Positions 1-64,000 of a stretch of 64,000 nt of DNA are shown one piece after another; position 1 is the first letter of the stretch, and every line of letters starts with the position of its first letter. The stretch is from an uncultured Planctomycetia bacterium (lineage in GTDB: Bacteria > Omnitrophota > Gorgyraeia > Tantalellales > Tantalellaceae): positions 4,579 to 68,578 of the forward strand of contig CAZGQR010000009.1 of the NCBI GenBank assembly GCA_964527765.1. Direction: 5' to 3'. The translations under genes and the position numbers were made by a program. Under the pieces are notes generated by a model. It was not told where the DNA came from. It made no database searches and worked only from the letters and a program-made list of their open reading frames with translations.

Positions 1-357
1 GAGGTGCAGCTGCGCGCTGCGGGTATATTCGCCGAGGTTGATCTTATCGGTCTCGAGTTCCACCACGTCATCCAGTATGTCCTCGGGGCCGAAAACAGAT
101 ATCTTTGCGGGTTCCACCTTGACCTTATCGAACAGCGCGCGGTATCCTTCAGGCGACTTGCCGGAAAAAACCGGTTTCACCGGGACCTCTTTCACGACAA
201 ACTTATAATATGAAAAAACTTCTTCCGCGGTCTTTTTTTTCTGTGAAAATGAATCAGTATTGACCAGGTCAAAAACATAGAACCATGTCGCTATCGCGAG
301 CGCAAGCGCAATGACCTTCGGCCAGAAATTATTGAATATAATATCGCCGAGTCTCAT
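1..357 (-). CDS. cdaR: CdaR/YbbR-like regulator of diadenylate cyclase, 5' part only (runs off window start)
   Basis: Minus-strand reading frame starts at ATG (rc of cat 355-357), overlapping the cdaA stop. Manual translation begins MRLGDIIFNNFWPKVIALALAIATWFYVF..., a signal/TM-like N-terminus typical of YbbR proteins. Position directly downstream of cdaA matches the conserved cdaA-cdaR operon. Not in ORF track because it is truncated by the window edge. Confidence 0.45.
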   Translation of the reverse strand, partial: MRLGDIIFNNFWPKVIALALAIATWFYVFDLVNTDSFSQKKKTAEEVFSYYKFVVKEVPVKPVFSGKSPEGYRALFDKVKVEPAKISVFGPEDILDDVVELETDKINLGEYTRSAQLHL

Positions 358-360
358 ATA

Positions 361-1158
361 CTATTCCTGTAATACCCTTCGTTTTGCCAGGATCCTTTTA
401 ATAACCACCAGAAAAGACTGTTTCTTTACCTTGGGCATGTATAATTTCTCAAGCATTTTTGCAAGGTTCCTGTGCTCGACATCTTCGGTTATCTTCCCGC
501 CGGCAGCCGCGGAAATGGTGCCTGTTTCCTCGCTCACCACGATAACAACGGCATCCGTCTCCTCGCTGAGCCCCAGGGCCGCCCTGTGCCTGGTCCCCAT
601 TGTTTTCGGGACGTTGGGGTTCTGCGTGAGAGGAAAAAGACAGGCCGCCGCTTCTATACGGTGCTCGGAAATGATTATGCCTCCGTCGTGGAGGGGCGAT
701 CTCGGCGTAAATATCGAGTTTATGATCTCGCTGGTCACCTGCGAATCTATAGTAACGCCGCTTTCGACATACCGGCGCAGTCCGATCTCCCTCTCTATCG
801 CGATCAGGGCGCCTATCTTCTTTTTAGACAATATTACGGACGCCTTGGCTATCTCGCCGAGGATATGCCTCTCCCCGGAAAATATGCCGAACCGCCCTAT
901 GCTGGCCAGCCCTCTTCTGACCTCCGGCTGAAAGATAATAAGGAACGCGATGACCGAAATGGCGAGAAGCCGCGTCAGGAGCCAGTTGATGATGACAAGG
1001 TTAAACCCCCTGCTCAGCATGATGACGGCGGCGATCACGATGATCCCCTTGAGCACCTGTTCCGCGGCGGTCCCCTTCAGAAGAAGGTATATCATATAAT
1101 AGACGCCCCAGAGTATCAGTATCTCAAATATTATTTCCCAGGATTCCAGTAAAAACAT
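361..1158 (-). CDS. cdaA: diadenylate cyclase CdaA (3 N-terminal TM helices + DAC domain)
   Basis: 265-aa ORF with hydrophobic N-terminus then DisA_N/DAC motifs (DGA...RHRAALG...ETGTIS). Confidence 0.85.
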   Translation of the reverse strand: MFLLESWEIIFEILILWGVYYMIYLLLKGTAAEQVLKGIIVIAAVIMLSRGFNLVIINWLLTRLLAISVIAFLIIFQPEVRRGLASIGRFGIFSGERHILGEIAKASVILSKKKIGALIAIEREIGLRRYVESGVTIDSQVTSEIINSIFTPRSPLHDGGIIISEHRIEAAACLFPLTQNPNVPKTMGTRHRAALGLSEETDAVVIVVSEETGTISAAAGGKITEDVEHRNLAKMLEKLYMPKVKKQSFLVVIKRILAKRRVLQE

Positions 1159-1161
1159 GGT

Positions 1162-1995
1162 CTAAGCACCTGTTATTGCGTCTGCGATGCACGTGACGTC
1201 ACGCATCTCGCGGACATCATGAACCCTCACGATATCGGCACCGTTCATTATCGCGGCCGTAAAACTCGCCGCCGTGCCGAATATCCTGCCGCCGACCTCT
1301 TTTCCGGTAAGAGCGCCGATGAACGATTTGCGGGAAGTGCCGATAAGAACGGGTTTACCCAGATCCTTAAACCGGTCAAGCCGGCGCAGGATAACAAGGT
1401 TCTGTTCAACCGTCTTCCCGAACCCTATACCGGGGTCAACGATTATCTTTTCGGGATCTATCCCGGCTTTATGAGCCAGGTCGACCGAATCCGAAAGATA
1501 CAAAAAGATCTCCTCGATCACATCGTCGTAGTGCGGCTCCTCCTGCATGGTCTTCGGCTCGCCCAGCATGTGCATGAGGACAACACCCGCATCGAATTCG
1601 GCGATCGTCCGCGCCATATCCTCGCTCCCGCGCAGCGCCGTGATATCGTTGACCATAGAGACCCCTTCGGCCAGCGCCCGACGGGCCACCTCGCTCTTGT
1701 AAGTATCGATCGACAGCGGCACGTCAATTGCCCCGGCAAGCTCCCTTATGACCGGCATGACGCGGTCAAGTTCTTCTTCCGCGGAAATGCGTTCCGACCC
1801 GGGACGCGAGGACTCCCCGCCGATATCTATGATATCGGCGCCCCCGTCCGCCATCTGTTTCGCTTTTTCTACCGCGCCGGGCGAGTCCAGATATCTGCCG
1901 CCGTCACTGAAAGAATCGGGCGTGATATTCAGCACGCCCATGATACAGGTGCGCTCCCCGACCGGGAGCATATGATCTTTCAGGCACAGCCCCAA
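1162..1995 (-). CDS. folP: dihydropteroate synthase
   Basis: 277 aa. Pterin-binding DHPS signatures (GVLNITPDSFSDGG, DIIDIGGESSRPG, VHDV). 4-nt gap to cdaA. Confidence 0.9.
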   Translation of the reverse strand: MGLCLKDHMLPVGERTCIMGVLNITPDSFSDGGRYLDSPGAVEKAKQMADGGADIIDIGGESSRPGSERISAEEELDRVMPVIRELAGAIDVPLSIDTYKSEVARRALAEGVSMVNDITALRGSEDMARTIAEFDAGVVLMHMLGEPKTMQEEPHYDDVIEEIFLYLSDSVDLAHKAGIDPEKIIVDPGIGFGKTVEQNLVILRRLDRFKDLGKPVLIGTSRKSFIGALTGKEVGGRIFGTAASFTAAIMNGADIVRVHDVREMRDVTCIADAITGA

Positions 1996-2010
1996 AGCGC
2001 ATCCCGCCTT

Positions 2011-3933
<1,923 letters not shown>

Positions 3934-4026
3934 TCTTACCTGACTGTTCTATAAGTAATGATATTGAATTTGATAGTAGTAATCATACCGGACGCGGTGC
4001 TATTGTAACATACTCCTCAAACACGG

Positions 4027-5103
4027 TCAACTGCGCCTTTTCCTGAAAATGATCTCATCGCCATGCTTGGTCACTCTTATTTTTCCTGGAAAATCCAGCG
4101 ATTTGTTCCTTTCCGCGGCTCTCAGGAAATAATCCATGTCCATCCAGTGCCGGTACGTGAGCTTCTTGATATTACCCCCGGCTCTCCTGAAAAGCTCTTT
4201 GAAAAGTTCTTTTCTCAGCGCTTTCGGCTGAAGAAGAATATCCTTGATCTTTATGCCGCTGGCGCGCGTCCCCTTAGAAAAGTTTTTTCTAACGGGGCCC
4301 GCATGCCTCTCGATGGCCTTTTTCTTCTCCGTATCAAGAAAGACAAGATCCTCCCTGAGGGTATCGGACAGGTTCACCAGGGACCGTTTAAGGCCCGGAT
4401 TATATTTTTCAAGAAGGGGCAATATCTCGTGGCGTACCCTGTTGCGCAAAAATCTAACGTCCAGGTTGGTCTTGTCTTCGACATATTTTGACCCGGTTTT
4501 TTTAAAAAAGTCCAGGACATCACGCCTCTCGACCCTTATCAGGGGGCGGATGATCCTTCGTCCGTCCTCGTACCTGACCGGGGGAATGCCGGTGATCCCG
4601 GCAGATGACGACCCGTAAATGATCCTCATCAGGACCGTCTCGGCCTGGTCGTCCATTGTATGCCCCGTGGCTATCACGTTGCATTTGTTGCGGGCGGCCG
4701 CCTCAAGCAGGAACGCGTATCTTTTTCCCCGGGCCTGTTCCTCGACCGAGATACCCTTTTTCCTCCCGGATCTCAGGTTTACTTTTTTATGGACGCATTT
4801 CAGCCCTGACTCCCCGGACAGTCTTTTCACGAATTCAGAATCGCGCCTGGACGCGGTCCCCCTGAGTCCGTGATCCATGTTCCCTACGACTATCTCCAGG
4901 TCCAGTTCCCTGCGGAACCGCAGGAGCGCTTCCAGAAGACATACGGAATCCGGGCCTCCTGATACCGCCACCAGCACCCTGTCTCCTTTATGAAGCATGT
5001 CGTACTGCTTTACGGCATCCCTTACCCTTTTTAAAAAAGCGGAACCGGATAGCCCCCGCCTGCCGGCGGCGGGTTTAGTCTTTTTTTGTTTTCTTCTTTT
5101 CAT
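4027..5103 (-). CDS. tilS: tRNA(Ile)-lysidine synthetase TilS
   Basis: PP-loop SGGPDS (VLVAVSGGPDSVCLL). ORF track extends to 5238 with an Arg/Lys-rich N-terminal extension overlapping queH. Start reassigned to internal ATG at 5103 (M46), ~20 aa before the PP-loop as in TilS. Conserved tilS-ftsH adjacency. Confidence 0.8.
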   Translation of the reverse strand: MKRRKQKKTKPAAGRRGLSGSAFLKRVRDAVKQYDMLHKGDRVLVAVSGGPDSVCLLEALLRFRRELDLEIVVGNMDHGLRGTASRRDSEFVKRLSGESGLKCVHKKVNLRSGRKKGISVEEQARGKRYAFLLEAAARNKCNVIATGHTMDDQAETVLMRIIYGSSSAGITGIPPVRYEDGRRIIRPLIRVERRDVLDFFKKTGSKYVEDKTNLDVRFLRNRVRHEILPLLEKYNPGLKRSLVNLSDTLREDLVFLDTEKKKAIERHAGPVRKNFSKGTRASGIKIKDILLQPKALRKELFKELFRRAGGNIKKLTYRHWMDMDYFLRAAERNKSLDFPGKIRVTKHGDEIIFRKRRS

Positions 5104-5653
5104 TTTCCCTGCGTTCCTTTTTCGCCAGCGATTCTTCAAGGCTGTAGATGCAGCCGCAATAATTCTGCCGGTACAGTCCCCATTCCCGCGAGAGCTCCGT
5201 CGCCCTGGCAAATCCGCCTTTCTTCTTGAAATCCGCACAGATGAAGCGCTCGCCGCCTATTTTCCGGCCGATAGCGTTCACGAGCGTCACGTCTTTAAGG
5301 GGACTTACCGTCAACGTGGTGGCAAATGCATTGAATATCCCCTTTTTAAAATATTCATGGGTTTTCTCCAGGCGCATGTTAAAACATATCTCGCAGCGGG
5401 CTCCCCCTTCCGCCGAGTACTCCTTTCCCTTGACCAGCTCGAACCACCTCTGGCGGTCATAGGGGCCTTCTACCAGGTCGAATCCCAGCTGGCGGGCGAC
5501 TTCGGCCGCCCCGTCAAGGCGCCTCTTATACTCATCGGCGGGATGGATATTTGGGTTATAGAAAAACCCCGTCACCCGGTACCCATCGCACATCAGCTGT
5601 TCGGCGACCGAGGAAGCGCATGTCCCGCAACATATGTGCAGCAGAACCTTCAT
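5075..5653 (-). CDS. queH: epoxyqueuosine reductase QueH (DUF208)
   Basis: 192 aa starting MKVLLHICCGTCAS with additional conserved Cys (CEICF, CGCIY) typical of QueH. Lys-rich C-terminal tail. Confidence 0.75.
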   Translation of the reverse strand: MKVLLHICCGTCASSVAEQLMCDGYRVTGFFYNPNIHPADEYKRRLDGAAEVARQLGFDLVEGPYDRQRWFELVKGKEYSAEGGARCEICFNMRLEKTHEYFKKGIFNAFATTLTVSPLKDVTLVNAIGRKIGGERFICADFKKKGGFARATELSREWGLYRQNYCGCIYSLEESLAKKERRENEKKKTKKD

Positions 5654-5711
5654 GTCTGATTTTACCCTGCCTCTTATACTGTACTATTTTTACCCTGTTC
5701 CTTATGCTGCA

Positions 5712-6626
5712 TCACACGACAACCGATAAAAAATCTTCCGCCACTTCAATATTCGAGTACCCCTTTACCATGGCCTTTAACTCCCCCGCATCCTGATATT
5801 TCCTGCTTATATGCGTAAGGACGGTCCGCTTTACCTGTTCCTTCAAAACCATTTCGAGGACCTCCGGCAGCGCGGCATGTTCATGGGGCCTGTCGCGGCC
5901 CACATCCCCGAAATACGTACAATCCTGTATCAATAGATCCGCCCCGCGGACCAGTTTCTTCAGATTGTTGCAGATCCTGGTATCGCCGGAATAAACTATT
6001 TTCTTGCCCTTTTTCGTCATGGATATATCTTTAAGCGTTATCTTCTTCTTCCCCAGAAAGACCTTGCCCTTCTCTTTCAATTTGCTGTACACTTCTCCTT
6101 TTTGCGGCAGCCCGAGAGTGATGGCTTTCCTCAGGTCGATAGAGGTCTTGTCCTTTTCCATCAAGGCATAGGCGACGGCAGGCACGCCGTGCTTGACCGG
6201 TATGGAAACTATGCGAAACCTGTTCGTTGACATGAGGGGCGTGATCCGCCTGCCTCTCGCGGGAACCCTGCGAACGTCTATCCTGAAATTGCTCATGGAG
6301 CGGCTGAACCCGAGACACCTGCGGACCCTCCGCGCCTCCGGAGCATAAACAGTAAGGGGGCGCTTCCTGTCCTCGAACCCCATCGAATCCGTCATACCGG
6401 GAAGCCCCAGACAGTGGTCCCCGTGCCAGTGCGTTATGAACACGTCATTTATTTTCATTGAGTTAAGCCCCGCGGTCATGAGCTGCCTCTGCGTCCCTTC
6501 ACCGCAGTCAAAAAGCAGGCAGAACTCTTTTCCGTCGTCATAGCTTAAATGTATGGCCGCGTGGGCTCTTTCCCTGGTCGGAACCCCCGCGGTCGTCCCG
6601 AGTATATTTACTGCAATTCTTGACAT
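5712..6626 (-). CDS. rnz: ribonuclease Z (metallo-beta-lactamase fold)
   Basis: HxHxDH motif (THWHGDHCLGLPG). ORF track start 6698 is probably an upstream extension; internal ATG at 6626 (MSRIAVNILGTTAG) fits RNase Z N-terminus. Confidence 0.8.
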   Translation of the reverse strand: MSRIAVNILGTTAGVPTRERAHAAIHLSYDDGKEFCLLFDCGEGTQRQLMTAGLNSMKINDVFITHWHGDHCLGLPGMTDSMGFEDRKRPLTVYAPEARRVRRCLGFSRSMSNFRIDVRRVPARGRRITPLMSTNRFRIVSIPVKHGVPAVAYALMEKDKTSIDLRKAITLGLPQKGEVYSKLKEKGKVFLGKKKITLKDISMTKKGKKIVYSGDTRICNNLKKLVRGADLLIQDCTYFGDVGRDRPHEHAALPEVLEMVLKEQVKRTVLTHISRKYQDAGELKAMVKGYSNIEVAEDFLSVVV

Positions 6627-6727
6627 GTGTATCCTTTCGTTAATTGCTGACTTTGTTTGTAAGAGTGCAGTATGTTCCCGTACAGGGAGGATCCACACCG
6701 GGCGGAGGGGCCCTGGTAGGGAACATA

Positions 6728-7675
6728 CTAAACTCTTTGATTTCTCTTCCAGTATCTTACCGTCCGGCGCAGGCCCTCTTCGGTCGATACAGCCGGATCA
6801 TAGCCGAGCAGATCGGCCGCGCGCGTAATGTCATAGACCCTGTCCTTAAATATCCCCTTTGCTTTCCTGCGTAAAGGAGGGACGGTCATGAGGAGTCTCA
6901 CCGCCCACCCCGGCACGATCGGGGGGCAAGTGCCCTCCAGTTCATCATACAGTATTTCCAGGAACCTCCTGGGGGTTATGATCTCTTTGTCCGCGACCAT
7001 GAACGTACCGCGCGTGGCTTCGTCCTTTTCGAGCGCGAGTTCCAGCGCCTGTACCACATTGCCCACGTACACCAGATGAAGCTTGGAATCCATCTCCGGC
7101 ACGTCAAGGATCGGGATGCGGCGCGATCTTACCGCCCTCAGGATCCTGTCCAGAGCATGAGGTTCATCCTCACCGTAAACCATGCAGGGCCTTATCACGG
7201 AGACCGGGAGCCCTTTCCGGCGGAACTCAAGCGCTACGCGCTCGGCTTCGATCTTGGACCTACCGTAAGCGCTTGTTGCCTTGTACGGCAGGTCATCCGC
7301 GAGCGGCACCTGCGGATTCCCGCTTACCACGGCGACGGAGCTCAGGTAAATGAGCCTTTTTACGCCGTAAGTCCGGCATGCCCGGCATACGCTGCGGGTG
7401 GCTTCGACATTGATCCTGCAAAGTTCCGCTTCATCTTTTTCGGTGACACTGGCCGCGCAGTGAAAAACGGCCCGGGGCCGCGCTTCGCCAAAGATCCTGT
7501 CCACCGCACCGGTATCCGTTACGTCGCCTGTTGCCAGGGATACGCCCATTTCCCGCAGAAGATCCGTTTTGCTCGTTTCCCTGACAAGACAGGTCACCTC
7601 ATGGCCCTTTGGCAAAAGACGTTTTACCAGGTTCCTGCCGAGAAAGCCGGTCGCGCCCGTAACCAGTATCTTCAT
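6728..7675 (-). CDS. NAD-dependent epimerase/dehydratase (extended SDR)
   Basis: Rossmann motif MKILVTGATGFLG at the reassigned start (ATG 7673-7675, ATGA overlap with the upstream SemiSWEET stop). Catalytic YGRSK. ORF track start 7903 is an antisense-free extension through the SemiSWEET gene. Confidence 0.75.
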   Translation of the reverse strand: MKILVTGATGFLGRNLVKRLLPKGHEVTCLVRETSKTDLLREMGVSLATGDVTDTGAVDRIFGEARPRAVFHCAASVTEKDEAELCRINVEATRSVCRACRTYGVKRLIYLSSVAVVSGNPQVPLADDLPYKATSAYGRSKIEAERVALEFRRKGLPVSVIRPCMVYGEDEPHALDRILRAVRSRRIPILDVPEMDSKLHLVYVGNVVQALELALEKDEATRGTFMVADKEIITPRRFLEILYDELEGTCPPIVPGWAVRLLMTVPPLRRKAKGIFKDRVYDITRAADLLGYDPAVSTEEGLRRTVRYWKRNQRV

Positions 7676-7947
7676 TTCCCCGTCCCGCCTCCGTACATGA
7701 CCTTGGCCGCCAGTATGAAAAGACACAGGATGAGCGAGACGCTGTTTGCCAGTATGATCGGAAACTGTCTTAAAAAGATCCCGTAAACCAGCCACAGGAA
7801 AATACCGGCTGTAAGGATAGCGAACATGTACAGCGAGATATCCCTCACGTGCCTGGTCTTCAGGATCTTGATTATCTGTGGTATGAAGGATATCGTCGTG
7901 CATATGCCGGCAATGATCCCTATAATACCGATATGCAGCTGCTGCAT
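7672..7947 (-). CDS. SemiSWEET / PQ-loop 3-TM sugar transporter
   Basis: 91 aa, three hydrophobic helices, PQ motif (FIPQIIKILKTRHVRDIS) in helix 1 as in bacterial SemiSWEETs. Confidence 0.7.
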   Translation of the reverse strand: MQQLHIGIIGIIAGICTTISFIPQIIKILKTRHVRDISLYMFAILTAGIFLWLVYGIFLRQFPIILANSVSLILCLFILAAKVMYGGGTGK

Positions 7948-7948
7948 A

Positions 7949-9931
7949 TTAGGCTGCCTCCTGTTCCTTCAGCATTTTCTTCAGCCTCGCGATCTGGTCC
8001 CTGTAAACGATCGCTTTCTCGAATTGCAGGTTCCTTGCCGCCTGTTCCATGTCGCTTTCAAGCTGAGCTATGACCTCCAGGATGTCGTACTCTTCTTCGC
8101 TTTCGCCGGTCACATCCTGGACTATCTCCTTGGCCCGCCTGTACGCCTCGATCCCGTCCTTCACGGCTTTCATGATCGTCTTCGGTTTGATGCCGTGCTC
8201 CTCGTTGAACTTGATCTGCCTTTCTCTTCTCGCGTTCGTGACGTCAATGGTCTTCTGCATCGATTCGGTCATGTTGTCCGCGTATAACAATACCTGGCTG
8301 TTCACGTTCCTCGCGGCCCTCCCGGCTACCTGTATCAGCGAAGTCGCGCTCCTCAGGAAACCTTCCTTGTCGGCATCCAGCACGGCGACCAGCGAGACCT
8401 CCGGAAGGTCCAGGCCCTCCCGGAGCAGATTGATGCCGACCAGGCAATCGAATTTCCCCAGCCGGAGGTCGCGTATTATCTCTATGCGGTCCAGCGCGTT
8501 GATCTCGGAATGAAGGTACCGCACGCGCAGTTTCATCTCTTTGAGAAAACGCGTGAGCTCTTCCGCCAGGCGCTTGGTCAAAGTGGTCACCAGGGTCCTC
8601 TCGTTCCTGGCGGCGCGTTTTTTTACTTCCTCTATCAAATCGTATATCTGGTCTTTCGTCGGGCGCACGGCGATCGGCGGGTCCACCAGGCCCGTAGGAC
8701 GTATGACCTGCTCGGCAACTACCTTGCTTTGCGAGATCTCGTAATTCGTGGGGGTCGCCGAAACAAAAAGGATCTGTTTCACTATTCCCATGAATTCATC
8801 GAATTTCAGGGGTCTATTGTCCAGCGCCGACGGCAAACGAAAACCGTAATCGACCAGCGTCCTCTTCCTGGCCTGGTCGCCGTTATACATCGCGTGCAGC
8901 TGTGGAAGCGTAACATGCGACTCGTCTATAATAACAAGGAAATCGTCGCCGAAATAGTCCAGGAGGCACCAGGGACGGCTGCCAGGCGCTCTGCCGGAGA
9001 GATGGCGCGAGTAGTTCTCTATGCCGCTGCAATAACCCAGCTCACCCAGCATGTCCATATCGTATTTGGTCCTCGTTTCCAGGCGCTGCGCCTCCAGGAG
9101 TTTTCCCTCGCCTCTCAGCTCGGCAAGACGTTCTTCCAGTTCGGCGGCGATCAATTTCAGCGCGCTTTTTACCTTGTCCTCGGTGGTAACAAAATGTCTC
9201 GCGGGATAGATCGCTACCCTGTCGAGTTTCGCCAGGACGCCGCCCGAAACCGGGTGTATCTCGGACACGCGGGTGACCTCATCGCCGAAAAATTCCACCC
9301 GCAGCGCCGTTTCCTTGTACGCCGGCAGTACTTCCACTATATCCCCGCGGACCCGGAACTTTCCCCGCTGGAGCTCCATGTCATTCCGTTCATACTGTAT
9401 ATCCACCAGCTTTTTCAGGAATTCCTCCCTGGCAAGGGGCTGGGATGATTCCACGTTCACCAGCATGGTCGAATAATCTTCCGGGGACCCGAGGCCGTAG
9501 ATACAGGACACGCTGGCGACTATCAAAACGTCACGGCGCGAAAACAGCGAACTTGTCGCGGACAACCTGAGACGGTCTATATCTTCGTTGATCGAAGCGT
9601 CTTTTTCGATATACACATCGGTCTGCGGGACATACGCCTCCGGCTGGTAATAGTCATAATAACTGACGAAATACTCAACGGCGTTCTTCGGGAAGAAATC
9701 CCTGAACTCCGCAAAAAGCTGCGCCGCCAGGGTCTTGTTGTGGGAAATGACCAGCGTAGGCCTGTTGATAAGCTCCACGATATTGGCCATCGTGAAGGTC
9801 TTGCCGCTGCCGGTAACGCCAAGGAGCGTCTGAAAGGGGTTTCCTTTTTCAATGGATCCCGTGATCTTCTCGATCGCTTCCGCCTGATCGCCCGCAGGTT
9901 CAAGATCAGTGATCAGCTTAAATCTTTCCAT
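7949..9931 (-). CDS. uvrB: excinuclease ABC subunit B
   Basis: 660 aa. Helicase motifs (GVTGSGKT, DESH), UvrB interaction and C-terminal UvrC-binding coiled coil. Confidence 0.95.
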   Translation of the reverse strand: MERFKLITDLEPAGDQAEAIEKITGSIEKGNPFQTLLGVTGSGKTFTMANIVELINRPTLVISHNKTLAAQLFAEFRDFFPKNAVEYFVSYYDYYQPEAYVPQTDVYIEKDASINEDIDRLRLSATSSLFSRRDVLIVASVSCIYGLGSPEDYSTMLVNVESSQPLAREEFLKKLVDIQYERNDMELQRGKFRVRGDIVEVLPAYKETALRVEFFGDEVTRVSEIHPVSGGVLAKLDRVAIYPARHFVTTEDKVKSALKLIAAELEERLAELRGEGKLLEAQRLETRTKYDMDMLGELGYCSGIENYSRHLSGRAPGSRPWCLLDYFGDDFLVIIDESHVTLPQLHAMYNGDQARKRTLVDYGFRLPSALDNRPLKFDEFMGIVKQILFVSATPTNYEISQSKVVAEQVIRPTGLVDPPIAVRPTKDQIYDLIEEVKKRAARNERTLVTTLTKRLAEELTRFLKEMKLRVRYLHSEINALDRIEIIRDLRLGKFDCLVGINLLREGLDLPEVSLVAVLDADKEGFLRSATSLIQVAGRAARNVNSQVLLYADNMTESMQKTIDVTNARRERQIKFNEEHGIKPKTIMKAVKDGIEAYRRAKEIVQDVTGESEEEYDILEVIAQLESDMEQAARNLQFEKAIVYRDQIARLKKMLKEQEAA

Positions 9932-10820
9932 CTTTTAAAACTATCTCCAGGCTGAAATCGATCGGCCGCACGAAACCGGTAATAGCTCCGACGGAGATGA
10001 TCTCTATGCCCGTCCCGGCATAATCCCTGATGTTCTCCTCGCTGATGCCGCCCGAGACCTCAAAAAGCGCCTTTTCTTCCATGTTCTTTTTCTTGCGTAG
10101 AGCGACCGCATCGCGGACCATCTGCGGGGACATGTTGTCCAGCATGATGACATCGGGGCTTTCCTCAAGGGCGTATTCGCATTCCTTCAACGTTTCTACT
10201 TCTATTTCTATCCTGACGTTCTTCTGCGCCTTTTCCCTGGCGCGCCTGATGGCTTCTTTTATGATGACCTCGCTGTCAGAGGTCTTCATCTGCATGGCCA
10301 GCGCCCTTAAATGATTATCTTTTATCAGGACCATGTCCCATAATCCCTCTCTGTGGTTGCGGCCGCCGCCGACGGTGACCGCGTACTTCTGAAGGTATCT
10401 GTGAAGGGGGATCGTTTTCCGCGTGTCATATACCTTCGCCTTCATCCCTGCCGTTCTATCGACCATCTCCCGCGTCTTCGTGGCCACCCCGCTCATCATC
10501 CCCAGGAAGTTAAGCGCTGTCCTTTCCCCCTTCAGGATCGCCCGCGCCTCGCCTTCGATGAACGCTATCTCCTGTCCGGGCTCGATAAGATCACCGTCCT
10601 TTACCATGGGACGAAACCTGAGGCTGTATTCTGCGGCGGCAAAGACCCTCTCGATGACCTCCATGCCGCAGGCCACGCCCTTTTCATGCGACATGATACA
10701 GGCATCCGTATCAAGGAACCTGTCAATGACCGCCTGCGACGTGATATCGCCTCCCCGGATATCCTCTTTCAGCGCGGCCCGGACGATCCTATCCACTCTT
10801 TTCTTGTCCAGGTCTTTCAT
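9918..10820 (-). CDS. nadC: nicotinate-nucleotide pyrophosphorylase (quinolinate phosphoribosyltransferase)
   Basis: QPRTase family sequence (ILKGERTALNFLGMMSGVAT, VYDTRKT, LIKDNH). Start moved to ATG 10820 (MKDLDKK), giving a 4-nt overlap with rluB. Confidence 0.85.
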   Translation of the reverse strand: MKDLDKKRVDRIVRAALKEDIRGGDITSQAVIDRFLDTDACIMSHEKGVACGMEVIERVFAAAEYSLRFRPMVKDGDLIEPGQEIAFIEGEARAILKGERTALNFLGMMSGVATKTREMVDRTAGMKAKVYDTRKTIPLHRYLQKYAVTVGGGRNHREGLWDMVLIKDNHLRALAMQMKTSDSEVIIKEAIRRAREKAQKNVRIEIEVETLKECEYALEESPDVIMLDNMSPQMVRDAVALRKKKNMEEKALFEVSGGISEENIRDYAGTGIEIISVGAITGFVRPIDFSLEIVLKDGKI

Positions 10821-11536
10821 GCTCCCAGTTCCCTCAATCTTTCGATTTCCTTTCGGGTGAGCTCTCTGAACTCGCCTTCCTTCAGCCCCTTCAATGTCAG
10901 CCCCGCATATCCGGTGCGCTTGAGCTGCACGACCCTGGCGCCGCATGCTTCGAACATCCGCCGGACCTGTCTCTTGCGGCCCTCATGCAGCTTTATCCTG
11001 TACACCCCTGCCTTGCCGCTCTTCCTTTCCAGCTTCACCCTGCAGGGGGATGTAAGCTTTCCGTCGATCCTGATACCGCGTTCGATCTTCCGGATATCGC
11101 TCCCCGTAATAAAAGGCTCGACCGTGACGGCGTATTCCTTCTCTGTTTCAAAACTGGGATGCGCGAGCCTGTGCGTGAGTTTTCCGTCATTGGTGACTAT
11201 CAGGATCCCGGTCGTATCCTTGTCCAGGCGTCCCACGGGATAAAGCCGGGCGTTTATGTCCCTGAAAAAATCCGTCACTTTTTTCCGGCCGTGCGTATCG
11301 CTGACGGTAGAGATAACACCTTTCGGCTTGTAAAATAAAAAATGATATTTCTTCTCCTCGCCGGAAAGAGGCCGGCCGCTGACCAGTATTTCGTGCTTTG
11401 CCGGATCAAGCCTGAACCCCTTGTCGGTCACGGGCAGCCCGTTCACCCTTACTTTACCGTTCTCGATAAGCTGTGCCGCGCGTCTTCTCGAAGCTACACC
11501 GGCATGCGCGAGAACCATCTGCAACCTTTTTTTCAT
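10817..11536 (-). CDS. rluB: rRNA pseudouridine synthase, RluB/RsuA family (S4 + PseudoU_synth_2)
   Basis: N-terminal S4 domain (RLQMVLAHAGVASRRRAAQLIENGKVRVNG) and catalytic VGRLDKDTTG motif. Confidence 0.8.
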   Translation of the reverse strand: MKKRLQMVLAHAGVASRRRAAQLIENGKVRVNGLPVTDKGFRLDPAKHEILVSGRPLSGEEKKYHFLFYKPKGVISTVSDTHGRKKVTDFFRDINARLYPVGRLDKDTTGILIVTNDGKLTHRLAHPSFETEKEYAVTVEPFITGSDIRKIERGIRIDGKLTSPCRVKLERKSGKAGVYRIKLHEGRKRQVRRMFEACGARVVQLKRTGYAGLTLKGLKEGEFRELTRKEIERLRELGA

Positions 11537-11537
11537 A

Positions 11538-14228
11538 CTACTCGATCGCTGCGAGGTTTTCCTTTAAATTCTCTACCTGTTCCCGGAACCTGTCCCTTTT
11601 CGCCTTTTCCTTCCGGACGACATCTTCGGGAGCTTTGTCCAGGAACGACTTGTTCGCGAGTTTCTTGTCTATGCCGCCGAGGTATCGCTCGAGATCTTCC
11701 ATCTTTTTGGCTATACGGGCCTTTTCCTTTTCCACATCAACGGTTCCGCCGAGGGGTATGAACAACTTTACTCCCCCGATCAGCGCCGCGACAGACTGAT
11801 CCGGCCTGGAGACATCTTTTCCAAGGGCGCTGATCTCGCAGCGGGCCAGCCGCTCGATATAAAGGGTATTCTCCTCCAGGAGGCGCTGATCCTCCCGGCT
11901 GCCGGCGCTCAAAAGGATACCCATCCGGACATCATGCCCGATGTTCCAGAACGCCCTGACATTGCGCACAGCGGTGATGATCCCGATCAATTTCTCCATA
12001 TTGCCGAGGGCTTCCGCGTCATCATGCTCCTTATCGGCCTCCGGCCAGTCAGCTGTCATTATCCACCTGGCCGGAGTGCCTGGTATCTTCTGCCAGATCT
12101 CCTCGGTTATGAACGGCATGAAGGGGTGCAAAAGACGCAAGGCCCCGGCGAGGACCTTCACCAGGACCTTCCGCGTCGTCTCCTTGTCATCCGAAAGCTT
12201 GGATATCTCCAGATACCAGTCGCAGTATTTATGCCATATAAAATCGTACAGCGCCGAGGCGGCATCGCTGAACCTGTAAACTTCAAGGCTTCTTGTGACT
12301 TTTTCCACCGTCCTGTTCAGGCTGCTCAGTATCCAGCGGTCCGCAAGGGTCAGTTTCCCCTTATCGATCCCGCCCCCCGGGGCCGATCCTTCAAGGTTCA
12401 TCAAAACGTACCGTGAAGCGTTCCATAGCTTGTTCGCGAAGTTCCGCCCCAGCTCAAACTTGTCCCTGGACAAAAAGACGTCCTGCCCCTGGCTGGTTAT
12501 GGAGATGATACTGAAACGCAACGCGTCGCTGCCCACATCCCCTATGATGTCAAGCGGGTCTATGACATTGCCGAGCGACTTGGACATCTTGGTCCCCGTG
12601 GAATCGCGCACCGTGCCGTGGATATAGACGTCCCTGAAAGGTATATCCTTCCGGAACTTCAGTCCCGCCATGATCATCCTGGCAACCCAGAAAAATATGA
12701 TCTCCTGCGCGGTGACCAGCGCGTCGGTGGGATAAAACACTTTCAGCTCTTTTGTCTTCTCCGGCCAGCCCAGCGTGGAGAAAGGCCACAGCCAGGAACT
12801 GAACCAGGTATCCAGGACGTCCGGATCCTGCTCCATATCCGTCCCTCCGCATGCCGGACATTTCTCCGGCGGTTCGGTACCGACGTACACTCCCCGCTTT
12901 TTCGGCCCGGTTATCTCGACATCACGGGCGTTCTCGTATTTCAGGCAATCCCTGCAATACCAGGCCGGTATGCGGTGCCCCCACCATATCTGGCGGGAGA
13001 TACACCAGTCACGGATATTTTCCATCCAGTTCAGGTACACCTTCGTCCATCGTTCGGGATAGAACTTGATCTTTCCGTCACGAACGACCTTGATGGCGTC
13101 TTTTGCAAGCGGTTTCATCTTCACGAACCATTGCCTGGAAAGGCGCGGCTCCACGACGGTATGACAGCGGTAGCAATGCCCGATAGCGTGCCCGTGTTCT
13201 TCCGCCCGGATAAAAAGCCGCCTTTGCTTCAGGTCTTCGACTATTGCCTCGCGGCATTCGAACCTGTCCATGCCCTCATAATCGCCGCCGAGCGCGTTTA
13301 TCCTGCCGTCGGGGTGCATCACATTTATATTTTCCAATCCGTGTTTTTTGCCGAGTTCGAAGTCCACGGGATCATGGGCCGGGGTGACCTTTAAAGCCCC
13401 CGTTCCGAATTCCGGGTCCACGTCCTCGTCGAATATCACCTGCAGTTCCCTTTTAAGGATGGGCAGGATCAGCTTCTTGCCCTTAAGATGCGAATACCGG
13501 GGGTCTTTCGGGTTGACCGCCACGGCCACGTCCCCGAGCATCGTCTCGGGGCGGGTGGTAGCCACCACGATGTAGTCCTCGCCTTCCTTTTCCAGTTTTT
13601 CTCGTCCCTTGACCGGGTATTTTACGTAATAGAGCATCCCTTCGACTTCGCGGTGCTCGGCTTCCTCGTCGCTGAGGGCCGTTCCGCAGTGCACGCACCA
13701 GTTGATGATATAGTCGCCTTTGTAGAGCAGGCCGTCCTCATATAAACGCACGAAAACTTCCCTGACCGCGTTTGAAAGGCCTTCGTCCATGGTAAAACGC
13801 GTGCGTTCCCAGTCGCAGGAGCACCCCATCCTTTTCAGCTGGTGTATGATGGTGCTGCCGTATTCCTCCCTCCACTGCCATACTTTTTCCAAAAATTCCT
13901 CCCGGCCCATTTCCGACCTCTTAAGCCCTTTCGCGGCGATCTCCCGCTCGACGACATTCTGGGTCGCTATGCCGGCGTGGTCGGTCCCGGGCATCCAGAG
14001 CGTATTGAAACCCTGCATGCGTCTCCACCTGATAAGTATGTCCTGGAGGGTGTTGTTGAGGGCATGCCCCATGTGAAGTATACCCGTGATGTTGGGAGGA
14101 GGGATCACTATGCAGTAAGGCGCTCGGCTGCTGTTCTCATCGGCGCGGAAGAGCTTTTCCGATGACCACGAGTTATAGATCTCCTCTTCCTTTTTCTGGG
14201 GATCGTACCTGGTAGGGATCTCTTTCAT
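11538..14228 (-). CDS. valS: valine--tRNA ligase
   Basis: 896 aa. Class I HIGH (HMGHALNN) and KMSKS (KMSKSLGN) motifs, C-terminal coiled-coil. Confidence 0.95.
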   Translation of the reverse strand: MKEIPTRYDPQKKEEEIYNSWSSEKLFRADENSSRAPYCIVIPPPNITGILHMGHALNNTLQDILIRWRRMQGFNTLWMPGTDHAGIATQNVVEREIAAKGLKRSEMGREEFLEKVWQWREEYGSTIIHQLKRMGCSCDWERTRFTMDEGLSNAVREVFVRLYEDGLLYKGDYIINWCVHCGTALSDEEAEHREVEGMLYYVKYPVKGREKLEKEGEDYIVVATTRPETMLGDVAVAVNPKDPRYSHLKGKKLILPILKRELQVIFDEDVDPEFGTGALKVTPAHDPVDFELGKKHGLENINVMHPDGRINALGGDYEGMDRFECREAIVEDLKQRRLFIRAEEHGHAIGHCYRCHTVVEPRLSRQWFVKMKPLAKDAIKVVRDGKIKFYPERWTKVYLNWMENIRDWCISRQIWWGHRIPAWYCRDCLKYENARDVEITGPKKRGVYVGTEPPEKCPACGGTDMEQDPDVLDTWFSSWLWPFSTLGWPEKTKELKVFYPTDALVTAQEIIFFWVARMIMAGLKFRKDIPFRDVYIHGTVRDSTGTKMSKSLGNVIDPLDIIGDVGSDALRFSIISITSQGQDVFLSRDKFELGRNFANKLWNASRYVLMNLEGSAPGGGIDKGKLTLADRWILSSLNRTVEKVTRSLEVYRFSDAASALYDFIWHKYCDWYLEISKLSDDKETTRKVLVKVLAGALRLLHPFMPFITEEIWQKIPGTPARWIMTADWPEADKEHDDAEALGNMEKLIGIITAVRNVRAFWNIGHDVRMGILLSAGSREDQRLLEENTLYIERLARCEISALGKDVSRPDQSVAALIGGVKLFIPLGGTVDVEKEKARIAKKMEDLERYLGGIDKKLANKSFLDKAPEDVVRKEKAKRDRFREQVENLKENLAAIE

Positions 14229-15826
14229 CTGCGTTTCTTTTTCTTCGGCCTTTTTTCGTCCTTCACGAATTTGTATTCGATGGAATCCTTGAGGGCAAGC
14301 CAGCTCGCTTCAATGACGTTCTCGGAAACACCGACCGTCCACCATGAGTCGGTCGCGTCCTGGGACTGGATAAGGACGCGGACTTTGGCGGCGGTGCCCG
14401 CTTTCTCGTCCAGGACCCTGACCCTGAAATCCGACAGGTGCATCTCGTTCAAAGACGGGTAGAACGCTGTCAGGGCCTTGCGGAGGGCCTGGTCCATGGC
14501 GTGGACAGGGCCGTCGCCCAGTGAAACGGTATGTTTCAACCTGTCGCCGATCTTGAGTTTTATCGTGGCTTCCGAAATGATGGGACCGTCGCCCCGCTTT
14601 TCGACGATGACCCTGAGATCCTTCATCTCGAAATGTTCCTTGAAGATCCTTGAGGCCCGATTCATCAAAAGCATGAGCGATGCCTCGGCCAGCTCGAACT
14701 GGAAGCCTTCTTTCTCCATGTCCTGCACGCGCGAAAGGATGTCCCTGGCCTTGTCGGATTTTTTCCTGATCCTGAACCCGATCTCCCTGGCCTTCTCTAT
14801 TATGCTTGACTTCCCGGAAAGCTCTGAGATAAGCATCCTCCGCCTGTTCCCGACCTTTTCCGGCTCTATATGCTCGTAGGTCCTCGGGTTCTTCAGTATC
14901 GCATTGACGTGGACGCCCGCTTTATGGGCAAAAGCGCTCCTGCCGACATACGGCTGCGTGTCCCGCTGTTTCACGTTGGAGATCTCCGCGATATACCTTG
15001 ACGCCTCGGTAAGTTCCTTGAACTCGATATTGGTAAGACAATCCAGGCCCATTTTAAACTTCAGGGTGGGCAGGATCGACACGAGGTCCGCGTTGCCGCA
15101 TCTCTCGCCGTAACCGTTAAACGTTCCCTGGACATGCGTGCACCCCGCCTGCACGGCGGCAATGGAGTTGGCCACGGCCATGTCGGCGTCGTTGTGAACG
15201 TGGATACCGAGCGGTTTTTTTATCTTTTCCGCCACTTCCTCGACGATCTCGAAGATCTGGCTGGTAAGCGTGCCCCCGTTCGTATCGCAGAGTACCAGGG
15301 TCCCTGCGCCGCCGTCAAGGGCCGCTTTAAGGGTCTCCATGGCATATTCGGGATTGTCCTTGTACCCGTCGAAAAAATGCTCGGCGTCAAAGATCACGCG
15401 CCGGCCCTTTTTTCTCAGGTACCTGACGGAATCCTCGATCATCCTGAGGTTCTCCCTCAGCGTGGTCTTCAGGACGGTCCTCACGTGCAGGTCCCAGCTT
15501 TTCCCGAATATCGTCAGGTATTTCGTTTTCGCCTTCAAGAGGCCTTCTATAACGGGATCCGAGGCCGTTCTCGCGCCCGCGCGCCGCGTGCTGCCGAACG
15601 CCACGAGTTTGGAATTCTTCAGTTTCAGGGACCTGGCCGCTTCCCTGAAGAACTCGTCATCCTTGGGATTTGAGCCGGGCCAACCGCCCTCGATAAAATC
15701 GATGGTCAGTTCGTCCAGTTTCCGGGCTATCCGGATCTTATCCTTGACCGAAAAGGATATCCCTTCCGACTGCGCCCCGTCCCTTAAAGTCGTGTCGTAG
15801 ATCTCGACTTTTTTCTTGTTTTTCAT
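14225..15826 (-). CDS. cimA: (R)-citramalate synthase, LeuA-family (Geobacter-type CimA)
   Basis: [20 protein letters not shown]...[12 protein letters not shown] matches the LeuA-related citramalate synthase subgroup. Start reassigned to ATG 15826 ([11 protein letters not shown]), a 4-nt overlap with lysC. Confidence 0.65.
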
Positions 15827-17067
15827 TTTGACCTCTTTTTCGTCTTTTTTCCGAGCCCGAACGCCTTGTGAACGATCTTCGCGGCCTCTTCGGCATGTCT
15901 CCTGGCAATGACACACGATATCTTGATCTCGCTGGTAGATATCATGCCGATATTTATCTTTTTTGAAGCGAGCGCGCTGAACATCCTCGCCGCGACCCCC
16001 GAATGGCTGCGCATGCCTATCCCCACGACCGATACCTTGGCGATATTTTTATCATACCTGACCCCCTTGGCCCCGATCTCCTTAACGATTCTTTTCATCA
16101 CGTCATGGGCCCTGCTCAGGTCCTTTTTATCCACGGTAAAAGAGATATCCGTCGCCTTCGTCCGGGATATGTTCTGTATGATCATATCCACGTTGATATC
16201 GGCTTTCGCCAGCTGCTCGAACAGTCTGCTGGCTTCTCCCGGCCGGTCCGGAACATCGCACACCGTGACTTTCGCTTCATCCTTGTTCACGGTAACATTA
16301 CGCACCAAGACCTCTTCCATAGCTTTGACCTCCTTGGTTATCAAAGTCCCGTCCTCGTAAGAAAAACTTGACCGCACATGCATCGGAACGTTGAACTTGC
16401 CGGCGACTTCCACGCTTCTTGCCTGCATGACCTGGGCGCCGAGTGACGCCATCTCGAGCATTTCCTCATAACTCACGCTGTTCAGCTTGCGCGCGTCCCG
16501 GACTATCCTAGGGTCGGCCGTATAAACGCCTTTGACGTCAGTGTAGATCTCACACATCTCCGCCTTCAGGGCCTTTGCCAGCGCCACGGCCGTTATGTCC
16601 GATCCCCCCCTTCCAAGGGTAGTGATCTCCTGGTCCAGGTTCATGCCCTGGAACCCGGCGACGATGACTATCCTGCCTCTATCAAGTTCTTTTTTGACCC
16701 TGCTCGTACCGACGTCTATTATCCTTGCCTTCGTGTGGGACGAATCGGTGATTATGCCCACCTGGGCGCCGGTGAAAGAAATGGCCTCCTGTCCGAGTTT
16801 ATGCAAAGCCATGGCCAGAAGCGCGACCGATATCTGCTCCCCGGTCGACATGAGCATATCAAGCTCTCTCTCCGCCGGTCTTTTGTTGATCCCGTGGGCA
16901 AGGTCCAATAGCTCATCGGTCGTATCGCCCAGCGCCGAGACCACGACGACCACGTCATATCCGTTCTTCTTGCAGGCGGTGACCCTCCTGGCCACTCCCC
17001 TGATCCTCTTCGGGTTAGCCACGCTGGTCCCGCCGTATTTCTGAACTATGATCCCTTTTTTAGCCAT
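15823..17067 (-). CDS. lysC: aspartate kinase (with C-terminal ACT domains)
   Basis: 414 aa. [16 protein letters not shown] amino-acid-kinase N-terminus, tandem ACT region at C-terminus. Confidence 0.9.
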
Positions 17068-18265
17068 TCCCGCCCCTCAATAAGATCCTCATGAGCTCCG
17101 ATCCCTGGACCAATCCCATGCTGCCGGCCTTCGCCGACTTTTCAGTGAACACCGCGACATCATCAGGACTGATCCCCTTGCCGGCTATCGCAAAAGGCAC
17201 CGGATCCGCCGTGTGCGTCCTTTTCTTTATCGGCGTGGGGTGATCCGGCAGGATCAGGACCCTGTAATCGCATCTTTCGGAAAGTTCTTCAATGATCCTG
17301 CCCGTTATCTTGCTGTCAAAGTTCTCTATCGCCTTTATTTTTTCCATGATGTCCCCGTTATGCCCCGCCTCGTCAGGGGCTTCAACGTGGACAAAGACCA
17401 TGTCTTTCTTTTTGAGTATATCAAGCGCCGCTTCCGCCTTGCCTTCGTAATTCGTATCGTAATACCCGGTCGCTCCGGGGACTTCGGCGACCTCGAGTCC
17501 CAGCACACGCCCCAGTCCCTTGAGCAGGTCCACCGCGGATATTATACCTCCGGAAATACCGTAGGCGTCCTCGAATCCGGGTATGTCGGGTTTTTTGCCC
17601 TGGCCCCAGATCCATATCATGTTGGCGGGATTCTGCCCCAGGTCGACCCGCACCTTGTTGATGTCAATATCCCTCAGTATCCCCTTTGACCGCTCCATGA
17701 GCTCGACAAGCCGGGGTTCTTTCGGCAGGTGCCCGGAAATGGACTTATCCAGTATGTCATGCGGCGGATAGCACGGTACTTTCGACAACCTGTCCGCTTC
17801 TTCCGCAGAATCGCAATGCACCACCAGCAGATTGCGGTAACTCGTCCCCGTATAGAAACTGAACCTTTCGCTGCCAAGTTCCCTGTTCAGCAGATCTACC
17901 AGAACAGCCGCCTCTTTTGTCGTGATATGGCCGGCGCTGTAATCAAGCATCTTGCCGTCGGACACGGTCACCGTATTGAACCGGAAGGCCACGTCGCGTT
18001 CGGTAAGGTCCACGCCGAGATTGGCGGCTTCCAGAGGGCCGCGCCCGCAGTAATATTTCCGCGGGTCATACCCAAGTATGGAAAGGTTGGCCACGTCGCT
18101 TGCGGGCGTCATTCCCCTGGGAACGTTCTTCGCCATGCCCACTACGCCTTTTCTTGCGATCATGTCCATGTTCGGCGCTTTAGCCGCTTCCATGCAGGTG
18201 CGGTCATTGATCTCCTCAAGAGGTAAGCCCGCCATACCGTCAGGCACGAGCACAATATACTTCAT
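17060..18265 (-). CDS. archaeal-type cofactor-independent phosphoglycerate mutase homolog (AP superfamily, COG3635). Probable non-orthologous homoserine kinase
   Basis: 401 aa with ApgM-family sequence ([13 protein letters not shown]..., metal-ligand [10 protein letters not shown]). Sits exactly in the thrB slot between thrC and lysC with 4- and 8-nt overlaps. No canonical GHMP-kinase thrB in the cluster. Confidence 0.8.
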
Positions 18266-18267
18266 AT

Positions 18268-19329
18268 CTATAAACCAGCCTCCCTCACCACATCTTCAAG
18301 TTTCGCATCCACCACAACGGGGTGCTTTACGCATTTAATGGCCCTGTCAGGGTCTTTCAAGCCGTGTCCGGTCAGCACACAGACGATATCTTTCTCATGA
18401 CCCGGCTCGCAGGGCGGAAAATATCCTTCTCCTGCCTTTTTTAAAATACCCGCTACACCGGCAGCGGACGCCGGTTCGGCGAATATCCCTACCTTGCCGG
18501 CCAGCAATTTGTAAGCGTCTATTATCTCATCATCGGTGACCTTTTCTATGAGTCCCCCTGATTCATCCCGGGCGGCTTCGGCCTGTTTCCAGCTTGCCGG
18601 GTTGCCTATCCTTATGGCGGTAGCGATCGTCTCAGGATCTTTTATCACGCGTTTCTCCACTATGGGAGCCGCCCCGGCCGCCTGAAAACCCAGCATCTTC
18701 GGCAGTTTGTCCGTCTTGCCCTTTTCCTTGTATTCCCGGTACCCTTTCCAGTAAGCAGTAATATTCCCCGCATTACCCACAGGCAGAGCATGATAGTCGG
18801 GCGCGTGCCCCAGGCGGTCACAGATCTCAAAAGAAGCGGTCTTCTGCCCTTCTATCCTGTAGGGGTTGATCGAATTGACAAGCGTTACCGGATATTTCTC
18901 GGTCAATTCACAAACTATTTTCAGGGCGTCGTCAAAATTCCCCTTGATGGCTATCACCTTCGCGCCGTGTATAAGCGCCTGGGCCAGCTTGCCGAGAGCT
19001 ATCGCCCCCTCGGGAATGACCACGATACATTTTATCTTTGCCCTTGCCGCGTATGCCGCCGCTGAAGCGGAAGTATTTCCGGTGGACGCGCAAGCCACGG
19101 CGCCTGAGCCTTCCTCCACGGCCTTGGAAACAGCCATCGTCATGCCCCTGTCCTTAAAACTGCTCGTGGGATTAAGCCCCTCATATTTTAACCACACGTT
19201 GTAGCCGGGCCCTATGATCTCCGCGATAGGGTCAGCCTTGATGAGCGGCGTATCCCCTTCCTGCAGGGTGATCACGGGTGTTTTCCCGTTCACGGGAAGA
19301 TGTTCCTTATAGTGTTCGATAACCCCCAT
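18268..19329 (-). CDS. thrC: threonine synthase
   Basis: 353 aa, PLP-lysine motif SFKDRG. Confidence 0.9.
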
Positions 19330-19349
19330 TTTTCTCCTTCGCCTAAGCG

Positions 19350-20660
19350 CTACTCTTCCTCTTCTTCTATCCTGATGGCCACGGTTCTATCGGTCACGCA
19401 TTCCAGCTTATCTATCTTGGTAATGGCCTTGCGCATGCTGCCTTCCCTGGCCTCATGGGTCAGTATTATGACGGGGACCCTCTCCCCTTCCTTGCGTTCT
19501 TCCTGTGAAACGCTGGCGATACTGATCTCGTTCTCCGCAAGGACCGAAGATATGCTCGCCAGGACGCCGGGCTTATCGATAACGGAGAATCTCAGGTAAT
19601 AAGGGACCGACAGTTCCTCTATCTTGCTGATTTTTTTGCTTTCCACGGCATAGTCCAGCTTATACGGCATGGGATTGTTGGCGCCGATAAATGCAACGTG
19701 CCTGGCGATCTCAACAATATCCCCGACAACGGAGCTTGCGGCTGGTTCCTTGCCGGCGCCCTTGCCGAAAAGAAGGGACTCTCCCGCGAGATCACCTTTG
19801 ACGAAAATAGCGTTATCCGCTCCTTTTACATCCGAAAGAAGGTGGCTCGACCGGAGCAGAGTAGGATGAACCCTGAGCTGTAATCCGTCAGGCGCATTTT
19901 TTGCGATAGCGAGAAGTTTGACGCTGTAACCCCAGCGGCTCGCGTTCTGTATATCCTGCGGCCCTATACCGGCGATCCCTTCAGTATAAATATCATCGAG
20001 AGAAACATCCACCCCAAAACCCAGGAGTGAAAGTATGGCCAGTTTATGGGCACTGTCTTTGCCGCTTATATCGAGTTTCGGGTCTTTTTCGGCAAGACCT
20101 ACTTCCTGCGCGATCTTGAGCGCCTCGTCAAACATACATCCGCGGTCCTCCATCATGGTCAGTATAAAATTCGTAGTTCCGTTCAGGATGCCGTAGATTA
20201 TATTGATGTTATTCCCCACAAGACTTTCGCATAAAGTCCTGATAATAGGTATGGCTCCGCCCACGCTGGCTTCAAATCTTATGAACACCCCGTTATCGTG
20301 CGCGGCGGCGAAAACATCTTTCCAGTGCTCGGAAAGCAATGCCTTGTTCGCGGTCACGACATGCTTCCTGTTCTGCAGGGCCTTTAATATGATGTCCTTT
20401 GCCGGGTGCACCCCGCCGATAAGTTCGACGATGATGTCGATATCCTTGTCCTTGATCAGGTCTTCCGCGGAAGTGGTTTTTATGATATCTTCCCGGCAGT
20501 TGATGCTGTTCAACAATTTCTTGTCCTTATCACATATCCCCATGATCCGAACAGAAACACCGGTTCTCCGGGCGATCAGCTGGCCGTTGTCCGTGATGGC
20601 ATCAAGAACGCCTCTTCCGACGGTACCCAATCCAATCAGTCCGATATTTACAGTTTTCAT
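19350..20660 (-). CDS. hom: homoserine dehydrogenase with C-terminal ACT domain
   Basis: [21 protein letters not shown]-binding N-terminus. Start set to ATG 20660. The ORF-track extension to 20780 would run into the tRNA-Pro gene and a structured leader. Confidence 0.85.
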
Positions 20661-20785
20661 CTTATCCCCATTCGCGTAATAGTCGTTTACCTTGCTCCTA
20701 CCAGGGGGCCCCTCCGCCCGGTGTGGATCCTCCCTGTACGGAGCATGGTAAACGACTTTCATGCGCCATGCGCCGTACAAAAGAA

Positions 20786-20864
20786 TGGTCGGGACGGCCG
20801 GATTCGAACCGGCGACCCCTAGTCCCCCAGACTAGTGCGCTAAACCAGACTGCGCTACGTCCCG
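20786..20864 (-). tRNA. tRNA-Pro (anticodon GGG)
   Basis: Minus-strand sequence CGGGACGTAGCGCAGTCTGGTTTAGCGCACTAGTCTGGGGGACTAGGGGTCGCCGGTTCGAATCCGGCCGTCCCGACCA folds as a cloverleaf: 7-bp acceptor, D-arm GCGC/GCGC, anticodon stem CTAGT/ACTAG with loop CUGGGGG (U33, G34G35G36, G37), T-arm GCCGG-TTCGAAT-CCGGC, encoded CCA. Confidence 0.85.
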
Positions 20865-20865
20865 A

Positions 20866-21852
20866 TTATTCGTAATCTTCTTCCTTCGGACTGCGTGTCA
20901 TGAGTTCACTGACCGCAGCGCCGGGATCTTTGCCCTTGTAAAGAACCTCGTATACTTTCTGGGTTATGGGCATCTCAACGCCGTATTTCTTCGCGAGCTC
21001 ATGGGCCGACTTGCAGGTATCCAAACCCTCCACGACCATTTCCGTCCCGGCCAGGATCTCGTCGATATTCCCGCCCTTGCCGACCTCGGTCCCGAACCAG
21101 CGATTCCTGCTGTGAGCGCTGATACAGGTGGTCGCCAGATCCCCCAGGCCGCTAAGGCCCCTGAATGTCGATCTCTCGGCTCCCATTTTTACTCCAAGCC
21201 GGGTTATCTCGGCAAGGCCTCTGGTCAGGATCGCGGCTTTGGAATTTGTCCCGAAACCGAGGCCATCGGAGATACCCGCGGCTATCGCGATTATATTCTT
21301 TAAAGCGCCCCCCATTTCGACGCCGGTAACATCTCCTGAAGTATATACCCGGAAACGTTCGGTCATCAGGAAGTCCCGGACCTCTTTCTTCCATTCACCG
21401 TCACCGGCAACAACCACCGCCGTGGGAACATTGCGCGCGACTTCAAACGATATGCTCGGCCCGGATATAACGCCGATCCGGCTGTTCCGGAAGTATTCAG
21501 CCAGTATCTCCGAGGGGCGTTTCAGGGAACCGGTCTCTATCCCTTTGGTAGCGCTGACAATATAAATAAAATCAGCGCCAGTGAACCTGTCGAGAACCGA
21601 ACGTAAATACTTGCAGGGAACGGCGAAAAGAGCGTATTCCGCTTCCTTAACCGCCGCGTCATCGGATGTTATCTTTAGATCGCGGGGCAAAGAAACCCCT
21701 TCAAGAAACTTGGTATTTTCCCTGCGCCTGTCAAGATGCTCGGCATATTCCGGAGAATAGCTCCAGAGGGTAGTATCTACCCCCTTGGAGTGCAGCAGGA
21801 GAGCCAACGCGGTCCCCCAGCCACCGTCCCCTATAACGCTTACTTTGCTCAT
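20866..21852 (-). CDS. gpsA: NAD(P)H-dependent glycerol-3-phosphate dehydrogenase
   Basis: 328 aa. MSKVSVIGDGGWGTALA Rossmann N-terminus, GpsA family throughout. Confidence 0.9.
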   Translation of the reverse strand: MSKVSVIGDGGWGTALALLLHSKGVDTTLWSYSPEYAEHLDRRRENTKFLEGVSLPRDLKITSDDAAVKEAEYALFAVPCKYLRSVLDRFTGADFIYIVSATKGIETGSLKRPSEILAEYFRNSRIGVISGPSISFEVARNVPTAVVVAGDGEWKKEVRDFLMTERFRVYTSGDVTGVEMGGALKNIIAIAAGISDGLGFGTNSKAAILTRGLAEITRLGVKMGAERSTFRGLSGLGDLATTCISAHSRNRWFGTEVGKGGNIDEILAGTEMVVEGLDTCKSAHELAKKYGVEMPITQKVYEVLYKGKDPGAAVSELMTRSPKEEDYE

Positions 21853-21864
21853 AATAACTCACAA

Positions 21865-21893
21865 AGTTTAGCATATATGATATTCATAGTCAA
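21865..21893 (-). promoter_or_regulatory. candidate sigma70-type promoter for gpsA
   Basis: On minus strand TTGACT (rc of 21888-21893), 17-nt spacer, TAAACT (rc of 21865-21870), ~12 nt before the gpsA ATG. Sequence pattern only. Confidence 0.35.
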
Positions 21894-21980
21894 TAACATT
21901 ACCTAATATGCATACCGGCTGGGAGGGGCTCCGGGCCTTAATTTAGGGAACGGGTATAAAGCTGAATTCGCGAACGGGTC

Positions 21981-22020
21981 AAATATAAAAAAAGGGGCGG
22001 CGTTAGCCGCCCCTTTTCAG
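21981..22020 (-). terminator. Rho-independent terminator (bidirectional architecture)
   Basis: GGGGCGGC-GTTA-GCCGCCCC perfect 8-bp GC stem (21994-22013). On the minus strand it is followed by TTTTTTTATATTT, on the plus strand by TTTT. Lies just downstream of the minus-strand orphan genes. Confidence 0.7.
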
Positions 22021-22057
22021 TGTGGAGGTAAGGGCTGCCACACGGCAGCCCCGGGAG

Positions 22058-22171
22058 TTAATGCCTCATCATTACTTCAAGTAAGAACATCTGGGCCTTA
22101 AGGAGATTGAGCTTCCATAAAGCCGCCATGATCATGACAACATGTACCATCCTGCCTGGTTGAATGTTCAT
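22058..22171 (-). CDS. hypothetical 37-aa Met-rich hydrophobic peptide (MNIQPGRMVHVVMIMAALWKLNLLKAQMFLLEVMMRH)
   Basis: Manual translation. GGAG 6 nt upstream of ATG (22169-22171). Starts 22 nt after the 116-aa orphan stop. Followed by hairpin GGCTGCC-ACAC-GGCAGCC (22033-22050) and the strong terminator. Too short to score by composition. Confidence 0.25.
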   Translation of the reverse strand: MNIQPGRMVHVVMIMAALWKLNLLKAQMFLLEVMMRH

Positions 22172-22192
22172 CTTTCGCTCCTTTAAAGATCT

Positions 22193-22543
22193 TTAACCGT
22201 CTATCTGGATCCTCAGTTCATTGACATATACGATCTTATAGACCGTCTTTCCCCAGATAACAAAAAAATCACCGAGCACCTTGCAGATAATCTTATTCTC
22301 TCCGCTTTGCGTGTCAGCCTGCCTGAGGATATGACAATCCTTCCTGCAGCTGTTCCTGCTCTCCGCGCGCATCCAGTTCCTGAGCTCCTCTCCGTTCTTG
22401 GAACTGAACTTTTCTTTTATGAAATACTTGCATATCCACTTCCTGGCGACCCTTGCCTCCGTGCGGTCGCTGATCTCCTCCAGGGATATTTCGCGTTTAC
22501 GCGGATTATTTCCAAGTATGTCGCGATAATAAAGCTTTTTCAT
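22193..22543 (-). CDS. hypothetical protein, 116 aa, no recognisable family (orphan in AT-richer island)
   Basis: ORF with GAGG RBS 5 nt before ATG, own candidate promoter (TTGCAA-16-TATACT at 22631-22658) and downstream terminator. Four Cys, basic. Inserted between plsY and gpsA. Confidence 0.5.
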   Translation of the reverse strand: MKKLYYRDILGNNPRKREISLEEISDRTEARVARKWICKYFIKEKFSSKNGEELRNWMRAESRNSCRKDCHILRQADTQSGENKIICKVLGDFFVIWGKTVYKIVYVNELRIQIDG

Positions 22544-22630
22544 TAAAACCTCATTGTTTAGACTTTTTAAATGTCTTTAATAAGGTCTGTAAAAAAATTT
22601 CTTTCCCTTTTTAAAATACTAACAAATAAT

Positions 22631-22658
22631 AGTATACTCCATTCTTATTAAATTGCAA
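22631..22658 (-). promoter_or_regulatory. candidate promoter for the 116-aa orphan gene
   Basis: Minus strand TTGCAA (22653-22658), 16 nt, TATACT (rc of 22631-22636), in a very AT-rich 120-bp intergenic stretch. Confidence 0.3.
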
Positions 22659-22668
22659 GTAATATTAT

Positions 22669-23295
22669 CTAGCTTTTTTTTGCCTTAATGATTTTGCTCT
22701 CTGTTCCCTGGATCAAGCGTTTGATATTAGCTCTGTGGACATAAACCCCCACCAGGCATAAAACCGCGCAGAAAATAATAAAGCTCATTTTTTTGCCTGT
22801 CGCCAGGGCAAGGATGGGAAGCGCGGTCGCGGCTATGATCGATGCCAGCGACACATATTTCCAGATCGCGAACACGATTATCCATATCCCGAGACAACTG
22901 AGAAATATCCAGGGAGAAAGCCCTGCCATAACGCCCGCCGTGGTCGCCACTCCCTTGCCCCCTCTGAATCTCAAAAAACAGGTCCAGATGTGCCCGGAAA
23001 TAGCCGCCGCTCCCAGTAGGATATAGACAAAGCCGTAAGATTCCGCCAGGCCCGGAATAAATCTCCGGAGGACCGCGGGTATCAGGGTAACGGCTATTGT
23101 TCCCTTTGAAAAATCTATAATGAATACGATGATCCCGGGAACCTTCCCTACCGTGCGGGCCACGTTCGTAGCCCCGACATTGCCGCTTCCGTGTTCACGT
23201 ATATCAATACCTTTTAATGCCCTGCCGAAGATGTATGCCGTCGGAATAGCTCCCAGGAGATACGCAACAATGATAGATACCGCGATGTATATCAT
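22669..23295 (-). CDS. plsY: glycerol-3-phosphate acyltransferase PlsY
   Basis: 208 aa multi-TM protein with PlsY motifs (GSGNVGATN, FKGGKGVAT). Confidence 0.9.
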   Translation of the reverse strand: MIYIAVSIIVAYLLGAIPTAYIFGRALKGIDIREHGSGNVGATNVARTVGKVPGIIVFIIDFSKGTIAVTLIPAVLRRFIPGLAESYGFVYILLGAAAISGHIWTCFLRFRGGKGVATTAGVMAGLSPWIFLSCLGIWIIVFAIWKYVSLASIIAATALPILALATGKKMSFIIFCAVLCLVGVYVHRANIKRLIQGTESKIIKAKKS

Positions 23296-24656
23296 CTCTC
23301 CGCCTTTCTCGATTTTCTGATCAATACCTTGACGGGGATACCCTTGAGCGGCAGGTTATCCCGCAAATTATTTTCTATAAAACTCAAGTGTGCCGGCAGA
23401 ACGCTGGCAGGATCGTTCACGAAATACTTGAATTCCATGGGCCTGGAGCTGCTCTGGACCATGTAAAGAAAATTGGGCCTTTTTCTGCTCCTGGGGATCG
23501 GAACAGCCGAAGGATCTTTTTTCTCGAAGATCCTGTTCAGGAACGGCGTGGAAACCTTGAGGTCAAGATTCGCATCCAGCACTTTGGCCATTTGAAGGCT
23601 TGCGAGCACGTTCTTTCCGGTTTTCGAGGAAATGAACGATATCGGGAATTTGGCGAGGTGGCTGAACGCGTAAACGAGATGCTTTTCGTAACTCTCCACG
23701 GATACATCATCGGCCTTCTCGGCCAGGTCCCATTTATTGACAAGCACAAGGCACGCTTTGCCGTTATCTTCAACGAACCGCAGTATATCGATATCATCTT
23801 TGGTTACCCCGTCCGGGGCGTCAAGCAAGAGTATCACCACGTCCGCCCTTTTAATGGATTCCCTGGACCGCATGACGCTGTAAACGTCAACTGCGGCCTT
23901 GATCTTTCGCTTGTGACGGATACCGGCGGTGTCGATCAAAATGTATTCGTCCCCTTCGTAACTGAAATAGGTATCGATGGAATCCCTGGTGGTCCCCGGG
24001 ATGGCGCTTACTATGACACGGTCGCGCGCCAGGAGATTGTTGACAAAGGATGATTTCCCGACATTCGGCCTGCCCACAACCGCTATCTTGAGATATCTTG
24101 ATTCTTGTTCTGCCGCGACCCCGGGCACCGGGGCCTCCTTCATAAGATCCTCGATGGATTCCAGTATGCGTTTCCTGATGCTCCTTATGCCTTTCCTGTG
24201 CAGGCAGGAGATCTGTTCCGGTTTTCCAAAACCCAGCTGATAGAACTCCAGTGAATCATTCTCGAGCATGTCGTTGTCGGTCTTATTCGCCGCCAGGATA
24301 ACGGGTTTGCTGAACTTTCTCAGAAGCAGGGCGATCTCCTCATCGGAAGCGGAAATGCCCGCAGCTGTATCGGTCACCATAAGTATTATGGAAGCCTCTT
24401 CCATTGCCCTGTATATCTGGTCCTTGATCTGCAGGGAAAGCTCGTCCTTGTCTTTGGAAACATACCCGCCCGTGTCCACGATCTTGGCGCTGAATCTGTT
24501 CAGGTGAATGACCGCTTCCACCCTGTCCCGGGTGGTCCCGGATTGCTCGACAACCACGGCGCGTTTTTCCTTCAGGAGGCAGTTGAAAAGGGATGATTTT
24601 CCTACGTTAGGCCGGCCCACGATACATATCGTGGGAATACCGCTATGATTTTTCAT
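23292..24656 (-). CDS. der: ribosome-associated GTPase Der/EngA (tandem G domains + KH)
   Basis: Two P-loops (GRPNVGKSSLFN and GRPNVGKSSFVN), DTAG/DTGG, NKxD motifs. Confidence 0.95.
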   Translation of the reverse strand: MKNHSGIPTICIVGRPNVGKSSLFNCLLKEKRAVVVEQSGTTRDRVEAVIHLNRFSAKIVDTGGYVSKDKDELSLQIKDQIYRAMEEASIILMVTDTAAGISASDEEIALLLRKFSKPVILAANKTDNDMLENDSLEFYQLGFGKPEQISCLHRKGIRSIRKRILESIEDLMKEAPVPGVAAEQESRYLKIAVVGRPNVGKSSFVNNLLARDRVIVSAIPGTTRDSIDTYFSYEGDEYILIDTAGIRHKRKIKAAVDVYSVMRSRESIKRADVVILLLDAPDGVTKDDIDILRFVEDNGKACLVLVNKWDLAEKADDVSVESYEKHLVYAFSHLAKFPISFISSKTGKNVLASLQMAKVLDANLDLKVSTPFLNRIFEKKDPSAVPIPRSRKRPNFLYMVQSSSRPMEFKYFVNDPASVLPAHLSFIENNLRDNLPLKGIPVKVLIRKSRKAER

Positions 24657-25230
24657 TGATCTGCCCGGATCCTATCCTGATATAATCCAAGCCGGAAAGG
24701 ACGGTGAACACCACCGTGATATTCCATATCCAGCTCGCATGAACAAAACGCAAAAGCACGGTGACGATCGTCAGCATCTGGAAAAAGGTGGTTATTTTTC
24801 CCATGACCGTGGGTTTGATGTTCAGGTCGCCGGTCACGAGATATATGATCGCCGCCCCCATTAAAATGATCACGTCCCTTGAGATGACGATTATGGGAAC
24901 GTACACGGGCATTTTGATATAATCGGGTAAGCCGCTTACCAGACTGAAACTTATGAACGCGCTTCCTATGAGCATCTTGTCGGCAATGGGATCCATTATG
25001 GCGCCGAACTTTGTCTTTTCCCTGCGTGTCCGGGCTATATAACCGTCCAGCGCATCCGTTATGACGGCAAGCAAGAACACCGCAAAAGCTATGTTCAGCC
25101 TGTGGTACAGAACAGACGTAATGAAGATCGGAACAAGTATTATCCGGCATATGGTAATCCTGTTAGCCCAGTTCATAACTCCCCCCGTCAATCTCCTTTC
25201 CTGATAAGCCGTATCCGTTTTATCGGCCAA
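24643..25230 (-). CDS. pgsA: CDP-diacylglycerol--glycerol-3-phosphate 3-phosphatidyltransferase
   Basis: CDP-alcohol phosphatidyltransferase motif DALDGYIAR...G...AIMDPIADK. Start could alternatively be ATG 25176 (MNWANRIT). Confidence 0.8.
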   Translation of the reverse strand: MADKTDTAYQERRLTGGVMNWANRITICRIILVPIFITSVLYHRLNIAFAVFLLAVITDALDGYIARTRREKTKFGAIMDPIADKMLIGSAFISFSLVSGLPDYIKMPVYVPIIVISRDVIILMGAAIIYLVTGDLNIKPTVMGKITTFFQMLTIVTVLLRFVHASWIWNITVVFTVLSGLDYIRIGSGQINEKS

Positions 25231-25781
25231 TGGATAATGAAAACTTTACCTACGAGGTTCCTGTCCGGGACAAATCCCCAGTACCTTGAGTCCATGGAAT
25301 TAGCGCTGTTGTCGCCCAGCACGTAAAAATGGCCTTCCGGAACGCGGATCGCCTCGCCTATAGCGCCGTACTTCCCCCGGTTGTAATAAAAGAAACGCTT
25401 GAAGGGGGAGTCGGTAATCCTCTTGCCGTCCACGAAGAGCGCGCCGTCTTCTATCCGGACAGATCGCCCTCCTCCGGCGATGAAGCGTTTTACAAGATAT
25501 TTTTTCTTCTCTATGGGTGACAGGAACACGACGATGTCCCCGAGCTTGGGGGACTCCATCTCCGGCAACCTGATGTCCGTAAAGGGCACTTTGGCCCCGT
25601 AGACAAATTTGTTGACAAATATCCTGTCGCCCGGCTTAAACGTGGAATACATCGAGTTGGAAGGTATCTTGAAGGGCTGCACGATAAACGTCCTTATAAA
25701 AAGAGCAAGGACAGCCGCGATCAGTATCGGTTTTATCCACTCGTCCCACAGGTAATACCGGAATTTTCTGTCGAACTTCAT
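25188..25781 (-). CDS. lepB: signal peptidase I
   Basis: Catalytic Ser box IPSNSMYSTF, Lys box, GDNSANSMDSRYWGFV. Start reassigned to ATG 25781 (ATGA overlap with lepA stop). ORF-track start 25910 is a Lys-rich extension. Confidence 0.85.
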   Translation of the reverse strand: MKFDRKFRYYLWDEWIKPILIAAVLALFIRTFIVQPFKIPSNSMYSTFKPGDRIFVNKFVYGAKVPFTDIRLPEMESPKLGDIVVFLSPIEKKKYLVKRFIAGGGRSVRIEDGALFVDGKRITDSPFKRFFYYNRGKYGAIGEAIRVPEGHFYVLGDNSANSMDSRYWGFVPDRNLVGKVFIIHWPIKRIRLIRKGD

Positions 25782-27577
25782 GAGACCCTCATGGCTTTTA
25801 AGAACGCTTCCTTGGGGACATCCACTTTTCCTATCCTGCGCATTTTTTTCTTCCCGACTTTCTGTTTTTCCCAGAGTTTTCTTTTTCTTGTAATATCGCC
25901 GCCGTAGCATTTTCCGGTGACGTGTTTTTTCAGCGCCGAGATGTTTTCCCTCGCCAGGACTTCCCCTCCGATAGCGGCCTGCACCGCCACCTTGAACAGC
26001 TGCCTGGGAATGGTCTCCTTAAGCTTCTGCACCAGTTCCCTGCCTTTCCTTTTGGCCTTTTCTTTATGCACGATGGACGAGAGCGCATCGCACGGGACCC
26101 CGTTAATGAGGATATCCAGCTTGACTATATCAGACTTTTTATATCCGATAAACTCATAGTCAAGAGAACCGTATCCCTGGGTCGAGGACTTGATCTTGTC
26201 GTAAAAATCAACTATTATCTCCGCCAGGGGCATATTGTAAATAAGCTGCGCTTTCCTGGGATCAAGGTACTTGGTGCTGATAAATTCGCCTCTTTTGTCC
26301 TCGCACAGTTTCATGAGAGCCCCGATAGCGTTCGACGGCGCGATAATGTAACACTTCACGAACGGTTCCTCGACATATTCTATTCTTTCTTTCTCCGGGT
26401 ACTTCGTCGGGTTATCTACTTCGATGAGCTCCCCTCCGGTCAGTTTTACCTTGTAATTCACGCTCGGCGAGGAGGCGATCAGGTCCAGGTTAAATTCGCG
26501 TTCCAGCCGCTCCTGGATTATCTCCATGTGCAGCAGCCCCAGGAAACCGCATCTGAAACCGAATCCCAGCGCCGCCGATGTCTCGGGCTCATAGATAAAG
26601 GAGGGATCCGACAGGCGCATCTTTTCCATTGCGCTCTTAAGATCCTCGTAATCTTCATTACTGATAGGATATATGCCGCTGTAAACCATCGGTTTTACTT
26701 TTTTATATCCGGGCAGCGGGTCTTTCGCGGGGTTGGCCAGATCGGTTATGGTATCACCCACGACCACTTCCTTCGCCTCCTTGATGTTGCAGATAATATA
26801 CCCTACCTGACCGCAATCCAGCTCATCAACGGTCTGTTCGGAAGGCGTGAACACGCCGACCTCCTTTACCTCATACCGGTTACGCCTGTTCATCATCTCG
26901 ATCTGCATGCCGGCTTTTAAAAAACCGTTCACGATACGCACATAGACTATGACGCCCCTGTAGGTATCGTAGGAGGAATCGAATATGAGCGCCTGAAGGG
27001 GCTCCTTTCGCTTGCCGGAAGGCGGCGGTATTCTCTTCACGATCTCCTCAAGGACATCCTGCGTGCCCAGTCCTTCTTTCGCGCTTATGAGCATGATCTC
27101 ATCGTCCTCGACCCCCAGGATATCCCTCATCTGGTGTTTTATTTCTTCTATTCTCGCGCTTTTAAGATCGATCTTATTGATGATCGGGATTATCTTCAGG
27201 TCATGCTCCATGGCCAGGTAAAGATTGGCGATGGTCTGGGCCTCGACCCCCTGAACGGCATCCACCAAGAGGAGCGCGCCTTCGCATGCGGCGATCGACT
27301 TGGAGACCTCGTACGCGAAATCGACATGCCCCGGGGTATCGATGAGGTTCAGCAGATAAGTATCATTATCCCTGGCTTTGTAAATTATCCTGACCGCGCT
27401 GGACTTAATGGTTATGCCTCTTTCCCTTTCCAGGTCCATTGCGTCCAGGAACTGATCCCTGAACTCGCGGGTGGTGACGGTATCGGTGACCTGTATCATC
27501 CTGTCGGCCAGGGTCGACTTGCCGTGGTCGATATGGGCTATGATGCAAAAATTCCGTATTTTCGAGAGATCGCTCAT
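25778..27577 (-). CDS. lepA: elongation factor 4 (LepA)
   Basis: 599 aa. G-domain AHIDHGKST, DTPGHVDF, LepA-specific C-terminal domain. Confidence 0.95.
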   Translation of the reverse strand: MSDLSKIRNFCIIAHIDHGKSTLADRMIQVTDTVTTREFRDQFLDAMDLERERGITIKSSAVRIIYKARDNDTYLLNLIDTPGHVDFAYEVSKSIAACEGALLLVDAVQGVEAQTIANLYLAMEHDLKIIPIINKIDLKSARIEEIKHQMRDILGVEDDEIMLISAKEGLGTQDVLEEIVKRIPPPSGKRKEPLQALIFDSSYDTYRGVIVYVRIVNGFLKAGMQIEMMNRRNRYEVKEVGVFTPSEQTVDELDCGQVGYIICNIKEAKEVVVGDTITDLANPAKDPLPGYKKVKPMVYSGIYPISNEDYEDLKSAMEKMRLSDPSFIYEPETSAALGFGFRCGFLGLLHMEIIQERLEREFNLDLIASSPSVNYKVKLTGGELIEVDNPTKYPEKERIEYVEEPFVKCYIIAPSNAIGALMKLCEDKRGEFISTKYLDPRKAQLIYNMPLAEIIVDFYDKIKSSTQGYGSLDYEFIGYKKSDIVKLDILINGVPCDALSSIVHKEKAKRKGRELVQKLKETIPRQLFKVAVQAAIGGEVLARENISALKKHVTGKCYGGDITRKRKLWEKQKVGKKKMRRIGKVDVPKEAFLKAMRVS

Positions 27578-27599
27578 GTCTATCCGTGTACAGTATTCA

Positions 27600-27763
27600 C
27601 AAAAAGATTACAGGACAGTTCGGGGCATTTTTACCGGAAGCCTGCAAACTTTTAAGAACATTAAATATTATGCTATTGTTATTTTTTCAAGCTCGGACGC
27701 GTAGCAATTTAAGTTTGTTGTTTCATGCAAGCTTCCGTACAAAACGCCCCGAACTGTCCCGTC
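27600..27763. repeat. long imperfect inverted repeat (~42-bp arms, ~90% complementary) around a ~73-bp AT-rich spacer. Possible MITE-like element or large regulatory stem-loop
   Basis: Left arm 27600-27643 acaggacagttcggggcatttttaccggaagcctgcaaac pairs with right arm 27717-27761 (rc acgggacagttcggggcgttttgtacggaagcttgcatgaaac). Located between the PGM/PMM stop and the lepA start. Confidence 0.6.
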
Positions 27764-27781
27764 CGTTTCCGACTTTCACAT

Positions 27782-29206
27782 TCACATCAATGAAAACGCG
27801 TACTTCTCCCCGAACTTCAGATACCTCAACGACTCTTTTTTCGAACGGGTCTCGGCGTATATCCTGAGTTTCGGCTCGGTGCCCGAAAGCCGCAGGAGAA
27901 GCCAGCTGCCATCCTTGCATATGAATTTCGACCCGTCGTAGTCCACGATCCCGACGACCGGTTTGTCCAGCACTTTCCCGAGCGGCTTTTTCCTGATACC
28001 GTGCATCAGCTTTTTCCGTTTGGATTCGGGAAAGATCAGGTCTTTCCTCTCGTAAACATAATTTCCGTACTTTTTGTTCGTGTCGGCCACTATGCGCCCC
28101 AGGGGCTTTTTTTCCGCGAGCATGAGCTCCATGATCAAAAGCGCCGACAGGAAACCGTCCCGTTCCGGAATATAGTTCTTGAAGGCGATGCCTCCCGTTT
28201 CCTCGCCGCCGATAAGGATATTCTTTTTTGTCATCACATCACATATGTACTTGAACCCGACAGGGGTCTCATACGCCGGAAGACCGTATTTCTCGCAGAT
28301 CTTGTTTATCAGGCCGGTCCCGCAAATGGTCTGGACGACACCCCCTGTCATCTTCCTGTTCTTGAGGAGGTGTAAGAGCAAAAGCGCCATGACCTTGTGC
28401 CCCGACAGCATATTTCCCTTTTCGTCAACTATGGCGACACGGTCGGAGTCCCCGTCCGTGGCCACGCCCAGATCATATTTTCCTTTTTTCACGCCGCTCA
28501 TGAGCCCCTTCAGGTGTCCTTCGTTGGGTTCGGGCGCCCTGCCCTTAAAGGAAGGGTTTATCTCGGCATTCATGAAATCCAGTTTTATCCCGGTATTCTT
28601 AAGCAGATCCCCTAAATACGTGCGGCCCGTCCCGTTCATCGAGTCCACCAGGACCTTGAACTTCGCTTTCTTGAGCTTCCTCATGTCGGCGTACCTCTTG
28701 ACGTAACTGAGTTGCACTCTCACTATATCCTCCAGGGTGATCCTGCCTTTCTTCAATCCCTCGTCAAGGGACATGGACTTCACGGGGTTCCTGTGAAGCC
28801 TTTTTTCGATATCATCAATGATATCGTTCCCGGCGGAACCGGCAAAAAAGCCCTTGTACTTGATGCCGTTATACCGCGCCGGATTGTGGCTGGCGGTTAT
28901 AATGACCCCGCCCGTTAACTTCTTGTCCTTGATATAGACACACACCGCCGGCGTCGGGCTCGGCCTGTCAGAAAGAACGACCTTTATCCCGTTGGCGGCC
29001 AGGACACCGGCTATTATCTCGGCATATTCGTCGGAAAGAAACCGGGTATCATACCCCACCACCAGTTTTTTCTTCCTGTAAACCGGTTCTTTGCGTGACT
29101 TAACAAAATCCGCGACCGCCTGGGCCACGATCTCCACGTTCTTAAAGGTGAAATCGTCGCTTATGACCGCTCTCCATCCGTCCGTACCGAATTTTATCCT
29201 GGACAT
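27782..29206 (-). CDS. phosphoglucomutase/phosphomannomutase family (alpha-D-phosphohexomutase)
   Basis: 474 aa. KFGTDGWRA N-terminus, active-site TASHNP, Mg loop DGDSDR, sugar-binding GGEETGG. Confidence 0.8.
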   Translation of the reverse strand: MSRIKFGTDGWRAVISDDFTFKNVEIVAQAVADFVKSRKEPVYRKKKLVVGYDTRFLSDEYAEIIAGVLAANGIKVVLSDRPSPTPAVCVYIKDKKLTGGVIITASHNPARYNGIKYKGFFAGSAGNDIIDDIEKRLHRNPVKSMSLDEGLKKGRITLEDIVRVQLSYVKRYADMRKLKKAKFKVLVDSMNGTGRTYLGDLLKNTGIKLDFMNAEINPSFKGRAPEPNEGHLKGLMSGVKKGKYDLGVATDGDSDRVAIVDEKGNMLSGHKVMALLLLHLLKNRKMTGGVVQTICGTGLINKICEKYGLPAYETPVGFKYICDVMTKKNILIGGEETGGIAFKNYIPERDGFLSALLIMELMLAEKKPLGRIVADTNKKYGNYVYERKDLIFPESKRKKLMHGIRKKPLGKVLDKPVVGIVDYDGSKFICKDGSWLLLRLSGTEPKLRIYAETRSKKESLRYLKFGEKYAFSLM

Positions 29207-29240
29207 ATATTCTCCTCTTTTTAATGGTCGCTGTCCCTAT

Positions 29241-29885
29241 TTAATTGCCCCTGAGTTCCCTGATCGCCTTTCCGTAATCCTCCTGACCGAAGACCGCGGT
29301 GCCCGCTACGAGGACATCCGCACCGGCGCTTATTGCTTTCGGGGCCGTTTCCCCGGTTATCCCGCCGTCGACCTGTATCTGCCCGTCAAACCGGCCTCTT
29401 ATCTCCTTTATCTTATCCATCGTGTCTTCCATGAAAGATTGTCCCGCAAAACCCGGTTCCACCGTCATGACCAGGACCATATCCACCTTGTCCAGAACAT
29501 GATCGAGGGCCGAAACACCCGTTCCCGGCTTTATGGAAACGCCTGCCTTCTTGCCTTTTGCCCTTATCTTTTTGATGGTATTTTCGGGAGTTTCGCAGGC
29601 CTCTATATGGAACGTTATCATATCGCTGCCGGCATCGGCAAACTGGTCGATGTACCTTCCCGGATCGTCGATCATGAGATGCGCATCAAGGAACAGGTTT
29701 GTCACCGGCCTGATGGATCTCACGACAACGGGGCCTATCGTGATGTTGGGGACAAAGACCCCGTCCATCACGTCGATATGCACCCAGTCGGCTCCGCCCG
29801 CTTCTATCGCTTTTATCTCCTCGGCCAGTCTGCTGAAATCCGCCGAGAGAATGCTGGGCGCGATCAATATTTTTTTATCGCTCAT
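29241..29885 (-). CDS. rpe: ribulose-phosphate 3-epimerase
   Basis: 214 aa. IAPSILSADF, HIDVMDG, conserved Rpe TIM-barrel motifs. Confidence 0.9.
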   Translation of the reverse strand: MSDKKILIAPSILSADFSRLAEEIKAIEAGGADWVHIDVMDGVFVPNITIGPVVVRSIRPVTNLFLDAHLMIDDPGRYIDQFADAGSDMITFHIEACETPENTIKKIRAKGKKAGVSIKPGTGVSALDHVLDKVDMVLVMTVEPGFAGQSFMEDTMDKIKEIRGRFDGQIQVDGGITGETAPKAISAGADVLVAGTAVFGQEDYGKAIRELRGN

Positions 29886-29917
29886 GTTCGATCCTTTCCT
29901 GACGATCGCTCGCCGCT

Positions 29918-30994
29918 TTAGTGACGTTCGCTCACCATAACATAGACCCTGTTTATGTCATCCAGGGTGATCACGCCTATTATCTTGCCGTTCTTTTCCA
30001 CCGGCATGGCGTGCGTGCCGTGCTTTTGCATGAGCTTTTGCACGACGTGCAATCTGGCGGTCACCTTGACCGGAGGTATATCCCTGCGCATGATACGCCC
30101 GACCTCTGTCTCCCTGCCCTTCTCGTGCAGGGCGTGGATGATCTCCCTCCGCGTAACAAAACCTTTCAGGCGCCCGTTCTCCATCACGGGATAGTCTTCC
30201 TGATGCGTATGGAATATGAGTTCCAGGACCTTCGCCAGGGGCGTATCCTCGTCCAAGCATATAAAATCCCTGGCGAGCACATCCCTTACCGAATACCTCT
30301 TGATGGTCTCCGTGACCTCCACCTGGATGCCCTCGCTGGAAGCCGCCATGTAAATGAAAACCGCAATGATCAAAAGGATAATATGTCCGTACACTATGCC
30401 GATATAAGCAAAAAGAAGCGCGAATATATGCCCGAGCCTGACGGCCACGGCCGTGGCTTTTCTGTGGCTCATGCGATACGTCAGCACCGCGCGCAGGACC
30501 CGCCCGCCGTCCATGGGAAATGCCGGGATCATGTTGAAAACAGCCAGAATGAGGTTGATCCAGTAAATATGCGCCAGGACGTTGAAAGACCCCGTGTACT
30601 TCGCCTGTCCCGTTATCACCAGGAACGGATACATCAATGTCTCTTTTCCGAGAAGAAAATAAAGCGGGTAGTAAAAGATCACCACGATGAGTATGTTGGA
30701 TAAAGGGCCCGCAACGGATATGAGGAGTTCCTGGTACGGCTTGGTCGGCGCTTCGGACATTGACGCCACGCCGCCTATGGGCAAAAGAGTTATGCGCTTC
30801 ACCTTTATCCCGAAATATGCCGCGACCACGCTGTGGGAAAGCTCGTGTATCGTCACGAACAGGAACACGCCCAGTATAAGGATAAGCCCCTTGAAACCGA
30901 GCAGGAGAAAGAAAGCCGCAAGAAGCAGAAAGAACGTGAAATGTATATCTATGTCTATCCCCAGGACCCTGGTCAGACGAAAAGAGCCTCTCAT
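29918..30994 (-). CDS. site-2 protease family zinc metalloprotease (peptidase M50) with tandem CBS domains
   Basis: HELSH zinc motif (TIHELSHSVV), multiple TM helices, second metal ligand region FNMIPAFPMDGG, C-terminal CBS pair. Confidence 0.8.
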   Translation of the reverse strand: MRGSFRLTRVLGIDIDIHFTFFLLLAAFFLLLGFKGLILILGVFLFVTIHELSHSVVAAYFGIKVKRITLLPIGGVASMSEAPTKPYQELLISVAGPLSNILIVVIFYYPLYFLLGKETLMYPFLVITGQAKYTGSFNVLAHIYWINLILAVFNMIPAFPMDGGRVLRAVLTYRMSHRKATAVAVRLGHIFALLFAYIGIVYGHIILLIIAVFIYMAASSEGIQVEVTETIKRYSVRDVLARDFICLDEDTPLAKVLELIFHTHQEDYPVMENGRLKGFVTRREIIHALHEKGRETEVGRIMRRDIPPVKVTARLHVVQKLMQKHGTHAMPVEKNGKIIGVITLDDINRVYVMVSERH

Positions 30995-32262
30995 AACTTG
31001 TTCAGTTCCTTTTTGATCTTATTTTTATCCCTGTCGCTTATCCTCCCTATCATGGCCAGGTTGGCCGAAGAGGACCTGAAGATCCTTTCACTCATATTTT
31101 GTATCTCCCCCGGCGTCACAGCGTCTATTCTTTTCAGCACGCTCTTTACCTCCGGTATGTTCTTGTGCACCATATGCCTGTCCCCAAGCCACAGCATCCT
31201 TGTCGATGTTCTCTCTATCGCGAGAAGGAACTGTCCTTTGGCGTATTCCTTCGCGCGCGCCAGCTCGCCGCCGGTCACACCCATATCCCTCAGCTTTTTC
31301 AATTCGTCCAGTATGGCGATCACGGACTTCAGCGCCTTCCTGTTGTCCACCCCGGCGTGTACCTGGATCTCTCCCGTATCGCTATGCCGCTTGTACGCCG
31401 AGGCTATATCGTAGCAAAGGCCGTACTTTTCGCGCAGTTCCTCAAAAAGACGGGATGACATGTTCCCGCCGAAGATCACGTTCATGAGCCTTATCGCGAA
31501 TCTCTCCCTGGTATCGCGGTCCGTGGCATGGAACCCCATCGCGAGATGCGTCTGCTTGGTCTCCTTGCGGCAGATTTTCACGCGGGAACTTTTCTGCCCA
31601 GTCCTCGGGGCGCTGAAAGACGGATTCCGCTTCTTCCTCTGCCCCGCGAACTTCCGCATGGCACAGGTGAAGACTTTTCCGGGGCTGACCTTTCCCGCCG
31701 CCACAACGGCGATATTCCCCGGATGATAGTTCGCTTCCTTGAATTTTATCAACGTGCCCGCGCTAAAACCCGTCACGGTGGTCATGTTTCCCGTCAACGG
31801 GCGCCCCAGAGCGTTGCCGGGCCACATGATCTCCCCCAAAAGGTCCAGGACGTGGTCTGCCGGATGATCGCGGTACATTTTTATCTCTTCGCAGATAACA
31901 AACTTCTCCCGGGCGAGGTCCTCCTTGTCGAACCTGGCGTTCAATACCATATCGGCCAGTATATCCATGCCGAGTTCCATATGCCTTGCGGGCACCTTCA
32001 CCATGTAGCATGTCACCTCGTCAGAAGTAAAAGCGTTGAACGTGCCGCCGATCCCTTCGATGGCCTGCTTGAGATCTTTGGCGGTCCGGGTATGCGTCCC
32101 CTTGAACATCATGTGTTCCACGAGATGGCTTATGCCGCTCTGGCGGGCGGACTCGTAACGCCCTCCTATGCCGACCCATATCCCGAGAGAGACCGAGGCC
32201 ATCTGCGGCATCGGAGACACTATCACGGTAAGACCGTTATTCCCCTGCAATTTCTTGTGCAT
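30991..32262 (-). CDS. peptidase M16 (pitrilysin/insulinase family) zinc protease
   Basis: Inverted zinc motif HxxEH (GISHLVEHMMFKGT) plus downstream Glu. 4-nt overlap with the M50 gene. Confidence 0.8.
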   Translation of the reverse strand: MHKKLQGNNGLTVIVSPMPQMASVSLGIWVGIGGRYESARQSGISHLVEHMMFKGTHTRTAKDLKQAIEGIGGTFNAFTSDEVTCYMVKVPARHMELGMDILADMVLNARFDKEDLAREKFVICEEIKMYRDHPADHVLDLLGEIMWPGNALGRPLTGNMTTVTGFSAGTLIKFKEANYHPGNIAVVAAGKVSPGKVFTCAMRKFAGQRKKRNPSFSAPRTGQKSSRVKICRKETKQTHLAMGFHATDRDTRERFAIRLMNVIFGGNMSSRLFEELREKYGLCYDIASAYKRHSDTGEIQVHAGVDNRKALKSVIAILDELKKLRDMGVTGGELARAKEYAKGQFLLAIERTSTRMLWLGDRHMVHKNIPEVKSVLKRIDAVTPGEIQNMSERIFRSSSANLAMIGRISDRDKNKIKKELNKL

Positions 32263-32264
32263 GT

Positions 32265-32687
32265 CTATTCCCTGCCTGACTGCAGACTGTCGAGATAACT
32301 CTGCAATATGATCTGCGCCGCGATCTTATCCACGACTTTTTTTCTCTTGCCCCGCCTGACGGCGGCTTCCATCATAGTGTTTTCCGCCTCTTTGGTGCTC
32401 AAACGTTCATCCCATAATTTTACGGGTACGCGGGTCTGTTCTTTCAGCATATCGGCGAATTTCACGCTGTCTTTCGCCCGTTCTCCCATGGTCCCGTCCA
32501 TGTTGAGCGGAAGTCCCACGACGATCTCAGCGACGTTGAATTCATCGAGCATTTCCCGGATCCGCGCTATAACCTGCCTGTTGCTTGCCCTTCGGACGAC
32601 TTCTTTGCCTTGCGCAAGTGTCCCGCTCTCATCGCTGAGGGCTACGCCTATATTCTTCGTTCCGAGGTCCAATCCCATTATCCGCAT
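32265..32687 (-). CDS. ruvX: Holliday-junction resolvase-like putative pre-16S rRNA nuclease RuvX/YqgF
   Basis: MRIMGLDLGTKNIGVALSDE RNase H-fold N-terminus. Start set at ATG 32687 (ORF track begins at 32717). Confidence 0.8.
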   Translation of the reverse strand: MRIMGLDLGTKNIGVALSDESGTLAQGKEVVRRASNRQVIARIREMLDEFNVAEIVVGLPLNMDGTMGERAKDSVKFADMLKEQTRVPVKLWDERLSTKEAENTMMEAAVRRGKRKKVVDKIAAQIILQSYLDSLQSGRE

Positions 32688-32688
32688 T

Positions 32689-33495
32689 TTAAGTTGTGCC
32701 ATGGACCGCCCTTGCAACGGACCTGGCGAACGCCCCCACCTTCTTCACCAGAAGGTTTTTATCCGCCAGGTTTTTCTCGATCACCCTGATTATGGCGCTC
32801 CCGACGATTATGCCGTCAGAGGCCCCGACGATCTCCCTCGCCTGGGCGGGATTGGAAATGCCGAACCCCACGCACACAGGTTTCGCCGTCATCTTTTTCA
32901 GCTTCTTTACATCGTTTTTCAGCTCGTCGGAAAGTGATCTTCTCGCGCCTGTCACTCCCGTCAGGGACACATAATAAATAAATCCGCGGGAACAGCCCGC
33001 TATCTTTCTGAACCTTCCCGGAGGCGTTGTAGGCGCGGCGAGCATGATAACGTGAAAATCCTCTTTATCCGCCATGCCCGTCAGCTCCCCGGACTCCTCC
33101 ATGGGAAGATCGGGCACTATGATGCCATCCGCTCCCGAGGCCTTCGCGTCCCTGATGAAACGGCTGATACCGTAATTGAAGATAATATTGTAATAGGTCA
33201 TGAAAACCAGGGGAACCCGGACCTCCCGCCTCAGCTGCCCGACCATGTCCAGGACTTTCCTTACGGTACATCCGGCTTCAAGCGAACGCTGTACGGCTTT
33301 TTGTATCGTCGGCCCGTCCGCCAGGGGATCCGAGAACGGTATCCCCAGCTCTATGATATCCGCGCCTGCTTTTGCCAGGGAAGAGACTATCCTTTTGGTC
33401 GTCTTCATGTCGGGATCCCCGACGGTCACGTAAGGGATAAAGGCCTTCTTCTTTTCTTTCTTCAATCTCCTGAACGTCTCATCGATCCTGTTCAT
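32689..33495 (-). CDS. trpA: tryptophan synthase alpha chain
   Basis: 268 aa. FIPYVTVGDP, ELGIPFSDPLADGPTIQ signature. Confidence 0.9.
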   Translation of the reverse strand: MNRIDETFRRLKKEKKKAFIPYVTVGDPDMKTTKRIVSSLAKAGADIIELGIPFSDPLADGPTIQKAVQRSLEAGCTVRKVLDMVGQLRREVRVPLVFMTYYNIIFNYGISRFIRDAKASGADGIIVPDLPMEESGELTGMADKEDFHVIMLAAPTTPPGRFRKIAGCSRGFIYYVSLTGVTGARRSLSDELKNDVKKLKKMTAKPVCVGFGISNPAQAREIVGASDGIIVGSAIIRVIEKNLADKNLLVKKVGAFARSVARAVHGTT

Positions 33496-33593
33496 ATTTC
33501 CCGTCCGCCTTTCACATATGAAAATAAACGGGACTGGTCTATTCCCGACCTTATGCTGCTACAGCAGACCTGTCCCGCCCTTCAACAGCTACA

Positions 33594-34796
33594 CTACTTG
33601 ATATACCTCTTCATTATGTCAATATCCTTATCCCCTCTGCCCGACAGGCACAGAACGATTATATCCCTTTTCTTCGTCTTTCTTGCCAGCCTGGTCAGGT
33701 ACTGCACCGCGTGCGCGGTCTCCAGAGCCGGGATGATACCTTCGGTCTCGGAGAGGAGTCTGACCCCTTCAAGGGCTTTTTTATCATCCACCGACACGTA
33801 CTCGGCCCTTCCGATCCGCTTGTAATACGCGTGTTCCGGCCCGACCCCCGGGTAGTCGAGGCCCGCGGACACCGAATGCGCCAGGCGCACCTGGCCGTCA
33901 TCGTCCTCCAGCAGAAAACTCTTGCTCCCGTGAAGCACGCCGACCCTGCCCTTCATCAGGGCGGCGGCGTGACGGCCGGTCTTCAAGCCGAACCCGGCGG
34001 CTTCAACCCCGATGAACACTATCTTCCTGTCGTTAAAGAACGGATGAAAAAGCCCGATGGAATTGCTTCCTCCCCCGACGCATGCCACCAGATGAGTGGG
34101 AAGCCTGCCTTCCTTGCGCATTATATCCTTGCGTACTTCCTTGCCTATGACGGTCTGAAAATCCCTCACCATCATCGGATACGGATGAGGCCCTACGACG
34201 GATCCTATGATGTAATGCGTATTGCGAACGTTAGTGACCCAGTCCCTTATCGCCTCGTTGGTGGCGTCCTTAAGCGTGCAGGACCCGCTGGACACGGGAA
34301 TGACCCTGGCTCCCATGAGCTTCATGCGGAACACGTTCAGGTTCTGCCGCTCTATATCCTCGGTCCCCATGTACACGTCGCACTTAAGCCCGAACAGCGC
34401 CGCCACGGTGGCGGTGGCAACACCGTGCTGGCCGGCCCCGGTCTCGGCGATCACGCGCTCCTTGCCCATGTGCACGGCGAGAAGCGCCTGTCCTATGGTG
34501 TTGTTGATCTTATGAGCCCCTGTATGCAAGAGGTCTTCCCGTTTAAGATATATCTTTCCCCCGCCCAGTTTTTTCGTCAGTTTCTCCGCGTGATACAGAG
34601 GGGTCGGCCTTCCGGCATATTCCTTAAGATAATATTCAAGTTTTTTCCTGAAAGAAGCGGTGCGGGTTATTTTCCTGTATGCCGCGGTAAGCTCCCTTAA
34701 GGCAGGCATTAGCGTTTCCGGGACATACTCTCCGCCGAATATGTCAAAATATCCTTTATTATCGGGCAGTTTACGTTTTTTTCGCATTTTCGACAA
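33594..34796 (-). CDS. trpB: tryptophan synthase beta chain
   Basis: 400 aa. PLP site [19 protein letters not shown]. Confidence 0.95.
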
Positions 34797-35457
34797 ACTC
34801 CTTTAAAAGTTTTTCATCTTTTTTCCCGGGGGATTTTTCCACGCCGCTCGAAACATCGACCCCGTAAGGACGCACGGCCTTTACGGCATCCGAGACGTTC
34901 TCCGGGCGAAGCCCTCCGGCAATAAAAAACGGTTTCTTTATCCTGTCCTTCTCCCTTATCAGAACTCCCCAGTCAAAACTTTCACCCGTGCCGCCGGGGA
35001 TATCGGGGTGAAACGTATCAAAAACGAAATAATCCGCGGCGTCGTAATCACCGGGGCCGTACTGCTTTTGAGCGGCATGCCCGTGGGGCAAGATCCGCTC
35101 TTTCACCTTAAAGGCTTTTATGATCTTCACCTGCCTGTGATATTTTTGCTCGAGTATCGTTCTTAAACTGCCGCAGTCTCCGGGTGTCTCACTGCCGTGA
35201 AGCTGCACGTGATCCAGGTCGCAGAACGAAACGGCTTCCGCGATCCTCTCGAGCTTCATATCCCTGAAAAGCCCGACCCGCCCGACCCTATTCTTGCAAT
35301 CCCCGGGAAGGCCCATGATAATGTTCCTGACGGCATCACCCTCAACAGCACGGGGTGTTCCCCCGATGAAGATAAACCCTATAAGGTCGGCCCCATAGTC
35401 GCAGGCTTTCCGGGCATCTTCCAGGTTTGTCACGCCGCATATCTTGACCTTGACCAA
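34771..35457 (-). CDS. trpF: phosphoribosylanthranilate isomerase
   Basis: [18 protein letters not shown]-barrel PRAI family, position between trpC and trpB. Confidence 0.85.
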
Positions 35458-35462
35458 TTTTA

Positions 35463-36239
35463 CTACTCCCGCATCAGGTTTCTTACTTTTTCCCCTATAT
35501 TCGTCGCCCGCATGAAGATCTCCCCTATAAGAACGGCATTGACGCCGAGACTTTTCAGGAACATCACCTGTTCATAGGTCTCGATCCCGCTTTCGGAAAC
35601 TATTATTTTGTTCTCGGGAATAAGATGGATCAGTCTCTGGGTAACGGAGACATCTACATCGAAGTTCACCAGATCCCTGTTGTTTATGCCTATTATCGCC
35701 GCGGGACTGTTCAGGGCTTTCTCGACTTCTTCTTCGTTATGCACCTCGACCAGCACATCCATGCCCAGTTCCTTGGCGATGCCGAAATAACGGTTCAGCT
35801 CCTCCTGGGTCAGGATATGCGCGATCAGAAGGATCGCATCCGCGCCGCTTGCGGCGGACTCATAGATCTGATACTCGTCTATGATAAAATCCTTTCTGAG
35901 AACGGGAATGGTCACCCTTTCCTTTACCATCGTGACGTATTCCAGTTTTCCGTCAAAGAACCGCTCGTCGGTCAGTATGCTTATGGCGCTGGCGCCGGCA
36001 GCCTGATAAGTGAGCGCGATCTTGAGGGGGTTGAACTTGGCGCGAATGACGCCTTTCGAAGGGGAGCTTTTCTTGATCTCCGCTATAAGATTGATATGTC
36101 CCTTCCTGGATATGTCTTTCTTGAACGTGCTCCTGATGTACATGGATCCCGCTCTTTTTTTGAGATCGTTCAAATGAACGCTTTTTTGCGCTTTGTCAAC
36201 TTCGCGCCTTTTCTCTTCTATTATCCTGGGTAATATCAT
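35463..36239 (-). CDS. trpC: indole-3-glycerol phosphate synthase
   Basis: 258 aa. [25 protein letters not shown] motifs. Confidence 0.85.
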
Positions 36240-37300
36240 GAAACGTCCTCATTTGTTATCCTGGCCAGATCTTCCAGTTTTTTCAGGGCTCCTCCGGAAT
36301 CGATGGCTGACGCGGCCACCCGGACGCCTTCCTTGAAATTCTTCACCTTGCCCGCGGCCATAAGCGCAACACTGGAGTTCATCAGGACCACGTCCCGCCT
36401 GGGGCCTTCTTCGCCTGACAGGACTCCCCGGACCATTGCCGCGTTCTCTTCTGCGGATCCGCCCCTGATCTCCCCCAGGGCCGCTTTTTTGAGCCCGAAA
36501 GTTCCGGGGGCCACGTAATAGGACCTTACCCTGCCGCCGGCCAGTTCGCTGACCTTCGTCTTGCCGGTTACGGTGACTTCATCCAGCCCGTCCATGCCAT
36601 GCACGACGAAAGCGCGTTTTGTCCCCAGGTTTCCAAGGACCCTTGCCATCGTCTCCGTCAGCTCCTCTTCGTACACCCCCAGGACCTGGCACGTGGCCGA
36701 CGCCGGGTTGGACAGAGGCCCTAAAATATTGAATATCGTCCGCACTCCCACTTCCTTCCGGGGCGGGGCGGCATACCGCATGGCTTCATGAAAAAGCGGC
36801 GCGAACATGAAACCTATGTTGATCCGGCTTATGCATTTTTCCGTCACCTCGACGGGGACATCCAGCTTCACTCCCAGTTCCTCGAGCACATCGGCGCTGC
36901 CGCACCGGCTGGACGCCGCCCTGTTCCCGTGTTTCGCGACCTTGACGCCGCACGCGGCAAGAACGAACGCCACGGTAGTAGAAATATTGAAGGTGTTCGT
37001 TCCCGTTCCTCCGGTACCGCACGTATCAAGTATGGCTTCCTCTTCGGGGGTGATCTCATCCCTGTCTATATCAACGGAATCTCCGCTCACTTTTATCTTC
37101 AGCGATTTCTCCCTCATCACCCGGGCCGCTCCCGTTATCTCTTCGACGGTCTCGCCTTTCATGCGCAGCGCCGTTATGAACGCGGCTATCTGCGAAAGGG
37201 TGGCTTTGCCGCTCATGATGCCGCCGAAAACCGAGTGCATCTCCTCCTCGGTAAGATCCTCGAAGAGAATGACCTTTTCGATCGCCTTCTTTATGTCCAT
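36236..37300 (-). CDS. trpD: anthranilate phosphoribosyltransferase
   Basis: 354 aa. [17 protein letters not shown] glycine-rich PRPP loop. Confidence 0.9.
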
Positions 37301-37316
37301 CCTTTTACCTTCCTCC

Positions 37317-37877
37317 TCACTTTATGAAATTCCTCAGAATCTCTTTCCCTTCCTCGGTCAATATGGACTCAGGATGGAACTGGACGCCGTATATGGGCCT
37401 GTCCCTGTGGCGAATGCCCATGACCTCCTTTTCCTCAGTCCATGCGGTAAGTTTCAGCGGGTCTTTCAAGCTTGACGGCTCGACTATCAGAGAATGGTAC
37501 CGCGTGGCAGTGAACGGAGAAGGTATCCCGCTGAAGATGCCCTCGCCGTCGTGATAGATCGAACTCACCTTCCCGTGCATGATACGATCGCCGCCCGTAA
37601 CGGAAGCGCCGTAAACTTCGGCGATACACTGATGCCCCAGGCACACCCCGAGTATGGGTGTCGTGCCCTCGAACCTGCGGACCACTTCCTTCGATATCCC
37701 CGCGTTGTCCGGCCGGCCCGGTCCCGGCGAGATGATTATCCTCCCGGGAGAAAGAGATTCTATTTCTTCCGGCGTGATCTTGTCGTTACGATAGGTGACG
37801 ACCTCCTCCCCGAGCTCGCCCAAATATTGAACGAGATTATACGTGAAGGAATCATAATTGTCTATGACGAAAATCAT
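37317..37877 (-). CDS. trpG: anthranilate synthase component II (class I glutamine amidotransferase)
   Basis: [19 protein letters not shown], catalytic GVCLGHQ and HPES. Start reassigned to ATG 37877 (ATGA overlap with trpE stop). ORF track adds a spurious 54-aa extension. Confidence 0.85.
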
Positions 37878-39352
37878 TCCAGCCCTTCCTCGCAAAATTC
37901 TATGGCCTTGATCAGGGCCATGGCCTTGTTCATGGTCTCCTGATATTCCTTCCTCGGCTCGGAATCCAGGACGATGCCGGCCCCGGCCTGAATACAGGCA
38001 ATGTCCCCCTTCATCACGATCGTCCTGATAGTGATGCACAGGTCGATATTACCCGAAAAGCTTATATACCCCACGCAGCCGGCGTAAGGCCCGCGCCTGG
38101 TGTTCTCCAGCTCATCGATAAGTTCCATGGCCCTGACCTTCGGCGCTCCCGTCACGGTACCCGCCGGGAACGTCGCCCTTATAAGGTCATATATGTCCTT
38201 TTCTTTCCCGAGCTTACCGACAACATCGCTGACTATATGCATCACGTGCGAATACCTTTCGATCCGCATGATCTCGCGCGGCCTGACGCTTGAATATTCA
38301 CATACACGCCCGATATCGTTGCGACCGAGATCGACGAGCATGATATGCTCCGCCCTTTCCTTCGGGTCCGCAAGAAGCTCTTTCTCCAGGCGCAGGTCCT
38401 CCTGCTCATCTTTCCCGCGCCTGCGGGTGCCGGCTATCGGCCTGACCTCAACGAGCCCGTCTTCGCATCTCACAAGGATCTCGGGTGACGAGCCGACGAT
38501 CCTGTACTCGCCGAACTTAAGGTAATACATGTAAGGCGAAGGATTAATGGACCTCAGGGCCCTGTATATGGAAAAAGCGTCCGCCTCCGTACGCTTCTTA
38601 AGCCTCTGGGAAAGCACGACCTGGATCACTTCCCCGGCGCGTATGTATTCCTTTGCTTTCTCGACGATCCCGCAGAACTCTTTCTTTGAAAAGTTCGATT
38701 CGATCTTCGGGCGCGCCTGCACGGCCTTCATTTCTTCCTGTTCGATCACGCCGCTCTTGAGCTTCTCTATTATCCGGTCTATCTTCCTGCAGGCCTTCTC
38801 ATAAGCTTCCGCCGGGTCGTCCTTCTCGACCAGCGAATTGGAGACGACCTTGATCTTATGGTCGATATGGTCAAAAATAAGTATGGTATCCGTAAGGACG
38901 AGCTGCATGTCCGGAATATCAAAATCCCCGGGATTCTTGTCCGGTATATCCTCGATAAAACGGACCATATCATAACCGATATAACCCACCAGGCCCCCGC
39001 AGAAACGGGGCAATCCCTCTACGCTGACAAAACGGAATTTCCCCATGAAAGACCTTATCTCGCTTATGGGGTCCTCCCCGGCCGTATATGTGTCGATCTT
39101 GTCGCCGCGCGTAAAGGTGACCTCCCTGCCCTTGCTTTCGATTATGAGGGAGGGGCTGCTGCCCAGAAAGGAATACCTGGCCATGTGTTCGCCGCCTTCA
39201 ACGGATTCAAGCAGGTAGGCGAATTTTTCCTTGTCGATCTTCAAAAAAGCGGACAGAGGCGAATCGAAATCCGCCAGTATCTCCCTGTAAACGGGGATGA
39301 CGTTGCCCTTTTTTGCCAGCCTTATGAATTCCTCTTTGCTCGGATAAAACAT
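37874..39352 (-). CDS. trpE: anthranilate synthase component I
   Basis: 492 aa chorismate-binding enzyme (GTVTGAPKVRAMELIDELE, PYAGCVGY). Confidence 0.9.
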   Translation of the reverse strand: MFYPSKEEFIRLAKKGNVIPVYREILADFDSPLSAFLKIDKEKFAYLLESVEGGEHMARYSFLGSSPSLIIESKGREVTFTRGDKIDTYTAGEDPISEIRSFMGKFRFVSVEGLPRFCGGLVGYIGYDMVRFIEDIPDKNPGDFDIPDMQLVLTDTILIFDHIDHKIKVVSNSLVEKDDPAEAYEKACRKIDRIIEKLKSGVIEQEEMKAVQARPKIESNFSKKEFCGIVEKAKEYIRAGEVIQVVLSQRLKKRTEADAFSIYRALRSINPSPYMYYLKFGEYRIVGSSPEILVRCEDGLVEVRPIAGTRRRGKDEQEDLRLEKELLADPKERAEHIMLVDLGRNDIGRVCEYSSVRPREIMRIERYSHVMHIVSDVVGKLGKEKDIYDLIRATFPAGTVTGAPKVRAMELIDELENTRRGPYAGCVGYISFSGNIDLCITIRTIVMKGDIACIQAGAGIVLDSEPRKEYQETMNKAMALIKAIEFCEEGLE

Positions 39353-39379
39353 GTCGACGTCTCTCCTGATGTCAGGAAC

Positions 39380-39763
39380 CTATTTATATACATCCTTCGG
39401 GTCGAAGACCTTTTCTTCCTCTATTACTGTCTTTCCGTCCTTGTCTATTCTTCGGAAATAACAGCTGAAATATCCCTCGTGACACGCGGCGCGGGCCTGG
39501 TCCACTTTGAAAAGAAGGGAATTGTCCGCGCAGTCGACAAAAAGCTCCTTCACTGCCTGGACACAGCCGGAAGTCTCCCCCTTGAGCATGACCCTTCCCC
39601 TCGACCTGCGGAACACGTATATTTTCTTTTCCTTCAGCGTCTTCTCAAGGGCGCCTTTATCCATGTAACACAACGTCAGGACCCTGGATGACTTTTCATC
39701 CTGTATTATCGCCGGGATAAGCCCGTTATCGTCAAAATTAAGTTTATCCATGAATTCCATCAT
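39380..39763 (-). CDS. hisI: phosphoribosyl-AMP cyclohydrolase (monofunctional HisI, not fused to HisE)
   Basis: 127 aa. LIPAIIQD, conserved Cys pairs (CADNSLL, CHEGYFSC). Confidence 0.85.
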   Translation of the reverse strand: MMEFMDKLNFDDNGLIPAIIQDEKSSRVLTLCYMDKGALEKTLKEKKIYVFRRSRGRVMLKGETSGCVQAVKELFVDCADNSLLFKVDQARAACHEGYFSCYFRRIDKDGKTVIEEEKVFDPKDVYK

Positions 39764-39766
39764 TTA

Positions 39767-40525
39767 CTACCCCCTGACAGGTACGCCTTTTTCCCTTAAA
39801 TACTCTTTCACCCCGGCAATCGAGAATTCCCTGAAGTGAAACACACTTGCGGCGAGAGCCGCATCAGCCTTGCCGTCCGTGAGAGCTTCCAGAAAATGCT
39901 CCAGTTTTCCGCATCCTCCCGATGCCACCACCGGTATATTCACCGCTTCGCTTACCGCCCGCGTCAGCCCTATGTCATACCCGTCCTTGGTCCCGTCGCG
40001 GTCCATGCTTGTAAGGAGTATCTCTCCGGCGCCCAGTTCCTCCGCCTTGCGGGCCCATTCCACCACGTCCATACCGGTCGCTTCGCGTCCGCCTCTCACG
40101 TAAACTTCCCACGACCCTTCTTTTTTTGCCTTTGCGTCTATAGCGACGACGATGCACTGCGTTCCGAACCTCTCGCTGGCCTCTTTCAGAAAATCCGGAT
40201 CTTTGACGGCAGCGGTGTTTATCGAAACCTTGTCGCATCCCGCGTTCAAGAGCTCGCGGATAATATCATTGGAATAGATCCCCCCGCCGACGGTGAACGG
40301 CATGAACACCTGTTCCGCGACGCGTTTTACGACGCTTACCATGGTCTTTCGCTTCTCGTAACTGGCGGTTATATCCAGGAACACAAGCTCGTCGGCGCCT
40401 TCGTCGTTATAGACCTTGGCATTTTCCACCGGGTCCCCGGCATCGCGCAGATTGACAAAATTCACGCCTTTCACGACGCGTCCATCCTTCACGTCAAGGC
40501 AGGGAATTATCCTTTTTGCCAGCAT
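39767..40525 (-). CDS. hisF: imidazole glycerol phosphate synthase cyclase subunit
   Basis: [20 protein letters not shown] canonical HisF N-terminus. Start at ATG 40525. Confidence 0.9.
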
Positions 40526-41234
40526 TGATCGCCTCCTCAAGTTTTATAGTGCCGTCGTAAAGCGCGCGTCCTATGATGACGCCGCTGAGCCCCAGGGGCT
40601 CCAGCTTCTTCAGCTGCCTGATGTGGCCGATATCCCTGATGCCCCCGGCGGAGATGATCTTGATATCGACCTGTTCCAGGATCTCCTTTAACCTTTCAAT
40701 GTTCGGGCCGGAAAGCGTTCCGTCCCTCGCTATGTCGGTGTAGATCACTTCCTTCGCCCCGAACGAAACGAATCTCCGGAGCATCTTGAAAATATCCAGA
40801 TCAAGCGTTGTCTGCCATCCGTGCACCTTCAGTTTTTTGTCTTCGACGTCCAGGCTTATGATTATCCTTTCCTTGAAGGTCTTTATGCAGTCACCGGCAA
40901 AATCTATGTCCTTCAGGGCCCTTGAACCGAGAATGACGCGCCAGACCCCGCTATCAAGCGCTTTTTTGATCTCTTCCATCCGGCGAAATCCGCCGCCGAC
41001 CTCGATCGGTATATTGACGGATCCCGCTATTTCCTTTACTTTCTCGAAGTTCACGGGGTAATTTTCTTTAGCCCCGTCGAGATCGACCACGTGGATCAGT
41101 TTAGCGCCCAGCGATTCCCATGTCCTTGCCGCATCAACGGGATCCATGTCATAATTCATCTTCCTGTCATACCTGCCCTGCTGCAGGCGCACAGTCTTGC
41201 CTTCGATTATGTCTATGGCCGGTATCACCTTCAT
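40494..41234 (-). CDS. hisA: ProFAR isomerase HisA
   Basis: [20 protein letters not shown], (beta/alpha)8 HisA family. Confidence 0.85.
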
Positions 41235-41839
41235 AGTTTCGCGAAATTCTCCAGTATTTTTATGCCGTTCTCCTGCGATCTTTCCGGATGGAACTGCACG
41301 GCGAAAATATTATCTTTCCACAGCGCGGAAGTGTACCGGATGCCGTATTCCGTTACCCCGGCGGTATATTCCTCCTCATCATTATCGCAGTAATACGAAT
41401 GCACGAAATAAAAATAGGTCTCGTCCCCTATACCCTTGAAAACAGGGCAGCGCGCCCCGCGGAGGGCGACCGTGTTCCATCCTATCTGCGGGACCTTTAT
41501 TCCTTTTTCCGCGGGGAAGAGTTTCACTTCTCCGCGGATCACACCCAGGCAATCGCATCCGCCGCCTTCGAAGCTCCGCGTAAAAAGAAGCTGAAGCCCC
41601 AGGCATATCCCCAGGAACGGCCTGCCGCTTTTTATGAAATCCGCCAGCGGCCCCGCAAGATCCCTTCGCGCAAGCCCTTCCATCGCGTCCCCGGACGACC
41701 CGACACCCGGAAGCACGATCCTGTCGGCGCGGCCGAGATCATCCGGACTTTCGCATATCCTGACATCCTGTCCGAGATAGCGGAAAGCGTTAAAGACGCT
41801 GCGCAGATTTCCCGAACCGTAATCCACAATGCCGATCAT
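41231..41839 (-). CDS. hisH: imidazole glycerol phosphate synthase glutaminase subunit
   Basis: MIGIVDYGSGNLRSV, catalytic GICLGLQ, HPE. Confidence 0.85.
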   Translation of the reverse strand: MIGIVDYGSGNLRSVFNAFRYLGQDVRICESPDDLGRADRIVLPGVGSSGDAMEGLARRDLAGPLADFIKSGRPFLGICLGLQLLFTRSFEGGGCDCLGVIRGEVKLFPAEKGIKVPQIGWNTVALRGARCPVFKGIGDETYFYFVHSYYCDNDEEEYTAGVTEYGIRYTSALWKDNIFAVQFHPERSQENGIKILENFAKL

Positions 41840-42468
41840 AGTATTCCCTTGCTTGACGGGACTTCCTCGGTCCTGCGCGGATCGATACTGGTCGCCTTAT
41901 CCAGCGCTATCCCCAGGGCCTTGAAGACCGCCTCGAGATAGTGGTGCATATCCCCTTCCCCGGCTATCTCAATATGCAGGTTCATGCTGAGTTTTTTCGC
42001 GAAACTCCGCAGCAGATCCTCGGCAAGATCGAGGGAGTACCCTTCCGTATCCGGTATCCCGGCCTTTCCAAAGCTTCTCAACTTGAACTTGAATGCGGCC
42101 CGGTTGGAAAGATCCACCAAGACGTTTGCGCTCACCATGTCCATGGGAACGTCCGCCGAAGCTATCCTTGTTATGCCCTTGCAGTCGCCCAGCGCTTTCT
42201 TGAAGGCCTCCCCCAGCGCGATCCCTATATCCTCGTTGAGGTGATGCTTGTCAACGTGCGTGTCGCCGGTGGCCCTGAGGTCCAGGTCAAAATAACCGTG
42301 ATATGCAAAAAGCGTAAGCATGTGGTCCAGAAACCCGATTGACGTGGATATCCTGGTCTTTCCCGTACCGTCGATGTTCAGCCCGGGTATCTCTATCTGC
42401 GTCTCTTTGGATTTTCTTTCGTATCTGGTCTTTCTGGCCTTCCCCTGCTTCTTTGCGAATATACCCAT
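41836..42468 (-). CDS. hisB: imidazoleglycerol-phosphate dehydratase
   Basis: IGFLDHML...D..H..E metal-binding motifs of IGPD. Monofunctional, with no phosphatase domain. Confidence 0.85.
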   Translation of the reverse strand: MGIFAKKQGKARKTRYERKSKETQIEIPGLNIDGTGKTRISTSIGFLDHMLTLFAYHGYFDLDLRATGDTHVDKHHLNEDIGIALGEAFKKALGDCKGITRIASADVPMDMVSANVLVDLSNRAAFKFKLRSFGKAGIPDTEGYSLDLAEDLLRSFAKKLSMNLHIEIAGEGDMHHYLEAVFKALGIALDKATSIDPRRTEEVPSSKGIL

Positions 42469-42483
42469 CTCTCCTCCCGTCTA

Positions 42484-43725
42484 TTATTCACATCTTACCT
42501 TGATCGATTCCCAGTGTTTCTCCAGCTTTTCAAGCTCCGTGAGTTCACGCGCCCAGGCCGCCGATGCGCAAAGGGCCTTGCGCGAATAGGAAATTATATG
42601 CGAGCTTTTCATAAAACTTCTCAAGTTCAGGCCGGAAGAATACCGCGCCGTCCCGCCGGTAGGCAGGACATGGCTTGGCCCGGCGATATAATCGCCGATG
42701 GCCACGGGCGTGTACTGCCCGAGGAAAATGGCCCCGGCGTTGGTGATGTTCTTCAGCACCCTCTTGGGCGATTTCACCATGAGCTGCAGGTGCTCCGGAG
42801 CGATCATATTGGACACTTCCGCCGCCTCATCAAGGTTCTTGACCTTGATAATATATCCTCTCACCTCCGGATCCTTGTGCAGGGCGTTAAATACCCCCCT
42901 GGACGGCGTGACGAGAATGGACAGGCCCTTGTGGTGTTCCGCCTGGGCCATGAGATCTTTTTTAAGATAATCGAGGTTCGCGTGCTTATTGGCTATTATC
43001 AGCACCTCGCTCGGCCCGGCCAGCATATCTATGTCGCAATAACCGAATACCTGGCGCTTCGCCTCTGTAACATACTCGTTGCCGGGGCCGACTATCTTGG
43101 CCACCTTCGGCACCGTTTTCGTCCCGAAAGCCAGCGCGGCTATCGCCTGAGCTCCGCCGACCTTATATATCTCATCGACCTTGAGAAGGTTCGCCACCAC
43201 CAGTATATGAGGATCGATGCTTCCATATCTGTTCGGGGGAGATACCATCACGATCTTTTTCACGCCGGCGATCCTGGCGGGCAGGACGGTCATGTAAACG
43301 CTCGATACAAGGGGGACTGTCCCGCTGGGGACATACACTCCCACTTCTTCTATCGGGGCGAATTTTTCCGCGAGCTCGACGCCGGATTCCTGCCGTATCG
43401 TCCACGATTTGGGCGCCTGGTTCGTGTAAAACTTGTTCATGTTCCTTATGATCGTCTTCAGGGTGTTGACGATCTCGGGTTTTATGTCCTGATACGCGCC
43501 GCTGATCTCAGCTTCGGTCACCCGGAGGTCCTTCCGCTTGATATCGATTTTATCGAACTTCTTCGTGAACTTTATCAGGGCATTGTCCCCTTCGGCCCGC
43601 ACCTTTTCTATGATCCCGGCGACTTTCTGCTGAAGGCGCTTTTTACCCTGGTCATGCCTGTTGACCAGGTTATTGAACATCTTGCTTCCTACCTTGACGC
43701 TTCGCATGCTAACCCCTCTTTTCAA
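42484..43725 (-). CDS. hisD: histidinol dehydrogenase
   Basis: 413 aa. HisD family (VGVYVPSGT, zinc/NAD motifs). True start may be ATG at 43707 (MRSVKV), just downstream of the alaS stop. Confidence 0.85.
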   Translation of the reverse strand: MKRGVSMRSVKVGSKMFNNLVNRHDQGKKRLQQKVAGIIEKVRAEGDNALIKFTKKFDKIDIKRKDLRVTEAEISGAYQDIKPEIVNTLKTIIRNMNKFYTNQAPKSWTIRQESGVELAEKFAPIEEVGVYVPSGTVPLVSSVYMTVLPARIAGVKKIVMVSPPNRYGSIDPHILVVANLLKVDEIYKVGGAQAIAALAFGTKTVPKVAKIVGPGNEYVTEAKRQVFGYCDIDMLAGPSEVLIIANKHANLDYLKKDLMAQAEHHKGLSILVTPSRGVFNALHKDPEVRGYIIKVKNLDEAAEVSNMIAPEHLQLMVKSPKRVLKNITNAGAIFLGQYTPVAIGDYIAGPSHVLPTGGTARYSSGLNLRSFMKSSHIISYSRKALCASAAWARELTELEKLEKHWESIKVRCE

Positions 43726-46438
43726 TGATACTTCTGGCCTTTTCCACGGCGGCCCGGATCCCTTCCGCTTTTTTCCCGCCGGCCTGGGCGAACGTCGCCT
43801 TCCCTCCGCCGGAGCCGTTGATCTCGCCGGCTATGGAGTTCATTATCTCCCGCGCGTCCACGCCGGCCTCCGTAAGATCGGAAGTCACGGCGCATATCAT
43901 GTATGCCTTGCCGCCGGTGCTCGAGCCCAGCAGTATCACGCCCGACCGCACCTTCTGTTCAAGATACCCCGCGGCTTTCCTGAGCAGCGCCATGTCCAGG
44001 CCTTCCAGGACGGCTGAAACAAAATTTATCCTGCCGAGCACGGCCGGGCTGTCGGCAAGTTTGTCCAATTCCTTTTTCACGCCGCTGAAAACCCCGGCTT
44101 CTTTTTCCTTCTTAAGCTTTTTCGCGGTCCTCTCCAAGCGTTCGCGTGCCTTTAAAAGCTCCGGTCTTATCTTTTCGTCAAACCCGCGCATGACATCCGC
44201 GTCTATGGCGAGCCTGCCGCCGACTATACCATCGATATCGCGCTTCACTTCCTCTTTCAGCTCCGGTTCGGCGCCGCCGGCTGCCGCCTTCAAATCGTCA
44301 AGAAGGCCCTTTAACGTCTCCTTAAGCCACCGGCGGGCATTCTCGCCGGTTACCGCTTCTATTCGCCTGACACCGCTGGCCACGGAACTCTCTCCGGTTA
44401 TTTTCATTATCTCGATATCCCCGGTATTATCCACGTGGGTCCCGCCGCAAAGTTCTTTTGACTTCTCGCCCACCGACACGACACGGACCGTATCGGCGTA
44501 TTTTTCGCCGAAGAACGAAAGCGCCCCTTCTTCCTTTGCCTCTTTAAGCTCTTTGGTCCGGCTGGACACCGGGATGCCTTTGCCTATCCAGGCGTTGACG
44601 ATATCTTCCACTTTCCTCAGTTCCCTGTCCGAGAGTTTCCTCATGTGCGTGAAATCGAACCTTAATCTTTTATCGTCCACGAGGGAACCTGACTGTTTCA
44701 CGTGCTCTCCCAGAACCTGCCGGAGCGCGGCCTGCAGAAGATGGGTGGCGGTATGATTTCTCGCCGTTCTTTCCTTCTTCGCCGAGTCAAGGTCAAGGGT
44801 GACCCTGTCCTTTTTCCTGAAGGATCCCTTCCTTACAACGACATGAAGGACCTTCCTGCCGTCCACCTCGAAGGTGTTCGTGATGTCCATCTGTCCGCCC
44901 GGCTTGAGGATGGCGCCGGTATCCCCCACCTGCCCGCCGGCTTCGGCATAGAACTTCGAGCTCTGGGGGGAAGTTATGACTTCGGCATACTCCCCCTCAC
45001 GGACTTCATCGGATGCCCTGTCCCCGGTCAGTATGAATTCCAGTTCCGCTTCCAGCGGCAGATCGTCCGAAAAAGACGGCTTTGGGGCGTCGGTAAAACG
45101 GTCCGGCTGAAAAATAAATTCACCGGAGATGTCACTGCTCGCACGAGATTCTTCTCTTCTTTTTTCCATCAGCCGCCCGAATCCCTTTATGTCAAGGTCG
45201 ATCCCTCTTTTAGCCGCTTCTTCCTCGATCACGTCAAGGGGCAGGCCGTAGGTATCCACCAGCTTAAATATATCATTTCCTTCCAGTTTCAATTCCCCGG
45301 AGGCGCCGGCGTCGGATGCCACCATGCTTTCAAGGACCGGCACGGCCGCTTCCAGCGTATCGCTGAACCTTTTTTCTTCTTCTTCCACTATCGCGCTTAT
45401 ATGTTCTCTTTTTTCCTCCAGCTCGGGGTACACGTCTTTCATCATCCTCGTAACCGTCGGGACAACATTATATAAAAAAGGCCCCTTTCTGCCGCCTTTC
45501 AGGTAAGCCCTCCTGATAAGTTTTCTTATAACGTATCCCCGCTTTTCATTGGACGGCGAGACACCGTCAGCTACCGCGAACACCGCCGCCCTGACGTGAT
45601 CGGCCATAAGATAAATATCCTCGACCGGCATCTTTTTACCGGCACCGCCCAGTGTCTGCTTTATCCGATCGACGATCGGAATAAAAAGGTCCGTCTCGAA
45701 GTTTGTCATGACGCCCTGCATCACCGACGCCATCCGCTCCAGCCCCATGCCGGTGTCTATGTTCTTGTTGGGGAGCGGCTCCAGCGCCCCGTCGGGCTTC
45801 CTGTCAAACTCGGTGAACACGAGGTTCCACACTTCCACAAACCTTCCGCATTCGCATGAAGGATCGCAGGTCTTTTTCCCGCACCCCTTGTCCTCGCCCC
45901 AGTCGTAGAAAATCTCGGAACACGGGCCGCACGGCCCGTTCGGCCCCTGGGTCGGGGCGTCGGCCGGCCAGAAATTATCATGCGCTCCGAGCCTGACTAT
46001 CTTCTCCGCCGGCACCTTTATCTCATTGAGCCATATGTCATACGATTCATCGTCATCCTCGTAAACGGATACCCACAGCCGCTCTTCGGGAAGACCCATC
46101 TCCCCGGTCATGAACTCCCAGCCCCACCCGATGGCTTCCTTCTTGAAATAATCGCCGAATGAAAAATTCCCCAGCATCTCGAAAAAAGTATGGTGCCGGG
46201 GAGTTTTTCCCACGTTCTCCAGGTCCGCTGTCCGCAGGCATTTCTGGCAGGAAGCCGCGCGCCGAAAGGTGATGTTCTTGCCCATGAACTGTTCCTTGAA
46301 CTGGTTCATCCCGGCGCCGGTGAATAAAAGCGTGGGGTCGCCCTTCGGGACAAGAAGGTCGCTCCGGACGACGGTGTGACCTCTCGTCCTGAAAAAATCG
46401 AGGAATCTCTCTCTTATCTCGCCGGATGTCATGGTCAT
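43709..46438 (-). CDS. alaS: alanine--tRNA ligase
   Basis: Class II AlaRS core, editing domain HxxxH/CxxxH region, C-terminal DHHA1-like. Start reassigned to ATG 46438 ([16 protein letters not shown] overlap with recA stop). ORF track adds a 43-aa extension. Confidence 0.9.
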
Positions 46439-47493
46439 TGCGCGATGTTTATCAGGGCTTTTTTTACTTCGGTTTCGATCTTCTTCAGCAAACCGGGATT
46501 TTCCTTCAGATGCAGCCGCGCGTTCTCTTTCCCCTGTCCGATCTTCTCGTCGCCGAAGGAGAGCCACGTGCCGGTCTTCTTGATAACCCCGACTTCCTCC
46601 GCCATATCGATGATGCTCGAGGACCGGGATATCCCCTCGTCGAACATGATGTCGAACTCCGCCTGCTTGAACGGCGGGGCGAGCTTGTTCTTGACGACTT
46701 TCGCCCTGACACGGCTGCCTATGACCTTGTCGCCCTTCTTGAGGGACGCTATGCGCCTCAGGTCGATCCGCACCGATGAATAGAACTTCAGGGCGTTACC
46801 TCCGGTGGTGGTCTCCGGGTTGCCGAACATGATGCCTATTTTCATCCTCATCTGATTAATGAAAATAACGCAGGTCTTCGACTTGCTTATGACGCCGGTA
46901 AGTTTCCTGAGCGCCTGGCTCATGAGCCGGGCCTGCAGGCCCATGTGGGGTTCCCCCATCTCGCCCTCTATCTCCTTCCTGGGGGTAAGAGCCGCAACCG
47001 AATCTATGACGATGACATCAACGGCGTTGCTGCGGACCAGGGTTTCCGCGATATCCAGCGCCTGTTCCCCGTTATCGGGCTGGGATATCAGCAGATTATC
47101 CAGATTGACGCCGATCTTTTTAGCGTAAACCGGATCAAATGCGTGCTCGGCGTCTATGAAAGCCGCTTCGCCGCCGGTTTTCTGCGCGCTGGCAAGTATG
47201 TTCAGGGTAAGCGTGGTCTTCCCGCTGGCTTCGGGTCCGAATATCTCGATGACCCTTCCGCGGGGCACGCCGTTCGTCCCCAGCGCTATATCCAGGCCGA
47301 TCGATCCGGTGGATATCGACTCCACCTCGGTATTATACCCTTTCCCCATCTTCATTATCGCGCCTTCGCCGAAATCCTTATGGATCTTATCAAGCGCCAG
47401 CTCCAATGCATTCCTTTTAGCCGTGCTTTTTACATCCGTTTTTTCAGCAGTATTTTTTTCGCCGCCGGATCTGCTTTTCCCTTTTTTTATCAT
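46435..47493 (-). CDS. recA: recombinase RecA
   Basis: 352 aa. Walker [11 protein letters not shown]1/L2 loops. GGAGG RBS 7 nt upstream. Confidence 0.95.
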
Positions 47494-47538
47494 GATTCGC
47501 CTCCGTTTTATTTTAATAATTTATATTGCCTGCTTTAT

Positions 47539-47602
47539 TATACAAACATGATTTATTCTTTGTAAAGCTTTAATTATACAATATTTTACTTATAAGGCAA
47601 GT
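47539..47602 (-). promoter_or_regulatory. recA promoter region: two candidate sigma70 promoters, the proximal one overlapping a palindrome (candidate operator)
   Basis: Minus strand TTTACA (rc 47562-47567), 17 nt, TATAAT (rc 47539-47544). Second TTGCCT, 18 nt, TATAAT (rc 47573-47578). Palindrome TACAAA-N12-TTTGTA overlaps the proximal -35/spacer. Confidence 0.4.
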
Positions 47603-47716
47603 TCGGAAAAATCCGTCTTTTCCGGACACCGGCAGAAGAGAAGCCCCGGTATATAAGACACGCGGCACGGCTTTTTTCTTTCAGCCGGCCGGTAGAAAAT
47701 CCGCGGATAGCCGGAT

Positions 47717-48301
47717 CTACCCGGCAAGTTCCGCAATGGCCAGTGGTGAGTAAACAGCGCCCTTCGGGGTAAGGACCGACTTGAAAAGCACTATCCTGGA
47801 GACGGAGGTGCGCGCGGGCTTGACCTTTATCGAGCGGGCCAGTCTTTCCAGCTCATCTTTATTCTTCGCTCTTCTCACTCTTCCAAGAGTAAGGTGCGAG
47901 CTGAAGGCCCTCTTCTCTTTCTCGAAGCCCTCAAGGGCCATGGCCTCTTCCGCGCGGGATGCAAGGTCTTTTACTTGATCATCGCCTTCTCCCACCCCTA
48001 CCCACAGCACCCTGGGATGGTTCCATCCGGGAAAGACGCCGATACCGCCCAGCGCGATCTCGAACGGCGATGCCGACCGCGCTATTTCCTTTAATCTTTG
48101 CGCAAGAGCGCCGATCTTCTCTTCCGGGACATGCCCGAGGAACTTCAACGTGAGATGTACGGACCCCGGCCGGACCCACTTGACGTCAGCGTCCGCCTCT
48201 TTGAGTGAATCTATTATCCTTGAAAGCTCGCTTCTGGTCTCGTCCGAAAGTTCCAGGGCGATAAAGCTTCTTATCTTCTGCGAGGCGCCTTCATTAGCCA
48301 T
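47717..48301 (-). CDS. thpR: RNA 2',3'-cyclic phosphodiesterase (2H phosphoesterase, LigT/ThpR)
   Basis: 194 aa with two HxTx motifs (HLTLKF and HLTLGR). Confidence 0.8.
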   Translation of the reverse strand: MANEGASQKIRSFIALELSDETRSELSRIIDSLKEADADVKWVRPGSVHLTLKFLGHVPEEKIGALAQRLKEIARSASPFEIALGGIGVFPGWNHPRVLWVGVGEGDDQVKDLASRAEEAMALEGFEKEKRAFSSHLTLGRVRRAKNKDELERLARSIKVKPARTSVSRIVLFKSVLTPKGAVYSPLAIAELAG

Positions 48302-48304
48302 TTT

Positions 48305-48802
48305 CTACATATTCTCCCGGATAAGCTCCAGCACCGCCTGAGAGAAACGCTCCTTGATCAGCCGGCGGCTGCCTTTGAAAAAAACCTTTTTAGTTTTACA
48401 TACTTTTCCCGAAATGAACGCCGTGTACGCCAGGCCCACGGGTTTCCCCGGGCTTCCCCCGCCGGGACCGGCGACGCCCGTGACCGCCGCCGCCATGTCC
48501 GCGCTTAAAACGCGCCTGGCGCCTTCCGCCATGGCCCGGGCGGTCTGGCGGCTGACCGCTCCGTGCTTCTTTATTATCTCTGAAGGAACACCGAGAACGG
48601 ATATTTTGACGCTGTTAGCGTAAGCTACGACACCTCCCGCAAAATACCCGGAACTGCCGGGCACGTTCGTCAGGCGGTGGGATACAAGTCCTCCGGTGCA
48701 GGATTCGGCGAGGGCAAAGGTCTTTTTTTTCTTCCTGAGCGTTCTGGCGATCTCCAGTTCCGCGGTTTCAGGTCCGGAGAAGCTTTTTCTTCTGGTTTTC
48801 AT
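48305..48802 (-). CDS. cinA: CinA C-terminal domain protein / NMN amidohydrolase PncC family
   Basis: 165 aa. TFALAESCTGGLVSHRLTNVPGSS...VAYAN signature. No N-terminal MoCF-type domain. Confidence 0.8.
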   Translation of the reverse strand: MKTRRKSFSGPETAELEIARTLRKKKKTFALAESCTGGLVSHRLTNVPGSSGYFAGGVVAYANSVKISVLGVPSEIIKKHGAVSRQTARAMAEGARRVLSADMAAAVTGVAGPGGGSPGKPVGLAYTAFISGKVCKTKKVFFKGSRRLIKERFSQAVLELIRENM

Positions 48803-48809
48803 GAGAGGT

Positions 48810-48838
48810 ATTATAGCGTAATCACGGAGATTTGTGAA
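48810..48838 (-). promoter_or_regulatory. candidate promoter for cinA-thpR with leaderless geometry
   Basis: Minus strand TTCACA (rc 48833-48838), 17 nt, TATAAT (rc 48810-48815). Only 7 nt separate the -10 from the cinA ATG, and there is no SD. Confidence 0.35.
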
Positions 48839-48948
48839 AAAATAAATGGGCTTGAACCAATGAAGGGGACGGGTTTAGTCTTGCAGGGGACCCTTCGAAT
48901 GCTCTTTTTCATCGTATTCTCAGGATAAATTTTTTTGTTCGAAAAATT

Positions 48949-48995
48949 GGGGGACACTTGCAATCTTAAAAAGGGGGACACTTGCAATCTTAAAA
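48949..48995. repeat. perfect tandem direct repeat, 2 x 23 nt (gggggacacttgcaatcttaaaa), period 24
   Basis: Copy 1 at 48949-48971, copy 2 at 48973-48995, identical. Sits between the giant-ORF stop (49020) and the cinA promoter. Confidence 0.85.
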
Positions 48996-49019
48996 TCGCA
49001 AACGGTACAAATTAGCGGA

Positions 49020-52000
49020 TTACGCGGCGGATGCTATGAGTTCCTCGATCTTTTTATACACGCCTCTGTCGGGGACCTTGACCGCTCCCGGGATAAGCCT
49101 GATAATAACGGTGGTTCTGTAGCATTCGGCTGTCCTGTCCCAGCACATCTCCCATATGGCGTCCTCGTCAAGGTCCGCGGCATTGTCTATGGTCCTGTAG
49201 CAGCTTATGAACTTCTCTCTCCAGTATTCCACCCACCCTTCATCTCCATGTTCCCCCATCCTTGCAAGGGCCCGGAAAAGAGTGAAAAGGACCACTTCCA
49301 TCAGCGGATAATAATGCTCGCTCGTCAGGCCATTGTCCGTTATCTCCGTTATCGTGGAACTTCCCTCAAATCCCTTGAAATATTTTTCGCGGTTTTCGCT
49401 GCTCGTCACGATCATGACATTTTCCCTGCGCACGCTGCCGTCACCGTTCTGCACTACCGATTCAAGGCCGGCGGCAAGGTTTTTGCCATTGCCGTAGCGG
49501 ATCACGATATTCTTAAGAAAATAAGCGAGCTGGTCGTTACCGCCCGCGCGGTCCTTGAGCGCCCCGATCAGTCTGCCCAGTTGTTCCCTTATCTCTCCCC
49601 CGGCCAGCTCTTCGTCAACGGCAAGCACTATCTTTTCTCTCCTGTGACACGCAGTGATCAGGCCGTTCACCAGTTCCGGGAGGACCGTCTCCATCCTTCT
49701 CATGATCCTTTTCTCGGGTAATATTTCCATATCCTCAGCCGGTTTGACCCGTGAAGCATCACCGTCGGCCGCCAGTCTTGCTTTGAAGAAAGACCTTACC
49801 TTATCAAGTTCGTCCATAACGTCTTTCATGTTATCCGGCGTGCGCCTGTCTGTATCCCCCGCGGTCATGCCCATGACCAGCAGTCCCAGGCCGCTCACCG
49901 TGATATCGTGCCCGGAAACGCCGCTATCCCTTCTTTCATCCTCGATGAACAGGTGCTCTATCGTCCTTCCCAGGCCGTAGATATCGCGCTGCGGGCATGC
50001 ATCCTTGTCGCCGGTCGAGAACCGGTCATGCCCCCCGCCGACACGTTCGCCTTCCGGCCTGGCCAGGCCGAAATCGATCAGCATGACCTGTCCGCCCCTG
50101 TTGAAAAGAATATTATCCGGGGCCACGTCATTATGGGTCCAGCCGGCCTCATGCATGCGGTGCAGTATCTCCGCCACGCGGATAAAGACATCTATCTTTT
50201 CAAGGGGCCCGAGTTCCTGCCAGCGGCCCGCCGCGAGGTCTTCGCCCTCTTCCATCCCTTTAAGCTTCATCCAGAACGCACCGTTCGGGGTCGTGCCGAG
50301 GGTGATCAATCGCGGGATGCCTTCCCGGACCCCCAGCTTGTCCAGCTCCACCAGGGCCTGAGCTTCCTTGATGTTCACTTCGTTGTTATATCTTATTCCC
50401 TGTTCGTCCTCATCCATCCGCGAAACTTTATAAAAAACGTCCGGGTCCGACATGTCCTGAAAAATATCCGAGACATACCCGGACGCCATGTAGTCGTATT
50501 TTTCCTCATCGTGTTCCTCTTCCGAGACACCAAGGATCGAACGATCGACCAGCTGCTTAAGGCGCGGGTCCCGCTCCAGCTGCTTCAAAAGCTCTTCCGC
50601 CGCGTCGCTTGCCGCAGCAAATCCGAATTCAGCATCACCGGCAGCACCGGCATCCTCCGTCCCGAGAAGTTCCCGCCACTCTTCTTCTCCGAACATGGGA
50701 AGTCCCGGCTCCGTTTCCCCGAATAATTCCGTATCATTCAGGTGCTTTTCCATTATGGAAATGCTTTCCTCGATCTCCCGGAAAATATCCAGGATCAACT
50801 CCCTCCTCTTGTCGTCAATATTGGCTTCCCGCGCCAGAAATTCATCGATGGTCCTCGGAATGACCCTCAGGAACTCTATCTCCTTTGAGCTTCCGGAGGT
50901 AATTCCAAGTTCAAATTTCAGCATCTCGCGGATCCCGCCCAGCACCCAGACCATGGCTCCTTTTGTGCCGAGCCCCAGGTCCACGTACACCACCGGGGAG
51001 AGGTGCGCATCCGAGTGCTGAAGGACAAGATTCTGCCCTTTCATGTCCCTGATATAGAATCCCACGGCTTCACCGCTTTCATCCTTTTCCGCGGTAAGAA
51101 GCCACGCGCGGATTATGGTCTCGATCGCCTCCCGGTACGCTTTTTCCTTTTCCGCGGGGTCGTCGATCCTGTCGATGCTTACACCGTCCGCGAACTCGCC
51201 GATAGTGAGCCCGTAAATATCCTGCTTGTCCAGGTCCCTTGAAAGCCGGCGACTGAAGTCGTCCTCGATATAATAGCTTTTCTTGATGAATATCGCCACG
51301 CCGTTAAGCGCGCGGAGCTGCTTGAACCAGTCGATCTCGCGGCCTACCTTTTCCTGGGCGGTCATGATGTCTTCATAGTTCTCTTCATCTATCAGCCTGC
51401 ACCCGAACTTTATCCTGCGTCCGTCGTCGACTTCCGCTTCGACCCTGAACACGTCTTTGTAATCCCCGCTCTCTATATACCTTATGCCCCTGATGATGAA
51501 ATTTCTGCTTGTCGGGGAAACCTGCTGTTTGACGTCTTCCAATATTTCGGATAAGGCCCTTTTTAATGCCGCTTTCAATCTTCTTGTCCCCAGGGGCCAG
51601 ATCGTTTCCCGCAGCCCTCCCCAGAGGAGATCGTCGTCAATGCGCACTTCGGGCCTGAGGGGCAGTCTGGCGGACATCATTTTGGGCTGCGCGGCTTCCT
51701 TCCCGGTCAGAATGGCCCTTACCCTCAGGGCTTCGGCGCGGAATTCCCGCGCCGCGTCCGCGTCGCCGAGCTCGTCCTGCCTGAAAGCCAGTTTCTCCAG
51801 GTAATCCGCGGCGGCGTAGGCCGCTATCATCATGTTATAACTCGCTTTTTTGCTGGAACCCGATATCTTTCGCCATATTTCGCTCTCTTTTCTTGAAGGA
51901 TCGCGCGCCCATGACAATCCCTTCACCTTGGGATCGGCATCCGTCGCGGGAAGAGCGCCCCCGGCGATGTCATGCCTCTTGAGATACCTTCTGATGATCC

Positions 52001-55000
52001 TCGCCGCTCTTTTCTGGTGATAGCTCGCGATGTAAAAGATCATGTTATCAAGCCGCTCGTAGACGCCGTTGGGGCTTGCCGCTTTCGCGGAGAAATCTAT
52101 CTTCTTCTTTATCAGCTCCTGCGTAAGATCGATAAAATGCGCGTGGATCTCCGGGGCCCTGTCCGGCTTGAACGTTATGTAAGCACGCACTTCTTCCGCA
52201 CCCGGGTCCCTGTACTTCCCGGTCGATTTGTTGTAAAACAGCATGAAACCTGACGCGTTACGCGTGTCCCCGTTATAGTGATAATCGGACTCTGCGTTTA
52301 TGTGCCTGAAACGGACTTCGATGCCGAACTTTTCGAGCAAGATCTCCCTGAAACCCTGACGGACGGCGCGCCCCTCTTCCAGTATCTTCATGGCCCTTTC
52401 GCGGGATGGCTCGCTTTTTTCTCTCCGTCGTTCTATAAGAAAATTATACATGTATCGCACTACCCGGCCGGCAAGTGTGGGCCTGTCCCCTTCGACAAAA
52501 AGGTTCCCCATTACCGGGGCGATAAAAACATCCGGTTTCCTGTCCACGACAGGAAAAAGAGGGCTTACCTCTACACCGTCCGGTTCCAGAGCGCCGGTAG
52601 ATTCCCCCCGTTGCCGCGCGAACAGTTTTTCGAACTCCGCCAGTTTTTTCGGATCCTTCGCCAGAGCTTTCCTGATCACGTCCGCCTGGGAGAGAAGCCC
52701 CGTGCGCACGAGATACTCGACCAGTTCCTGCGCCGTGGCTTTTCCGGCGAACCCTTTCAAATGTTCGGCATCCAGCCCTCCGCCCATTGGTGGCGATTTA
52801 TCTTCAGGTGATTCGGCAATGGGCGGACGGGCTGTGATGCCGCTGCGGGCAGGCAATTCGTCCGTTATGAATATCCTTATCTGGGGATCGCGGTAATCGC
52901 AGTTCGAATCAAGTTCCTTTCCGTACAGATACGCGCTATAAGGGATCCCACAGGCCTTCAGATAGCTCGTATAGATCTCGAGGTGTTCCAGTTCACCGGA
53001 GGCGAGCCTGCGCTCCGGGAAGAGCTCGTAGTCATCCTTCTTGTCAAACCTGTATATGTATTTGAGCGGGAAATAAAAATCGGCCCGGACGGTCCTGTCC
53101 CGCGAGCGCTTCTCCGAGTCAATAAGAGTGATTATGGAATCGAAACTGTGGCGGTGGCAGGCGCCCCATGCGCCTCCCGTGATCACGAAAACAATATCGT
53201 CATTTTTAAGAACGGTTTCCACCCATTCCGCTTCAAGATCACCTTTATTTATCTGCGTTTCTCCGATCCCGTATTTTGACGCGAGCCGTTCCGGATCGGG
53301 GGCATATGCATCCGAAGGCCTGGTCACGATGCACCGGTGATCGACCGGGCCGAGCGCATCTTCAACGCCGGCGATCGTTCTGCCGGGGATCTCCGGGTGG
53401 ATCTCAAGGGCTGCTATTTTCGCGTCGGTAACGGCTGTTTCTCTGGCGGAAGAGGCCGTGGCACGTGGAGGCTTTGTGAAAACATAAGCGGTATTGACAT
53501 TTATCAGTCCCGGTATTTCCTCAAACCCGGGTTCATTTTCCACGAAATCCTTTCCGTCGAAGTGGCCCCATTTCAGGCTCCACCCACCTTTCTTTACGAG
53601 TTTTTTGCTAAGCTTACGTATAATAGGCCTGTTCTTCCGGTAGGCTTTCGAACTCGGCGGAAACTCTATAATGATCTGTCCGCCGGGCGCCATCCATTCT
53701 CCGAGCTTCTCATACCAGGCATCGGGAATATCCTTCACGTCAACATAAACGGCGACGTTGCATAATCTCAAAGTCCCGACACTGCCCGGCGCAAGATCCA
53801 GGTCGAGTATGTCCTGCTCCAGCACTTCCATCCCGTCGTCCGTCTCCAGCAGCGCCTCTTTTACCTGATTCAAATACGCGATAACAAAAGGATTCTTGTC
53901 CACGAAAACATACTTGCGGTCCTTGGAAAAATTCAAAAAGTAATAAAAGGGATTAGTGCCCGAAGCCAGGTCATAAAAGGGTTTTTTGTTCGCTTCCGCA
54001 TCCGGATTTTCGTGCCCCGCTATGATCCGGTTCAGCTGACCTATTTCCCGTGCGTATTCTATGTTTATGAGGGCCAAAAGCCGGCCTAACAGCGCTACAA
54101 ATTCCTTCGCCTCCGGATCTGCATGCATAGTGCCCGTAAAAGCGGTAAACCGCCGGAACCCGTCAAACATGTAAGGCTGATCAAGTTCTTCATATTCTTC
54201 CACTAAAAGTTCATAAGCCAGGTTAAGATCTTTCGCAGTGTTTAAAGAAAGAAGTAATTTGCCTGCTATTTTGAAAAAATCAAATCCGGTGCGTTCGATC
54301 ATCTCGACGAACTTCGGGTCCTTCTGCATGTAGATCTCTCTGGCGCGGGCGGCAAACCGCTCCGTGTTTTCCGCCGAACGGGCGGCGGGCAGTCCGGGAA
54401 CGGGCTCAAATTCGATGGAAGTCCGCGTTCCTACGATATTCCTGTGATTTTTACCGTAAATTTCCTGTCTTCCATAATACGCCACGCCGTCCAAGGCCCT
54501 GACGGCCTTTTCACCGGCCCCGTAACCGTACAGCTGGGCATTATGAGCCCCTATCGTTTTCCCCGTATCTACGCCCTCTTTCGACGCCGTATCGTATACG
54601 TCCATGACTTTCGCGCTTCCGTGGGGGGAGAGCTCCAGATAAATGAATATGGGACGTTCGAGATCCATTCTGTTCCCGTGCACAAAAGCGTTCTGTAAAA
54701 CCTCCCGGACCGCGGAACGCATGTCTTCTCTGCCAAATGCCCCGGACATACCCCACGCAAGATCGATCAACAGGCCTTTTAACTCTTCGTATTTATTCTT
54801 TACTTTGGAGAGAGCTTTTAGATCGAGACTGACGATCTTCCCGTTTTTGATCGCGTTTATTATTTCGTCTGTCGAAGAAATATCTATCTTGACGATCTCG
54901 GATGCGCCGGTCGTCTCCCTTATCGCCTGCTTCAGGGGATCCAGCGGCGGTAAAACCCTCTGCCCGTCGGCGGATACCGCGGAGAATAAGACCCCCTGCT

Positions 55001-58000
55001 GAAGGATGGGCCGCGGCTGGGGTTCCGGCAGCGGGAATAATGTCAGCTGTTCATAGGCGGGCGCCTTCTTCTCGACCGACATCCTTACCTTATCGAGCAG
55101 ATCCTTCGCCATATATTCAGATATTGCAACGAAACGGCACTTTTGCCGTTCGTCTTCGGGCAGATCCTCCGTTGAAGGATAATAGATCTCCCGGAATCCG
55201 AGTTTTTCAAAGAAATCCTTCGCCTGTTTTCCCTCTTCGGCATATTCGCTGTCCTCTGCCGGGTGCCCCGCGAATATTCCTTCCGCGCTGCCCTTGGTAT
55301 CAGGATCGTTCAGACCCCTTTCAACGGCCTTCGCGATAAGGACCTTGCCCAGGCCTCTCTCTCTATATTCTTCCGAGATCTCCATGTACTCGCCGATATA
55401 AACATCCCGCGCATAAAGTTCCTGCGCCCCTTCTTCAGGGAACATGAACGGGCCCTTGTAATAATACGCCATGCCCAGGAGTTCGCCTTTCTCCGACTGC
55501 AGCTTTGCCAGGAATCCGGGGGAATGCATCTTCCCGTCCATGGCGCCTTCCCAATTACGTCTTTCAAAATAACGTTCCTTCCCCGGGGCGAACCATGCAT
55601 CCAGGGTCTCTTTTATTTTGACCGGATCGGATACCTCCTCCACGTAATACCTGGTATCACCGGTCCGGAAAGGCCCTCCTATAAGTTCTTTCCGTTCTGC
55701 GGCGGGGTGCCGCGTCAGCCCTCCGACATCCTGCCGCGCAAGCAGTTCCTCGAACTCCGCCAGTTTTTGCGGACGCCTCTTTAATGCTTCCCTGATTATA
55801 TCCACCTGATAAAAAAGACCCGTACTCGTAAGATATTTGATCAAGCCTTCCGGCGTCGCTATCCCGGCGAATTCTCCCAACTGTTTAGCATCCAGCCCCC
55901 CGCCGATAGGCGCTGCGGCCTTTGGCTCTTTTGTTTTATCTGTTCCCGGATGTCCGGCAGGATCATGCCCGGCCCATTCCAGTTCCCAAAGCTCTGCCTG
56001 CTTTTCATCCGCTAAATCGATGCTGACGGGTTTCCATCCTTTGCCCTTGAACGGGAATTCGTAATTTTCCCACAGATTTACTTCCGGTATCGTGATCTTT
56101 TGCCTTTTATACCGCCGTCTTATCCTTTCCTTTCCGGAAGCGTAGAACGATCCGATCCCTGCCTTTTTTGCGGCACTGATTATTTCTTTTATGGCATTTT
56201 CCGCCCATGCCCTGTATACATCCCTTACATGGCTCGGCTTTAGTTTCCTATATCCCCTTGAGGGGTGCACTTCATTAAATAAAATCGCCGGCTTTCCGCC
56301 TATGAGCTTAACTTCAGCTTCTATCTGGCCGAATGAACCCTCCGGGCCTATGAACGCCTGCGCGACCGGCATATCCAACACATCCAGTTCAGGATGGCTA
56401 TCCCTATAAGAGACCTCCGGCTCAACGACAAAAACCTTAAATATATCATCATACTCGACCGTTGCCGTCACCCGGTGCCCTTTATGATCCCAGGTGATTT
56501 CCTTCTTACCGGCAAAAGACCCTATAAATTCTTTTTTCAGTTTTTCCATGCCGGCCCGGGGGAGTTCCCGGGGCTTTTCCGCGGGCTGTTCTCCGGACGG
56601 AGTTTTCAAAAAGTGACTGATAAGAAGGCTGCCTATCACAATACCCGCCAGCCCCAGAATACCCCAGATACTTAACGCGCCGATGCCCGCAAGAGCGAAT
56701 GCGGGCAGCATCCGGGTTTGATCCTCCGCGGCGCGGACCGTGAAAACGATATCGCCGAAAGGATTATCTCCCGACCGGTTGGAGTTGATAGACGGCCGCC
56801 ACAGCGATTCTTCATCGGAAAACTTCCCGTAACGGAGGCGCCCTTTAGCGTCCTTGTACCTGTAGCCCGTGACGCGGGCTTCAGCCGTAACCAGATACCT
56901 GCCGGGCCTCTTCGGCTCAAATACGCCCCCGAAAACATAATCGTGATGATGAAGACCCCCCACCGCCTTGTAATCCATGGGTATATACTCGGTCCCGACA
57001 AATTTTCCGTTTTCATCGAACGTGTTGATCTTCAGGCGGGCTTCCAGGCATTTTTCCGCGAAATTGCGATTTTTCTCAAAATCATCCCGGGTTTTTTCCG
57101 GAACGGGATAGAACTCCTCGACCTCGCCAAGGTATACCCTCAAAGTGATCTCGCTGCGCGAATTTGTTTCGCAGTCTATCCTGGCGCCGGAGACGGGGTC
57201 AAGCCCTCCCAGCCATGAAATGCGCGGATAAACGAACGCCTTGTCGAGCCTCTGCGATACGACCAGCTGCCGCAGGATCCCGGATACGTGTTCCAGCGTG
57301 ACGGTGTCCCCCTCAAAATCCATTTCCTCCCTGAGGATGGTCATTATCGTCTCAAGCGAATGAAGATCGTCCTTGGCCCTTTTATTGGCCTCGTAATAAG
57401 GCTCTTTTTGGTCCTCCGGCACATTAAGCTCACTGATCATGCCGTCAAGCACTTCTATATCTTTTGCCAGAGCATTTTTTATGCCGTTCATCTCTTTTAA
57501 AAAGCTGCGGACGTCTTCCACGGTCAGTCGCGCCATATTGCCTTCCATCTTGGAAATGCTGTATCTCGCCTCGGCAATATGACCCGCGGAGTTCTGTCCG
57601 AATTCAGTGTGGGATTCCCGGGATATGTCATCCTTGTGTTGCCTGACCAGGTGCTTTATATTGGACCGTATCAACCCTTCCACCGAAACCACGCTGTTGC
57701 GGAAAAGATGGCTTGTATCGGAAATGATCTGTTCCGGCACTGTCCTTTTGTGCGCTTCCATAAAGAGCATGACCTGTTCCGGATATGTTTTACCGTCTTT
57801 CTCGTCCACGCTTCTCGTATGCGCGTATTTTATGAAATGTTTATACTCCGAGGGATATGCCCTTTCAAGATAATTGACCGCGTCCCTGAACGGAAACTGC
57901 AGCGTGAGCATAAAAAGGAACAGGAAATCTTTTTCCTTCTTCTGATCGGCGGCCAGTATCCCGCCGATGGTCCTGCGGAAGATATGATCGAACCTGGCGG

Positions 58001-61000
58001 GGGTGAACGGGACCATGTCGTATTTCTCCTTGTTGACCGACAAAAGCTTCATGAGATGTTCCCTTACCAGTCTCATGCTCCGGGTCTCGTCCGGTACGGT
58101 TTTCGCCCACTCATTGAACTCATAAATAACAAGATTATCGCGGCACTGGGCCCACTGTTTTCCTATTTCACCGGCGATATCCTCCAGGGCCTCTTCTATG
58201 TCCGCGTAAACCTTCCTGTCGAACCTGTTCAGGCTTACCCGTTCTTTGTTCCCGCTGTCGTACAGCCTGACGGGATTGCCGATGACCTTTTCGCTGTAAT
58301 AATCCGCGGCAAGCTCTTCGACGAACTCCTCTTCCGTTCCATATCCGCCGTGCTGGTCCTGGTAGAGCCTCATAAAACGCGCGAATTTCTCCTGGCCCAG
58401 CCTGCCCCTGAGCCGCCCCAGGAGGGCTTTTACATGATCGTCCGTTATGAGCTCGTGCACTTTTTCGTGAAAATACCCGTAAGTCTGTATTTCGGACCGG
58501 GAGATATTTCTGCCCAGCGTCTCGGAAAGCGATTGCCTGTAGATCTCCATGACCTGTCTCGGCTGCTCCAGGACCCGGGGCGTTTCGCCCTTGATGATGC
58601 GGAAGATACCGAAACGGATGATCTCCCGGGCCTCTTCTTCCCTGCATAACCCCGCATCGACAAGCTTTTTCGTAAAAACCCCCCACAGGTTTCCTTTGCC
58701 TTTTTTGACCATGCGGGGAGGCCGCGAGGAACGTTCTTCGCCCTTGTCTTTCTTTCCGGAGCGCGTCATTACGTCGCATGACATTTCCTTCGGCGTATCA
58801 TCCCAGTGCCTGTAGATCCACTCGCGCAGGATCCAGATCGCTTCTTTGGCCTCTCTGACGGCTTCGGCGTTAACCCCGATCTTTAGCGGGCCCAGCAGAT
58901 TTCCGTATATATCGCTGAGGTCGGCTTCTCCGGAGCTGAACGATTTCATGTTCCTCAGATCCTTGTAACGCCGGCTGCCTTCCTGAAAATATTTCAGGAA
59001 TCTTTCCGCGAGCTCAGCCGCCGAAAGCGAGGAAATTTCTCTCACGAACGGCTCTTCCCAGCGTTCCTTGAATTCTCCCGGCCATTTGCGCGGGTAATAC
59101 GCGAGCTTGACCAGGTCCACAAAGCTTTCAAGGTCAAAGCGGCTTATCCTGTTCCGACGGACGTTCTCTGTATAGTTTTTCCACATCTGGTGCCAGTAAA
59201 TCTCAAGCCGCGATATATCAGTAAGGTTCTCTGTTTCGGATGGAATAGCCGCAGCCTTCAGAAGCTCGCGTTCCTGTTCTTCGTTCAGGCCGAAATCGAG
59301 GGAGAGGGCCCTTAAAAGCTCCGCATATTCCCATTTGTTCAGGGACTCCAGGCTCTCCGATCCCGAATCGCCGAGAGATCGCAGCGTCTTATAAAGATTC
59401 CCGTATTTGACGCTCATTTTTTCAAAGGAACCCGCCAGGGACGGTATCGAATCCACCTCGAGGGCGCGGATAAGGACCTGAAAGGCTTCGAACAGGGGAT
59501 TGGGTATCTTCCTGGAACGTTTCCGGGGGTCGGGCATTTGCATGCTCACGAAAGCGGCGTGGTAGAAAAGCGTCCACAAAAGACGCGGGGAACCCCTTCC
59601 GATATTGTTTTTGCGCGCGAACTGCAGGTACAGGTTGAAATTTTCCACGAAAAGCCGGTCCATGCATTCCGCCGGTTCCCCTTTCAGGCGGGCATCTATA
59701 TACTGGTCCCTCAGGATCTCCATGAACGAATTCAAGAGTTCCGTGAGCCTGAGGCGTTCTCTTGCCGCCTTGATATATTTTCTCGGAAGATTTTTATCCC
59801 ATTCTCCGCCTTTCTGCCATTTCTCGAGTTCTTGCCGTGCTCCCTGCAAAAGGTTGTTCATGCGGTAAAATTCCGGCTCTTTGAGGCTCCTGTCCCGGGT
59901 CATGCCCTGTATCCATCCCAGGGCGGTATCGTTCTTGCCCCTCTCGAGAAACTCCAGTATCCTGTCCGCTTTCCATATGTTAAAACTGTTGCGGTGATGT
60001 ATCCTGTATCTGAGCTCGCTTAATCTCCCGGTCAGTATACGGTCGATCTGGCTCTCAAGCGCTTCCTGCCTGACTTCCAGGAGACTGGCTATGACGCGCA
60101 ATATCTCCAGCGCGCTTCCGTACTCCTCGATCTCCAGAAGCTCCCTGACAAACCCCGACGCCTTGAAAGCGATCGCCTTTTCCCTGACCTTGGCCCTTTT
60201 GAGCGAACTCTCAAGGCCGCCTAAAAGTTCCACGATCTGTTCTTTTCTCTCGATCTCTTCGGCACCGGCGGCACGTTTCCAGCCTTTCCGGCGGCCGACC
60301 GCCTCTTTTGTCTCCTCCAGGGCCTTGATGGATCCCCTGGCCGCGGAGACCGTCCTGCGCACCCAGTCCATCTCCTCGAGGATACTGTCGGTCTCCCTGT
60401 CGCACGTGCGTATCGCCTGCCATGTCAGCTTAGAGGCGTGCTCCGTAACTTCCCTTACATAAGCCTCCCTTTCGCCGGATATCGCATGTTTCGCGTATTT
60501 GCCTTTAAGCACCTTGTACATCCCCGCGCTGGCGTCAAACCACGTTCTCGGCCGCATCCTTCTTTTTCTGGCGCGTGATGCCAGGGCAAGCTCCTCGGCA
60601 AGAAGGCGCGAAGCGGCGCAAAGCGAAGCGCACGCGGCGGACTCATTTTTAATATCTACAAGTTCAATGGCGCGCCCGATCTTTTCCCTGATCTCTTCGC
60701 GGTAATTACGCCCGCCCGTGATAGATAACGGATATGAAGGATCTTCAAGTCGGAACAATTCGCCGTGCATCTCTTCTCTCAGCTTTTCCAGGCGCCCCAG
60801 GCAAACTCGAAGTTTTTCTTCCCTTTCTTCTTCCGGGGCCCCGAAGATCCACCTTATGGACAGCCCGGCGCGCTCGGACGAAAGACGGATAAGTTCAAGG
60901 TTTATCTCGGGGATCCGGCGCAGGTAATAGAACAGGACATCTTTCTCCGCTTCTATATCCAGCAGTATCCTGGCGCGTTCCAGCTGGTCATAATCCGGAC

Positions 61001-63971
61001 CGGCGGACAGCCTTTCAAGTATGACCCTTGCCCCCCCGTACATCCCGGGCGGCCCCCTGCGATACCTTTCGGCCAGTTCATATATGAACGGTTTTTTCTC
61101 TTTGTCGACATGCAGTATGCCGAGGCTGGCCATGCCTTCCAGCTCAGACGATATGGTGCTGTATGAAAAGCTCTTTTCACCGCTCTTCTTCCTCCTGTCC
61201 TGGAATTCCTTTCTGGTAAAAGGACTGTTCCTTAAGGAGCCTTCCCTTAACAGGGTATCAAACCCTTCCAGTATGGAACCGCGCGGCCGGAGCCCTCTCC
61301 TGCCCTTGAACATCTCTCCGATCTGCGGCAAAGGAGGCGCCCGGGGAATGGGCACAGGCTCGGCCTCCGCTTCTTCCTTTCGGGACCTTCGCCTCATGAT
61401 CAATATCGCGGAAAGCAGCAGGACCAGCGGCACCAGGTTCCCTATATCGAAATCCGTGTTTTCCGTCGTGAAGGCGCAGCAGCATCCGCGTTTTTCTTTT
61501 TTCTCCTTGTCAAAAAGGTACCACTGGTAGGGCGACCAGCCCGCGGAGATCGTCACTGACTCCGAATAATCGCTGTCCTTCTGGCCGTCCGGCATTTCCG
61601 TGCGAATGCTCAGATCATAATCACCCGAATGCATGTGATCGGGCAGATCGACCGCATACGAGGATGTCCCTGCCCCGGGAACAAAAAATGTATCCGTGCC
61701 TATCCGTATCGTGTAACCGGTGACCGATCCCTGCAGGGCGCCGGTGTACGGCACCCAGTCCACGGTGAACGTCCTGCCGCCGGCGGCGATCACGTCTATG
61801 ATCTCGGGCGCGAACGGTTTGACTTCCGCCGACATGTTCCAGTGCTGTATGGTATCCGCCTGGGGATCGGTTATCGTGAATCCCGTATCGTCCTGCCAGA
61901 AAAGCGCTCCTTCCGCACCGGCATTGTACACCGAATCCATTTTTACGGAAATATTCGTCGGCTCGAGCTCGGTAAAAGAGAACGGCCCGTCCAGCCCGCT
62001 GGGAGGCTGAAGAGCCCCCATGTAATCATAATAATGGATCCCGTACTTATCCAGGCCGAGAGCGTTCCAGTTCAGCACCGTGTCCTTGTTCTGGGCCCCG
62101 ACCGTGACCACCGAACCCGGGTCCTGAATATGGATCATGTCGGCAAGATCCGCCACGAAAGACTGTACCTCCGGGAGGGTGGCGGTCGCCGCCCACACGA
62201 TCTCTATCGGTTCGTTTATGATGTCCCACTCGACGATCTCGCGCCGGAGCGAATACTGATTTACGAACTGCGCCATCAGATTTATCAAGGCGGCCTTTTT
62301 CACGGGATCGGTTATGAGTTCAGGGTATTCGCCCACGGGATTCGGCCCTTCCATGTCCACGCCGTCGGCCAGCGTGTAGTCGAACAGGGTGGGAATGAGT
62401 TTTATGCCCAGGGCGTTCGCGGCGTCCATGAGCGCGTCCATATCCTCATACACGTGGGCGGAAAAGGATATGGGGGCGCCGCCGCCGTCAAAGACGACAC
62501 CGGACCTTAAGTCACAGAAAAGAAATACCCGCAGATAGCCGCCCTTCCACCGGTTAAGTTCCTGGTAAAGCGCGCTCTTTTTCGTCGCTATGCCTTCGTA
62601 CGGCTCGCCGTTCACGCCGTCTCCTATATCATATCCGTATTTTTCCCAATAATTCGCGCCGCGGGCGAACGTCCAGCCCGGCGTCCACTCCTCGATGATC
62701 TCCTGGACCGGATCGACCTTTTCCACGCTGCCGTCGGGGTAATACGTTATAAACTCGGTAAGGTTCCAGGAGCCGTCATACGCGAAAGTCCAGATCGTCC
62801 CGTCCGTGTCATGCCTGCTGTTTATGTATTCATCGATCCCGTCCAGACAAAAGGAAGCCACCGTGCCGTCATCATACGTCCTGGTAAGGTAATTCGCGTC
62901 TATTGCCTCTTCTGATGCCATGGTAGAGGTGATCGGTGTATATTTTCCCGTACCGGCCGTGGCCGCGATCGGCGCCAAAAGCAGGAAGAAACAAAGCGTT
63001 AAAATGACGAATATCCTTGCCATCCAGCTGACCATCCCGAACACAAAGGGCAGCAGGAATGAATAAAACGTTCTGCCGTTTTCGGGAAGCAGGATTTCGG
63101 CTTTTTTTATCGCCTCATCCAGCGGCACCGGATGAACGACCCCCCTTCGTTTGATCTGTTTCCTCATTTCTTTAAGCAGCTTCAATATGTCCTCCGCTGC
63201 TTCTTTTTGCCCGACACTGCGGTTGAACTGGCCGGCATGCTCCCTGGCAAGGTCCATGCCCTCCGCTCCGGACGGATCCAGCACCAGCAGTTCGCTCAGG
63301 TTCTGCATCGCCCGCGGGAGCATGATCTTCGGATATTTGTCTTTAAGGGTGGAAATGATGACCGCCAGGATAAATCTTCCCATGACCGACCGCGCTTTAC
63401 CGTCAAACTTCCCGGGCAACCCTTGTTTTATGAATCCCTGCAAGCCGACGTAAAAATCGGCTGTTCTTTCTTCCTCCCAGGAATAGGTCAGCGACTTGGG
63501 AAACACATGGGCCGGGATCCTCCACACCGATAATTCCCTGAATATCCTGCTGTAGACATCCTGCTGGCCCTTATCGTCAAGATCGTCAAGCGCGAAATCT
63601 TTCCTGCTTGCGATGGTTTCTGCAAGCAGGGGCTGGATCTTTTTAAACGTGTCTTCGTCAAGAAACCCGCGGAATTTCATGATCTTCAGCCAGCCTTTGA
63701 CATCCGCTTCATTGTGTATGATAATTGTCCGCGGATATAAGCGGCGTTCGGTGAGGGCGCAGAACGCGTCGGCCACCGAAAAAAGATTCACTCTTATGCC
63801 AAGTTGCCGGTTAACTTTTTTGAGGGTCTCTCTTAATCTGGGTTCATGATTCACGGCTATGGTCAGGATGGCTTCCGGCGGCAGCCGAATACCGCTTTTC
63901 TTAAGGACCGCAAGCGAATCCCCGGTATGGTCATGGATCCTTTTCTTCTCGTTATCCGTCATCTGCGCCAA
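49020..63971 (-). CDS. giant multidomain membrane-anchored protein, 4983 aa: TM-flanked extracytoplasmic GH-A-like domain plus ~4100-aa cytoplasmic region with GNAT-, GHKL-ATPase-, SAM-MTase- and two kinase-like domains
   Basis: Single uninterrupted 14.9-kb reading frame. Codon usage and GC are continuous with neighbours. The domain motifs are detailed in the sub-features. No in-frame stop between 63971 and the window end, so the 5' end may lie outside the window. Codon 1 as reported appears to be TTG. An ATG (M4, ~63960-63962) has AGGA 11 nt upstream. Confidence 0.85.
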   Translation of the reverse strand: MAQMTDNEKKRIHDHTGDSLAVLKKSGIRLPPEAILTIAVNHEPRLRETLKKVNRQLGIRVNLFSVADAFCALTERRLYPRTIIIHNEADVKGWLKIMKFRGFLDEDTFKKIQPLLAETIASRKDFALDDLDDKGQQDVYSRIFRELSVWRIPAHVFPKSLTYSWEEERTADFYVGLQGFIKQGLPGKFDGKARSVMGRFILAVIISTLKDKYPKIMLPRAMQNLSELLVLDPSGAEGMDLAREHAGQFNRSVGQKEAAEDILKLLKEMRKQIKRRGVVHPVPLDEAIKKAEILLPENGRTFYSFLLPFVFGMVSWMARIFVILTLCFFLLLAPIAATAGTGKYTPITSTMASEEAIDANYLTRTYDDGTVASFCLDGIDEYINSRHDTDGTIWTFAYDGSWNLTEFITYYPDGSVEKVDPVQEIIEEWTPGWTFARGANYWEKYGYDIGDGVNGEPYEGIATKKSALYQELNRWKGGYLRVFLFCDLRSGVVFDGGGAPISFSAHVYEDMDALMDAANALGIKLIPTLFDYTLADGVDMEGPNPVGEYPELITDPVKKAALINLMAQFVNQYSLRREIVEWDIINEPIEIVWAATATLPEVQSFVADLADMIHIQDPGSVVTVGAQNKDTVLNWNALGLDKYGIHYYDYMGALQPPSGLDGPFSFTELEPTNISVKMDSVYNAGAEGALFWQDDTGFTITDPQADTIQHWNMSAEVKPFAPEIIDVIAAGGRTFTVDWVPYTGALQGSVTGYTIRIGTDTFFVPGAGTSSYAVDLPDHMHSGDYDLSIRTEMPDGQKDSDYSESVTISAGWSPYQWYLFDKEKKEKRGCCCAFTTENTDFDIGNLVPLVLLLSAILIMRRRSRKEEAEAEPVPIPRAPPLPQIGEMFKGRRGLRPRGSILEGFDTLLREGSLRNSPFTRKEFQDRRKKSGEKSFSYSTISSELEGMASLGILHVDKEKKPFIYELAERYRRGPPGMYGGARVILERLSAGPDYDQLERARILLDIEAEKDVLFYYLRRIPEINLELIRLSSERAGLSIRWIFGAPEEEREEKLRVCLGRLEKLREEMHGELFRLEDPSYPLSITGGRNYREEIREKIGRAIELVDIKNESAACASLCAASRLLAEELALASRARKRRMRPRTWFDASAGMYKVLKGKYAKHAISGEREAYVREVTEHASKLTWQAIRTCDRETDSILEEMDWVRRTVSAARGSIKALEETKEAVGRRKGWKRAAGAEEIERKEQIVELLGGLESSLKRAKVREKAIAFKASGFVRELLEIEEYGSALEILRVIASLLEVRQEALESQIDRILTGRLSELRYRIHHRNSFNIWKADRILEFLERGKNDTALGWIQGMTRDRSLKEPEFYRMNNLLQGARQELEKWQKGGEWDKNLPRKYIKAARERLRLTELLNSFMEILRDQYIDARLKGEPAECMDRLFVENFNLYLQFARKNNIGRGSPRLLWTLFYHAAFVSMQMPDPRKRSRKIPNPLFEAFQVLIRALEVDSIPSLAGSFEKMSVKYGNLYKTLRSLGDSGSESLESLNKWEYAELLRALSLDFGLNEEQERELLKAAAIPSETENLTDISRLEIYWHQMWKNYTENVRRNRISRFDLESFVDLVKLAYYPRKWPGEFKERWEEPFVREISSLSAAELAERFLKYFQEGSRRYKDLRNMKSFSSGEADLSDIYGNLLGPLKIGVNAEAVREAKEAIWILREWIYRHWDDTPKEMSCDVMTRSGKKDKGEERSSRPPRMVKKGKGNLWGVFTKKLVDAGLCREEEAREIIRFGIFRIIKGETPRVLEQPRQVMEIYRQSLSETLGRNISRSEIQTYGYFHEKVHELITDDHVKALLGRLRGRLGQEKFARFMRLYQDQHGGYGTEEEFVEELAADYYSEKVIGNPVRLYDSGNKERVSLNRFDRKVYADIEEALEDIAGEIGKQWAQCRDNLVIYEFNEWAKTVPDETRSMRLVREHLMKLLSVNKEKYDMVPFTPARFDHIFRRTIGGILAADQKKEKDFLFLFMLTLQFPFRDAVNYLERAYPSEYKHFIKYAHTRSVDEKDGKTYPEQVMLFMEAHKRTVPEQIISDTSHLFRNSVVSVEGLIRSNIKHLVRQHKDDISRESHTEFGQNSAGHIAEARYSISKMEGNMARLTVEDVRSFLKEMNGIKNALAKDIEVLDGMISELNVPEDQKEPYYEANKRAKDDLHSLETIMTILREEMDFEGDTVTLEHVSGILRQLVVSQRLDKAFVYPRISWLGGLDPVSGARIDCETNSRSEITLRVYLGEVEEFYPVPEKTRDDFEKNRNFAEKCLEARLKINTFDENGKFVGTEYIPMDYKAVGGLHHHDYVFGGVFEPKRPGRYLVTAEARVTGYRYKDAKGRLRYGKFSDEESLWRPSINSNRSGDNPFGDIVFTVRAAEDQTRMLPAFALAGIGALSIWGILGLAGIVIGSLLISHFLKTPSGEQPAEKPRELPRAGMEKLKKEFIGSFAGKKEITWDHKGHRVTATVEYDDIFKVFVVEPEVSYRDSHPELDVLDMPVAQAFIGPEGSFGQIEAEVKLIGGKPAILFNEVHPSRGYRKLKPSHVRDVYRAWAENAIKEIISAAKKAGIGSFYASGKERIRRRYKRQKITIPEVNLWENYEFPFKGKGWKPVSIDLADEKQAELWELEWAGHDPAGHPGTDKTKEPKAAAPIGGGLDAKQLGEFAGIATPEGLIKYLTSTGLFYQVDIIREALKRRPQKLAEFEELLARQDVGGLTRHPAAERKELIGGPFRTGDTRYYVEEVSDPVKIKETLDAWFAPGKERYFERRNWEGAMDGKMHSPGFLAKLQSEKGELLGMAYYYKGPFMFPEEGAQELYARDVYIGEYMEISEEYRERGLGKVLIAKAVERGLNDPDTKGSAEGIFAGHPAEDSEYAEEGKQAKDFFEKLGFREIYYPSTEDLPEDERQKCRFVAISEYMAKDLLDKVRMSVEKKAPAYEQLTLFPLPEPQPRPILQQGVLFSAVSADGQRVLPPLDPLKQAIRETTGASEIVKIDISSTDEIINAIKNGKIVSLDLKALSKVKNKYEELKGLLIDLAWGMSGAFGREDMRSAVREVLQNAFVHGNRMDLERPIFIYLELSPHGSAKVMDVYDTASKEGVDTGKTIGAHNAQLYGYGAGEKAVRALDGVAYYGRQEIYGKNHRNIVGTRTSIEFEPVPGLPAARSAENTERFAARAREIYMQKDPKFVEMIERTGFDFFKIAGKLLLSLNTAKDLNLAYELLVEEYEELDQPYMFDGFRRFTAFTGTMHADPEAKEFVALLGRLLALINIEYAREIGQLNRIIAGHENPDAEANKKPFYDLASGTNPFYYFLNFSKDRKYVFVDKNPFVIAYLNQVKEALLETDDGMEVLEQDILDLDLAPGSVGTLRLCNVAVYVDVKDIPDAWYEKLGEWMAPGGQIIIEFPPSSKAYRKNRPIIRKLSKKLVKKGGWSLKWGHFDGKDFVENEPGFEEIPGLINVNTAYVFTKPPRATASSARETAVTDAKIAALEIHPEIPGRTIAGVEDALGPVDHRCIVTRPSDAYAPDPERLASKYGIGETQINKGDLEAEWVETVLKNDDIVFVITGGAWGACHRHSFDSIITLIDSEKRSRDRTVRADFYFPLKYIYRFDKKDDYELFPERRLASGELEHLEIYTSYLKACGIPYSAYLYGKELDSNCDYRDPQIRIFITDELPARSGITARPPIAESPEDKSPPMGGGLDAEHLKGFAGKATAQELVEYLVRTGLLSQADVIRKALAKDPKKLAEFEKLFARQRGESTGALEPDGVEVSPLFPVVDRKPDVFIAPVMGNLFVEGDRPTLAGRVVRYMYNFLIERRREKSEPSRERAMKILEEGRAVRQGFREILLEKFGIEVRFRHINAESDYHYNGDTRNASGFMLFYNKSTGKYRDPGAEEVRAYITFKPDRAPEIHAHFIDLTQELIKKKIDFSAKAASPNGVYERLDNMIFYIASYHQKRAARIIRRYLKRHDIAGGALPATDADPKVKGLSWARDPSRKESEIWRKISGSSKKASYNMMIAAYAAADYLEKLAFRQDELGDADAAREFRAEALRVRAILTGKEAAQPKMMSARLPLRPEVRIDDDLLWGGLRETIWPLGTRRLKAALKRALSEILEDVKQQVSPTSRNFIIRGIRYIESGDYKDVFRVEAEVDDGRRIKFGCRLIDEENYEDIMTAQEKVGREIDWFKQLRALNGVAIFIKKSYYIEDDFSRRLSRDLDKQDIYGLTIGEFADGVSIDRIDDPAEKEKAYREAIETIIRAWLLTAEKDESGEAVGFYIRDMKGQNLVLQHSDAHLSPVVYVDLGLGTKGAMVWVLGGIREMLKFELGITSGSSKEIEFLRVIPRTIDEFLAREANIDDKRRELILDIFREIEESISIMEKHLNDTELFGETEPGLPMFGEEEWRELLGTEDAGAAGDAEFGFAAASDAAEELLKQLERDPRLKQLVDRSILGVSEEEHDEEKYDYMASGYVSDIFQDMSDPDVFYKVSRMDEDEQGIRYNNEVNIKEAQALVELDKLGVREGIPRLITLGTTPNGAFWMKLKGMEEGEDLAAGRWQELGPLEKIDVFIRVAEILHRMHEAGWTHNDVAPDNILFNRGGQVMLIDFGLARPEGERVGGGHDRFSTGDKDACPQRDIYGLGRTIEHLFIEDERRDSGVSGHDITVSGLGLLVMGMTAGDTDRRTPDNMKDVMDELDKVRSFFKARLAADGDASRVKPAEDMEILPEKRIMRRMETVLPELVNGLITACHRREKIVLAVDEELAGGEIREQLGRLIGALKDRAGGNDQLAYFLKNIVIRYGNGKNLAAGLESVVQNGDGSVRRENVMIVTSSENREKYFKGFEGSSTITEITDNGLTSEHYYPLMEVVLFTLFRALARMGEHGDEGWVEYWREKFISCYRTIDNAADLDEDAIWEMCWDRTAECYRTTVIIRLIPGAVKVPDRGVYKKIEELIASAA
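49751..50471 (-). other. giant ORF: Hanks-type (eukaryotic-like) Ser/Thr protein kinase-like domain 2 (aa ~4500-4740)
   Basis: FWMKLKG (beta3 Lys), catalytic loop WTHNDVAPDNILF (nt ~50106-50135), DFG as MLIDFGLARPEG (nt 50068-50076), subdomain IX-like DIYGLGRTIEHLF. Confidence 0.6.
50771..51371 (-). other. giant ORF: degenerate protein-kinase-like domain 1 (aa ~4200-4400)
   Basis: Catalytic-loop-like FYIRDMKGQNLVL (nt ~51030-51050, RD-K-x-x-N retained, His lost) and DFG-position VVYVDLGLG. Confidence 0.4.
52620..52795 (-). repeat. giant ORF: internal module copy B (aa ~3725-3783), PMGGGLDAEHLKGFAGKATAQELVEYLVRTGLLSQADVIRKALAKDPKKLAEFEKLFARQ
   Basis: Paralogous to copy A. Shared nucleotide strings include ggctggatgc, ttcgccgg and aaaaactggcggagttcga. 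Confidence 0.7.
53561..53951 (-). other. giant ORF: class I SAM-dependent methyltransferase-like domain (aa ~3340-3470)
   Basis: Motif I-like ILDLDLAPGSVGTL (nt ~53780-53820) and post-I/motif II-like WMAPGGQIIIEFPP (nt ~53664-53699) at typical spacing. Confidence 0.45.
54401..54821 (-). other. giant ORF: GHKL/HATPase_c-like domain resembling RsbW/SpoIIAB-type serine-kinase anti-sigma factors (aa ~3050-3190)
   Basis: N-box AVREVLQNAFVHGN (nt ~54672-54710), downstream Gly-rich boxes DTGKTIG and GYGAGEKAVRAL. Confidence 0.5.
55211..55631 (-). other. giant ORF: GNAT-like N-acetyltransferase domain (aa ~2780-2920)
   Basis: Motif A-like RERGLGKVLIAKAVERG (nt ~55325-55375), with beta-strand pattern GELLGMAYYY...VYIGEYMEISEEY upstream and DFFEKLGFREI downstream. 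Confidence 0.5.
55745..55915 (-). repeat. giant ORF: internal module copy A (aa ~2685-2742), PIGGGLDAKQLGEFAGIATPEGLIKYLTSTGLFYQVDIIREALKRRPQKLAEFEELLARQ
   Basis: ~50% aa identity, and visible DNA-level similarity, to copy B at 52620-52795. Confidence 0.7.
56610..56715 (-). other. giant ORF: third 35-aa hydrophobic segment (aa ~2419-2454), possible re-entrant/hairpin membrane anchor
   Basis: MLPAFALAGIGALSIWGILGLAGIVIGSLLISHFL. Gly-rich centre. Topological consequence uncertain. Confidence 0.4.
61393..61436 (-). other. giant ORF: predicted transmembrane segment 2 (aa ~846-859) followed by RRRSRK
   Basis: NLVPLVLLLSAILIM then RRRSRKEEAEAE (positive-inside), returning the chain to the cytoplasm. 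Confidence 0.6.
61437..62960 (-). other. giant ORF: predicted extracytoplasmic domain (aa ~338-845) with clan GH-A (GH5-like) glycoside-hydrolase signatures and a C-terminal FN3/Ig-like module
   Basis: EWDIINEPIE (NEP acid/base motif, nt ~62209-62217). ~80 aa downstream FTELEP (candidate nucleophile Glu). Aromatic-rich beta/alpha pattern. Then a beta-rich segment (TFTVDWVPYTGALQGSVTGYTIRIG...YDLSIR) and CCC just before TM2. Confidence 0.5.
62961..63068 (-). other. giant ORF: predicted transmembrane segment 1 (aa ~302-337)
   Basis: FYSFLLPFVFGMVSWMARIFVILTLCFFLLLAPIAATAG. The long hydrophobic stretch is preceded by a charged cytoplasmic-looking region. Confidence 0.6.
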
Positions 63972-63974
63972 ATT

Positions 63975-63999
63975 CCTGGCGCTATAGTGAAGCGCCAGG
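63975..63999 (-). other. perfect 9-bp stem / 7-nt loop hairpin (cctggcgct-atagtga-agcgccagg) immediately 5' of the giant-ORF reported start
   Basis: Seen directly. Could be a terminator of an upstream gene, a 5'-UTR structure, or coding if the ORF continues upstream. Confidence 0.4.
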
Positions 64000-64000
64000 T

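Follow-up and report, generated by a model that had tools for sequence, protein, structure and literature searches.

A HomK-family protein as the probable homoserine phosphotransferase in a threonine gene row of Omnitrophota

Organization of the locus

The window, the whole 64-kb stretch of DNA that was analysed, carries five co-directional genes on its minus strand between positions 14225 and 20660, in the order hom, thrC, an ApgM-like gene (homK), lysC, and cimA (Table 1). This order, originally predicted from the sequence, was borne out by the coordinates and by profile matches. The hom product matches NF004976 with 499.6 bits (cut-off 205) and contains the Pfam domains NAD_binding_3, Homoserine_dh, and ACT; its start codon is supported by the alignment of residues 1-434 to profile positions 2-429 of 430. 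The Pfam domains AA_kinase and ACT_9 were found in LysC, and HMGL-like, HCS_D2, and LeuA_dimer in CimA.

Table 1. Features of the threonine gene row and its upstream edge (positions in the window)
Feature	Coordinates	Strand	Description
tRNA-Pro(GGG)	20786..20864	-	ARAGORN; Rfam RF00005, 63.8 bits
leader	20661..20785	-	125 nt between tRNA-Pro(GGG) and hom; one long hairpin
hom	19350..20660	-	Homoserine dehydrogenase, C-terminal ACT domain; 436 aa from ATG at 20660
thrC	18268..19329	-	Threonine synthase, 353 aa; TIGR00260, 332.7 bits (cut-off 167); Pfam PALP
homK/ThrB2 (TIGR02535)	17060..18265	-	ApgM-like, alkaline-phosphatase-superfamily predicted homoserine phosphotransferase, 401 aa
lysC	15823..17067	-	Monofunctional aspartate kinase, two ACT domains, 414 aa; NF005155, 600.6 bits (cut-off 346)
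cimA	14225..15826	-	Citramalate synthase, 533 aa from ATG at 15826; TIGR00977, 751.2 bits (cut-off 450)
valS	11538..14228	-	Valine--tRNA ligase, 896 aa; NF004349, 1226 bits

The original prediction described all five genes as fused by overlaps of 4-8 nt. This holds for homK/lysC, which overlap by 8 nt (ATGGCTAA) such that lysC starts within the end of homK, and for lysC/cimA, which overlap by 4 nt (ATGA), but not for the first two junctions: as read from the sequence, hom and thrC are 20 nt apart, with an AAGGAG ribosome-binding site in the spacer, and thrC and homK are 2 nt apart. A further 4-nt overlap, between cimA and valS, had been missed, and the tight row runs past cimA into valS. The tight coupling had been taken as strong contextual support for the homoserine-kinase role, but it carries little weight, since 9 of 19 junctions overlap on this contig (gene calls of an identical contig), including those of the unrelated pairs lepA/lepB, der/plsY, rlu/nadC, and nadC/uvrB. 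Because overlaps are so frequent between unrelated genes here, overlap by itself is weak evidence of functional linkage; the real contextual evidence for the putative linkage is the conservation of the gene block across genomes (see below).

The upstream edge of the threonine row is formed by tRNA-Pro(GGG), with hom starting 125 nt downstream of it and gpsA (20866-21852) on its other side; the order gpsA, tRNA-Pro(GGG), hom was found again in most related Omnitrophota loci. The hom leader folds with a minimum free energy of -59.5 kcal/mol (z = -5.6 against 200 shuffles), and no U-run follows its hairpin. The hom leaders of close relatives also fold strongly; their sequences do not align, no consensus structure was found among them, and an Rfam search of the hom leader gave no match. 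The hairpin might serve the tRNA as a terminator or a site of processing, or it might act as a regulatory stem.

The substrate of ThrC is O-phosphohomoserine. No GHMP kinase was found by Pfam among the minus-strand ORFs of at least 150 aa in the 64-kb window, a six-frame search of the window for GHMP motifs found nothing, and tblastn of the window with a manually entered E. coli ThrB query gave no match; all three agree with the earlier statement that the window holds no GHMP-kinase ThrB. Extending the region by ~10 kb beyond the left end of the window likewise revealed no GHMP kinase. Neither asd nor cobalamin genes were found in the window. The trp and his operons are present, indicating an organism that synthesizes its own amino acids.

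Family assignment of HomK

The homK product had been described as a 401-aa ApgM-family protein. Its length, the Pfam domains PF10143 (PhosphMutase, 176 bits) and PF01676 (Metalloenzyme, 166 bits), and a match to the apgM subfamily model TIGR00306 (515 bits, cut-off 320) confirmed this description. The TIGR00306 and Pfam levels, however, take in both the mutase and the HomK clades and do not discriminate between the two functions. At a finer level, window HomK scores 530.0 bits against TIGR02535 (“proposed homoserine kinase”), above the curated cut-off of 446.3, passes NF003242 (“cofactor-independent phosphoglycerate mutase”) with 552 bits (cut-off 426), and fails NF003104 with 330.4 bits (cut-off 489). 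The solved archaeal mutases of Pyrococcus horikoshii (2zkt) and Thermoplasma acidophilum (3idd/3kd8) served as references, and a control scan gave the reverse pattern: 2zkt and 3idd pass NF003104 with 598 and 539 bits (cut-off 489), and fail both TIGR02535 (326/277 bits) and NF003242 (327/282 bits). Since the solved mutases fail NF003242, this model and TIGR02535 cover one clade, and the mutase name of NF003242 seems to be a holdover from older annotation.

These scores bear on a rival reading, namely that the protein is the organism's glycolytic cofactor-independent phosphoglycerate mutase, placed by chance in a dense co-directional array in which unrelated genes often overlap. It passes both NF003242, named for that enzyme, and TIGR00306; the NCBI pipeline labels it “cofactor-independent phosphoglycerate mutase”, as it does all source-named Omnitrophota homologs found; it is 34-35% identical over its full length to the solved archaeal mutases, with all catalytic residues kept; and no second phosphoglycerate mutase was found in ~74 kb (the 64-kb window and 10 kb beyond its left end). 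The control scan argues against this reading, as do the residue pattern, the conserved neighbourhood, and the published genetics described below, which together make it very improbable.

No GHMP Pfam domain was found in window HomK, which, judged by its sequence, is an analog of ThrB and not a homolog. The two share the same pathway step and the same genomic slot beside thrC and hom. The folds of ThrB and HomK are unrelated. ThrB takes its phosphate straight from ATP; HomK lacks a nucleotide-binding domain and in all likelihood acts by way of a phospho-serine intermediate on the enzyme.

Published knowledge of the family

The comparative-genomics prediction of a homoserine-kinase analog, which the original prediction invoked without a source, proved to be real: the proposal originated in TIGRFAMs, where it gave TIGR02535 its name, and was extended by Ashniev 2022 (ThrB2, PMC9026213) and Price 2020, and the family has since been named HomK (Price et al., 2026 preprint, bioRxiv 10.1101/2024.10.14.618325). 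ThrB2 and thrB show complementary occurrence in 278 gut genomes (Ashniev et al. 2022, PMC9026213). Mutants of Bacteroides thetaiotaomicron BT2402 need threonine, and an early attempt at complementation with BT2402 failed (PMC7311316). Later work found BT2402 to be required for threonine synthesis, and BT2402 and Dehalococcoides mccartyi DET_RS08350 both rescued E. coli thrB::kan, although weakly (OD +0.14 after 47 h) (bioRxiv 10.1101/2024.10.14.618325). Complementation of thrB by two clade members stands against the glycolytic reading.

The window protein shares with HomK/ThrB2 the score above the trusted cut-off, Ser56, the metal ligands, the glutamate discussed below, and the threonine-gene neighbourhood. 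Its lineage, Omnitrophota, is not mentioned in the HomK/ThrB2 literature compared, and its row, hom-thrC-homK-lysC-cimA-valS, differs from the three-gene operon of Bacteroidetes, which contains thrC and a bifunctional Asd-Hom gene (PMC9026213). A precedent for the formation of O-phosphohomoserine from a donor other than ATP is ThrH, the phosphoserine:homoserine phosphotransferase of Pseudomonas aeruginosa, which is not homologous to HomK and can replace ThrB (cited in bioRxiv 10.1101/2024.10.14.618325).

Residues that separate HomK from phosphoglycerate mutases

Window HomK was compared with the mutase structures and with 80 related loci, whose proteins are 48-85% identical and come from Omnitrophota, Auribacterota, Planctomycetes, and others. 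The catalytic Ser56 and the metal ligands D9, D298, H302, D341, H342, and H351 are invariant throughout this alignment; D9 and S56 have the same numbers as those given for BT2402, and the 10-residue metal-site motif pointed out in the original prediction was located at residues 293-302. Window HomK thus shares with archaeal ApgM (NF003104) the fold family, the serine nucleophile, and the two-metal site. It differs in a set of clade-specific residues, E295, E299, and Y109/S110/H113. Position 295 is Glu in window HomK, in 80/80 related genome loci, and in 130 of 150 representatives of 50%-identity clusters, whereas it is Lys in 2zkt, 3idd, and 30/30 sampled Thermoplasmata mutases. The mutase motif D-R-R-A-G-R at positions 108-113 reads D-Y-S-A-G-H in window HomK, such that R109, R110, and R113 of those mutases are replaced by Y, S, and H. 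Of the 31 mutases included (2zkt, 3idd, and Thermoplasmata), none departs from this split in the Glu/Lys position and the arginines. Glu versus Lys was proposed as the specificity residue, at E299 of BT2402 (bioRxiv 10.1101/2024.10.14.618325). From the preprint's criterion of Lys in mutases and from the residue spacing, we infer that window E295 corresponds to BT2402 E299; residue 299 of window HomK is likewise a Glu, and either mapping therefore leads to one.

Retention of the whole mutase catalytic apparatus raises another reading, that the protein is bifunctional or promiscuous, phosphorylating homoserine and at the same time providing the cell with its sole phosphoglycerate mutase activity, with 2- or 3-phosphoglycerate as donor. 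By homology, phosphoglycerate is the most obvious donor (bioRxiv 10.1101/2024.10.14.618325), and the lack of a second mutase in the ~74 kb examined would fit. This reading is nevertheless very unlikely: the protein has lost the lysine and three arginines that face the substrate, glycerate kinase is encoded in 53% of HomK genomes versus 67% of ThrB genomes, which speaks against a phosphoglycerate donor, and D. mccartyi has a separate mutase besides its HomK (bioRxiv 10.1101/2024.10.14.618325).

The Glu signature would select an amino-acid substrate, not homoserine specifically, and the protein might accordingly act on another hydroxy-amino acid, converting L-threonine to threonine O-3-phosphate for cobalamin synthesis or performing a serine/phosphoserine reaction. 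Members of the same protein family linked to cob genes have been assigned such a role: Dehre_1608 (CbiU), beside cob genes, was proposed to be an L-threonine kinase for cobalamin synthesis (PMC4285132), and two cobD-linked homologs that carry the Glu were likewise proposed to be threonine kinases (bioRxiv 10.1101/2024.10.14.618325). Those genes, however, reside in cobalamin operons and the window gene in a threonine operon, in a window without cobalamin genes. Its conserved immediate neighbours are hom, whose product makes homoserine, and thrC, whose product uses phosphohomoserine, and the TIGR02535 score lies above the trusted cut-off; a substrate other than homoserine is thus highly improbable.

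Phylogeny and conserved gene context

The phylogeny called for in the original prediction separates the two groups. The mutase clade comprises 31 tips, all with Lys, and nothing else lies inside it; window HomK falls outside, in company with 73 other tips (70 with Glu), and hence is not grouped with genuine phosphoglycerate mutases.

The gene block is conserved as well. In 65/80 related loci, hom, thrC, or lysC lies beside homK on the same strand. Directly upstream of homK, thrC or hom was found in 37 of the 72 loci with enough flank; lysC lies directly downstream in 33/67 loci and no more than 2 kb downstream in 47/67. Conservation is equally good for the homK-lysC and the thrC-homK adjacency, and valS directly follows cimA in most related loci. 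No threonine genes were found near Lys-type mutase genes in the 2 loci examined. In Methanosarcina acetivorans, the Glu-type gene has a single neighbour from the threonine pathway, an aspartate kinase gene transcribed divergently. The thrC/hom/lysC neighbourhood persists in more than one phylum and in homologs with as little as 48% identity, which is difficult to reconcile with a glycolytic mutase placed there by chance.

The product of 17060-18265 is a member of HomK/ThrB2/TIGR02535. Its family membership, together with residue pattern, clade separation, and conserved gene context, suggests, with a probability of about 85%, that it phosphorylates homoserine as a substitute for the GHMP kinase ThrB. 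Its assignment would follow from the published function of two other family members. The HomK family branched off from the archaeal-type cofactor-independent phosphoglycerate mutases. The original interpretation is supported, yet the replacement had already been described and genetically validated in other bacteria.

Proposed mechanism and phosphoryl donor

In the pathway encoded by this row, LysC forms aspartyl phosphate, Hom provides homoserine, HomK would convert it to O-phospho-L-homoserine, and ThrC produces threonine, while CimA opens a threonine-independent isoleucine route. By analogy with the superfamily and with the BT2402 model of the preprint, the two-metal centre (D9, D298, H302, D341, H342, and H351) may activate Ser56, which would take the phosphoryl group from a donor and pass it to the gamma-hydroxyl of homoserine. 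ATP is an unlikely donor because HomK has no nucleotide-binding domain; window HomK is probably not an ATP-dependent kinase, a phosphotransferase being more likely. Replacement of Lys by Glu295, and of the three arginines by Y/S/H, may have adapted a pocket for anionic phosphoglycerate to the binding of a zwitterionic amino acid.

Phosphoserine has been mentioned as a HomK donor, as speculation only (bioRxiv 10.1101/2024.10.14.618325). The conserved translational coupling of homK and lysC suggests another speculation, that the donor is beta-aspartyl phosphate from LysC, in which case LysC and HomK would together amount to an ATP:homoserine kinase, with aspartate recycled as the carrier. Aspartyl phosphate and O-phosphohomoserine are nearly isosteric, and the Glu295 pocket could bind both in turn, as a mutase does 3-PG and 2-PG. 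The homK-lysC adjacency and the aspartate kinase neighbour in M. acetivorans would fit, but membership in one pathway explains the adjacency just as well, and we consider this donor unlikely.

Implications for annotation and for the family

The replacement of homoserine kinase by HomK is already known and is not new. On the basis of the mutase label, a metabolic reconstruction of these uncultured Omnitrophota would report threonine auxotrophy and a glycolytic mutase, both of which are probably wrong. The name of NF003242 deserves revision, given that the solved mutases fail that model. The function of the family is already accepted; the locus extends its range to another phylum and contributes a six-gene form of the operon that is well conserved.

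Composition of the gene row

Curated models placed hom, thrC, the ApgM-like gene, lysC and cimA in this order on the minus strand, confirming the five co-directional genes of the original prediction at 14225-20660. The 401-residue product encoded between thrC and lysC was likewise recovered as a member of the ApgM family. The row continues into valS, a gene left out of the original prediction, which overlaps cimA by 4 nt. The profile match of Hom spans protein residues 1-434, numbered from the ATG at 20660, and this coverage supports that codon as the start of hom.

Features of the window, with the models or observations that define them
Feature	Position	Strand	Model or remark
valS	11538-14228	minus
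cimA	14225-15826	minus	TIGR00977, 751 bits (cut-off 450)
lysC	15823-17067	minus	NF005155, 601 bits
ApgM-like gene (401 aa)	17060-18265	minus	Pfam PhosphMutase and Metalloenzyme
thrC	18268-19329	minus	TIGR00260, 333 bits
hom	19350-20660	minus	NF004976, 500 bits
tRNA-Pro/hom spacer hairpin	20661-20785	minus	125 nt, -59.5 kcal/mol, z = -5.6, without U-tail
tRNA-Pro(GGG)	20786-20864		upstream of hom; preceded by gpsA
Promoter-like site	21893-21865		after the terminator-like hairpin
Terminator-like hairpin	21989-22018	minus	13 bp, 8 G-C, then a T-run
Small RHH-like ORF	22193-22543
trpE, G, D, C, F, B, A	32689-39352	minus	complete-looking
hisD, B, H, A, F	39767-43725	minus	complete-looking; back to back with trp genes
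Giant ORF	49020-64000	minus	at least 4983 aa, open up to the right edge

Overlaps of 4-8 nt had been claimed at all junctions, and this tight coupling had been taken as strong contextual support. Two junctions were instead found to be spacers, one of 20 nt between hom and thrC with an AAGGAG ribosome-binding site inside, and one of 2 nt between thrC and the ApgM-like gene; the ApgM-like/lysC and lysC/cimA junctions overlap by 8 and 4 nt, respectively. Gene calls on an identical contig contain overlaps at 9 of 19 junctions, unrelated gene pairs included, indicating that overlap is a habit of the genome and no mark of this particular operon, and it was discarded as evidence of coupling. Many overlaps of 4-14 nt between adjoining unrelated genes are present in the same calls. 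Scans for promoters (9, vs 8.4 in shuffled sequence) and terminators (15, vs 12.7) inside the row gave no excess, and thus do not define operon boundaries.

Assignment of the ApgM-like protein to a family

The assignment of this family as a homoserine-kinase analog, mentioned in the original prediction, was traced to a real proposal. TIGRFAMs curators put forward TIGR02535 as a homoserine-kinase replacement, as recorded by GapMind in 2020 (PMC7311316). In that study, BT2402 mutants of Bacteroides thetaiotaomicron required threonine, 15 of 29 ThrB-less prototrophs possessed the TIGR02535 family, and a first complementation attempt was unsuccessful. Ashniev et al. (2022) introduced the name ThrB2 and described an occurrence complementary to that of thrB (PMC9026213). 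In its 2026 version, the GapMind preprint (10.1101/2024.10.14.618325) reported rescue of E. coli thrB::kan by BT2402 and by DET_RS08350 of Dehalococcoides mccartyi, introduced the name HomK, and proposed a Glu-for-Lys specificity residue. It argued against ATP as the phosphoryl donor and, with less certainty, against phosphoglycerate. The preprint makes no mention of Omnitrophota.

The window protein passes two curated models that the solved archaeal phosphoglycerate mutases of Pyrococcus horikoshii (2zkt) and Thermoplasma acidophilum (3idd) both fail.

Bit scores of the window protein and two solved mutases against curated models
Model (name)	Cut-off	Window protein	2zkt	3idd
TIGR02535 (proposed homoserine kinase)	446.3	530, pass	326, fail	277, fail
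NF003242 (cofactor-independent phosphoglycerate mutase)	426	552, pass	327, fail	282, fail
NF003104	489	330, fail	598, pass	539, pass
NF003160	468	213, fail	347, fail	284, fail

Because 2zkt and 3idd score opposite to the window protein, NF003242 and TIGR02535 describe one clade without the solved mutases. The mutase name of NF003242, which public annotation has spread, appears to be inherited rather than tested, and since HomK-type proteins pass this model while both solved mutases fail it, the name is wrong for the members seen here from Omnitrophota, Methanosarcina, and other groups.

Residue pattern and phylogeny

The alignment revealed that the nucleophile S56 and the metal ligands D9, D298, H302, D341, H342, and H351 are invariant across both clades, two of these ligands lying in the motif at residues 293-302. 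E295, within the same motif, aligns with a lysine in 2zkt, 3idd, and 30/30 Thermoplasmata mutases, and Y109, S110, and H113 align with three arginines in the same proteins. All 80 related genome loci retain the glutamate, as do 130 of the 150 top-ranking representatives from clusters at 50% identity. E295 probably corresponds to E299 of the preprint; the window protein carries glutamate at both 295 and 299, so that the specificity residue is a glutamate whichever position corresponds. The ligand numbers D274, H278, and H325 of the preprint misfit a colinear alignment and were left out of the analysis. One cluster representative (P0143) was considered as BT2402, since its numbering (D9, S56, E299, D346, H347) agrees with the preprint, but its relatives are archaeal, not Bacteroides, and it was rejected.

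A neighbour-joining tree separated a pure clade of 31 mutases from 73 other tips, 70 of them with the glutamate; the window protein falls among the latter, outside the mutase clade, as a homoserine-kinase analog was expected to do.

Eight 50%-identity clusters of the family (P0132, P0133, P0145, P0148, P0158, P0160, P0178, and P0249) consist of proteins of 974-1123 aa. All six that were scanned contain an N-terminal HomK-like domain followed by ~600-700 residues without a Pfam match; a metabolic partner domain was found in none of the six, and their reading as Rosetta-stone fusions was rejected. Three sequences that were read have the Glu motif intact, followed by a low-complexity acidic or lysine-rich linker, a hydrophobic stretch predicted to form a membrane helix, and a large region without a match that looks extracellular. 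For a biosynthetic enzyme, such an architecture is unusual.

Gene context in related genomes

Context was compared at 80 loci, one genome per species, encoding proteins 48-85% identical to the window protein, mostly from Omnitrophota, with some from Auribacterota, Planctomycetes, Methanosarcina, and others. At 65 of these, hom, thrC, or lysC lies beside the gene on the same strand. Where enough flank was available, thrC or hom is immediately upstream in 37/72 loci, and lysC is immediately downstream in 33/67 and within 2 kb downstream in 47/67. The entire row gpsA, tRNA-Pro, hom, thrC, homK, lysC, cimA, valS recurs through the phylum Omnitrophota. Two control loci of Lys-type mutases (Thermoplasma and Ferroplasma) have no threonine genes nearby. 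In Methanosarcina acetivorans (L089, 3106-6194), the Glu-type gene is divergent from an aspartate kinase gene across ~475 nt of intergenic sequence, an arrangement also present in three further loci (L067, L068, and L075).

At least 12 related loci carry a gene of ~530-550 aa between homK and lysC (L014, 9216-10853; same position in L015, L016, L020, L024, L030, L032, L034, L040, L051, L061, and L065). Its product starts with the motif DGVDYVPAKHW..LFGHHF and on visual inspection resembles a CstA-type transporter; inserts between thrC and homK in other loci resemble, also by eye, CoaB, TPM, and LemA types. None of these types was informative as a clue to the phosphate donor.

In the window itself, no GHMP kinase or second phosphoglycerate mutase was found among the minus-strand ORFs of at least 150 aa scanned with Pfam. 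A six-frame motif search and tblastn with a hand-typed E. coli ThrB query were both negative for ThrB, in agreement with the predicted lack of a GHMP-kinase ThrB in the window, and neither thrB nor a mutase occurs in the 10 kb beyond its left edge.

The mutase name of its model would make the ApgM-like protein a true glycolytic enzyme, a reading disfavoured by the model scores, residues, tree, and gene context, all of which support the predicted homoserine-kinase analog. Phosphotransfer to threonine or serine (compare PMC4285132) is likewise disfavoured, by the neighbouring genes and the absence of cob genes from the window.

Upstream region and genomic surroundings

Between tRNA-Pro(GGG) and hom, the spacer forms a single long hairpin, and close relatives have hairpins of equal stability, unrelated in sequence, in the same place. 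No Rfam family matched this leader, and comparison among relatives gave neither an alignable nor a covarying structure; a conserved riboswitch or attenuator was rejected on these grounds. The hairpin may act in 3′ processing of the tRNA or in termination, or may serve the threonine genes as a regulatory stem. Only one terminator-like hairpin in the region is strong; it sits between the RHH-like ORF and gpsA. A promoter-like site comes after it and may thus be the start point for transcribing gpsA, the tRNA, and the threonine row.

All genes that Pfam confirmed in the 64-kb window lie on the minus strand, and the GC skew stays negative over its full length; the plus-strand ORFs of at least 150 aa that were compared overlap minus-strand genes and look like shadows. 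The trp and his operons indicate that the organism makes its own amino acids; after them come alaS, recA, a LigT-like phosphoesterase gene, and cinA. The right edge of the window falls within the giant gene, which is called with a length of 6184 aa on a JGI contig sharing its flanking genes; its Pfam hits are weak (APH/Kdo/Pkinase kinase-like, ~4536-4638; HopA1 effector, 3905-4027; GNAT, ~2798-2928). Identical copies of the ApgM-like protein are recorded from several metagenomes, and the source-named homologs among the best 120 hits are all from Candidatus Omnitrophota (68-96% identity).

Proposed role in threonine biosynthesis

Ser56 would take the phosphoryl group at the two-metal centre and pass it to the gamma-hydroxyl of homoserine, the product of Hom; the resulting O-phosphohomoserine would then pass to ThrC, encoded immediately upstream. 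Substitution of Glu for Lys and loss of the three arginines would suit an enzyme whose substrate changed from an anionic to a zwitterionic one. The phosphoryl donor might be aspartyl phosphate from the translationally coupled aspartate kinase; this is our own speculation and is unlikely. A bifunctional enzyme still using phosphoglycerate is improbable.

The basis for the HomK reading presented here is family membership, residue pattern, clade separation, and gene context. The interpretation in the original prediction holds, and judged by sequence the ApgM-like protein is an ordinary member of a described, genetically validated family, its function being taken from two other members. The Omnitrophota are a phylum in which HomK is routinely mislabelled.

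Follow-up and report, generated by a model that had tools for sequence, protein, structure and literature searches.

The window, by which we mean the whole stretch of DNA that was analysed (64,000 nucleotides), carries on its minus strand a continuous stop-free frame at 49020..63971, which is coding throughout in one frame. With 30 housekeeping genes within the window as the codon reference, this frame scored above the other five in 47 of 47 sliding 900-nt windows (minimum log-likelihood margin 36.9). GC3 of the gene was 0.63-0.66 compared to 0.68 in the housekeeping genes of the window, and its codon usage is that of the host. The sequence-only reading of this DNA had described a single giant minus-strand gene in host codon style, and in this it was right. 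The length of 4983 aa that it gave covers only codons 1202-6184 of the gene. No in-frame stop was found between 63971 and the window end, so the frame is open to the edge, and the TTG "start" is an artefact of that edge. The 4,980-aa product of the window had no match in an exact look-up, and the gene was therefore found to be longer, with a further 1,201 codons past base 64000. A single, real 18.6-kb gene contributes its distal 4,983 codons to this frame, and the window edge divides it as follows.

49020..64000, minus strand: window part of the giant gene, codons 1202-6184 and the stop, the 3' 80% of the 18,555-nt gene
Outside the window: first 1,201 codons, with the N-terminal hydrophobic segment and N-terminal domain (NTD), HD domain 1, two winged-helix-like modules and the first half of HD domain 2

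The true start is an ATG with a GGAAGGA ribosome-binding site, and a promoter-like TTGACA-17-TATAGT site ends 55 nt upstream of it. The full product of 6,184 aa (P0001, whose numbering is used below) is 100% identical to the window product over all of the window part, and a RecA-bearing contig encodes it adjoining cinA. Exactly the same product was found on at least 15 independently assembled contigs from JGI, Logan, NCBI, ENA and GEM (for the Logan contigs, two SRA runs are shown), which answers the worry about misassembly or frameshifts that had been raised with the first reading. The sole internal DNA repeat of the gene is a 179-nt pair with 72% identity, diverged so far that it would not collapse an assembly. 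Rfam and tRNA scans gave nothing relevant to the gene.

The giant gene lies in a core chromosomal region with the order giant-cinA-thpR-recA-alaS-his-trp, and its neighbours are housekeeping genes. The order giant-cinA-thpR-recA-alaS-hisDBH is conserved at two other loci, L002 and L003, where RecA is 81-84% identical (84% at the syntenic locus of an Omnitrophota MAG). The protein has colinear single-ORF relatives of 3.5-6.4 kaa with a common chassis, one of which (P0004) is the giant homologue at L002. All named relatives of the protein are Omnitrophota, and by its relatives and genomic context the gene is assigned to an uncultivated Candidatus Omnitrophota bacterium.

The common chassis opens with the N-terminal hydrophobic segment, the NTD, HD domains and winged-helix-like modules, after which comes a hydrophobic segment. 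An extracytoplasmic loop of beta-hairpin, GH5 and FN3 parts and a single-span helix are next. From there about 1,400 conserved but unannotated residues lead to the second long hydrophobic segment, to domain X and finally to a C-terminal domain (CTD). The following parts of it lie in the window.

63723..63971, minus strand: C-terminal half of HD domain 2 (P0001 1146-1284; HD/HD_5)
62946..63062, minus strand: 39-residue hydrophobic segment (P0001 1505-1543) with a mid-segment Arg, a single long span or helical hairpin ahead of the outside loop
62655..62921, minus strand: beta-hairpin (YD/RHS-like) subdomain at the loop start
61830..62612, minus strand: GH5-like (clan GH-A) TIM barrel, closest to endo-beta-1,4-mannanases
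61590..61808, minus strand: FN3-like beta-sandwich after the barrel
61389..61457, minus strand: single-span transmembrane helix (P0001 2040-2062), followed by RRRSRK
60954..61286, minus strand: third copy of a module of ~115 aa with a winged-helix-like core
56715..60953, minus strand: conserved unannotated stretch of about 1,400 residues (P0001 2208-3620)
56601..56711, minus strand: Gly-rich hydrophobic segment of 37 residues (P0001 3622-3658), taken to be a helical hairpin or else a re-entrant anchor
55977..56582, minus strand: domain X (P0001 3665-3866), conserved and unannotated
49023..49682, minus strand: conserved CTD of about 215 aa ending in Ala

HD domain 2 matched Pfam HD with E 1.3e-13 (51.6 bits against a cut-off of 22), and its nearest solved structure, a weak match (E 1e-3), is the HD-GYP phosphodiesterase 4MCW. 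The best PDB matches of the ~115-aa module, whose copies 1 and 2 lie outside the window (P0001 456-575 and 982-1098), were AspA, AdcR, Sso10a and BlaI, all of them weak (E 0.008-0.7). The stretch P0001 2208-3620 is 42-46% identical to relatives and had no PDB sequence match and no Pfam match. Domain X directly precedes the CTD in P0002-P0005, P0014 and P0022, and neither it nor the CTD nor the tile 4500-5100 has a Pfam match. The HD domains and the three winged-helix-like modules were missed in the sequence-only reading, as was the HopA1/LanY-like lyase fused to kinases that is described below.

The glycosidase-like module between two hydrophobic segments, which had been noticed already, proved to be GH5 mannanase-like. 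A profile of the loop matched PDB GH5 mannanases with E 3e-16, and the AF2 model of the loop (pLDDT 65) adopts, with moderate confidence, a (beta/alpha)8 barrel whose top Foldseek matches are GH5 mannanases (E 2.5e-14, TM-score to target 0.60). Pfam's GH5 model found no match in the loop at E <= 1, nor did a single-sequence search of the periplasmic loop against PDB sequences. The candidate acid/base is Glu1788 (WDIINEP) and the candidate nucleophile Glu1869 (FTELEP); both are invariant in 8 sequences, and in the alignment they fall on the NEP and GE(F) motifs of 3VUP and 2C0H. The loop resembles the GH5 endo-beta-1,4-mannanases (PDB 3VUP, 2C0H, 5Y6T, 4OOU) in its TIM barrel, NEP acid/base and G/T-E nucleophile motif, with residue-for-residue alignment, but the identity is only ~20% and the barrel here is a loop between membrane segments, with a beta-hairpin subdomain and an FN3-like domain added. 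The former corresponds to AF2 strands 12-98 of the loop model and gave a weak RHS_repeat match (E 0.04-0.08); the latter corresponds to AF2 strands 384-453 and matched Pfam fn3 with E 0.005, below the cut-off. At least two stand-alone homologues of the periplasmic domain were found, and as one of them (P0012) has a lipoprotein-type signal (LISGC), this GH5 lineage is extracytoplasmic.

The four hydrophobic segments make up 124 of the 6,184 residues (2.0%), and the topology was read only from hydropathy and the positive-inside rule. By that rule the RRRSRK after the single-span helix places its C-terminal side in the cytoplasm. The hydrophobic segments other than the single span have the length of a hairpin, at 37-39 aa in this protein and mostly 31-47 aa in its relatives. 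Read as a single span, the 37-residue segment before domain X would put the entire cargo outside; the hairpin reading is preferred because the downstream enzymes need cofactors (ATP, acetyl-CoA). The N-terminal segment resembles a cleavable Sec signal, with a basic n-region, a 13-residue core and AWA↓YP, and if it were one, the first ~1,470 residues, with the HD and winged-helix-like modules, would be exported. In single-anchor family members HATPase_c, CofD, enolase, GH130 phosphorylase or HD lies between NTD and CTD, and the cleavable-signal reading conflicts with the cytoplasmic reading of the NTD in these relatives.

Between domain X and the CTD, which are adjacent in P0002-P0005, the protein carries an insertion of cargo enzymes, with both flanking domains kept in frame. 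The insertion consists of two blocks, each opened by the same 60-aa module.

49728..55976, minus strand: whole cargo insertion, specific to this lineage, about 2,080 aa (P0001 3867-5949), from GNAT to kinase, absent from all giant homologues including the syntenic P0004
55731..55910, minus strand: 60-aa module, copy 1, opening block 1, with a Pro/Ala/Lys linker ahead
55188..55580, minus strand: GNAT acetyltransferase, block 1
54375..54740, minus strand: GHKL ATPase of RsbW/SpoIIAB (HATPase_c_2) type, block 1
53445..54017, minus strand: methyltransferase-like stretch, block 1, motifs only
52611..52790, minus strand: 60-aa module, copy 2, opening block 2, from the repeat comparison
51891..52259, minus strand: HopA1/LanY-like domain, candidate phospho-Ser/Thr lyase, block 2
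50775..51587, minus strand: possible kinase-like domain K1, block 2, motifs only
49935..50372, minus strand: core of Ser/Thr protein kinase K2, block 2 (whole domain about P0001 5705-5934)

The two module copies are 60% identical (E 2e-19), so that the duplication first reported as 58 aa is real and slightly longer. In block 1, the GNAT assignment made earlier stands above its Pfam cut-off (Acetyltransf_1, 23.3 bits against 20.7), with the acetyl-CoA motif R-x-x-G-x-G present as RERGLG at P0001 4071-4076 and relatives in P0106 and P0117 (E 1e-18). For the GHKL ATPase, which has the N-box EVLQNAFVHGN, the Pfam score of 15 bits falls below the cut-off of 27.4, while the segment is homologous to segments of the PF13581-annotated P0009 and P0010, with the best E, 9e-13, to P0149. 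The proposed SAM-dependent methyltransferase kept its motifs, namely YDLASGTNP from the motif scan and FVDKNP and APGGQIIIEF as read from the sequence; Pfam at E <= 1, PDB sequences and a profile built from the methyltransferase domains of family members all gave no match to this stretch. Likewise, residues 3655-5100 matched nothing in a single-sequence search against PDB sequences.

In block 2, the HopA1/LanY-like domain scored 26.4 bits against Pfam PF17914 (cut-off 22.7) over profile positions 6-122 of 170. Its Lys5164, Arg5174 and Tyr5181 are spaced by 10 and 7 residues, identically to K219, R229 and Y236 of CaoY; the equivalent of CaoY R187 is uncertain, with R5130 at -34. It has been described that PF17914 proteins and kinases occur together as dehydratase pairs (PMC9486802). 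Two C-terminal kinases had been proposed, and profiles back one of them. K2 has an HND..N catalytic loop and DFG (WTHNDVAPDN, IDFGLA), matches Pfam Kdo and APH above the cut-offs and Pkinase below (28.4 against 31.7), and matches PDB kinases with E down to 8e-5; PADLOC MkoA aligned over about 230 residues, and the best NCBIfam matches are the kinase domains of LanKC and LanL. K1 is a possible kinase by the motifs IRDMKGQN and VDLGLG, with no match in Pfam, NCBIfam or PDB and 0.8 bits against the family kinase profile. No relatives of the HopA1-K1 block turned up in a scan of metagenomes. Recent horizontal acquisition of the cargo was considered and rejected, as its GC3 is 0.63 compared to 0.66 for the chassis.

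The CTD has a flavodoxin-like alpha/beta core without a specific known relative, and 84 of 88 CTDs end in Ala. Together with a conserved N-terminal anchor domain that has a WA-x-P motif, it flanks varied enzymes (enolase, GH130, CofD, kinases, HATPases, HD, TPR) in at least 300 protein clusters, in proteins of 0.7 to 6.4 kaa. Tentatively, we suggest that the NTD and CTD could be an undescribed Omnitrophota-wide pair of bookends, a platform for arbitrary enzymes that may serve membrane tethering, assembly or delivery. The giant would be an expanded member of it, and its fused kinase and phospho-Ser/Thr lyase might dehydrate proteins instead of RiPP peptides.

Long Omnitrophota membrane proteins with methyltransferase, HATPase, GNAT and HD domains have been catalogued as the recurrent 'Module 1' (Nielsen & Lui 2026, bioRxiv 10.64898/2026.06.07.730766), and giants of the same phylum have been reported by West-Roberts et al. 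(2023, bioRxiv 10.1101/2023.11.21.568195), so the first impression that the protein belongs to no described architecture was overstated. The giant protein is a further example of a known Omnitrophota oddity, not a new kind of system. As in Module 1, it comes from Omnitrophota, unites HATPase, GNAT, HD and methyltransferase-like parts (the last by motifs only here) on one polypeptide, has ~2% of its residues in membrane segments and starts with a signal-like N-terminus. Among the hypotheses put forward for Module 1 is anchoring in the inner membrane, with the domains in the cytoplasm (10.64898/2026.06.07.730766). It is shorter, 6,184 aa, than the catalogue threshold of 10,000 aa, which is operational and not biological. 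The NTD/CTD bookends, the chassis with the GH5 loop, the HopA1/LanY-kinase fusion and the recA-linked locus are not described in that catalogue (10.64898/2026.06.07.730766). The 'archaeovorin' and dockerin-type giants of West-Roberts et al. have many membrane segments, are implicated in carbohydrate or cell-wall processing and share the mix of glycoside hydrolase, methylase, GNAT and HATPase (10.1101/2023.11.21.568195). However, those giants exceed 30,000 aa, carry SecA_DEAD and often C39/S8 peptidase or dockerin/TSP3 and lie near type II secretion genes, all of which our giant is without. SecA_DEAD and SecA preprotein-binding models had no Pfam or NCBIfam match in residues 1205-6184 (E <= 0.1) or 1-1540 (E <= 1), and domain searches found no C39 or S8 N-terminal peptidase in the 6,184-aa product. 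Block 2 resembles LanK/LanY of class V lanthipeptides (CaoK/CaoY) in the PF17914 Lys-Arg-Tyr triad, its spacing and its place beside kinase domains, and the kinase domains most similar to K2 are those of the kinase-lyase enzymes LanKC and LanL. In contrast to LanK/LanY, here the lyase is followed by the kinase in a fusion inside a 6-kaa membrane protein, and the putative equivalent of the APH-type LanK (K1) was recognised by motifs only. A precursor peptide, a cyclase and a RiPP gene cluster are all absent from the neighbourhood of the giant gene, and a protein is the more likely target.

We consider it probable, with some reservation, that the product belongs to the class of sparsely membrane-stapled multi-enzyme proteins in Omnitrophota and works as a membrane-tethered enzyme platform, a chassis with inserted cargo. 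The GH5 loop would be on the periplasm or envelope side, where it may cleave or grip a polymer of the beta-1,4-mannan/glucan type, both catalytic Glu being intact. From the end of the single-span helix onward the chain, cargo and CTD included, would stay on the cytoplasmic side and be stapled to the membrane by hairpins; the bulk of the protein is probably cytoplasmic. The cargo enzymes would act on proteins, the kinase or kinases phosphorylating Ser/Thr and the GNAT acetylating, and the fused LanY-like lyase could eliminate the phosphate to give dehydro-amino acids, an irreversible mark.

Another possibility is an exported effector polyprotein, likened to MARTX toxins or the type III effectors HopA1, YopO and XopAU, in which the N-terminus would be a true Sec signal and most of the protein, with the cargo, would be displayed or released and act on or inside a host or prey supplying ATP, SAM and acetyl-CoA. 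The signal-peptide-like N-terminus with its conserved A-x-A↓Y/S-P site, the weak kinase matches to YopO and XopAU, the membership of HopA1 in a type III effector family and the terminal Ala of the CTDs, which could be a recognition signal, all fit this, and for many giants of the phylum both preprints lean towards roles as extracellular effectors, with cytoplasm-type domains predicted outside (10.1101/2023.11.21.568195; 10.64898/2026.06.07.730766). Conserved ends around a variable middle also recall MARTX and polymorphic toxins, where the enzyme set between the N- and C-terminal regions varies between strains, although this is an analogy only: the giant is without RTX/GD-rich repeats, a cysteine protease domain and type I secretion genes and has internal membrane segments. 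We regard export as unlikely, since RRRSRK would keep the next 4,100 residues inside, domain searches found no RTX repeats, autoprocessing protease, C39/S8 peptidase or SecA_DEAD, and the 10 kb upstream and roughly 49 kb downstream contain no genes for secretion. In addition, the flavodoxin-like CTD is unlike known secretion-sorting domains, and the gene is syntenic and part of the core genome. The protein could also be, as the sequence-only reading had proposed, a transmembrane sensor-transducer in which glycan binding or cleavage by the GH5 outside allosterically switches the kinases, acetyltransferase and putative methyltransferase inside. A loop between membrane segments, with a long helical region and domains of signalling type behind it, would suit such a function, as would the divergent GAF-GGDEF gene just upstream, the HD-GYP-like HD domain 2 and the PAS, kinase and GGDEF domains of the relative P0007. 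This we find improbable, as the loop lies more than 1,600 residues away from the nearest enzyme of the cargo, the two invariant catalytic Glu fit an enzyme better than a pure sensor, and Pfam and NCBIfam searches found no HAMP, DHp or receiver elements. The glycosidase loop is kept in relatives without cargo enzymes; because P0004 at the syntenic L002 is among these, loop and cargo are not a co-evolving unit, which argues against an obligatory functional unit of outside loop and inside enzymes.

The kinase, GHKL and methyltransferase-like content could also be taken for an anti-phage defence gene or a passenger of a mobile element, and the PADLOC and NCBIfam kinase models PD-T4-6, MkoA, mad6 and Stk2 do match K2. 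These matches cover the generic kinase core only, with no other defence component, the region is syntenic and housekeeping with host-like GC3, and a scan of viral contigs with the CTD gave no relative. We hold this origin to be very improbable, and the defence-system reading was rejected because PADLOC matched the generic kinase core alone. Still less credible is an artefact, be it a pseudogene remnant or separate genes joined by an error in sequencing or assembly. In its favour it could be said that the syntenic region of L003 reads as two overlapping ORFs in different frames. Against it stand the identical product recovered from several samples and assemblers, the uniform one-frame coding signal, the lack of near-identical repeats, the colinear single-ORF homologues and the in-frame domain X and CTD around the insertion.

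At 10,000 to 147,000 aa, the published Omnitrophota giants are too big to work with, whereas the domains of this 6-kaa relative are small enough for expression. The giant offers a defined chassis with recognisable catalytic residues in the GH5, GNAT, kinase and LanY-like lyase domains, and is a clean case of cargo insertion at a syntenic core-genome locus. In case the bookends are a general enzyme carrier, they would offer a means to find and classify members of the class below the present length thresholds, and would help with the paradox of cytoplasm-type enzymes behind signal-like N-termini.

The minus-strand frame is free of stops from 63971 down to 49020 of the window and remains open up to the final in-frame codon that the window contains, so 63971 (TTG) is not where the gene starts. 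A look-up of the neighbouring RecA led to a JGI contig whose gene adjoining cinA encodes 6,184 residues (P0001), and a word-indexed protein search showed the window part to be 100% identical to it throughout (window residue n is P0001 residue n+1201; P0001 numbering is used for the protein below). The true start lies 3.6 kb outside the window, with a ribosome-binding site (GGAAGGA) and a promoter-like site of the extended -10 type, close to consensus, ending 55 nt upstream of this start. At least 15 contigs, which stem from several samples and assemblers, carry the identical product. The annotated frame exceeded the other five in 47 of 47 sliding windows when scored by the codon usage of 30 of the window's housekeeping genes, and the sole DNA repeat inside the gene is one pair of 179 nt with 72% identity. 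The identical product on these contigs, the frame test and the lack of other internal repeats together indicate that the gene is real and single, as the sequence-only reading had it, although its 4,983 codons become 6,184 because the frame runs past the window. In a related MAG, the syntenic stretch upstream of cinA (L003, 42-10654) is read as two ORFs (42..4430 and 4370..10654) with a 60-nt overlap in different frames; a genuine split, programmed frameshifting and an error of assembly are all possible causes.

Features of the giant protein (P0001 residues unless window positions are given; hydrophobic segments from hydropathy)
10-34: hydrophobic segment
456-575, 982-1098 and 2091-2207: three copies of a module of ~115 aa
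1505-1543: hydrophobic segment, 39 aa, with one central Arg
2040-2062: hydrophobic segment, then RRRSRK
3622-3658: hydrophobic segment, 37 aa, Gly-rich
3665-3866: domain X, conserved
5965-6184: C-terminal domain (CTD), conserved
Window 49023-49034, minus strand: last four codons, the CTD terminus

The N-terminal region has a strong Pfam HD-domain match, best over 1155-1273, and HD-type His-Asp motifs at 230-235 and 1179-1185, from which we read it as two putative HD domains, the second weakly HD-GYP-like. The profile of the ~115-aa module matched winged-helix proteins weakly. Residues 2208-3620 are conserved in relatives and gave no match to anything searched, and Pfam returned nothing for domain X or the CTD.

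The most conserved part of the protein is the loop at 1541-2041 (54-58% identity to relatives). An eight-sequence profile of the loop matched GH5 endo-beta-1,4-mannanases in the PDB (E 3e-16) with the NEP and G-E motifs aligned, and the Glu of both motifs is invariant. The AlphaFold model (moderate confidence; pLDDT 65) leads from beta-hairpins through a TIM barrel to an FN3-like sandwich, and its top Foldseek matches were the same mannanases (E 2.5e-14). The glycosidase-like module proposed earlier between two transmembrane helices is therefore borne out as a GH5 mannanase-like loop between hydrophobic segments. Homologues of the barrel also stand alone (P0012 and P0013; 400-465 aa, 33-36% identity), and as neither has a Pfam annotation they may be an unclassified GH5-related family. 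One of the two bears a lipoprotein-type signal, which supports an extracytoplasmic loop, as well as a beta-rich domain at its N-terminus. Just outside the single-span helix lies a Cys-Cys-Cys cluster, GCCCAF (window 61458-61490, P0001 ~2029-2039), the position of which reads G-S-C-S in relatives.

For the part within the window three constraints agree, and we read the loop as probably outside and the region after the 2040-2062 helix as probably inside. The GH5 lineage is extracytoplasmic, a cytoplasmic-side mark (RRRSRK) follows the 23-residue helix, and the 37-residue segment that precedes domain X must keep the side, given that the enzymes downstream of it depend on ATP and acetyl-CoA; this segment is read as a hairpin or re-entrant, and segments of equal length recur in relatives. 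The N-terminus resembles a cleavable Sec signal, and if it were cleaved, the HD and winged-helix-like modules would lie outside and the 39-residue segment would be a hairpin. Two points argue for the first ~1,470 residues being inside: single-anchor relatives carry cytoplasm-type cargo, and the ~115-aa module occurs both before and after the loop. The same paradox, cytoplasm-type domains with signal-like N-termini, has been described for larger Omnitrophota proteins (10.1101/2023.11.21.568195; 10.64898/2026.06.07.730766).

Residues 3867-5949 have no counterpart in any giant homologue. In the giant relatives P0002-P0005 the CTD starts within about 15 residues after domain X, and as the two domains nearly adjoin there, the stretch is a lineage-specific insertion; its GC3 (0.63) is similar to the rest of the gene, which indicates that the insertion is not recent. 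It consists of two sub-blocks, each headed by a copy of a module for which 58 aa had been proposed; the duplication is real, but the length is 60 aa (copies 3,120 nt apart, with a protein identity of 60% and a DNA identity of 72%). In the first block the suggested GNAT is upheld, being above the Pfam cut-off with its acetyl-CoA motif, and the suggested GHKL-ATPase holds in part: this RsbW-type module is homologous to segments of PF13581-annotated relatives but falls below the Pfam cut-off. The suggested SAM-methyltransferase was not sustained, as its stretch shows motifs that no profile supports. In the second block, one of the two proposed C-terminal kinase-like domains (K2) is a clear Ser/Thr kinase with the LanKC and LanL kinase domains as best NCBIfam matches, while the other (K1) shows kinase-like motifs only, with no support from the family kinase profile. 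Also part of the second block is a HopA1 domain (PF17914), which scores above the Pfam cut-off. PF17914 proteins (LanY, CaoY) are phospho-Ser/Thr lyases that dehydrate Ser/Thr together with a kinase (PMC9486802), and K5164, R5174 and Y5181 are spaced identically to K219, R229 and Y236 of CaoY. No precursor peptide or RiPP genes were found near the giant gene, and proteins would for this reason be the likely targets of the kinase-lyase pair.

All genes examined in the window are housekeeping genes on the minus strand.

Assigned genes of the window, going away from the giant gene (all minus strand)
cinA, thpR/ligT, recA, alaS
his operon, trp operon
ruvX, M16 peptidase, M50 peptidase
rpe, phosphoglucomutase-family gene, lepA, lepB
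pgsA, der, plsY, gpsA, hom

Upstream of the giant gene, outside the window, in order
divergent GAF-GGDEF gene, smc, MerR-family gene, ETF, acyl-CoA dehydrogenase, ketoacyl synthase

Over window 1-64000 all ~46 plausible genes are co-oriented on the minus strand, GC skew is negative in each 2-kb bin (-0.07 to -0.18), and a 64-kb run of same-strand housekeeping genes is unusually long. The sole RNA gene detected in the window is a tRNA-Pro(GGG) (20786-20864, minus). In its longest frame, which begins with a GTG at 46567, alaS shares 133 nt with recA (46435-46567); the public gene call uses a later start (909 aa versus 952 aa), and the overlap is probably an over-extended alaS ORF. The giant gene is followed by a 217-nt gap in which no terminator-like hairpin was found. 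This gap has, just upstream of cinA, a promoter-like site close to consensus (TTCACA-17-TATAAT, 48810-48838, minus), and cinA-thpR may have their own promoter. The divergent gene just upstream of the giant gene (L009, 8533-9783) is of the diguanylate-cyclase type; together with the HD-GYP-like HD domain and the giant relative P0007, which has PAS, kinase and GGDEF domains, it hints at a c-di-GMP link.

Taken together, we consider it fairly probable that the giant protein is a membrane-stapled enzyme platform, in which an envelope GH5-type loop, predicted to be active, would act on a beta-1,4 glycan, and a long conserved scaffold on the cytoplasmic face would in this lineage bear protein-modifying enzymes. 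These would include a kinase-lyase pair that could dehydrate Ser/Thr irreversibly, with the GNAT and the GHKL Ser-kinase-type module on the same scaffold. That the protein is instead an exported effector polyprotein seems unlikely, and the ligand-controlled sensor-transducer of the sequence-only reading appears more doubtful still, weakened by P0004, which is encoded at a syntenic locus (L002) and keeps the loop without the cargo. A defence or mobile gene is highly improbable, and an artefact is the least credible explanation.

All relatives with names are Candidatus Omnitrophota, no relative was found on viral contigs, and two Omnitrophota MAG contigs (RecA 81-84% and HisD 82% identical to the window) have the same order, a large CTD-ended protein followed by cinA-thpR-recA-alaS-hisD-hisB-hisH. 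As this order is kept, the giant gene is a vertically inherited core-genome gene and not on an island.

Previously, giant or very long multi-enzyme membrane proteins have been described as a hallmark of Omnitrophota (10.1101/2023.11.21.568195). Methyltransferase, HATPase, GNAT and HD domains together have been catalogued as a recurrent module, with about 2% membrane residues and an inner-membrane-anchored reading offered (10.64898/2026.06.07.730766), so the earlier remark that the combination was not recognised as any described architecture overstated its novelty. With its domain combination and its 2.0% membrane residues P0001 belongs to this described class, although it is shorter than the length thresholds of those surveys. 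Identity with "Archaeovorin" was rejected, as P0001 has no SecA_DEAD, C39/S8 peptidase, dockerin or secretion-gene neighbourhood. Compared to the two preprints, a chassis with a GH5 loop at a recA-linked locus, a LanY-like lyase fused to a kinase, and the N- and C-terminal domains (NTD and CTD, the bookends) common to at least 300 clusters appear to be new; neither preprint mentions these terminal domains.

An exhaustive profile search with the CTD gave 305 cluster representatives (162 at E <= 1e-10) in proteins of 85 to 6,377 aa. The domain ends at most 20 residues from the C-terminus in 145 of 155, and the last residue is Ala, preceded by a polar or basic residue, in 84 of the 88 complete copies. 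Such a conserved free C-terminus suggests recognition by a partner, possibly a protease or PDZ-like domain. After local iteration the NTD of P0001, which comprises a hydrophobic segment, a WA-x-P motif and some 140 residues more, was also found in 91 of 120 apparently full-length CTD members. What lies between the bookends is very diverse (among others TPR, kinases, HATPase_c, HD, HTH, HEAT, iPGM, beta-CASP, sigma-70 region 2) and is of cytoplasmic type; members with the N-terminal hydrophobic segment alone carry HATPase_c plus CofD, GH130, enolase or HD. Small members (P0036, P0021, P0020) enclose a complete enolase, a GH130 mannooligosaccharide phosphorylase, or HATPase_c with CofD. The bookends may be a general enzyme-carrying platform of the phylum.

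Follow-up and report, generated by a model that had tools for sequence, protein, structure and literature searches.

A lyase-like domain and two kinase-fold domains in a putative enzyme cassette at the C-terminal end of a giant Omnitrophota protein

Two kinase-like domains lie side by side near the end of a giant open reading frame (ORF), which raises the question of whether the first is a dead regulator of the second, as a preliminary description of this DNA had proposed, or whether both have a catalytic role. The present protein is for the most part unannotated. Within the window (the whole stretch of DNA analysed, 64,000 nucleotides), a single uninterrupted ORF on the reverse strand houses both domains and runs off the window edge, the gene extending further upstream. 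In a matching public JGI contig, with a single base changed over 21 kb, the gene is called at 6,184 aa. Residues are numbered here from the TTG at window position 63971 (residue 1), and the features are collected in Table 1. The genes downstream are housekeeping ones (cinA, thpR, recA and alaS), and RecA is 82% identical to that of Ca. Makaraimicrobium thalassicum (Omnitrophota); the producer belongs to this phylum and is probably host-dependent. The giant protein is TM-bearing and multi-enzyme; it matches GNAT above the cut-off, whereas its matches of the HD, GHKL-like and methyltransferase-like kinds are all weak. The suggestion that a GHKL module contributes a second, unrelated kinase fold gains little from its HATPase_c_2 match (19.2 bits, cut-off 27.4). 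In host phylum and TM multi-enzyme make-up the protein is like the published giant proteins of Omnitrophota (“Archaeovorins”, Pfam “Module 1” class: methyltransferase, HATPase, GNAT, HAD, HD), although at 6,184 aa it is small for this class. In two published accounts of these proteins, a term search brought up no HopA1 domain and no Ser/Thr protein-kinase domain as a recurrent module.

Table 1 Features of the giant ORF, with residue and window positions
Feature	Residues (aa)	Window position	Strand	Basis or remarks
Giant ORF	4,983 aa within the window, counted from TTG at 63971	49020..64000	(-)	Frame open to window edge
73-aa internal repeat module, copy 1	2675-2747	55731-55949	(-)	Local alignment
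73-aa internal repeat module, copy 2	3716-3787	52611..52826	(-)	Local alignment
HopA1/LanY-type phospho-Ser/Thr lyase-like domain	3905-4027	51891..52259	(-)	Pfam PF17914
Domain 1, atypical kinase-fold domain	4130-4420	50712..51584	(-)	HMMER family, AF2, Foldseek, hhalign
Domain 1 Gly-rich loop and beta3, ESGDYKDVFRV...IKFGCRL	4167-4193	51393..51473	(-)	Alignments; strands 2 and 3 of model
Domain 1 catalytic and Mg-binding loops, YIRDMKGQNLVL...VVYVDLGLG	4306-4335	50967..51056	(-)	Key residues D4309, K4311, N4314, D4331
Acidic low-complexity linker between the domains	4421-4479	50535..50711	(-)	Sequence; adjoining model ends low-confidence
Domain 2, divergent Hanks-type protein-kinase domain	4480-4745	49737..50534	(-)	Pfam, PDB sequences, AF2, Foldseek
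Domain 2 beta3, VFYKVSR, with K4515	4512-4518	50418..50438	(-)	A2 column K36; model strand 33-37
FWMKLKG, beta5 toward hinge	4566-4572	50256..50276	(-)	A2, against FYLALELVEGE-type segments; model strand 87-92, fifth strand
Domain 2 catalytic loop and DFG segment		50058..50135	(-)	D4615, N4620, D4633; Ala4617 in place of catalytic-loop Lys
HNDVAPDN	4613-4620	50112-50135	(-)	
DFGLAR	4633-4638	50058-50075	(-)	
DIYGLGRTIEHL	4663-4674		(-)	Subdomain IX of domain 2
C-terminal region of unknown function	4746-4983 (238 residues)	49023..49736	(-)	After domain 2
Stop codon of giant ORF		49020-49022	(-)	

The motif strings on which the proposal rested (HNDVAPDN, DFGLAR, DIYGLGRTIEHL, RDMKGQNLVL and VDLGLG) are all present in this one ORF, the last two at residues 4308-4317 and 4330-4335. 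That there are two kinase-fold domains in tandem is upheld by Pfam, PDB sequence matches, Foldseek and hhalign, with a match far beyond chance. The limits first drawn around the pair (residues 4201-4740) clip the N-lobe of domain 1, which begins near residue 4150 and has its Gly-rich loop at 4167-4177 and beta3 at 4187-4193, and they should reach to about window position 51584. The pair does belong to the tail of the protein, as described, but is not its very end, as a further region follows domain 2; residues 4750-4983 gave zero matches against Pfam, NCBIfam and PDB sequences.

Domain 1 has the protein-kinase fold and profile-level homology to kinases, and it represents a family that is covered by no Pfam or NCBIfam model and has so far been found in Omnitrophota. 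An exhaustive HMMER search yielded 22 homologues at E <= 1e-3 (best 4e-38), counted as clusters among 1.84 billion proteins, and all those with a named source are from Omnitrophota. The window copy has zero matches to kinase models in Pfam-A 2025 and NCBIfam 20.0, and just 4 of 21 family members give a weak ABC1 match (best E 0.006); this is a kinase-like family that the current models of both collections miss. Its AF2 model (pLDDT 92.1, pTM 0.89) has strands and helices in canonical order. Foldseek returned 513 PDB matches at E <= 1e-3, the top 50 being kinase-fold enzymes throughout and including RIO2 and a putative APH (3dxp) among the top matches, with low TM-scores (0.35-0.46) and large rmsd. 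Two alignments were compared with hhalign, namely A1 (21 sequences of the domain 1 family, 19-36% identical to the window copy) and A2 (domain 2 with canonical kinases, nine sequences). They match at 96.1% (E 3e-9, 157 columns), with K43 mapping onto the third Gly, R63 onto the VAIK Lys, D180/K/N185 onto HRDxKxxN and D202 onto DFG. A profile iterated from domain 2 reaches domain 1 at 33.6 bits, and the sub-threshold matches of the A1 profile to PDB sequences are kinases in 35 of 35 cases, the best being a 245-aa Ser/Thr kinase. The two domains would belong to separate families of the protein-kinase-like superfamily, juxtaposed here and not recent duplicates of each other.

The preliminary description had called domain 1 degenerate. 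Its catalytic-loop His is indeed missing, but the HRD His is missing throughout the family, which speaks of a family trait and not of decay in the window copy alone, and the residues conserved in the family are kept. The window copy has every invariant residue of A1 (G40, R63, G129, W161, G175, D180 and D202) and every near-invariant one (K43, G61, E83 and N185), among them G4169, K4172, R4192, E4212, D4309, N4314 and D4331. Three of these (D4309, N4314 and D4331) correspond to columns D180, N185 and D202, which are invariant or at least 90% conserved. Measured against its own family, domain 1 is intact, as judged from these alignment columns. The beta3 (VAIK) Lys is missing as well, its place being taken by R4192 (column R63), which is Arg in 21 of 21 sequences. 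An exchange of the beta3 Lys for Arg is the classical kinase-dead substitution, and in WNK1 the beta3 position is a Cys. The VAIK Lys is described as the best-conserved position in the whole superfamily, and WNK1 is active through Lys233 on beta2 (PMC4718504). The domain 1 family is similar to WNK kinases in that it lacks the beta3 Lys and has a Lys on beta2 where the third glycine of GxGxxG would stand (K4172, at least 90% conserved, placed on beta2 by alignment and by the model strands). It differs from them in having no specific sequence relationship, an invariant Arg at beta3, no HRD His and no activation segment, and in being bacterial, so far from Omnitrophota only. Two members (P0012 and P0013) have Asn in place of the beta2 Lys, so not every member could compensate in the WNK manner. 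The residues for phosphotransfer are kept in domain 1 (D4309, K4311, N4314, D4331 and the alphaC Glu E4212). On the proposed mechanism, its contact to ATP would be unconventional, with R4192 at the place of the beta3 Lys and the WNK-like K4172 on beta2. The conservation of the D, N and D together with the beta2 Lys argues for domain 1 being active, as far as sequence can tell. The family is an exception to the rule that no kinase family as a whole has lost the beta3 Lys, and would be a bacterial counterpart to what WNK kinases do.

Domain 1 resembles RIO, Bud32/PRPK, Kdo/WaaP and APH enzymes, as it likewise passes from the DFG-type loop straight to the C-terminal helices, and its model has no activation segment. 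It matches none of their Pfam or NCBIfam models, however, and has a DxKxxN loop as in protein Ser/Thr kinases, not an HxDxxxxN one.

Could domain 1 nevertheless be a dead pseudokinase that allosterically regulates an active domain 2, in the manner of JAK JH2-JH1? By Manning's definition, a pseudokinase lacks at least one of the VAIK Lys, HRD Asp and DFG Asp and is catalytically inactive (PMC4718504). Domain 1 keeps the HRD- and DFG-type Asp but, because the beta3 Lys is absent, the formal name of pseudokinase, which WNK also bore at one time, would apply to it. The lack of an HRD His and of an activation segment points the same way, as does the recurrence of the arrangement in P0012 and P0013, where domain 1 is followed, after a similar gap of ~90-100 aa, by a strong Pkinase domain. 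Against this, 21 sequences show no or almost no variation at the catalytic Asp, at the Asn and Asp that bind Mg and at the alphaC Glu, which is not expected of a dead scaffold, and the conserved beta2 Lys could stand in for the beta3 Lys in the WNK style. In most homologues, and likewise at both extra loci, domain 1 has no neighbouring Pkinase domain, so it is not an obligate regulatory partner; it also exists as stand-alone proteins of ~420-450 aa and occurs twice in tandem in one homologue (P0004). With the family residues intact and the Pkinase partner mostly missing, the originally proposed regulatory role of domain 1 is not borne out, and we regard it as clearly improbable.

The description of domain 2 as Hanks-like agrees with its Pfam scores and with its structural matches to PknG and PknB. 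Taken alone, it lies at or above the cut-offs of Pkinase (PF00069, 32.3 bits, E 9e-8, cut-off 31.7), Kdo (29.3 bits) and APH (27.8 bits); within the whole protein the Pkinase score is 28.4, below the cut-off, and the match covers profile positions 94-146 only. The PDB sequence matches are to hundreds of solved kinases, including PknE, PknA, MELK and a MAPK. The AF2 model (pLDDT 73.8) has a bilobal kinase fold with its motifs in canonical order; Foldseek places PknG on top (TM 0.60, E 7e-11), with at least 1,996 matches at E <= 1e-3, and the model also resembles PknB and tyrosine kinases (TM ~0.6). Of the Hanks-type kinases of M. tuberculosis (PF00069), PknG and PknB thus rank among the best matches by structure, and PknA and PknE do so by sequence. 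The residues that are invariant in A2 are found in domain 2 as G4498, K4515, E4536, H4613, D4615, D4633-F-G and D4663. E4536 is the alphaC Glu (A2 column E57; model helix 44-66), and N4620 falls in the column of the catalytic-loop Asn, a residue missing from one of the nine sequences. A nearly complete set of ePK motifs had been claimed, and this stands for K4515, E4536, D4615, N4620, DFG and D4663, but not for the Gly-rich loop, the catalytic Lys and the APE motif. FWMKLKG, taken at first for the site of the beta3 Lys, is beta5 near the hinge, the beta3 Lys being K4515 in VFYKVSR. The Gly-rich loop that was to be looked for upstream of FWMKLKG is degenerate (MASGYVSDIF), with one Gly left and two of the three glycines gone. 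Domain 2 therefore shares with Hanks-type kinases the fold, the beta3 Lys, the alphaC Glu, HxD...N, DFG and the subdomain IX Asp, and differs from them in the one-Gly loop, HND for HRD, Ala for the catalytic-loop Lys of HRDxK, and a short activation segment (~30 residues from DFG to subdomain IX) with no GTPxYxxPE/APE or P+1 motif. The GxGxxG glycines, the HRDxK Lys and GTPxYxxPE/APE all survive in the Pkinase domains that accompany domain 1 in P0012 and P0013; a search for close homologues of domain 2 itself found none. When the two domains are each aligned with their closest relatives, it is domain 2 that shows more erosion. Active kinases of the APH, Kdo, RIO and Bud32 types normally have an HxDxxxxN catalytic loop without Lys, and domain 2 would be a divergent Hanks-type kinase with a loop of this type.

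Upstream, domain 1 is adjoined by a further domain that had been missed before. It matches PF17914 with 31.0 bits (E 2.8e-7, cut-off 22.7) over profile positions 6-122 of 170. Its K3963, R3973 and Y3980 follow a K-x9-R-x6-Y pattern, with the same spacing as in CaoY, whose functional residues are K219 (the catalytic Lys), R229 and Y236 (PMC9486802). The CaoY fragment YRAKVISTRTGYPRFDALVLYL has its best local match in all 4,983 aa at residues 3960-3981. The counterpart of CaoY Arg187 is R3929, in an RxYxxF context, as matched by eye; the local alignment did not recover it. The other proteins that contain domain 1 gave no HopA1-like match (Pfam on 5 of them, single-sequence phmmer on all).

The lyase-like neighbour brings to mind the lanthipeptide dehydratases. 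Class V systems have LanK as an APH-like kinase, LanY as a HopA1-like lyase and LanX as a kinase-fold cyclase (PMC9486802, PMC12291118), a parts list that is matched here by one lyase and two kinase-fold units, and the lyase-then-kinase order is also that of LanKC/LanL (class III/IV, lyase-kinase-cyclase). The best NCBIfam matches of domain 2 are in fact LanKC (NF038151, 40.4 bits) and LanL (NF038150, 38.2 bits), far below the family cut-offs of 575 and 650, and no lanthipeptide synthetase is among its best 60 PDB sequence matches. In contrast to the lanthipeptide enzymes, all parts are here fused inside a membrane protein of >6,000 aa, and unlike LanX both kinase-fold domains keep catalytic residues. 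No LanC-like Pfam match and no LanD (flavoprotein decarboxylase) match was found anywhere in the giant protein, and no LanC-like, LanD or precursor genes were seen in the window, beyond which the sequence upstream of the gene lies.

One or both domains might instead be small-molecule kinases (for a sugar, lipid or antibiotic, similar to APH, Kdo/WaaP or choline kinase) working in glycan processing, a reading to which we give little credence. It would fit domain 1, without activation segment or P+1 loop and with APH and RIO2 among its structural neighbours, and domain 2, which passes the Kdo and APH cut-offs with its HxDxxxxN loop; published work also connects the giant proteins of Omnitrophota with the processing of cell walls and sugars. 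The best matches of domain 2 are nevertheless protein kinases (PknA, PknE, PknG, PknB and MAPK), it keeps the subdomain IX Asp typical of these, the neighbouring domain is of the phospho-Ser/Thr lyase type, which acts on peptides, and neither domain matches a curated small-molecule-kinase equivalog in NCBIfam above cut-off. Least probable of all is that domain 1 works and domain 2 is a decaying scaffold or substrate-binding module comparable to LanX, a kinase fold repurposed for a non-kinase job (PMC12291118): the motifs lost relative to the Pkinase domains of P0012 and P0013, the sub-threshold whole-protein score and the missing close homologues agree with it, but domain 2 keeps exactly the residues that LanX is without (beta3 Lys, alphaC Glu, HxD Asp, Asn and DFG; PMC12291118), exceeds the Kdo and APH cut-offs, and has a Lys-less loop that is normal in such kinases.

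Both domains are most likely ATP-dependent phosphotransferases, an activity that we infer for each of them, and therefore do not form a pair in which a pseudokinase regulates a kinase. Apparently both are catalytic, and the tail looks like a protein-modifying cassette. This membrane-associated protein would then end in a single enzyme cassette of ~1,270 residues, in the order 73-aa repeat, HopA1/LanY-type lyase, domain 1, acidic linker, domain 2 and a C-terminal region of ~240 aa. As an overall explanation, a cassette with two different kinase-fold domains, each likely a phosphotransferase, seems to us somewhat probable.

What the cassette might do is suggested by analogy. LanK with LanY, and LanKC/LanL, establish the dehydration chemistry of a kinase plus a lyase (PMC9486802, PMC10604976), and one or both kinases could phosphorylate Ser/Thr of a protein or peptide, from which the adjacent lyase would beta-eliminate the phosphate to give dehydro-amino acids. 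We consider this less likely than not; the adjacency of lyase and kinase is weak evidence, because giant proteins of Omnitrophota concatenate many unrelated enzymes. A more specific version, rather unlikely as a whole, is that of a fused Ser/Thr dehydratase in a membrane-anchored giant protein, acting on proteins of the producer, host or prey and not on a RiPP precursor, with the ATP step carried out by the new kinase family with its Arg and beta2 Lys. If the lyase and kinase do cooperate, dehydration chemistry would reach beyond lanthipeptide and thioamitide biosynthesis and type III effectors, and the new setting would be the giant multi-enzyme proteins made by bacteria that are ultra-small and possibly predatory. 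The ~1,270 aa with the lyase and the two kinase-fold domains make a compact module that can be expressed and assayed alone. Its start may be marked by copy 2 of the internal repeat, just upstream of the lyase, which is identical to copy 1 at 39 of 73 positions (local alignment, BLOSUM62 score 181).

The region is predicted, with high confidence, to hold two kinase-fold domains of different families. The feature of the preliminary description corresponds to aa 4201–4740 of the giant ORF (numbered from the TTG at window position 63971), and the two domains lie at aa 4130–4420 (domain 1) and aa 4480–4745 (domain 2). The positions of the other features are collected in the table.

Features of the giant ORF and its surroundings, and arrangement of domains in two homologous proteins (window positions, or amino acids where marked aa)
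Feature	Position	Strand	Remarks
Giant ORF	49020 to beyond 64000	minus	4,983 codons in the window from the TTG at 63971; frame open to the window edge
Weak HD_5 match	first ~80 aa of the giant ORF inside the window, near 63972–64000	minus	15.9 bits
Repeat module, copy 1	55731–55949, aa 2675–2747	minus	just before the GNAT block
GNAT acetyltransferase domain	55188–55580, aa 2798–2928	minus	Acetyltransf_1, 28.8 bits (isolated segment), above Pfam cut-off
GHKL/HATPase candidate	54564–54728, aa 3082–3136	minus	HATPase_c_2, 19.2 bits, E 0.0012, cut-off 27.4
Repeat module, copy 2	52611–52826, aa 3716–3787	minus	just before the HopA1-like lyase block
HopA1/LanY-type lyase domain	aa 3905–4027	minus	directly upstream of domain 1; PF17914, 31.0 bits, cut-off 22.7
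tRNA-Pro(GGG)	20786–20864	minus	single
P0012, domain 1 and kinase	aa 3145–3417 and aa ~3561–3719		
P0013, domain 1 and Pkinase	aa 1511–1742 and aa 1845–2069		Pkinase, 132 bits

Searched alone against Pfam, domain 2 matches Pkinase (32.3 bits, E 9e-8), Kdo (29.3), APH (27.8) and PK_Tyr_Ser-Thr (23.6), a similarity which is not due to chance, each of the four scores equalling or slightly exceeding its curated cut-off. When the whole protein is scanned, Pkinase drops to 28.4, under the cut-off of 31.7, and membership of Pkinase by this measure appears borderline. Hundreds of solved kinases are also matched amongst PDB sequences, the top ones being Leishmania MAPK, PknE, MELK and PknA. In an alignment (A2) that combines domain 2 with canonical kinase domains, taken from Omnitrophota giant proteins and three weak homologues, the invariant columns are G4498, K4515 (VFYKVSR), E4536, H4613, D4615, P4618, D4633-F-G, D4663 and G4668. 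A2 served as input for an AlphaFold model (pLDDT 73.8), which Foldseek places among kinases, its neighbours being PknG (TM 0.60, E 7e-11), PknB, IRAK4 and tyrosine kinases. In this model K4515 lies in strand 33–37 and E4536 in helix 44–66; FWMKLKG, which had been read as beta3, forms strand 87–92 and is beta5, the proper beta3 Lys being found 51 residues upstream of it. All the motif strings quoted in the preliminary description were found, but the ePK motif set is less complete than it had seemed: two of the three glycines of the Gly-rich loop sought upstream of FWMKLKG are absent and one is kept, the catalytic-loop Lys is missing (Ala in HNDVAPDN), and there is no GTPxYxxPE/APE segment, with only ~30 residues between DFG and the Asp of subdomain IX. 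An HxDxxxxN catalytic loop is the type of APH, Kdo, RIO and Bud32 kinases, and domain 2 has it in common with them. Word-indexed homologue searches returned no matches for domain 2 alone and three for domains 1 and 2 together, with no close relatives of domain 2, and a 661-aa region used as query gave no related loci in the genome or metagenome contigs searched. We regard domain 2 as a new and divergent member of a known family.

Searched by itself against Pfam, NCBIfam and PDB sequences, domain 1 gave nothing meaningful; its matches, for example to F420-dependent glucose-6-phosphate dehydrogenase (E 0.02–0.05), were put down to chance as spurious. When 1.84 billion cluster representatives were searched exhaustively with HMMER, 22 homologues emerged (E 4e-38 to 5e-4), mostly within proteins of 1,360–5,186 aa, five being proteins of 419–450 aa, and every homologue bearing an organism name comes from Candidatus Omnitrophota. 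The family alignment (A1, 21 sequences with 19–36% identity to the window copy) has the consensus YxGxGxxKxVxRV ... FGLRL ... E ... GFTxGEF ... WLLT ... GxxIxDLKxxNFV ... VxYIDLG. Its invariant columns (G40, R63, G129, W161, G175, D180 and D202) and near-invariant ones (K43, G61, E83 and N185) are all kept in the window copy, as G4169, K4172, G4190, R4192, E4212, G4258, W4290, G4304, D4309, N4314 and D4331. The AlphaFold model based on A1 is confident (pLDDT 92.1, pTM 0.89), and its elements come in the sequence expected of a kinase: after three strands and a long helix there are two more strands, the hinge and another long helix, followed by short strands at the catalytic and Mg-binding loops and, at the end, by helices. 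A Foldseek search against the PDB gave 513 matches at E <= 1e-3 with TM scores of only 0.35–0.46; kinase-fold enzymes fill the whole top 50, RIO2, CDC7 and a putative aminoglycoside phosphotransferase among them. Against PDB sequences the A1 profile has sub-threshold matches only, all of which (35 of 35) are kinases, aligned either over the Gly-loop and beta3 or over the catalytic loop and DFG. Finally, the hhalign alignment of A1 and A2 spans the Gly-rich loop to DFG in 157 columns (96.1% probability, E 3e-9), and a profile iterated from domain 2 matches domain 1 at 33.6 bits. In the hhalign alignment G40 (G4169) and K43 (K4172) fall on the second and third Gly of GxGxxG, R63 (R4192) on the VAIK Lys of beta3, E83 (E4212) on the alphaC Glu, D180-x-K-x-x-N185 (D4309, K4311, N4314) on HRDxKxxN, and D202 (D4331) on the DFG Asp. 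These four lines (model, Foldseek, A1 profile and hhalign/iterated profile) argue that the domain 1 family belongs to the kinase fold. A recent tandem duplication giving rise to domains 1 and 2 was rejected, because an alignment of the two exists at profile level only (13% identity) and their nearest families are not the same.

Domain 1 had been described as degenerate. The catalytic-loop His is indeed absent, but its absence is a trait of the family, in which the HRD-His position is occupied by Ile, Leu, Val or Met throughout, and the phosphotransfer residues have been kept even though the sequences diverge widely. An unusual feature is the invariant Arg at the position of the beta3 Lys, which a review ranks first in conservation among residues of the entire kinase-like superfamily (PMC4718504). 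In WNK kinases the beta3 Lys is replaced by Lys233 from beta2 (PMC4718504), and the domain 1 family likewise has a Lys at the equivalent beta2 position, conserved to at least 90%; the homologues P0012 and P0013 differ from WNK in having Asn there. The family is probably active with a WNK-like arrangement. Domain 1 runs from its DLG loop directly into helices, the absence of an activation segment being shared with RIO and Bud32. Domain 1 defines a kinase-like family with a family-wide beta3 Lys-to-Arg replacement, outside Pfam-A (2025) and NCBIfam 20.0. With moderate confidence, we take both domains to be catalytic phosphotransferases and the reading as a pseudokinase regulator to be wrong.

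The regulatory pseudokinase tandem proposed in the preliminary description also implied a pairing, which proved to be recurrent and not obligatory, most homologues having no detectable Pkinase neighbour. Domain 1 adjoins another kinase-fold domain in three giant proteins, namely P0012 and P0013, with a spacer similar in length to that of the window, and P0004, which carries two tandem copies of domain 1, two Pkinase domains and a GNAT domain. No Pkinase neighbour was detectable for the remaining homologues, the stand-alone proteins or two extra loci, the latter both bearing domain 1 and obtained by a locus scan seeded with a five-sequence subset of A1 (A3). The loss of motifs lies with domain 2 of the window when it is compared with the Pkinase partners of domain 1 in P0012 and P0013. 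The stand-alone member P0015 (419 aa; 8001–9260 of L084, a 587-kb ENA scaffold) lies among the housekeeping genes rpsP, trmD, rplS, rnhB and rny, with neither a lyase nor a kinase as neighbour, and this setting offered no functional clue. Immediately upstream of domain 1, P0012 (aa ~3000–3140) and P0013 (aa ~1370–1500) carry an APVAEExxYRG motif within a hydrophobic multi-pass stretch that by eye looks like a membrane domain of the CPBP/CAAX-protease type and not like HopA1. Downstream of the pair of domain 1 and Pkinase, both contain a third kinase-like type (DIHGGNFVV ... VMVDIG; P0012 aa 4243–4357, P0013 aa 2572–2682), and Omnitrophota giant proteins can therefore carry three or four kinase-fold domains each.

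The lyase domain upstream of domain 1 invites comparison with lanthipeptide biosynthesis. LanY (HopA1-like) is the phospho-Ser/Thr lyase of class V lanthipeptide and thioamitide pathways and acts in complex with the APH-like kinase LanK; LanX, a second kinase-fold protein, is a cyclase lacking the kinase catalytic residues, and lyase, kinase and cyclase are fused in one chain in class III/IV enzymes (PMC9486802, PMC10604976, PMC12291118). Residues R187, K219, R229 and Y236 of CaoY are functionally tested or conserved (PMC9486802). The CaoY segment YRAKVISTRTGYPRFDALVLYL, translated from the mutagenesis inserts in the supplement of PMC9486802, has its best local alignment within the 4,983 aa at FSAKAASPNGVYERLDNMIFYI (aa 3960–3981), with K3963, R3973 and Y3980 in register; a score this high was also reached, at one place or another in the protein, by 10 of 200 shuffled queries. 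For the N-terminal fragment of CaoY, taken around Arg187, alignment did not lead to the expected site; R3929 (RxYxxF context, 34 residues upstream) resembles R187 by eye, but the alignment did not recover this match. Among NCBIfam models, domain 2 scores best with LanKC (40.4 bits) and LanL (38.2 bits), far under the whole-protein cut-offs, and no lanthipeptide synthetase is present among the best 60 PDB sequence matches of domain 2 or its C-lobe. The word-indexed search with the HopA1-like region gave no matches and hence no close lyase relatives, the domain was not found in other domain 1 proteins (Pfam on five, single-sequence phmmer on all), and no LanC-like match, LanD or precursor gene was seen in Pfam scans of the protein or among the downstream genes. 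Because these tests of the lanthipeptide link were negative, the cassette (aa 3716–4983) was not filed as a lanthipeptide synthetase. With low to moderate confidence, we propose that the lyase and at least one kinase jointly dehydrate Ser/Thr residues; this would be LanK/LanY chemistry, with a membrane-associated giant protein as its new setting. In the two papers on Omnitrophota giant proteins covered by term searches, HopA1 or Ser/Thr protein-kinase domains are not mentioned.

The giant protein would be membrane-associated, given its hydrophobic segments (aa 304–342, 839–861 and 2421–2457). The ~500 aa between the first two (window 61388–63060, aa 304–861) show weak fn3 and RHS-repeat matches and an NEP-containing stretch, and are probably an extracytoplasmic carbohydrate-binding or glycosidase-like part. 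The part with the cassette would face a cytoplasm, to judge from the cofactors needed, ATP here and acetyl-CoA for the upstream GNAT domain, a domain also present in the Omnitrophota protein P0004. The two copies of a 73-aa repeat module (GGGLDA..L..FAG.AT...L..YL..TGL..Q.D.IR.AL...P.KLAEFE.L.ARQ) are identical at 39 of 73 positions (53%) and have no family match; their placement suggests cassette boundaries, and the module may be a boundary or docking element. The GHKL module noted in the preliminary description is weakly supported, its score lying below the Pfam cut-off, and a methyltransferase-like stretch downstream of it is weaker still (Methyltransf_12, 14.3 bits).

The same gene is called at 6,184 aa in a JGI metagenome contig (1 base difference in 21 kb), and the TTG at 63971 is not its true start; the HD_5 match is consistent with an HD domain interrupted by the window edge. 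Downstream lie cinA/pncC, thpR, recA, alaS and his and trp genes. The RecA shares 82% identity with its counterpart in Candidatus Makaraimicrobium thalassicum and 77–81% with those of several Omnitrophota MAGs; hence the window comes from the chromosome of an Omnitrophota bacterium, and published work describes giant multi-enzyme proteins as a known feature of this phylum. Every ORF identified as a gene (his, trp, alaS, recA, thpR, cinA and the giant gene) is on the minus strand, as is the tRNA-Pro(GGG), an unusually long co-directional run across 1–64000.

Follow-up and report, generated by a model that had tools for sequence, protein, structure and literature searches.

Consecutive enzyme-type modules in the C-terminal half of a very long protein predicted to be membrane anchored

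The long open reading frame and its locus

On its minus strand, the 64,000-nucleotide stretch of DNA analyzed here (the window) carries a very long open reading frame (ORF). No upstream stop is present in the window, and the ORF therefore runs past the window edge. The same gene was called as a 6184-aa protein on JGI contig Ga0180433_10000322, a contig that is 99.995% identical over 21 kb. Amino acid positions given in a preceding sequence-only reading of this DNA are correct for the ORF as it stands in the window but not for the full protein; because the window cuts the ORF off, they refer to a truncated protein. The first 80 aa of the visible ORF align with the C-terminal portion of the profile HD_5.

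All other genes in the window are housekeeping genes. The RecA encoded in the window shares 82% identity with the RecA of Ca. Makaraimicrobium thalassicum, a member of the phylum Omnitrophota, and the homologues that bear names are proteins of Candidatus Omnitrophota MAGs. The source organism is an Omnitrophota bacterium. At the syntenic locus in a relative, large ORFs are followed by CinA, LigT, RecA, and AlaRS, and the C-terminal domain alone is common to that locus and the long ORF. This comparison suggests a fast turnover of the domain content of the long protein between relatives.

A hydropathy scan (Kyte-Doolittle scale, averaged over 19 residues) identified just three segments above a cutoff of 1.3, at aa 302-344, 838-863, and 2420-2459, and the long protein is predicted to be membrane anchored. 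A cytoplasmic-type HD fragment precedes the first of these segments (TM1), fn3/RHS follows TM1, and the sequence RRRSRK follows TM2. If all three hydrophobic segments are single spans, the enzyme array, which the sequence-only reading had taken to be cytoplasmic, would share its side of the membrane with the fn3/RHS ectodomain. The ORF and its features downstream of TM2 are as follows, with the evidence for each.

49020..64000, minus strand: very long ORF that continues past the window edge, with 4983 codons inside the window
56604..56711, minus strand: third hydrophobic segment, the last before the enzyme array, aa 2421-2456 (hydropathy scan)
55731..55910, minus strand: 60-aa linker element, copy 1, aa 2688-2747 (masked self-BLAST)
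55188..55583, minus strand: GNAT N-acetyltransferase domain, aa 2797-2928 (Pfam)
54405..54941, minus strand: module A, SpoIIAB/RsbW-like GHKL (Bergerat-fold) domain, aa 3011-3189 (family profile and AF2 model)
54042..54365, minus strand: module B, helical N-terminal subdomain with six helices, aa 3203-3310 (AF2 secondary structure)
53457..54014, minus strand: module B, class I SAM-methyltransferase Rossmann core, aa 3320-3505 (profile and AF2 model)
52830..53444, minus strand: module C, conserved Cys-His domain, aa 3510-3714 (homologue search)
52611..52790, minus strand: 60-aa linker element, copy 2, aa 3728-3787 (masked self-BLAST)
51891..52259, minus strand: HopA1-effector-family-like domain, aa 3905-4027 (Pfam)
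49932..50366, minus strand: protein-kinase-like domain (HND...DFG), aa 4536-4680 (Pfam and NCBIfam)

Pro-rich linkers join the modules in the C-terminal half of the long protein. The two copies of the 60-aa linker element are 60% identical (E=4e-18, masked self-BLAST).

Folds and conserved residues of the modules

The string proposed as a GNAT motif, RERGLGKVLIAKAVERG, is located at aa 2870-2886 (window positions 55314-55364, minus strand) and begins with motif A, R-x-x-G-x-G (aa 2870-2875). GNAT identity was borne out, as the domain passed the Pfam gathering score of Acetyltransf_1 (29.6 versus 20.7 bits); Acetyltransf_7 matched at 26.3 bits.

The N-box EVLQNAFVHGN, taken from sequence as that of an RsbW/SpoIIAB-type GHKL domain, lies at aa 3090-3100 (window positions 54672-54704, minus strand) and supplies residues E3090/N3094/H3098/G3099/N3100 of module A. 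This identity was confirmed by independent HATPase_c_2 matches in 19 of the 31 module A family members, by hhalign of the family against SpoIIAB (E=1.8e-3; N-box, G1 Asp, and G2 in register), and by an AF2 model built from the 31-sequence family (pLDDT 94.5), whose best PDB matches were SpoIIAB and UsfX (probability of about 1; target-normalized TM of 0.52 to 0.55). Within the family, N3094, H3098, and G3099 are invariant, the G1 Asp (D3127) is present in 30/31 members, and the first of the G2 glycines (G3149/G3151) is present in 29/31. Of the Gly boxes read downstream of the conserved N-box, G2 is likewise conserved, whereas G1 is D-x-A and not D-x-G-x-G. The query domain scored 19 to 20 bits against Pfam HATPase_c_2, below the gathering score of 27.4. 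Given this score and the G1 D-x-A, ATP turnover is not assured. The probable role of module A is that of a Ser/Thr kinase or of an ATP-dependent binder. It also carries an N-terminal alpha/beta extension that weakly resembles SepF (3ZIG, E=1.6e-3).

Two further strings had been read as the motif I/II pair of a methyltransferase (MTase), ILDLDLAPGSVGTL at aa 3388-3401 (window positions 53769-53810, minus strand) and WMAPGGQIIIEF at aa 3426-3437 (window positions 53661-53696, minus strand). Both are located there, and the class I fold holds, but profile alignments do not support ILDLDLAPGSVGTL as motif I; it covers motif III (D3387) to motif IV. The candidate ILDLDLAPG was rejected as motif I, which the alignments place at YDLASGTN (aa 3333-3340); motif II is VFVD (D3358), and the PGG is at aa 3429-3431. 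The query sequence alone gave a weak match (E=0.07), while the family profile gave E=1.5e-6 to 8e-4 against class I MTases of known structure. The AF2 model (pLDDT 94.7) matched 968 PDB chains at E<=0.001, and SAM-dependent methyltransferases made up 50/50 among the matches listed. Among these, the nearest solved folds were NTMT1/ScNTM1, the EEF1AKMT4-like 2PXX, Bud23, PMT1/2, and CmoA; as TM-scores were only about 0.5, no substrate class can be inferred. G3338, D3358, and G3431 are invariant in the family and D3334 and D3387 occur in at least 90% of members, while the helical N-terminal subdomain is kept in about half. One member (P0004) scored above the Pfam gathering score for Methyltransf_31.

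In the query, modules A and B both score below Pfam gathering thresholds, and their Gly-rich signatures are noncanonical (G1 D-x-A; MTase motif I A-S-G-x-N), as would be expected of dead pseudo-enzyme scaffolds that serve solely as structural or binding units. We regard this as very unlikely, as the most conserved columns are cofactor contacts, namely, the N-box Glu/Asn, G1 Asp, and G2 glycines of the GHKL-like module and the motif I Asp/Gly, motif II Asp, and motif III Asp of the MTase-like module. Selection for the binding of a nucleotide or SAM is expected to leave such a pattern.

Module C adjoins module B directly and is a fourth conserved module of the array. It has the invariant signature TGG-x-W-x-x-CH...F..I...FP and gave no match in PDB or Pfam. 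Farther downstream, the HopA1-like domain scored 31 bits against a Pfam gathering score of 22.7, and the protein-kinase-like domain matched Pfam Pkinase, Kdo, and APH as well as NCBIfam kinase models. A weak XopAU-type effector kinase match was also observed.

Modular distribution and the arrangement of the array

An exhaustive HMMER search with modules A, B, and C, each taken separately, recovered 131 matching proteins. Modules A and B occurred together in 0/124 homologue-bearing proteins, which is partly a sampling statement, as many of the homologues are only fragments on contigs. Each of the domain families is also found in further long Omnitrophota proteins, with varying order and copy number, and module A is present in 1 to 6 copies per protein. 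In P0084, module A precedes the GNAT domain, the reverse of the query order, and in P0020 it is followed by Methyltransf_31 and then GNAT; P0017 has two copies followed by CheR, and P0009 has three copies plus HAD. An MTase directly follows module A in three proteins and belongs to a different family in each (the query; P0017, CheR; P0067, Methyltransf_31), which could hint at a functional coupling of module A and MTases.

The sequence-only reading had called the combination of GNAT, GHKL, and MTase domains nonstandard and had suggested a fused regulatory cascade. The combination has, however, already been published as recurrent in Omnitrophota long proteins, and P0020 is another instance. In a fused partner-switching cascade, the RsbW-like kinase, GNAT, and MTase would act on one another or on a shared regulator. 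The anti-sigma kinases SpoIIAB and UsfX are the closest structures to the GHKL module, the IMG name of homologue P0009 is "anti-sigma regulatory factor (Ser/Thr protein kinase)," and the placement of an MTase directly after module A in three proteins would also fit. The sole GHKL-type PDB match of the module A sequence profile was to Rv1364c, but this match covers only the N-box and is not significant (E=0.66). Furthermore, module adjacency and order are not conserved among homologues, and up to six copies of module A in one protein are unlike a switch. STAS (including the suggested anti-anti-sigma partners), PP2C/SpoIIE, and sigma-factor domains were found neither in the visible 4983 aa (Pfam E<=1) nor in the products of the remaining window genes. 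A dedicated regulatory cascade is thus unsupported, and we consider it highly improbable.

Alternatively, the six domains after the third membrane segment (GNAT, SpoIIAB-like kinase, MTase, Cys-His, HopA1-like, and protein-kinase-like) could form an exported or surface-exposed effector array that is delivered into a host or prey and modifies host proteins, with the duplicated 60-aa element marking cassette or processing boundaries, as in multi-effector toxins. Topology parity, read from the order of HD, fn3/RHS, and RRRSRK, places the array outside, provided that the third hydrophobic segment crosses the membrane once. However, this segment (aa 2420-2459) has 40 residues and could be a hairpin, leaving the array cytoplasmic, and Lys/Arg is not depleted in its C-terminal flank. 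The score of the HopA1 type III effector family, the XopAU-type match, and the best MTase fold matches among those listed, which are protein N-terminal methyltransferases, are consistent with effectors. Some Omnitrophota are episymbiotic or predatory, their giant proteins have been discussed as extracellular effectors, and metabolic domains on the outer face are a recognized puzzle (10.1101/2023.11.21.568195, 10.64898/2026.06.07.730766). Nevertheless, neither a signal for export (a signal peptide or a secretion signal) nor a protease domain for autoprocessing turned up in the visible 4983 aa, the adjoining genes are housekeeping and not secretion genes, and a search for the 60-aa element in other proteins did not find it. 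Overall, an effector array appears unlikely.

We favor, with a probability of roughly 70%, consecutive, independently shuffled enzyme-type modules in a membrane-anchored Omnitrophota long protein, with no wired cascade, based on the folds, conserved cofactor-binding residues, modular distribution, and taxon established here. Positions 53457-55583 (minus strand) encode consecutive, autonomously folding GNAT, GHKL, and class I MTase modules, the last with its helical N-domain, followed by the conserved Cys-His domain as a fourth module, in the C-terminal half of a putatively membrane-anchored protein whose length is 6184 aa or more. Each module family is shuffled, duplicated, and recombined independently among long multi-enzyme proteins ("beads on a string"), a kind of protein typical of Omnitrophota. 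Each module would use its own cofactor (acetyl-CoA, ATP, or SAM) and modify substrates near the membrane independently of its neighbors, and the modules are apparently not wired as an acetylation-phosphorylation-methylation cascade.

Comparison with known systems

Module A shares the compact, ~140-aa Bergerat fold of SpoIIAB/RsbW/UsfX (HATPase_c_2; PDB 1TID, 1TH8, 1L0O, and 8IH8). Its N-box E-x-x-x-N-A-x-x-H-G has the same pattern as SpoIIAB EAVTNAIIHG, and the G1 Asp, G2 G-x-G, and C-terminal G-T strand are in register. Unlike these proteins, it is located inside a giant protein, is often tandemly repeated, has an N-terminal extension and a G1 D-x-A, scores below the gathering threshold, and has no STAS or sigma partner detected in the ORF or window. 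Module B resembles class I MTases in its Rossmann fold, motif I Asp/Gly, acidic motif II, motif III Asp, and L-x-PGG strand but differs in motif I (D-L-A-S-G-x-N, not G-x-G-x-G) and in its family-specific, 110-aa six-helix N-domain.

Multi-effector toxins such as MARTX array unrelated enzyme effector domains on one huge polypeptide; their N and C termini carry repeat regions, and a cysteine protease domain carries out autoprocessing. Neither such repeat regions nor such a protease was detected in the visible query protein (4983 aa). A fused cascade has a known precedent in Rv1364c of M. tuberculosis (an RsbU-RsbW-RsbV fusion; PDB 3KE6), in which, as in the query, an RsbW-type GHKL domain is part of a multidomain polypeptide. 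However, Rv1364c has cognate PP2C phosphatase and STAS substrate domains, both lacking in the query, and its likeness to module A is limited to the N-box.

The mix of methyltransferase, HATPase, and GNAT domains in Omnitrophota long proteins is already known. MTase, HATPase, and GNAT (with HAD and HD) constitute the "Module 1" Pfam co-occurrence in these proteins (Nielsen & Lui 2026, 10.64898/2026.06.07.730766), and MTases, GNAT, and HATPase_c are listed for the Omnitrophota giant proteins termed "Archaeovorins" (West-Roberts et al. 2023, 10.1101/2023.11.21.568195). At 6184 aa, the query is under the length cutoffs of both catalogues (>=10 kAA and >=30 kAA, respectively), and unlike the catalogued giants, it also has HopA1-like and protein-kinase-like domains; no glycosyl-transferase, NUDIX, or peptidase content was seen in its visible part. 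Its GHKL and MTase families mostly fall below Pfam thresholds and would therefore largely be missed by Pfam-based catalogues. The query nevertheless resembles the giant proteins in its phylum, its predicted membrane anchoring, the many unrelated enzyme domains on one polypeptide (methyltransferase, histidine-kinase-like ATPase, and GNAT, plus an N-terminal HD), and its apparently fast sequence turnover, and it poses the same puzzle as to the membrane side of cofactor-dependent domains.

Coding context of the enzyme array

The enzyme array (53561-55631, aa 2781-3470) is located inside one minus-strand ORF. It comprises a GNAT domain, a putative SpoIIAB/RsbW-like GHKL domain (module A) and a helical N-domain joined to a predicted class I S-adenosylmethionine (SAM)-dependent methyltransferase core (module B), and is directly followed by a conserved Cys-His domain (module C). 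Residue numbers refer to the visible ORF, in which residue i begins at position 63971-3(i-1). All four strings quoted in an earlier, sequence-only reading were located in the translation where that reading had put them.

Features of the long ORF
49020-63971 as listed, minus strand: long ORF, 4983 codons, no stop up to the window edge
aa 2870-2886, minus strand: RERGLGKVLIAKAVERG, direct read of the translation
aa 3090-3100, minus strand: EVLQNAFVHGN, direct read of the translation
aa 3388-3401, minus strand: ILDLDLAPGSVGTL, direct read of the translation
aa 3426-3437, minus strand: WMAPGGQIIIEF, direct read of the translation
55731-55910 and 52611-52790 (aa 2688-2747 and 3728-3787), minus strand: two copies of a 60-aa element, 60 % identity
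52830-53444 (aa 3510-3714), minus strand: module C, seven homologues, no Pfam or PDB match
51891-52259 (aa 3905-4027), minus strand: HopA1-like domain, Pfam HopA1 at 31 bits versus a gathering score of 22.7

No stop was present between the first listed codon of the ORF and the window edge (63960-64000, minus strand), and the first 80 residues (63729-63965) matched only the C-terminal half of HD_5 (positions 69-147 of 170). A JGI contig (Ga0180433_10000322, sample 3300018080, 83 kb) that matches the window at 99.995 % identity across 21 kb carries the same gene, called at 6184 aa and with an HD hit. As the ORF is open at the edge and the JGI gene call has 6184 aa, the residue numbers used here are about 1201 below those of the real protein. 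The sites named in the sequence-only reading do lie in the visible ORF, but its numbering belongs to an incomplete protein. An exact-DNA search of metagenome contigs with the window edge, aimed at the missing N-terminus, gave no match. A perfect 8-bp inverted repeat (63975-63999; CCTGGCGC ... GCGCCAGG) was observed at the window edge, where it is part of the coding region.

The named domain homologues belong to Candidatus Omnitrophota metagenome-assembled genomes (MAGs), and the RecA encoded in the window shares 82 % identity with its counterpart in Ca. Makaraimicrobium thalassicum (Omnitrophota) and 77-81 % with those of other Omnitrophota MAGs. Judged by these sequence comparisons, the long protein is encoded by an Omnitrophota genome. 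The other window genes are co-directional, and all of them have housekeeping functions (CinA, LigT, RecA, AlaRS, LepA, Der, UvrB, ValRS, FtsH and the operons his, trp, thr and leu). All credible genes are on the minus strand across the 64 kb, GC skew is negative in each 2-kb bin, and a single tRNA-Pro(GGG) is present at 20786-20864.

Predicted identities of the three enzyme domains

The GNAT assignment was confirmed by the profile search. Acetyltransf_1 (PF00583) matched aa 2797-2901 with 29.6 bits, above its gathering score of 20.7, and still scored 23.3 bits in the context of the whole protein; Acetyltransf_7 scored 26.3 bits. Motif A, the acetyl-CoA pyrophosphate loop (R/Q-x-x-G-x-G/A), is intact as R2870-E-R-G-L-G2875. 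On its sequence, the domain is an ordinary family member with predicted acetyl-CoA-dependent acyl transfer.

When aa 2960-3720 were compared exhaustively with 1.84 billion representatives by HMMER, 131 proteins were recovered, 55 of which align to module A (aa ~3011-3189) and 69 to module B (aa ~3203-3505). These homologues were missed by a word-index protein search (queries aa 2740-3500 and the module A alignment), which returned nothing. No relatives were retrieved from genome or metagenome contigs in a related-locus search with aa 2740-3500, and a single-sequence phmmer search against the PDB gave no significant match.

For module A, HATPase_c_2 (PF13581) scored 19-20 bits on the query alone, below its gathering score of 27.4. 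The same model was matched independently by 19 of 31 family members (best E value among excised domains, 1.6e-4), and the highest score observed, 25.2 bits for the whole homologous protein P0009, was still below the threshold. In the 31-sequence alignment, the N-box residues N3094, H3098 and G3099 are invariant, while E3090 and N3100 are present in 27 and 30 sequences, respectively, and P3107 is near-invariant. The N-box retains its Mg-ATP-binding Asn as well as the Glu upstream of it. The G1 Asp (D3127) is retained in 30/31 but is followed by Ala instead of Gly in 27/31, giving D-x-A rather than D-x-G-x-G. In the G2 box (consensus G-x-x-G-x-G, the ATP lid), the glycines G3149 and G3151 occur in 29/31 and 23/31 sequences.

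Alignment of this family to the SpoIIAB sequence of PDB entry 1TIL with hhalign (E=1.8e-3) placed SpoIIAB E46, N50, H54 and G55 on the module A N-box, and the Asp of G1 and the G-x-G of G2 were also in register. The AlphaFold2 model of module A was of high confidence (pLDDT 94.5, pTM 0.90), and 7 of its 10 best Foldseek matches in the PDB were chains of SpoIIAB (1TID, 1TH8, 1L0O, 1TIL) or UsfX (8IH8), with probabilities of 0.91-1.0, E values from 3.5e-3 and target-normalized TM scores of 0.50-0.55. Histidine-kinase and PDK GHKL domains ranked below them. According to the model, module A has a Bergerat fold resembling SpoIIAB/RsbW. The earlier designation as an RsbW-like GHKL domain thus holds for fold and motifs, but not for the Pfam gathering score or the G1 box, which reads D-x-A.

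Module A begins with an additional alpha-beta-alpha unit of ~45 residues (54807-54941, aa 3011-3055). Its profile match to the archaeal SepF-like protein 3ZIG is borderline (E=1.6e-3), and Pfam SepF was weakly matched by 6 of the 31 members. This signal may reflect just a generic beta-alpha-beta resemblance.

The query alone matched Methyltransf_25 at E=0.07 in module B, while the family profile matched several solved class I methyltransferases in the PDB (5WP5, 1.5e-6; 4GEK, 2.3e-4; 2YQZ, 4e-4; 3MGG, 8e-4). One member, P0004, scored 30.5 bits, above the Methyltransf_31 gathering score of 27, and is annotated by NCBI as a class I SAM-dependent methyltransferase. In the model (pLDDT 94.7), six helices make up the N-domain and a Rossmann core comes after them; it had 968 PDB hits at E<=1e-3, the top ones at 1.5e-7. 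The best 50 of these 968 were all SAM-dependent methyltransferases, nearly all of class I fold, and NTMT1 and ScNTM1, which methylate protein N-termini, ranked first. The methyltransferase identity proposed from the sequence is supported by both the family profile and the fold matches.

The motif pair originally given for this domain was in part misplaced. Profile alignments put motif I at YDLASGTN (aa 3333-3340), aligned to vLDvGcGiG of solved methyltransferases, motif II at VFVD (D3358) and motif III at QD (D3387), and identified WMAPGG as the canonical L-x-PGG strand. D3334 and D3387 are conserved, and G3338 and D3358 invariant; the motif I loop is A-S-G-x-N, not G-x-G-x-G. Since motif I is located at YDLASGTN, ILDLDLAPGSVGTL is not motif I but belongs to the motif III-IV region, while the second string, WMAPGGQIIIEF, is indeed part of the fold.

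Domain order, copy number and synteny

The sequence-only reading regarded the three domains as a non-standard architecture and a possible fused regulatory cascade. Neither view was supported by the analysis. None of the 124 proteins bearing module A or module B contains both. The copy number of module A ranges from 1 to 6 per protein, frequently as tandem copies, and its order relative to other domains varies: it precedes a homologous GNAT domain in P0084, opposite to the order in the window protein; P0020 has the order module A, Methyltransf_31, GNAT; P0017 has two copies followed by a CheR methyltransferase; and P0009 combines three copies with a HAD domain. What follows module A in other cases was heterogeneous: of ten downstream segments scanned, one is a methyltransferase, one is HATPase_c plus NTP_transferase and eight had no Pfam hit, and no conserved downstream partner was found among them. 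No STAS, PP2C or sigma domains were detected in the 4983 visible residues (Pfam E<=1) or among the other window genes. Variable order and copy number, together with the lack of A-B co-occurrence, indicate that the same domain kinds repeatedly occur together, but as shuffled beads. Directly after module A, three proteins have a methyltransferase, each from a different family: module B in the window protein, CheR in P0017 and Methyltransf_31/11 in P0067. These cases are too few for statistics.

Previous research lists methyltransferases, GNATs and HATPase_c among the common domains of Omnitrophota giant proteins (West-Roberts et al., 10.1101/2023.11.21.568195). Likewise, methyltransferase, HATPase, GNAT, HAD and HD domains have been grouped as "Module 1" on the basis of their co-occurrence in 916 long proteins (Nielsen & Lui, 10.64898/2026.06.07.730766). 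The domain combination is therefore already described for the phylum and, by itself, ordinary as a discovery.

At the syntenic locus, Ca. Makaraimicrobium thalassicum keeps the order large ORF(s), CinA, LigT, RecA, AlaRS. Its large proteins share the C-terminal domain alone (49023-49712, aa 4754-4983), and modules A and B are absent from this locus. The C-terminal domain closes two consecutive large ORFs there, upstream of cinA-ligT-recA. Its copies lie at 3758-4351 and 7709-8419 of locus L001 and at 21-692 of locus L003, and the C-termini of the homologues P0104 and P0105 carry it together with module A. That only this domain is recognizably shared at the syntenic locus indicates that the interior of the gene turns over quickly.

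Taken together, we consider that the GNAT, GHKL and methyltransferase domains probably (roughly 0.7) form a modular stretch of several enzymes within a long membrane protein of the Omnitrophota.

Flanking domains, membrane sidedness and known giant proteins

Three hydrophobic segments (aa 302-344, 838-863 and 2420-2459) are located upstream of the enzyme array. The HD fragment, a cytoplasmic domain type, precedes the first, and fn3/RHS domains, which are extracytoplasmic types, come after it, forming an ectodomain between the first two segments. RRRSRK following the second segment is a positive-inside signature. Based on this predicted topology, the array would be outside if the third segment is a single span, and cytoplasmic only if the 40-residue stretch at aa 2420-2459 forms a hairpin. 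The cytoplasmic location assumed previously is not established. Upstream of the array there is also a long stretch that no Pfam model matched; a GH5-like "NEP" motif read in the ectodomain had no Pfam support.

The GNAT-A-B-C block is bracketed by the two copies of the 60-aa element (GGGLDA..L..FAG.AT...L..YL..TGL..Q.D.IRKAL...P.KLAEFE.L.ARQ), which was not found in the homologue set or the related loci and may serve as a cassette boundary, docking or processing element. Module C has an invariant signature (...TGG-W--CH...F--I...FP), and one of its homologues, P0087, has four partial repeats. The module C profile gave only spurious interferon-receptor matches in the PDB, and the guess that it is an isochorismatase-like Cys hydrolase found no support. 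Further downstream, the HopA1-like domain is followed by a protein-kinase-like domain and then by the C-terminal domain. HopA1 is a type III effector family of plant pathogens, and the kinase-like domain weakly matched the XopAU effector-kinase model. An NCBIfam scan beyond Pfam added generic kinase hits only. A second kinase-like region read by eye (aa ~4150-4400) had no Pfam hit.

These effector-like matches and the bracketing repeats bear on another explanation, in which an Omnitrophota bacterium living as an episymbiont or predator would export the C-terminal ~2500-residue string as a multi-effector cassette. The string would run 60-aa linker, GNAT, SpoIIAB-like kinase, methyltransferase, Cys-His, 60-aa linker, HopA1-like, protein-kinase-like; its protein-modifying enzymes would be active only in the target cytoplasm, and the 60-aa copies would mark cassette or processing boundaries. 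Such a cassette would not belong to the known MARTX, Rhs and polymorphic-toxin systems and would make a new type of multi-effector toxin. We regard this reading, the most interesting of the surviving alternatives, as improbable.

A very long ORF of an uncultured Omnitrophota carries intact-looking modules for predicted acetyl, phospho and methyl transfer. Module A (SpoIIAB-like) and module B (the DLASGxN methyltransferase) are helpful for annotation but do not amount to a new principle. Their families comprise at least 55 and 69 representative clusters at 50 % identity, respectively, and are missed by curated Pfam thresholds, so that Pfam-based surveys of giant proteins undercount them. On which side of the membrane such cofactor-dependent domains reside, and what they target, is a question common to all Omnitrophota giant proteins, and sidedness was discussed as unresolved by Nielsen & Lui (10.64898/2026.06.07.730766). 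A comparatively short protein with three transmembrane segments and high-confidence domain models would offer a tractable test case for this question. Like the known Omnitrophota giant proteins, it has membrane segments and many unrelated enzyme domains, including methyltransferase, HATPase and GNAT; in this ORF an HD fragment, fn3, GNAT, GHKL, methyltransferase, HopA1-like and kinase domains were found beside three hydrophobic segments. It differs from the published proteins in size, as its 6184 aa are below the published cut-offs (>=10,000 or >=30,000 aa).
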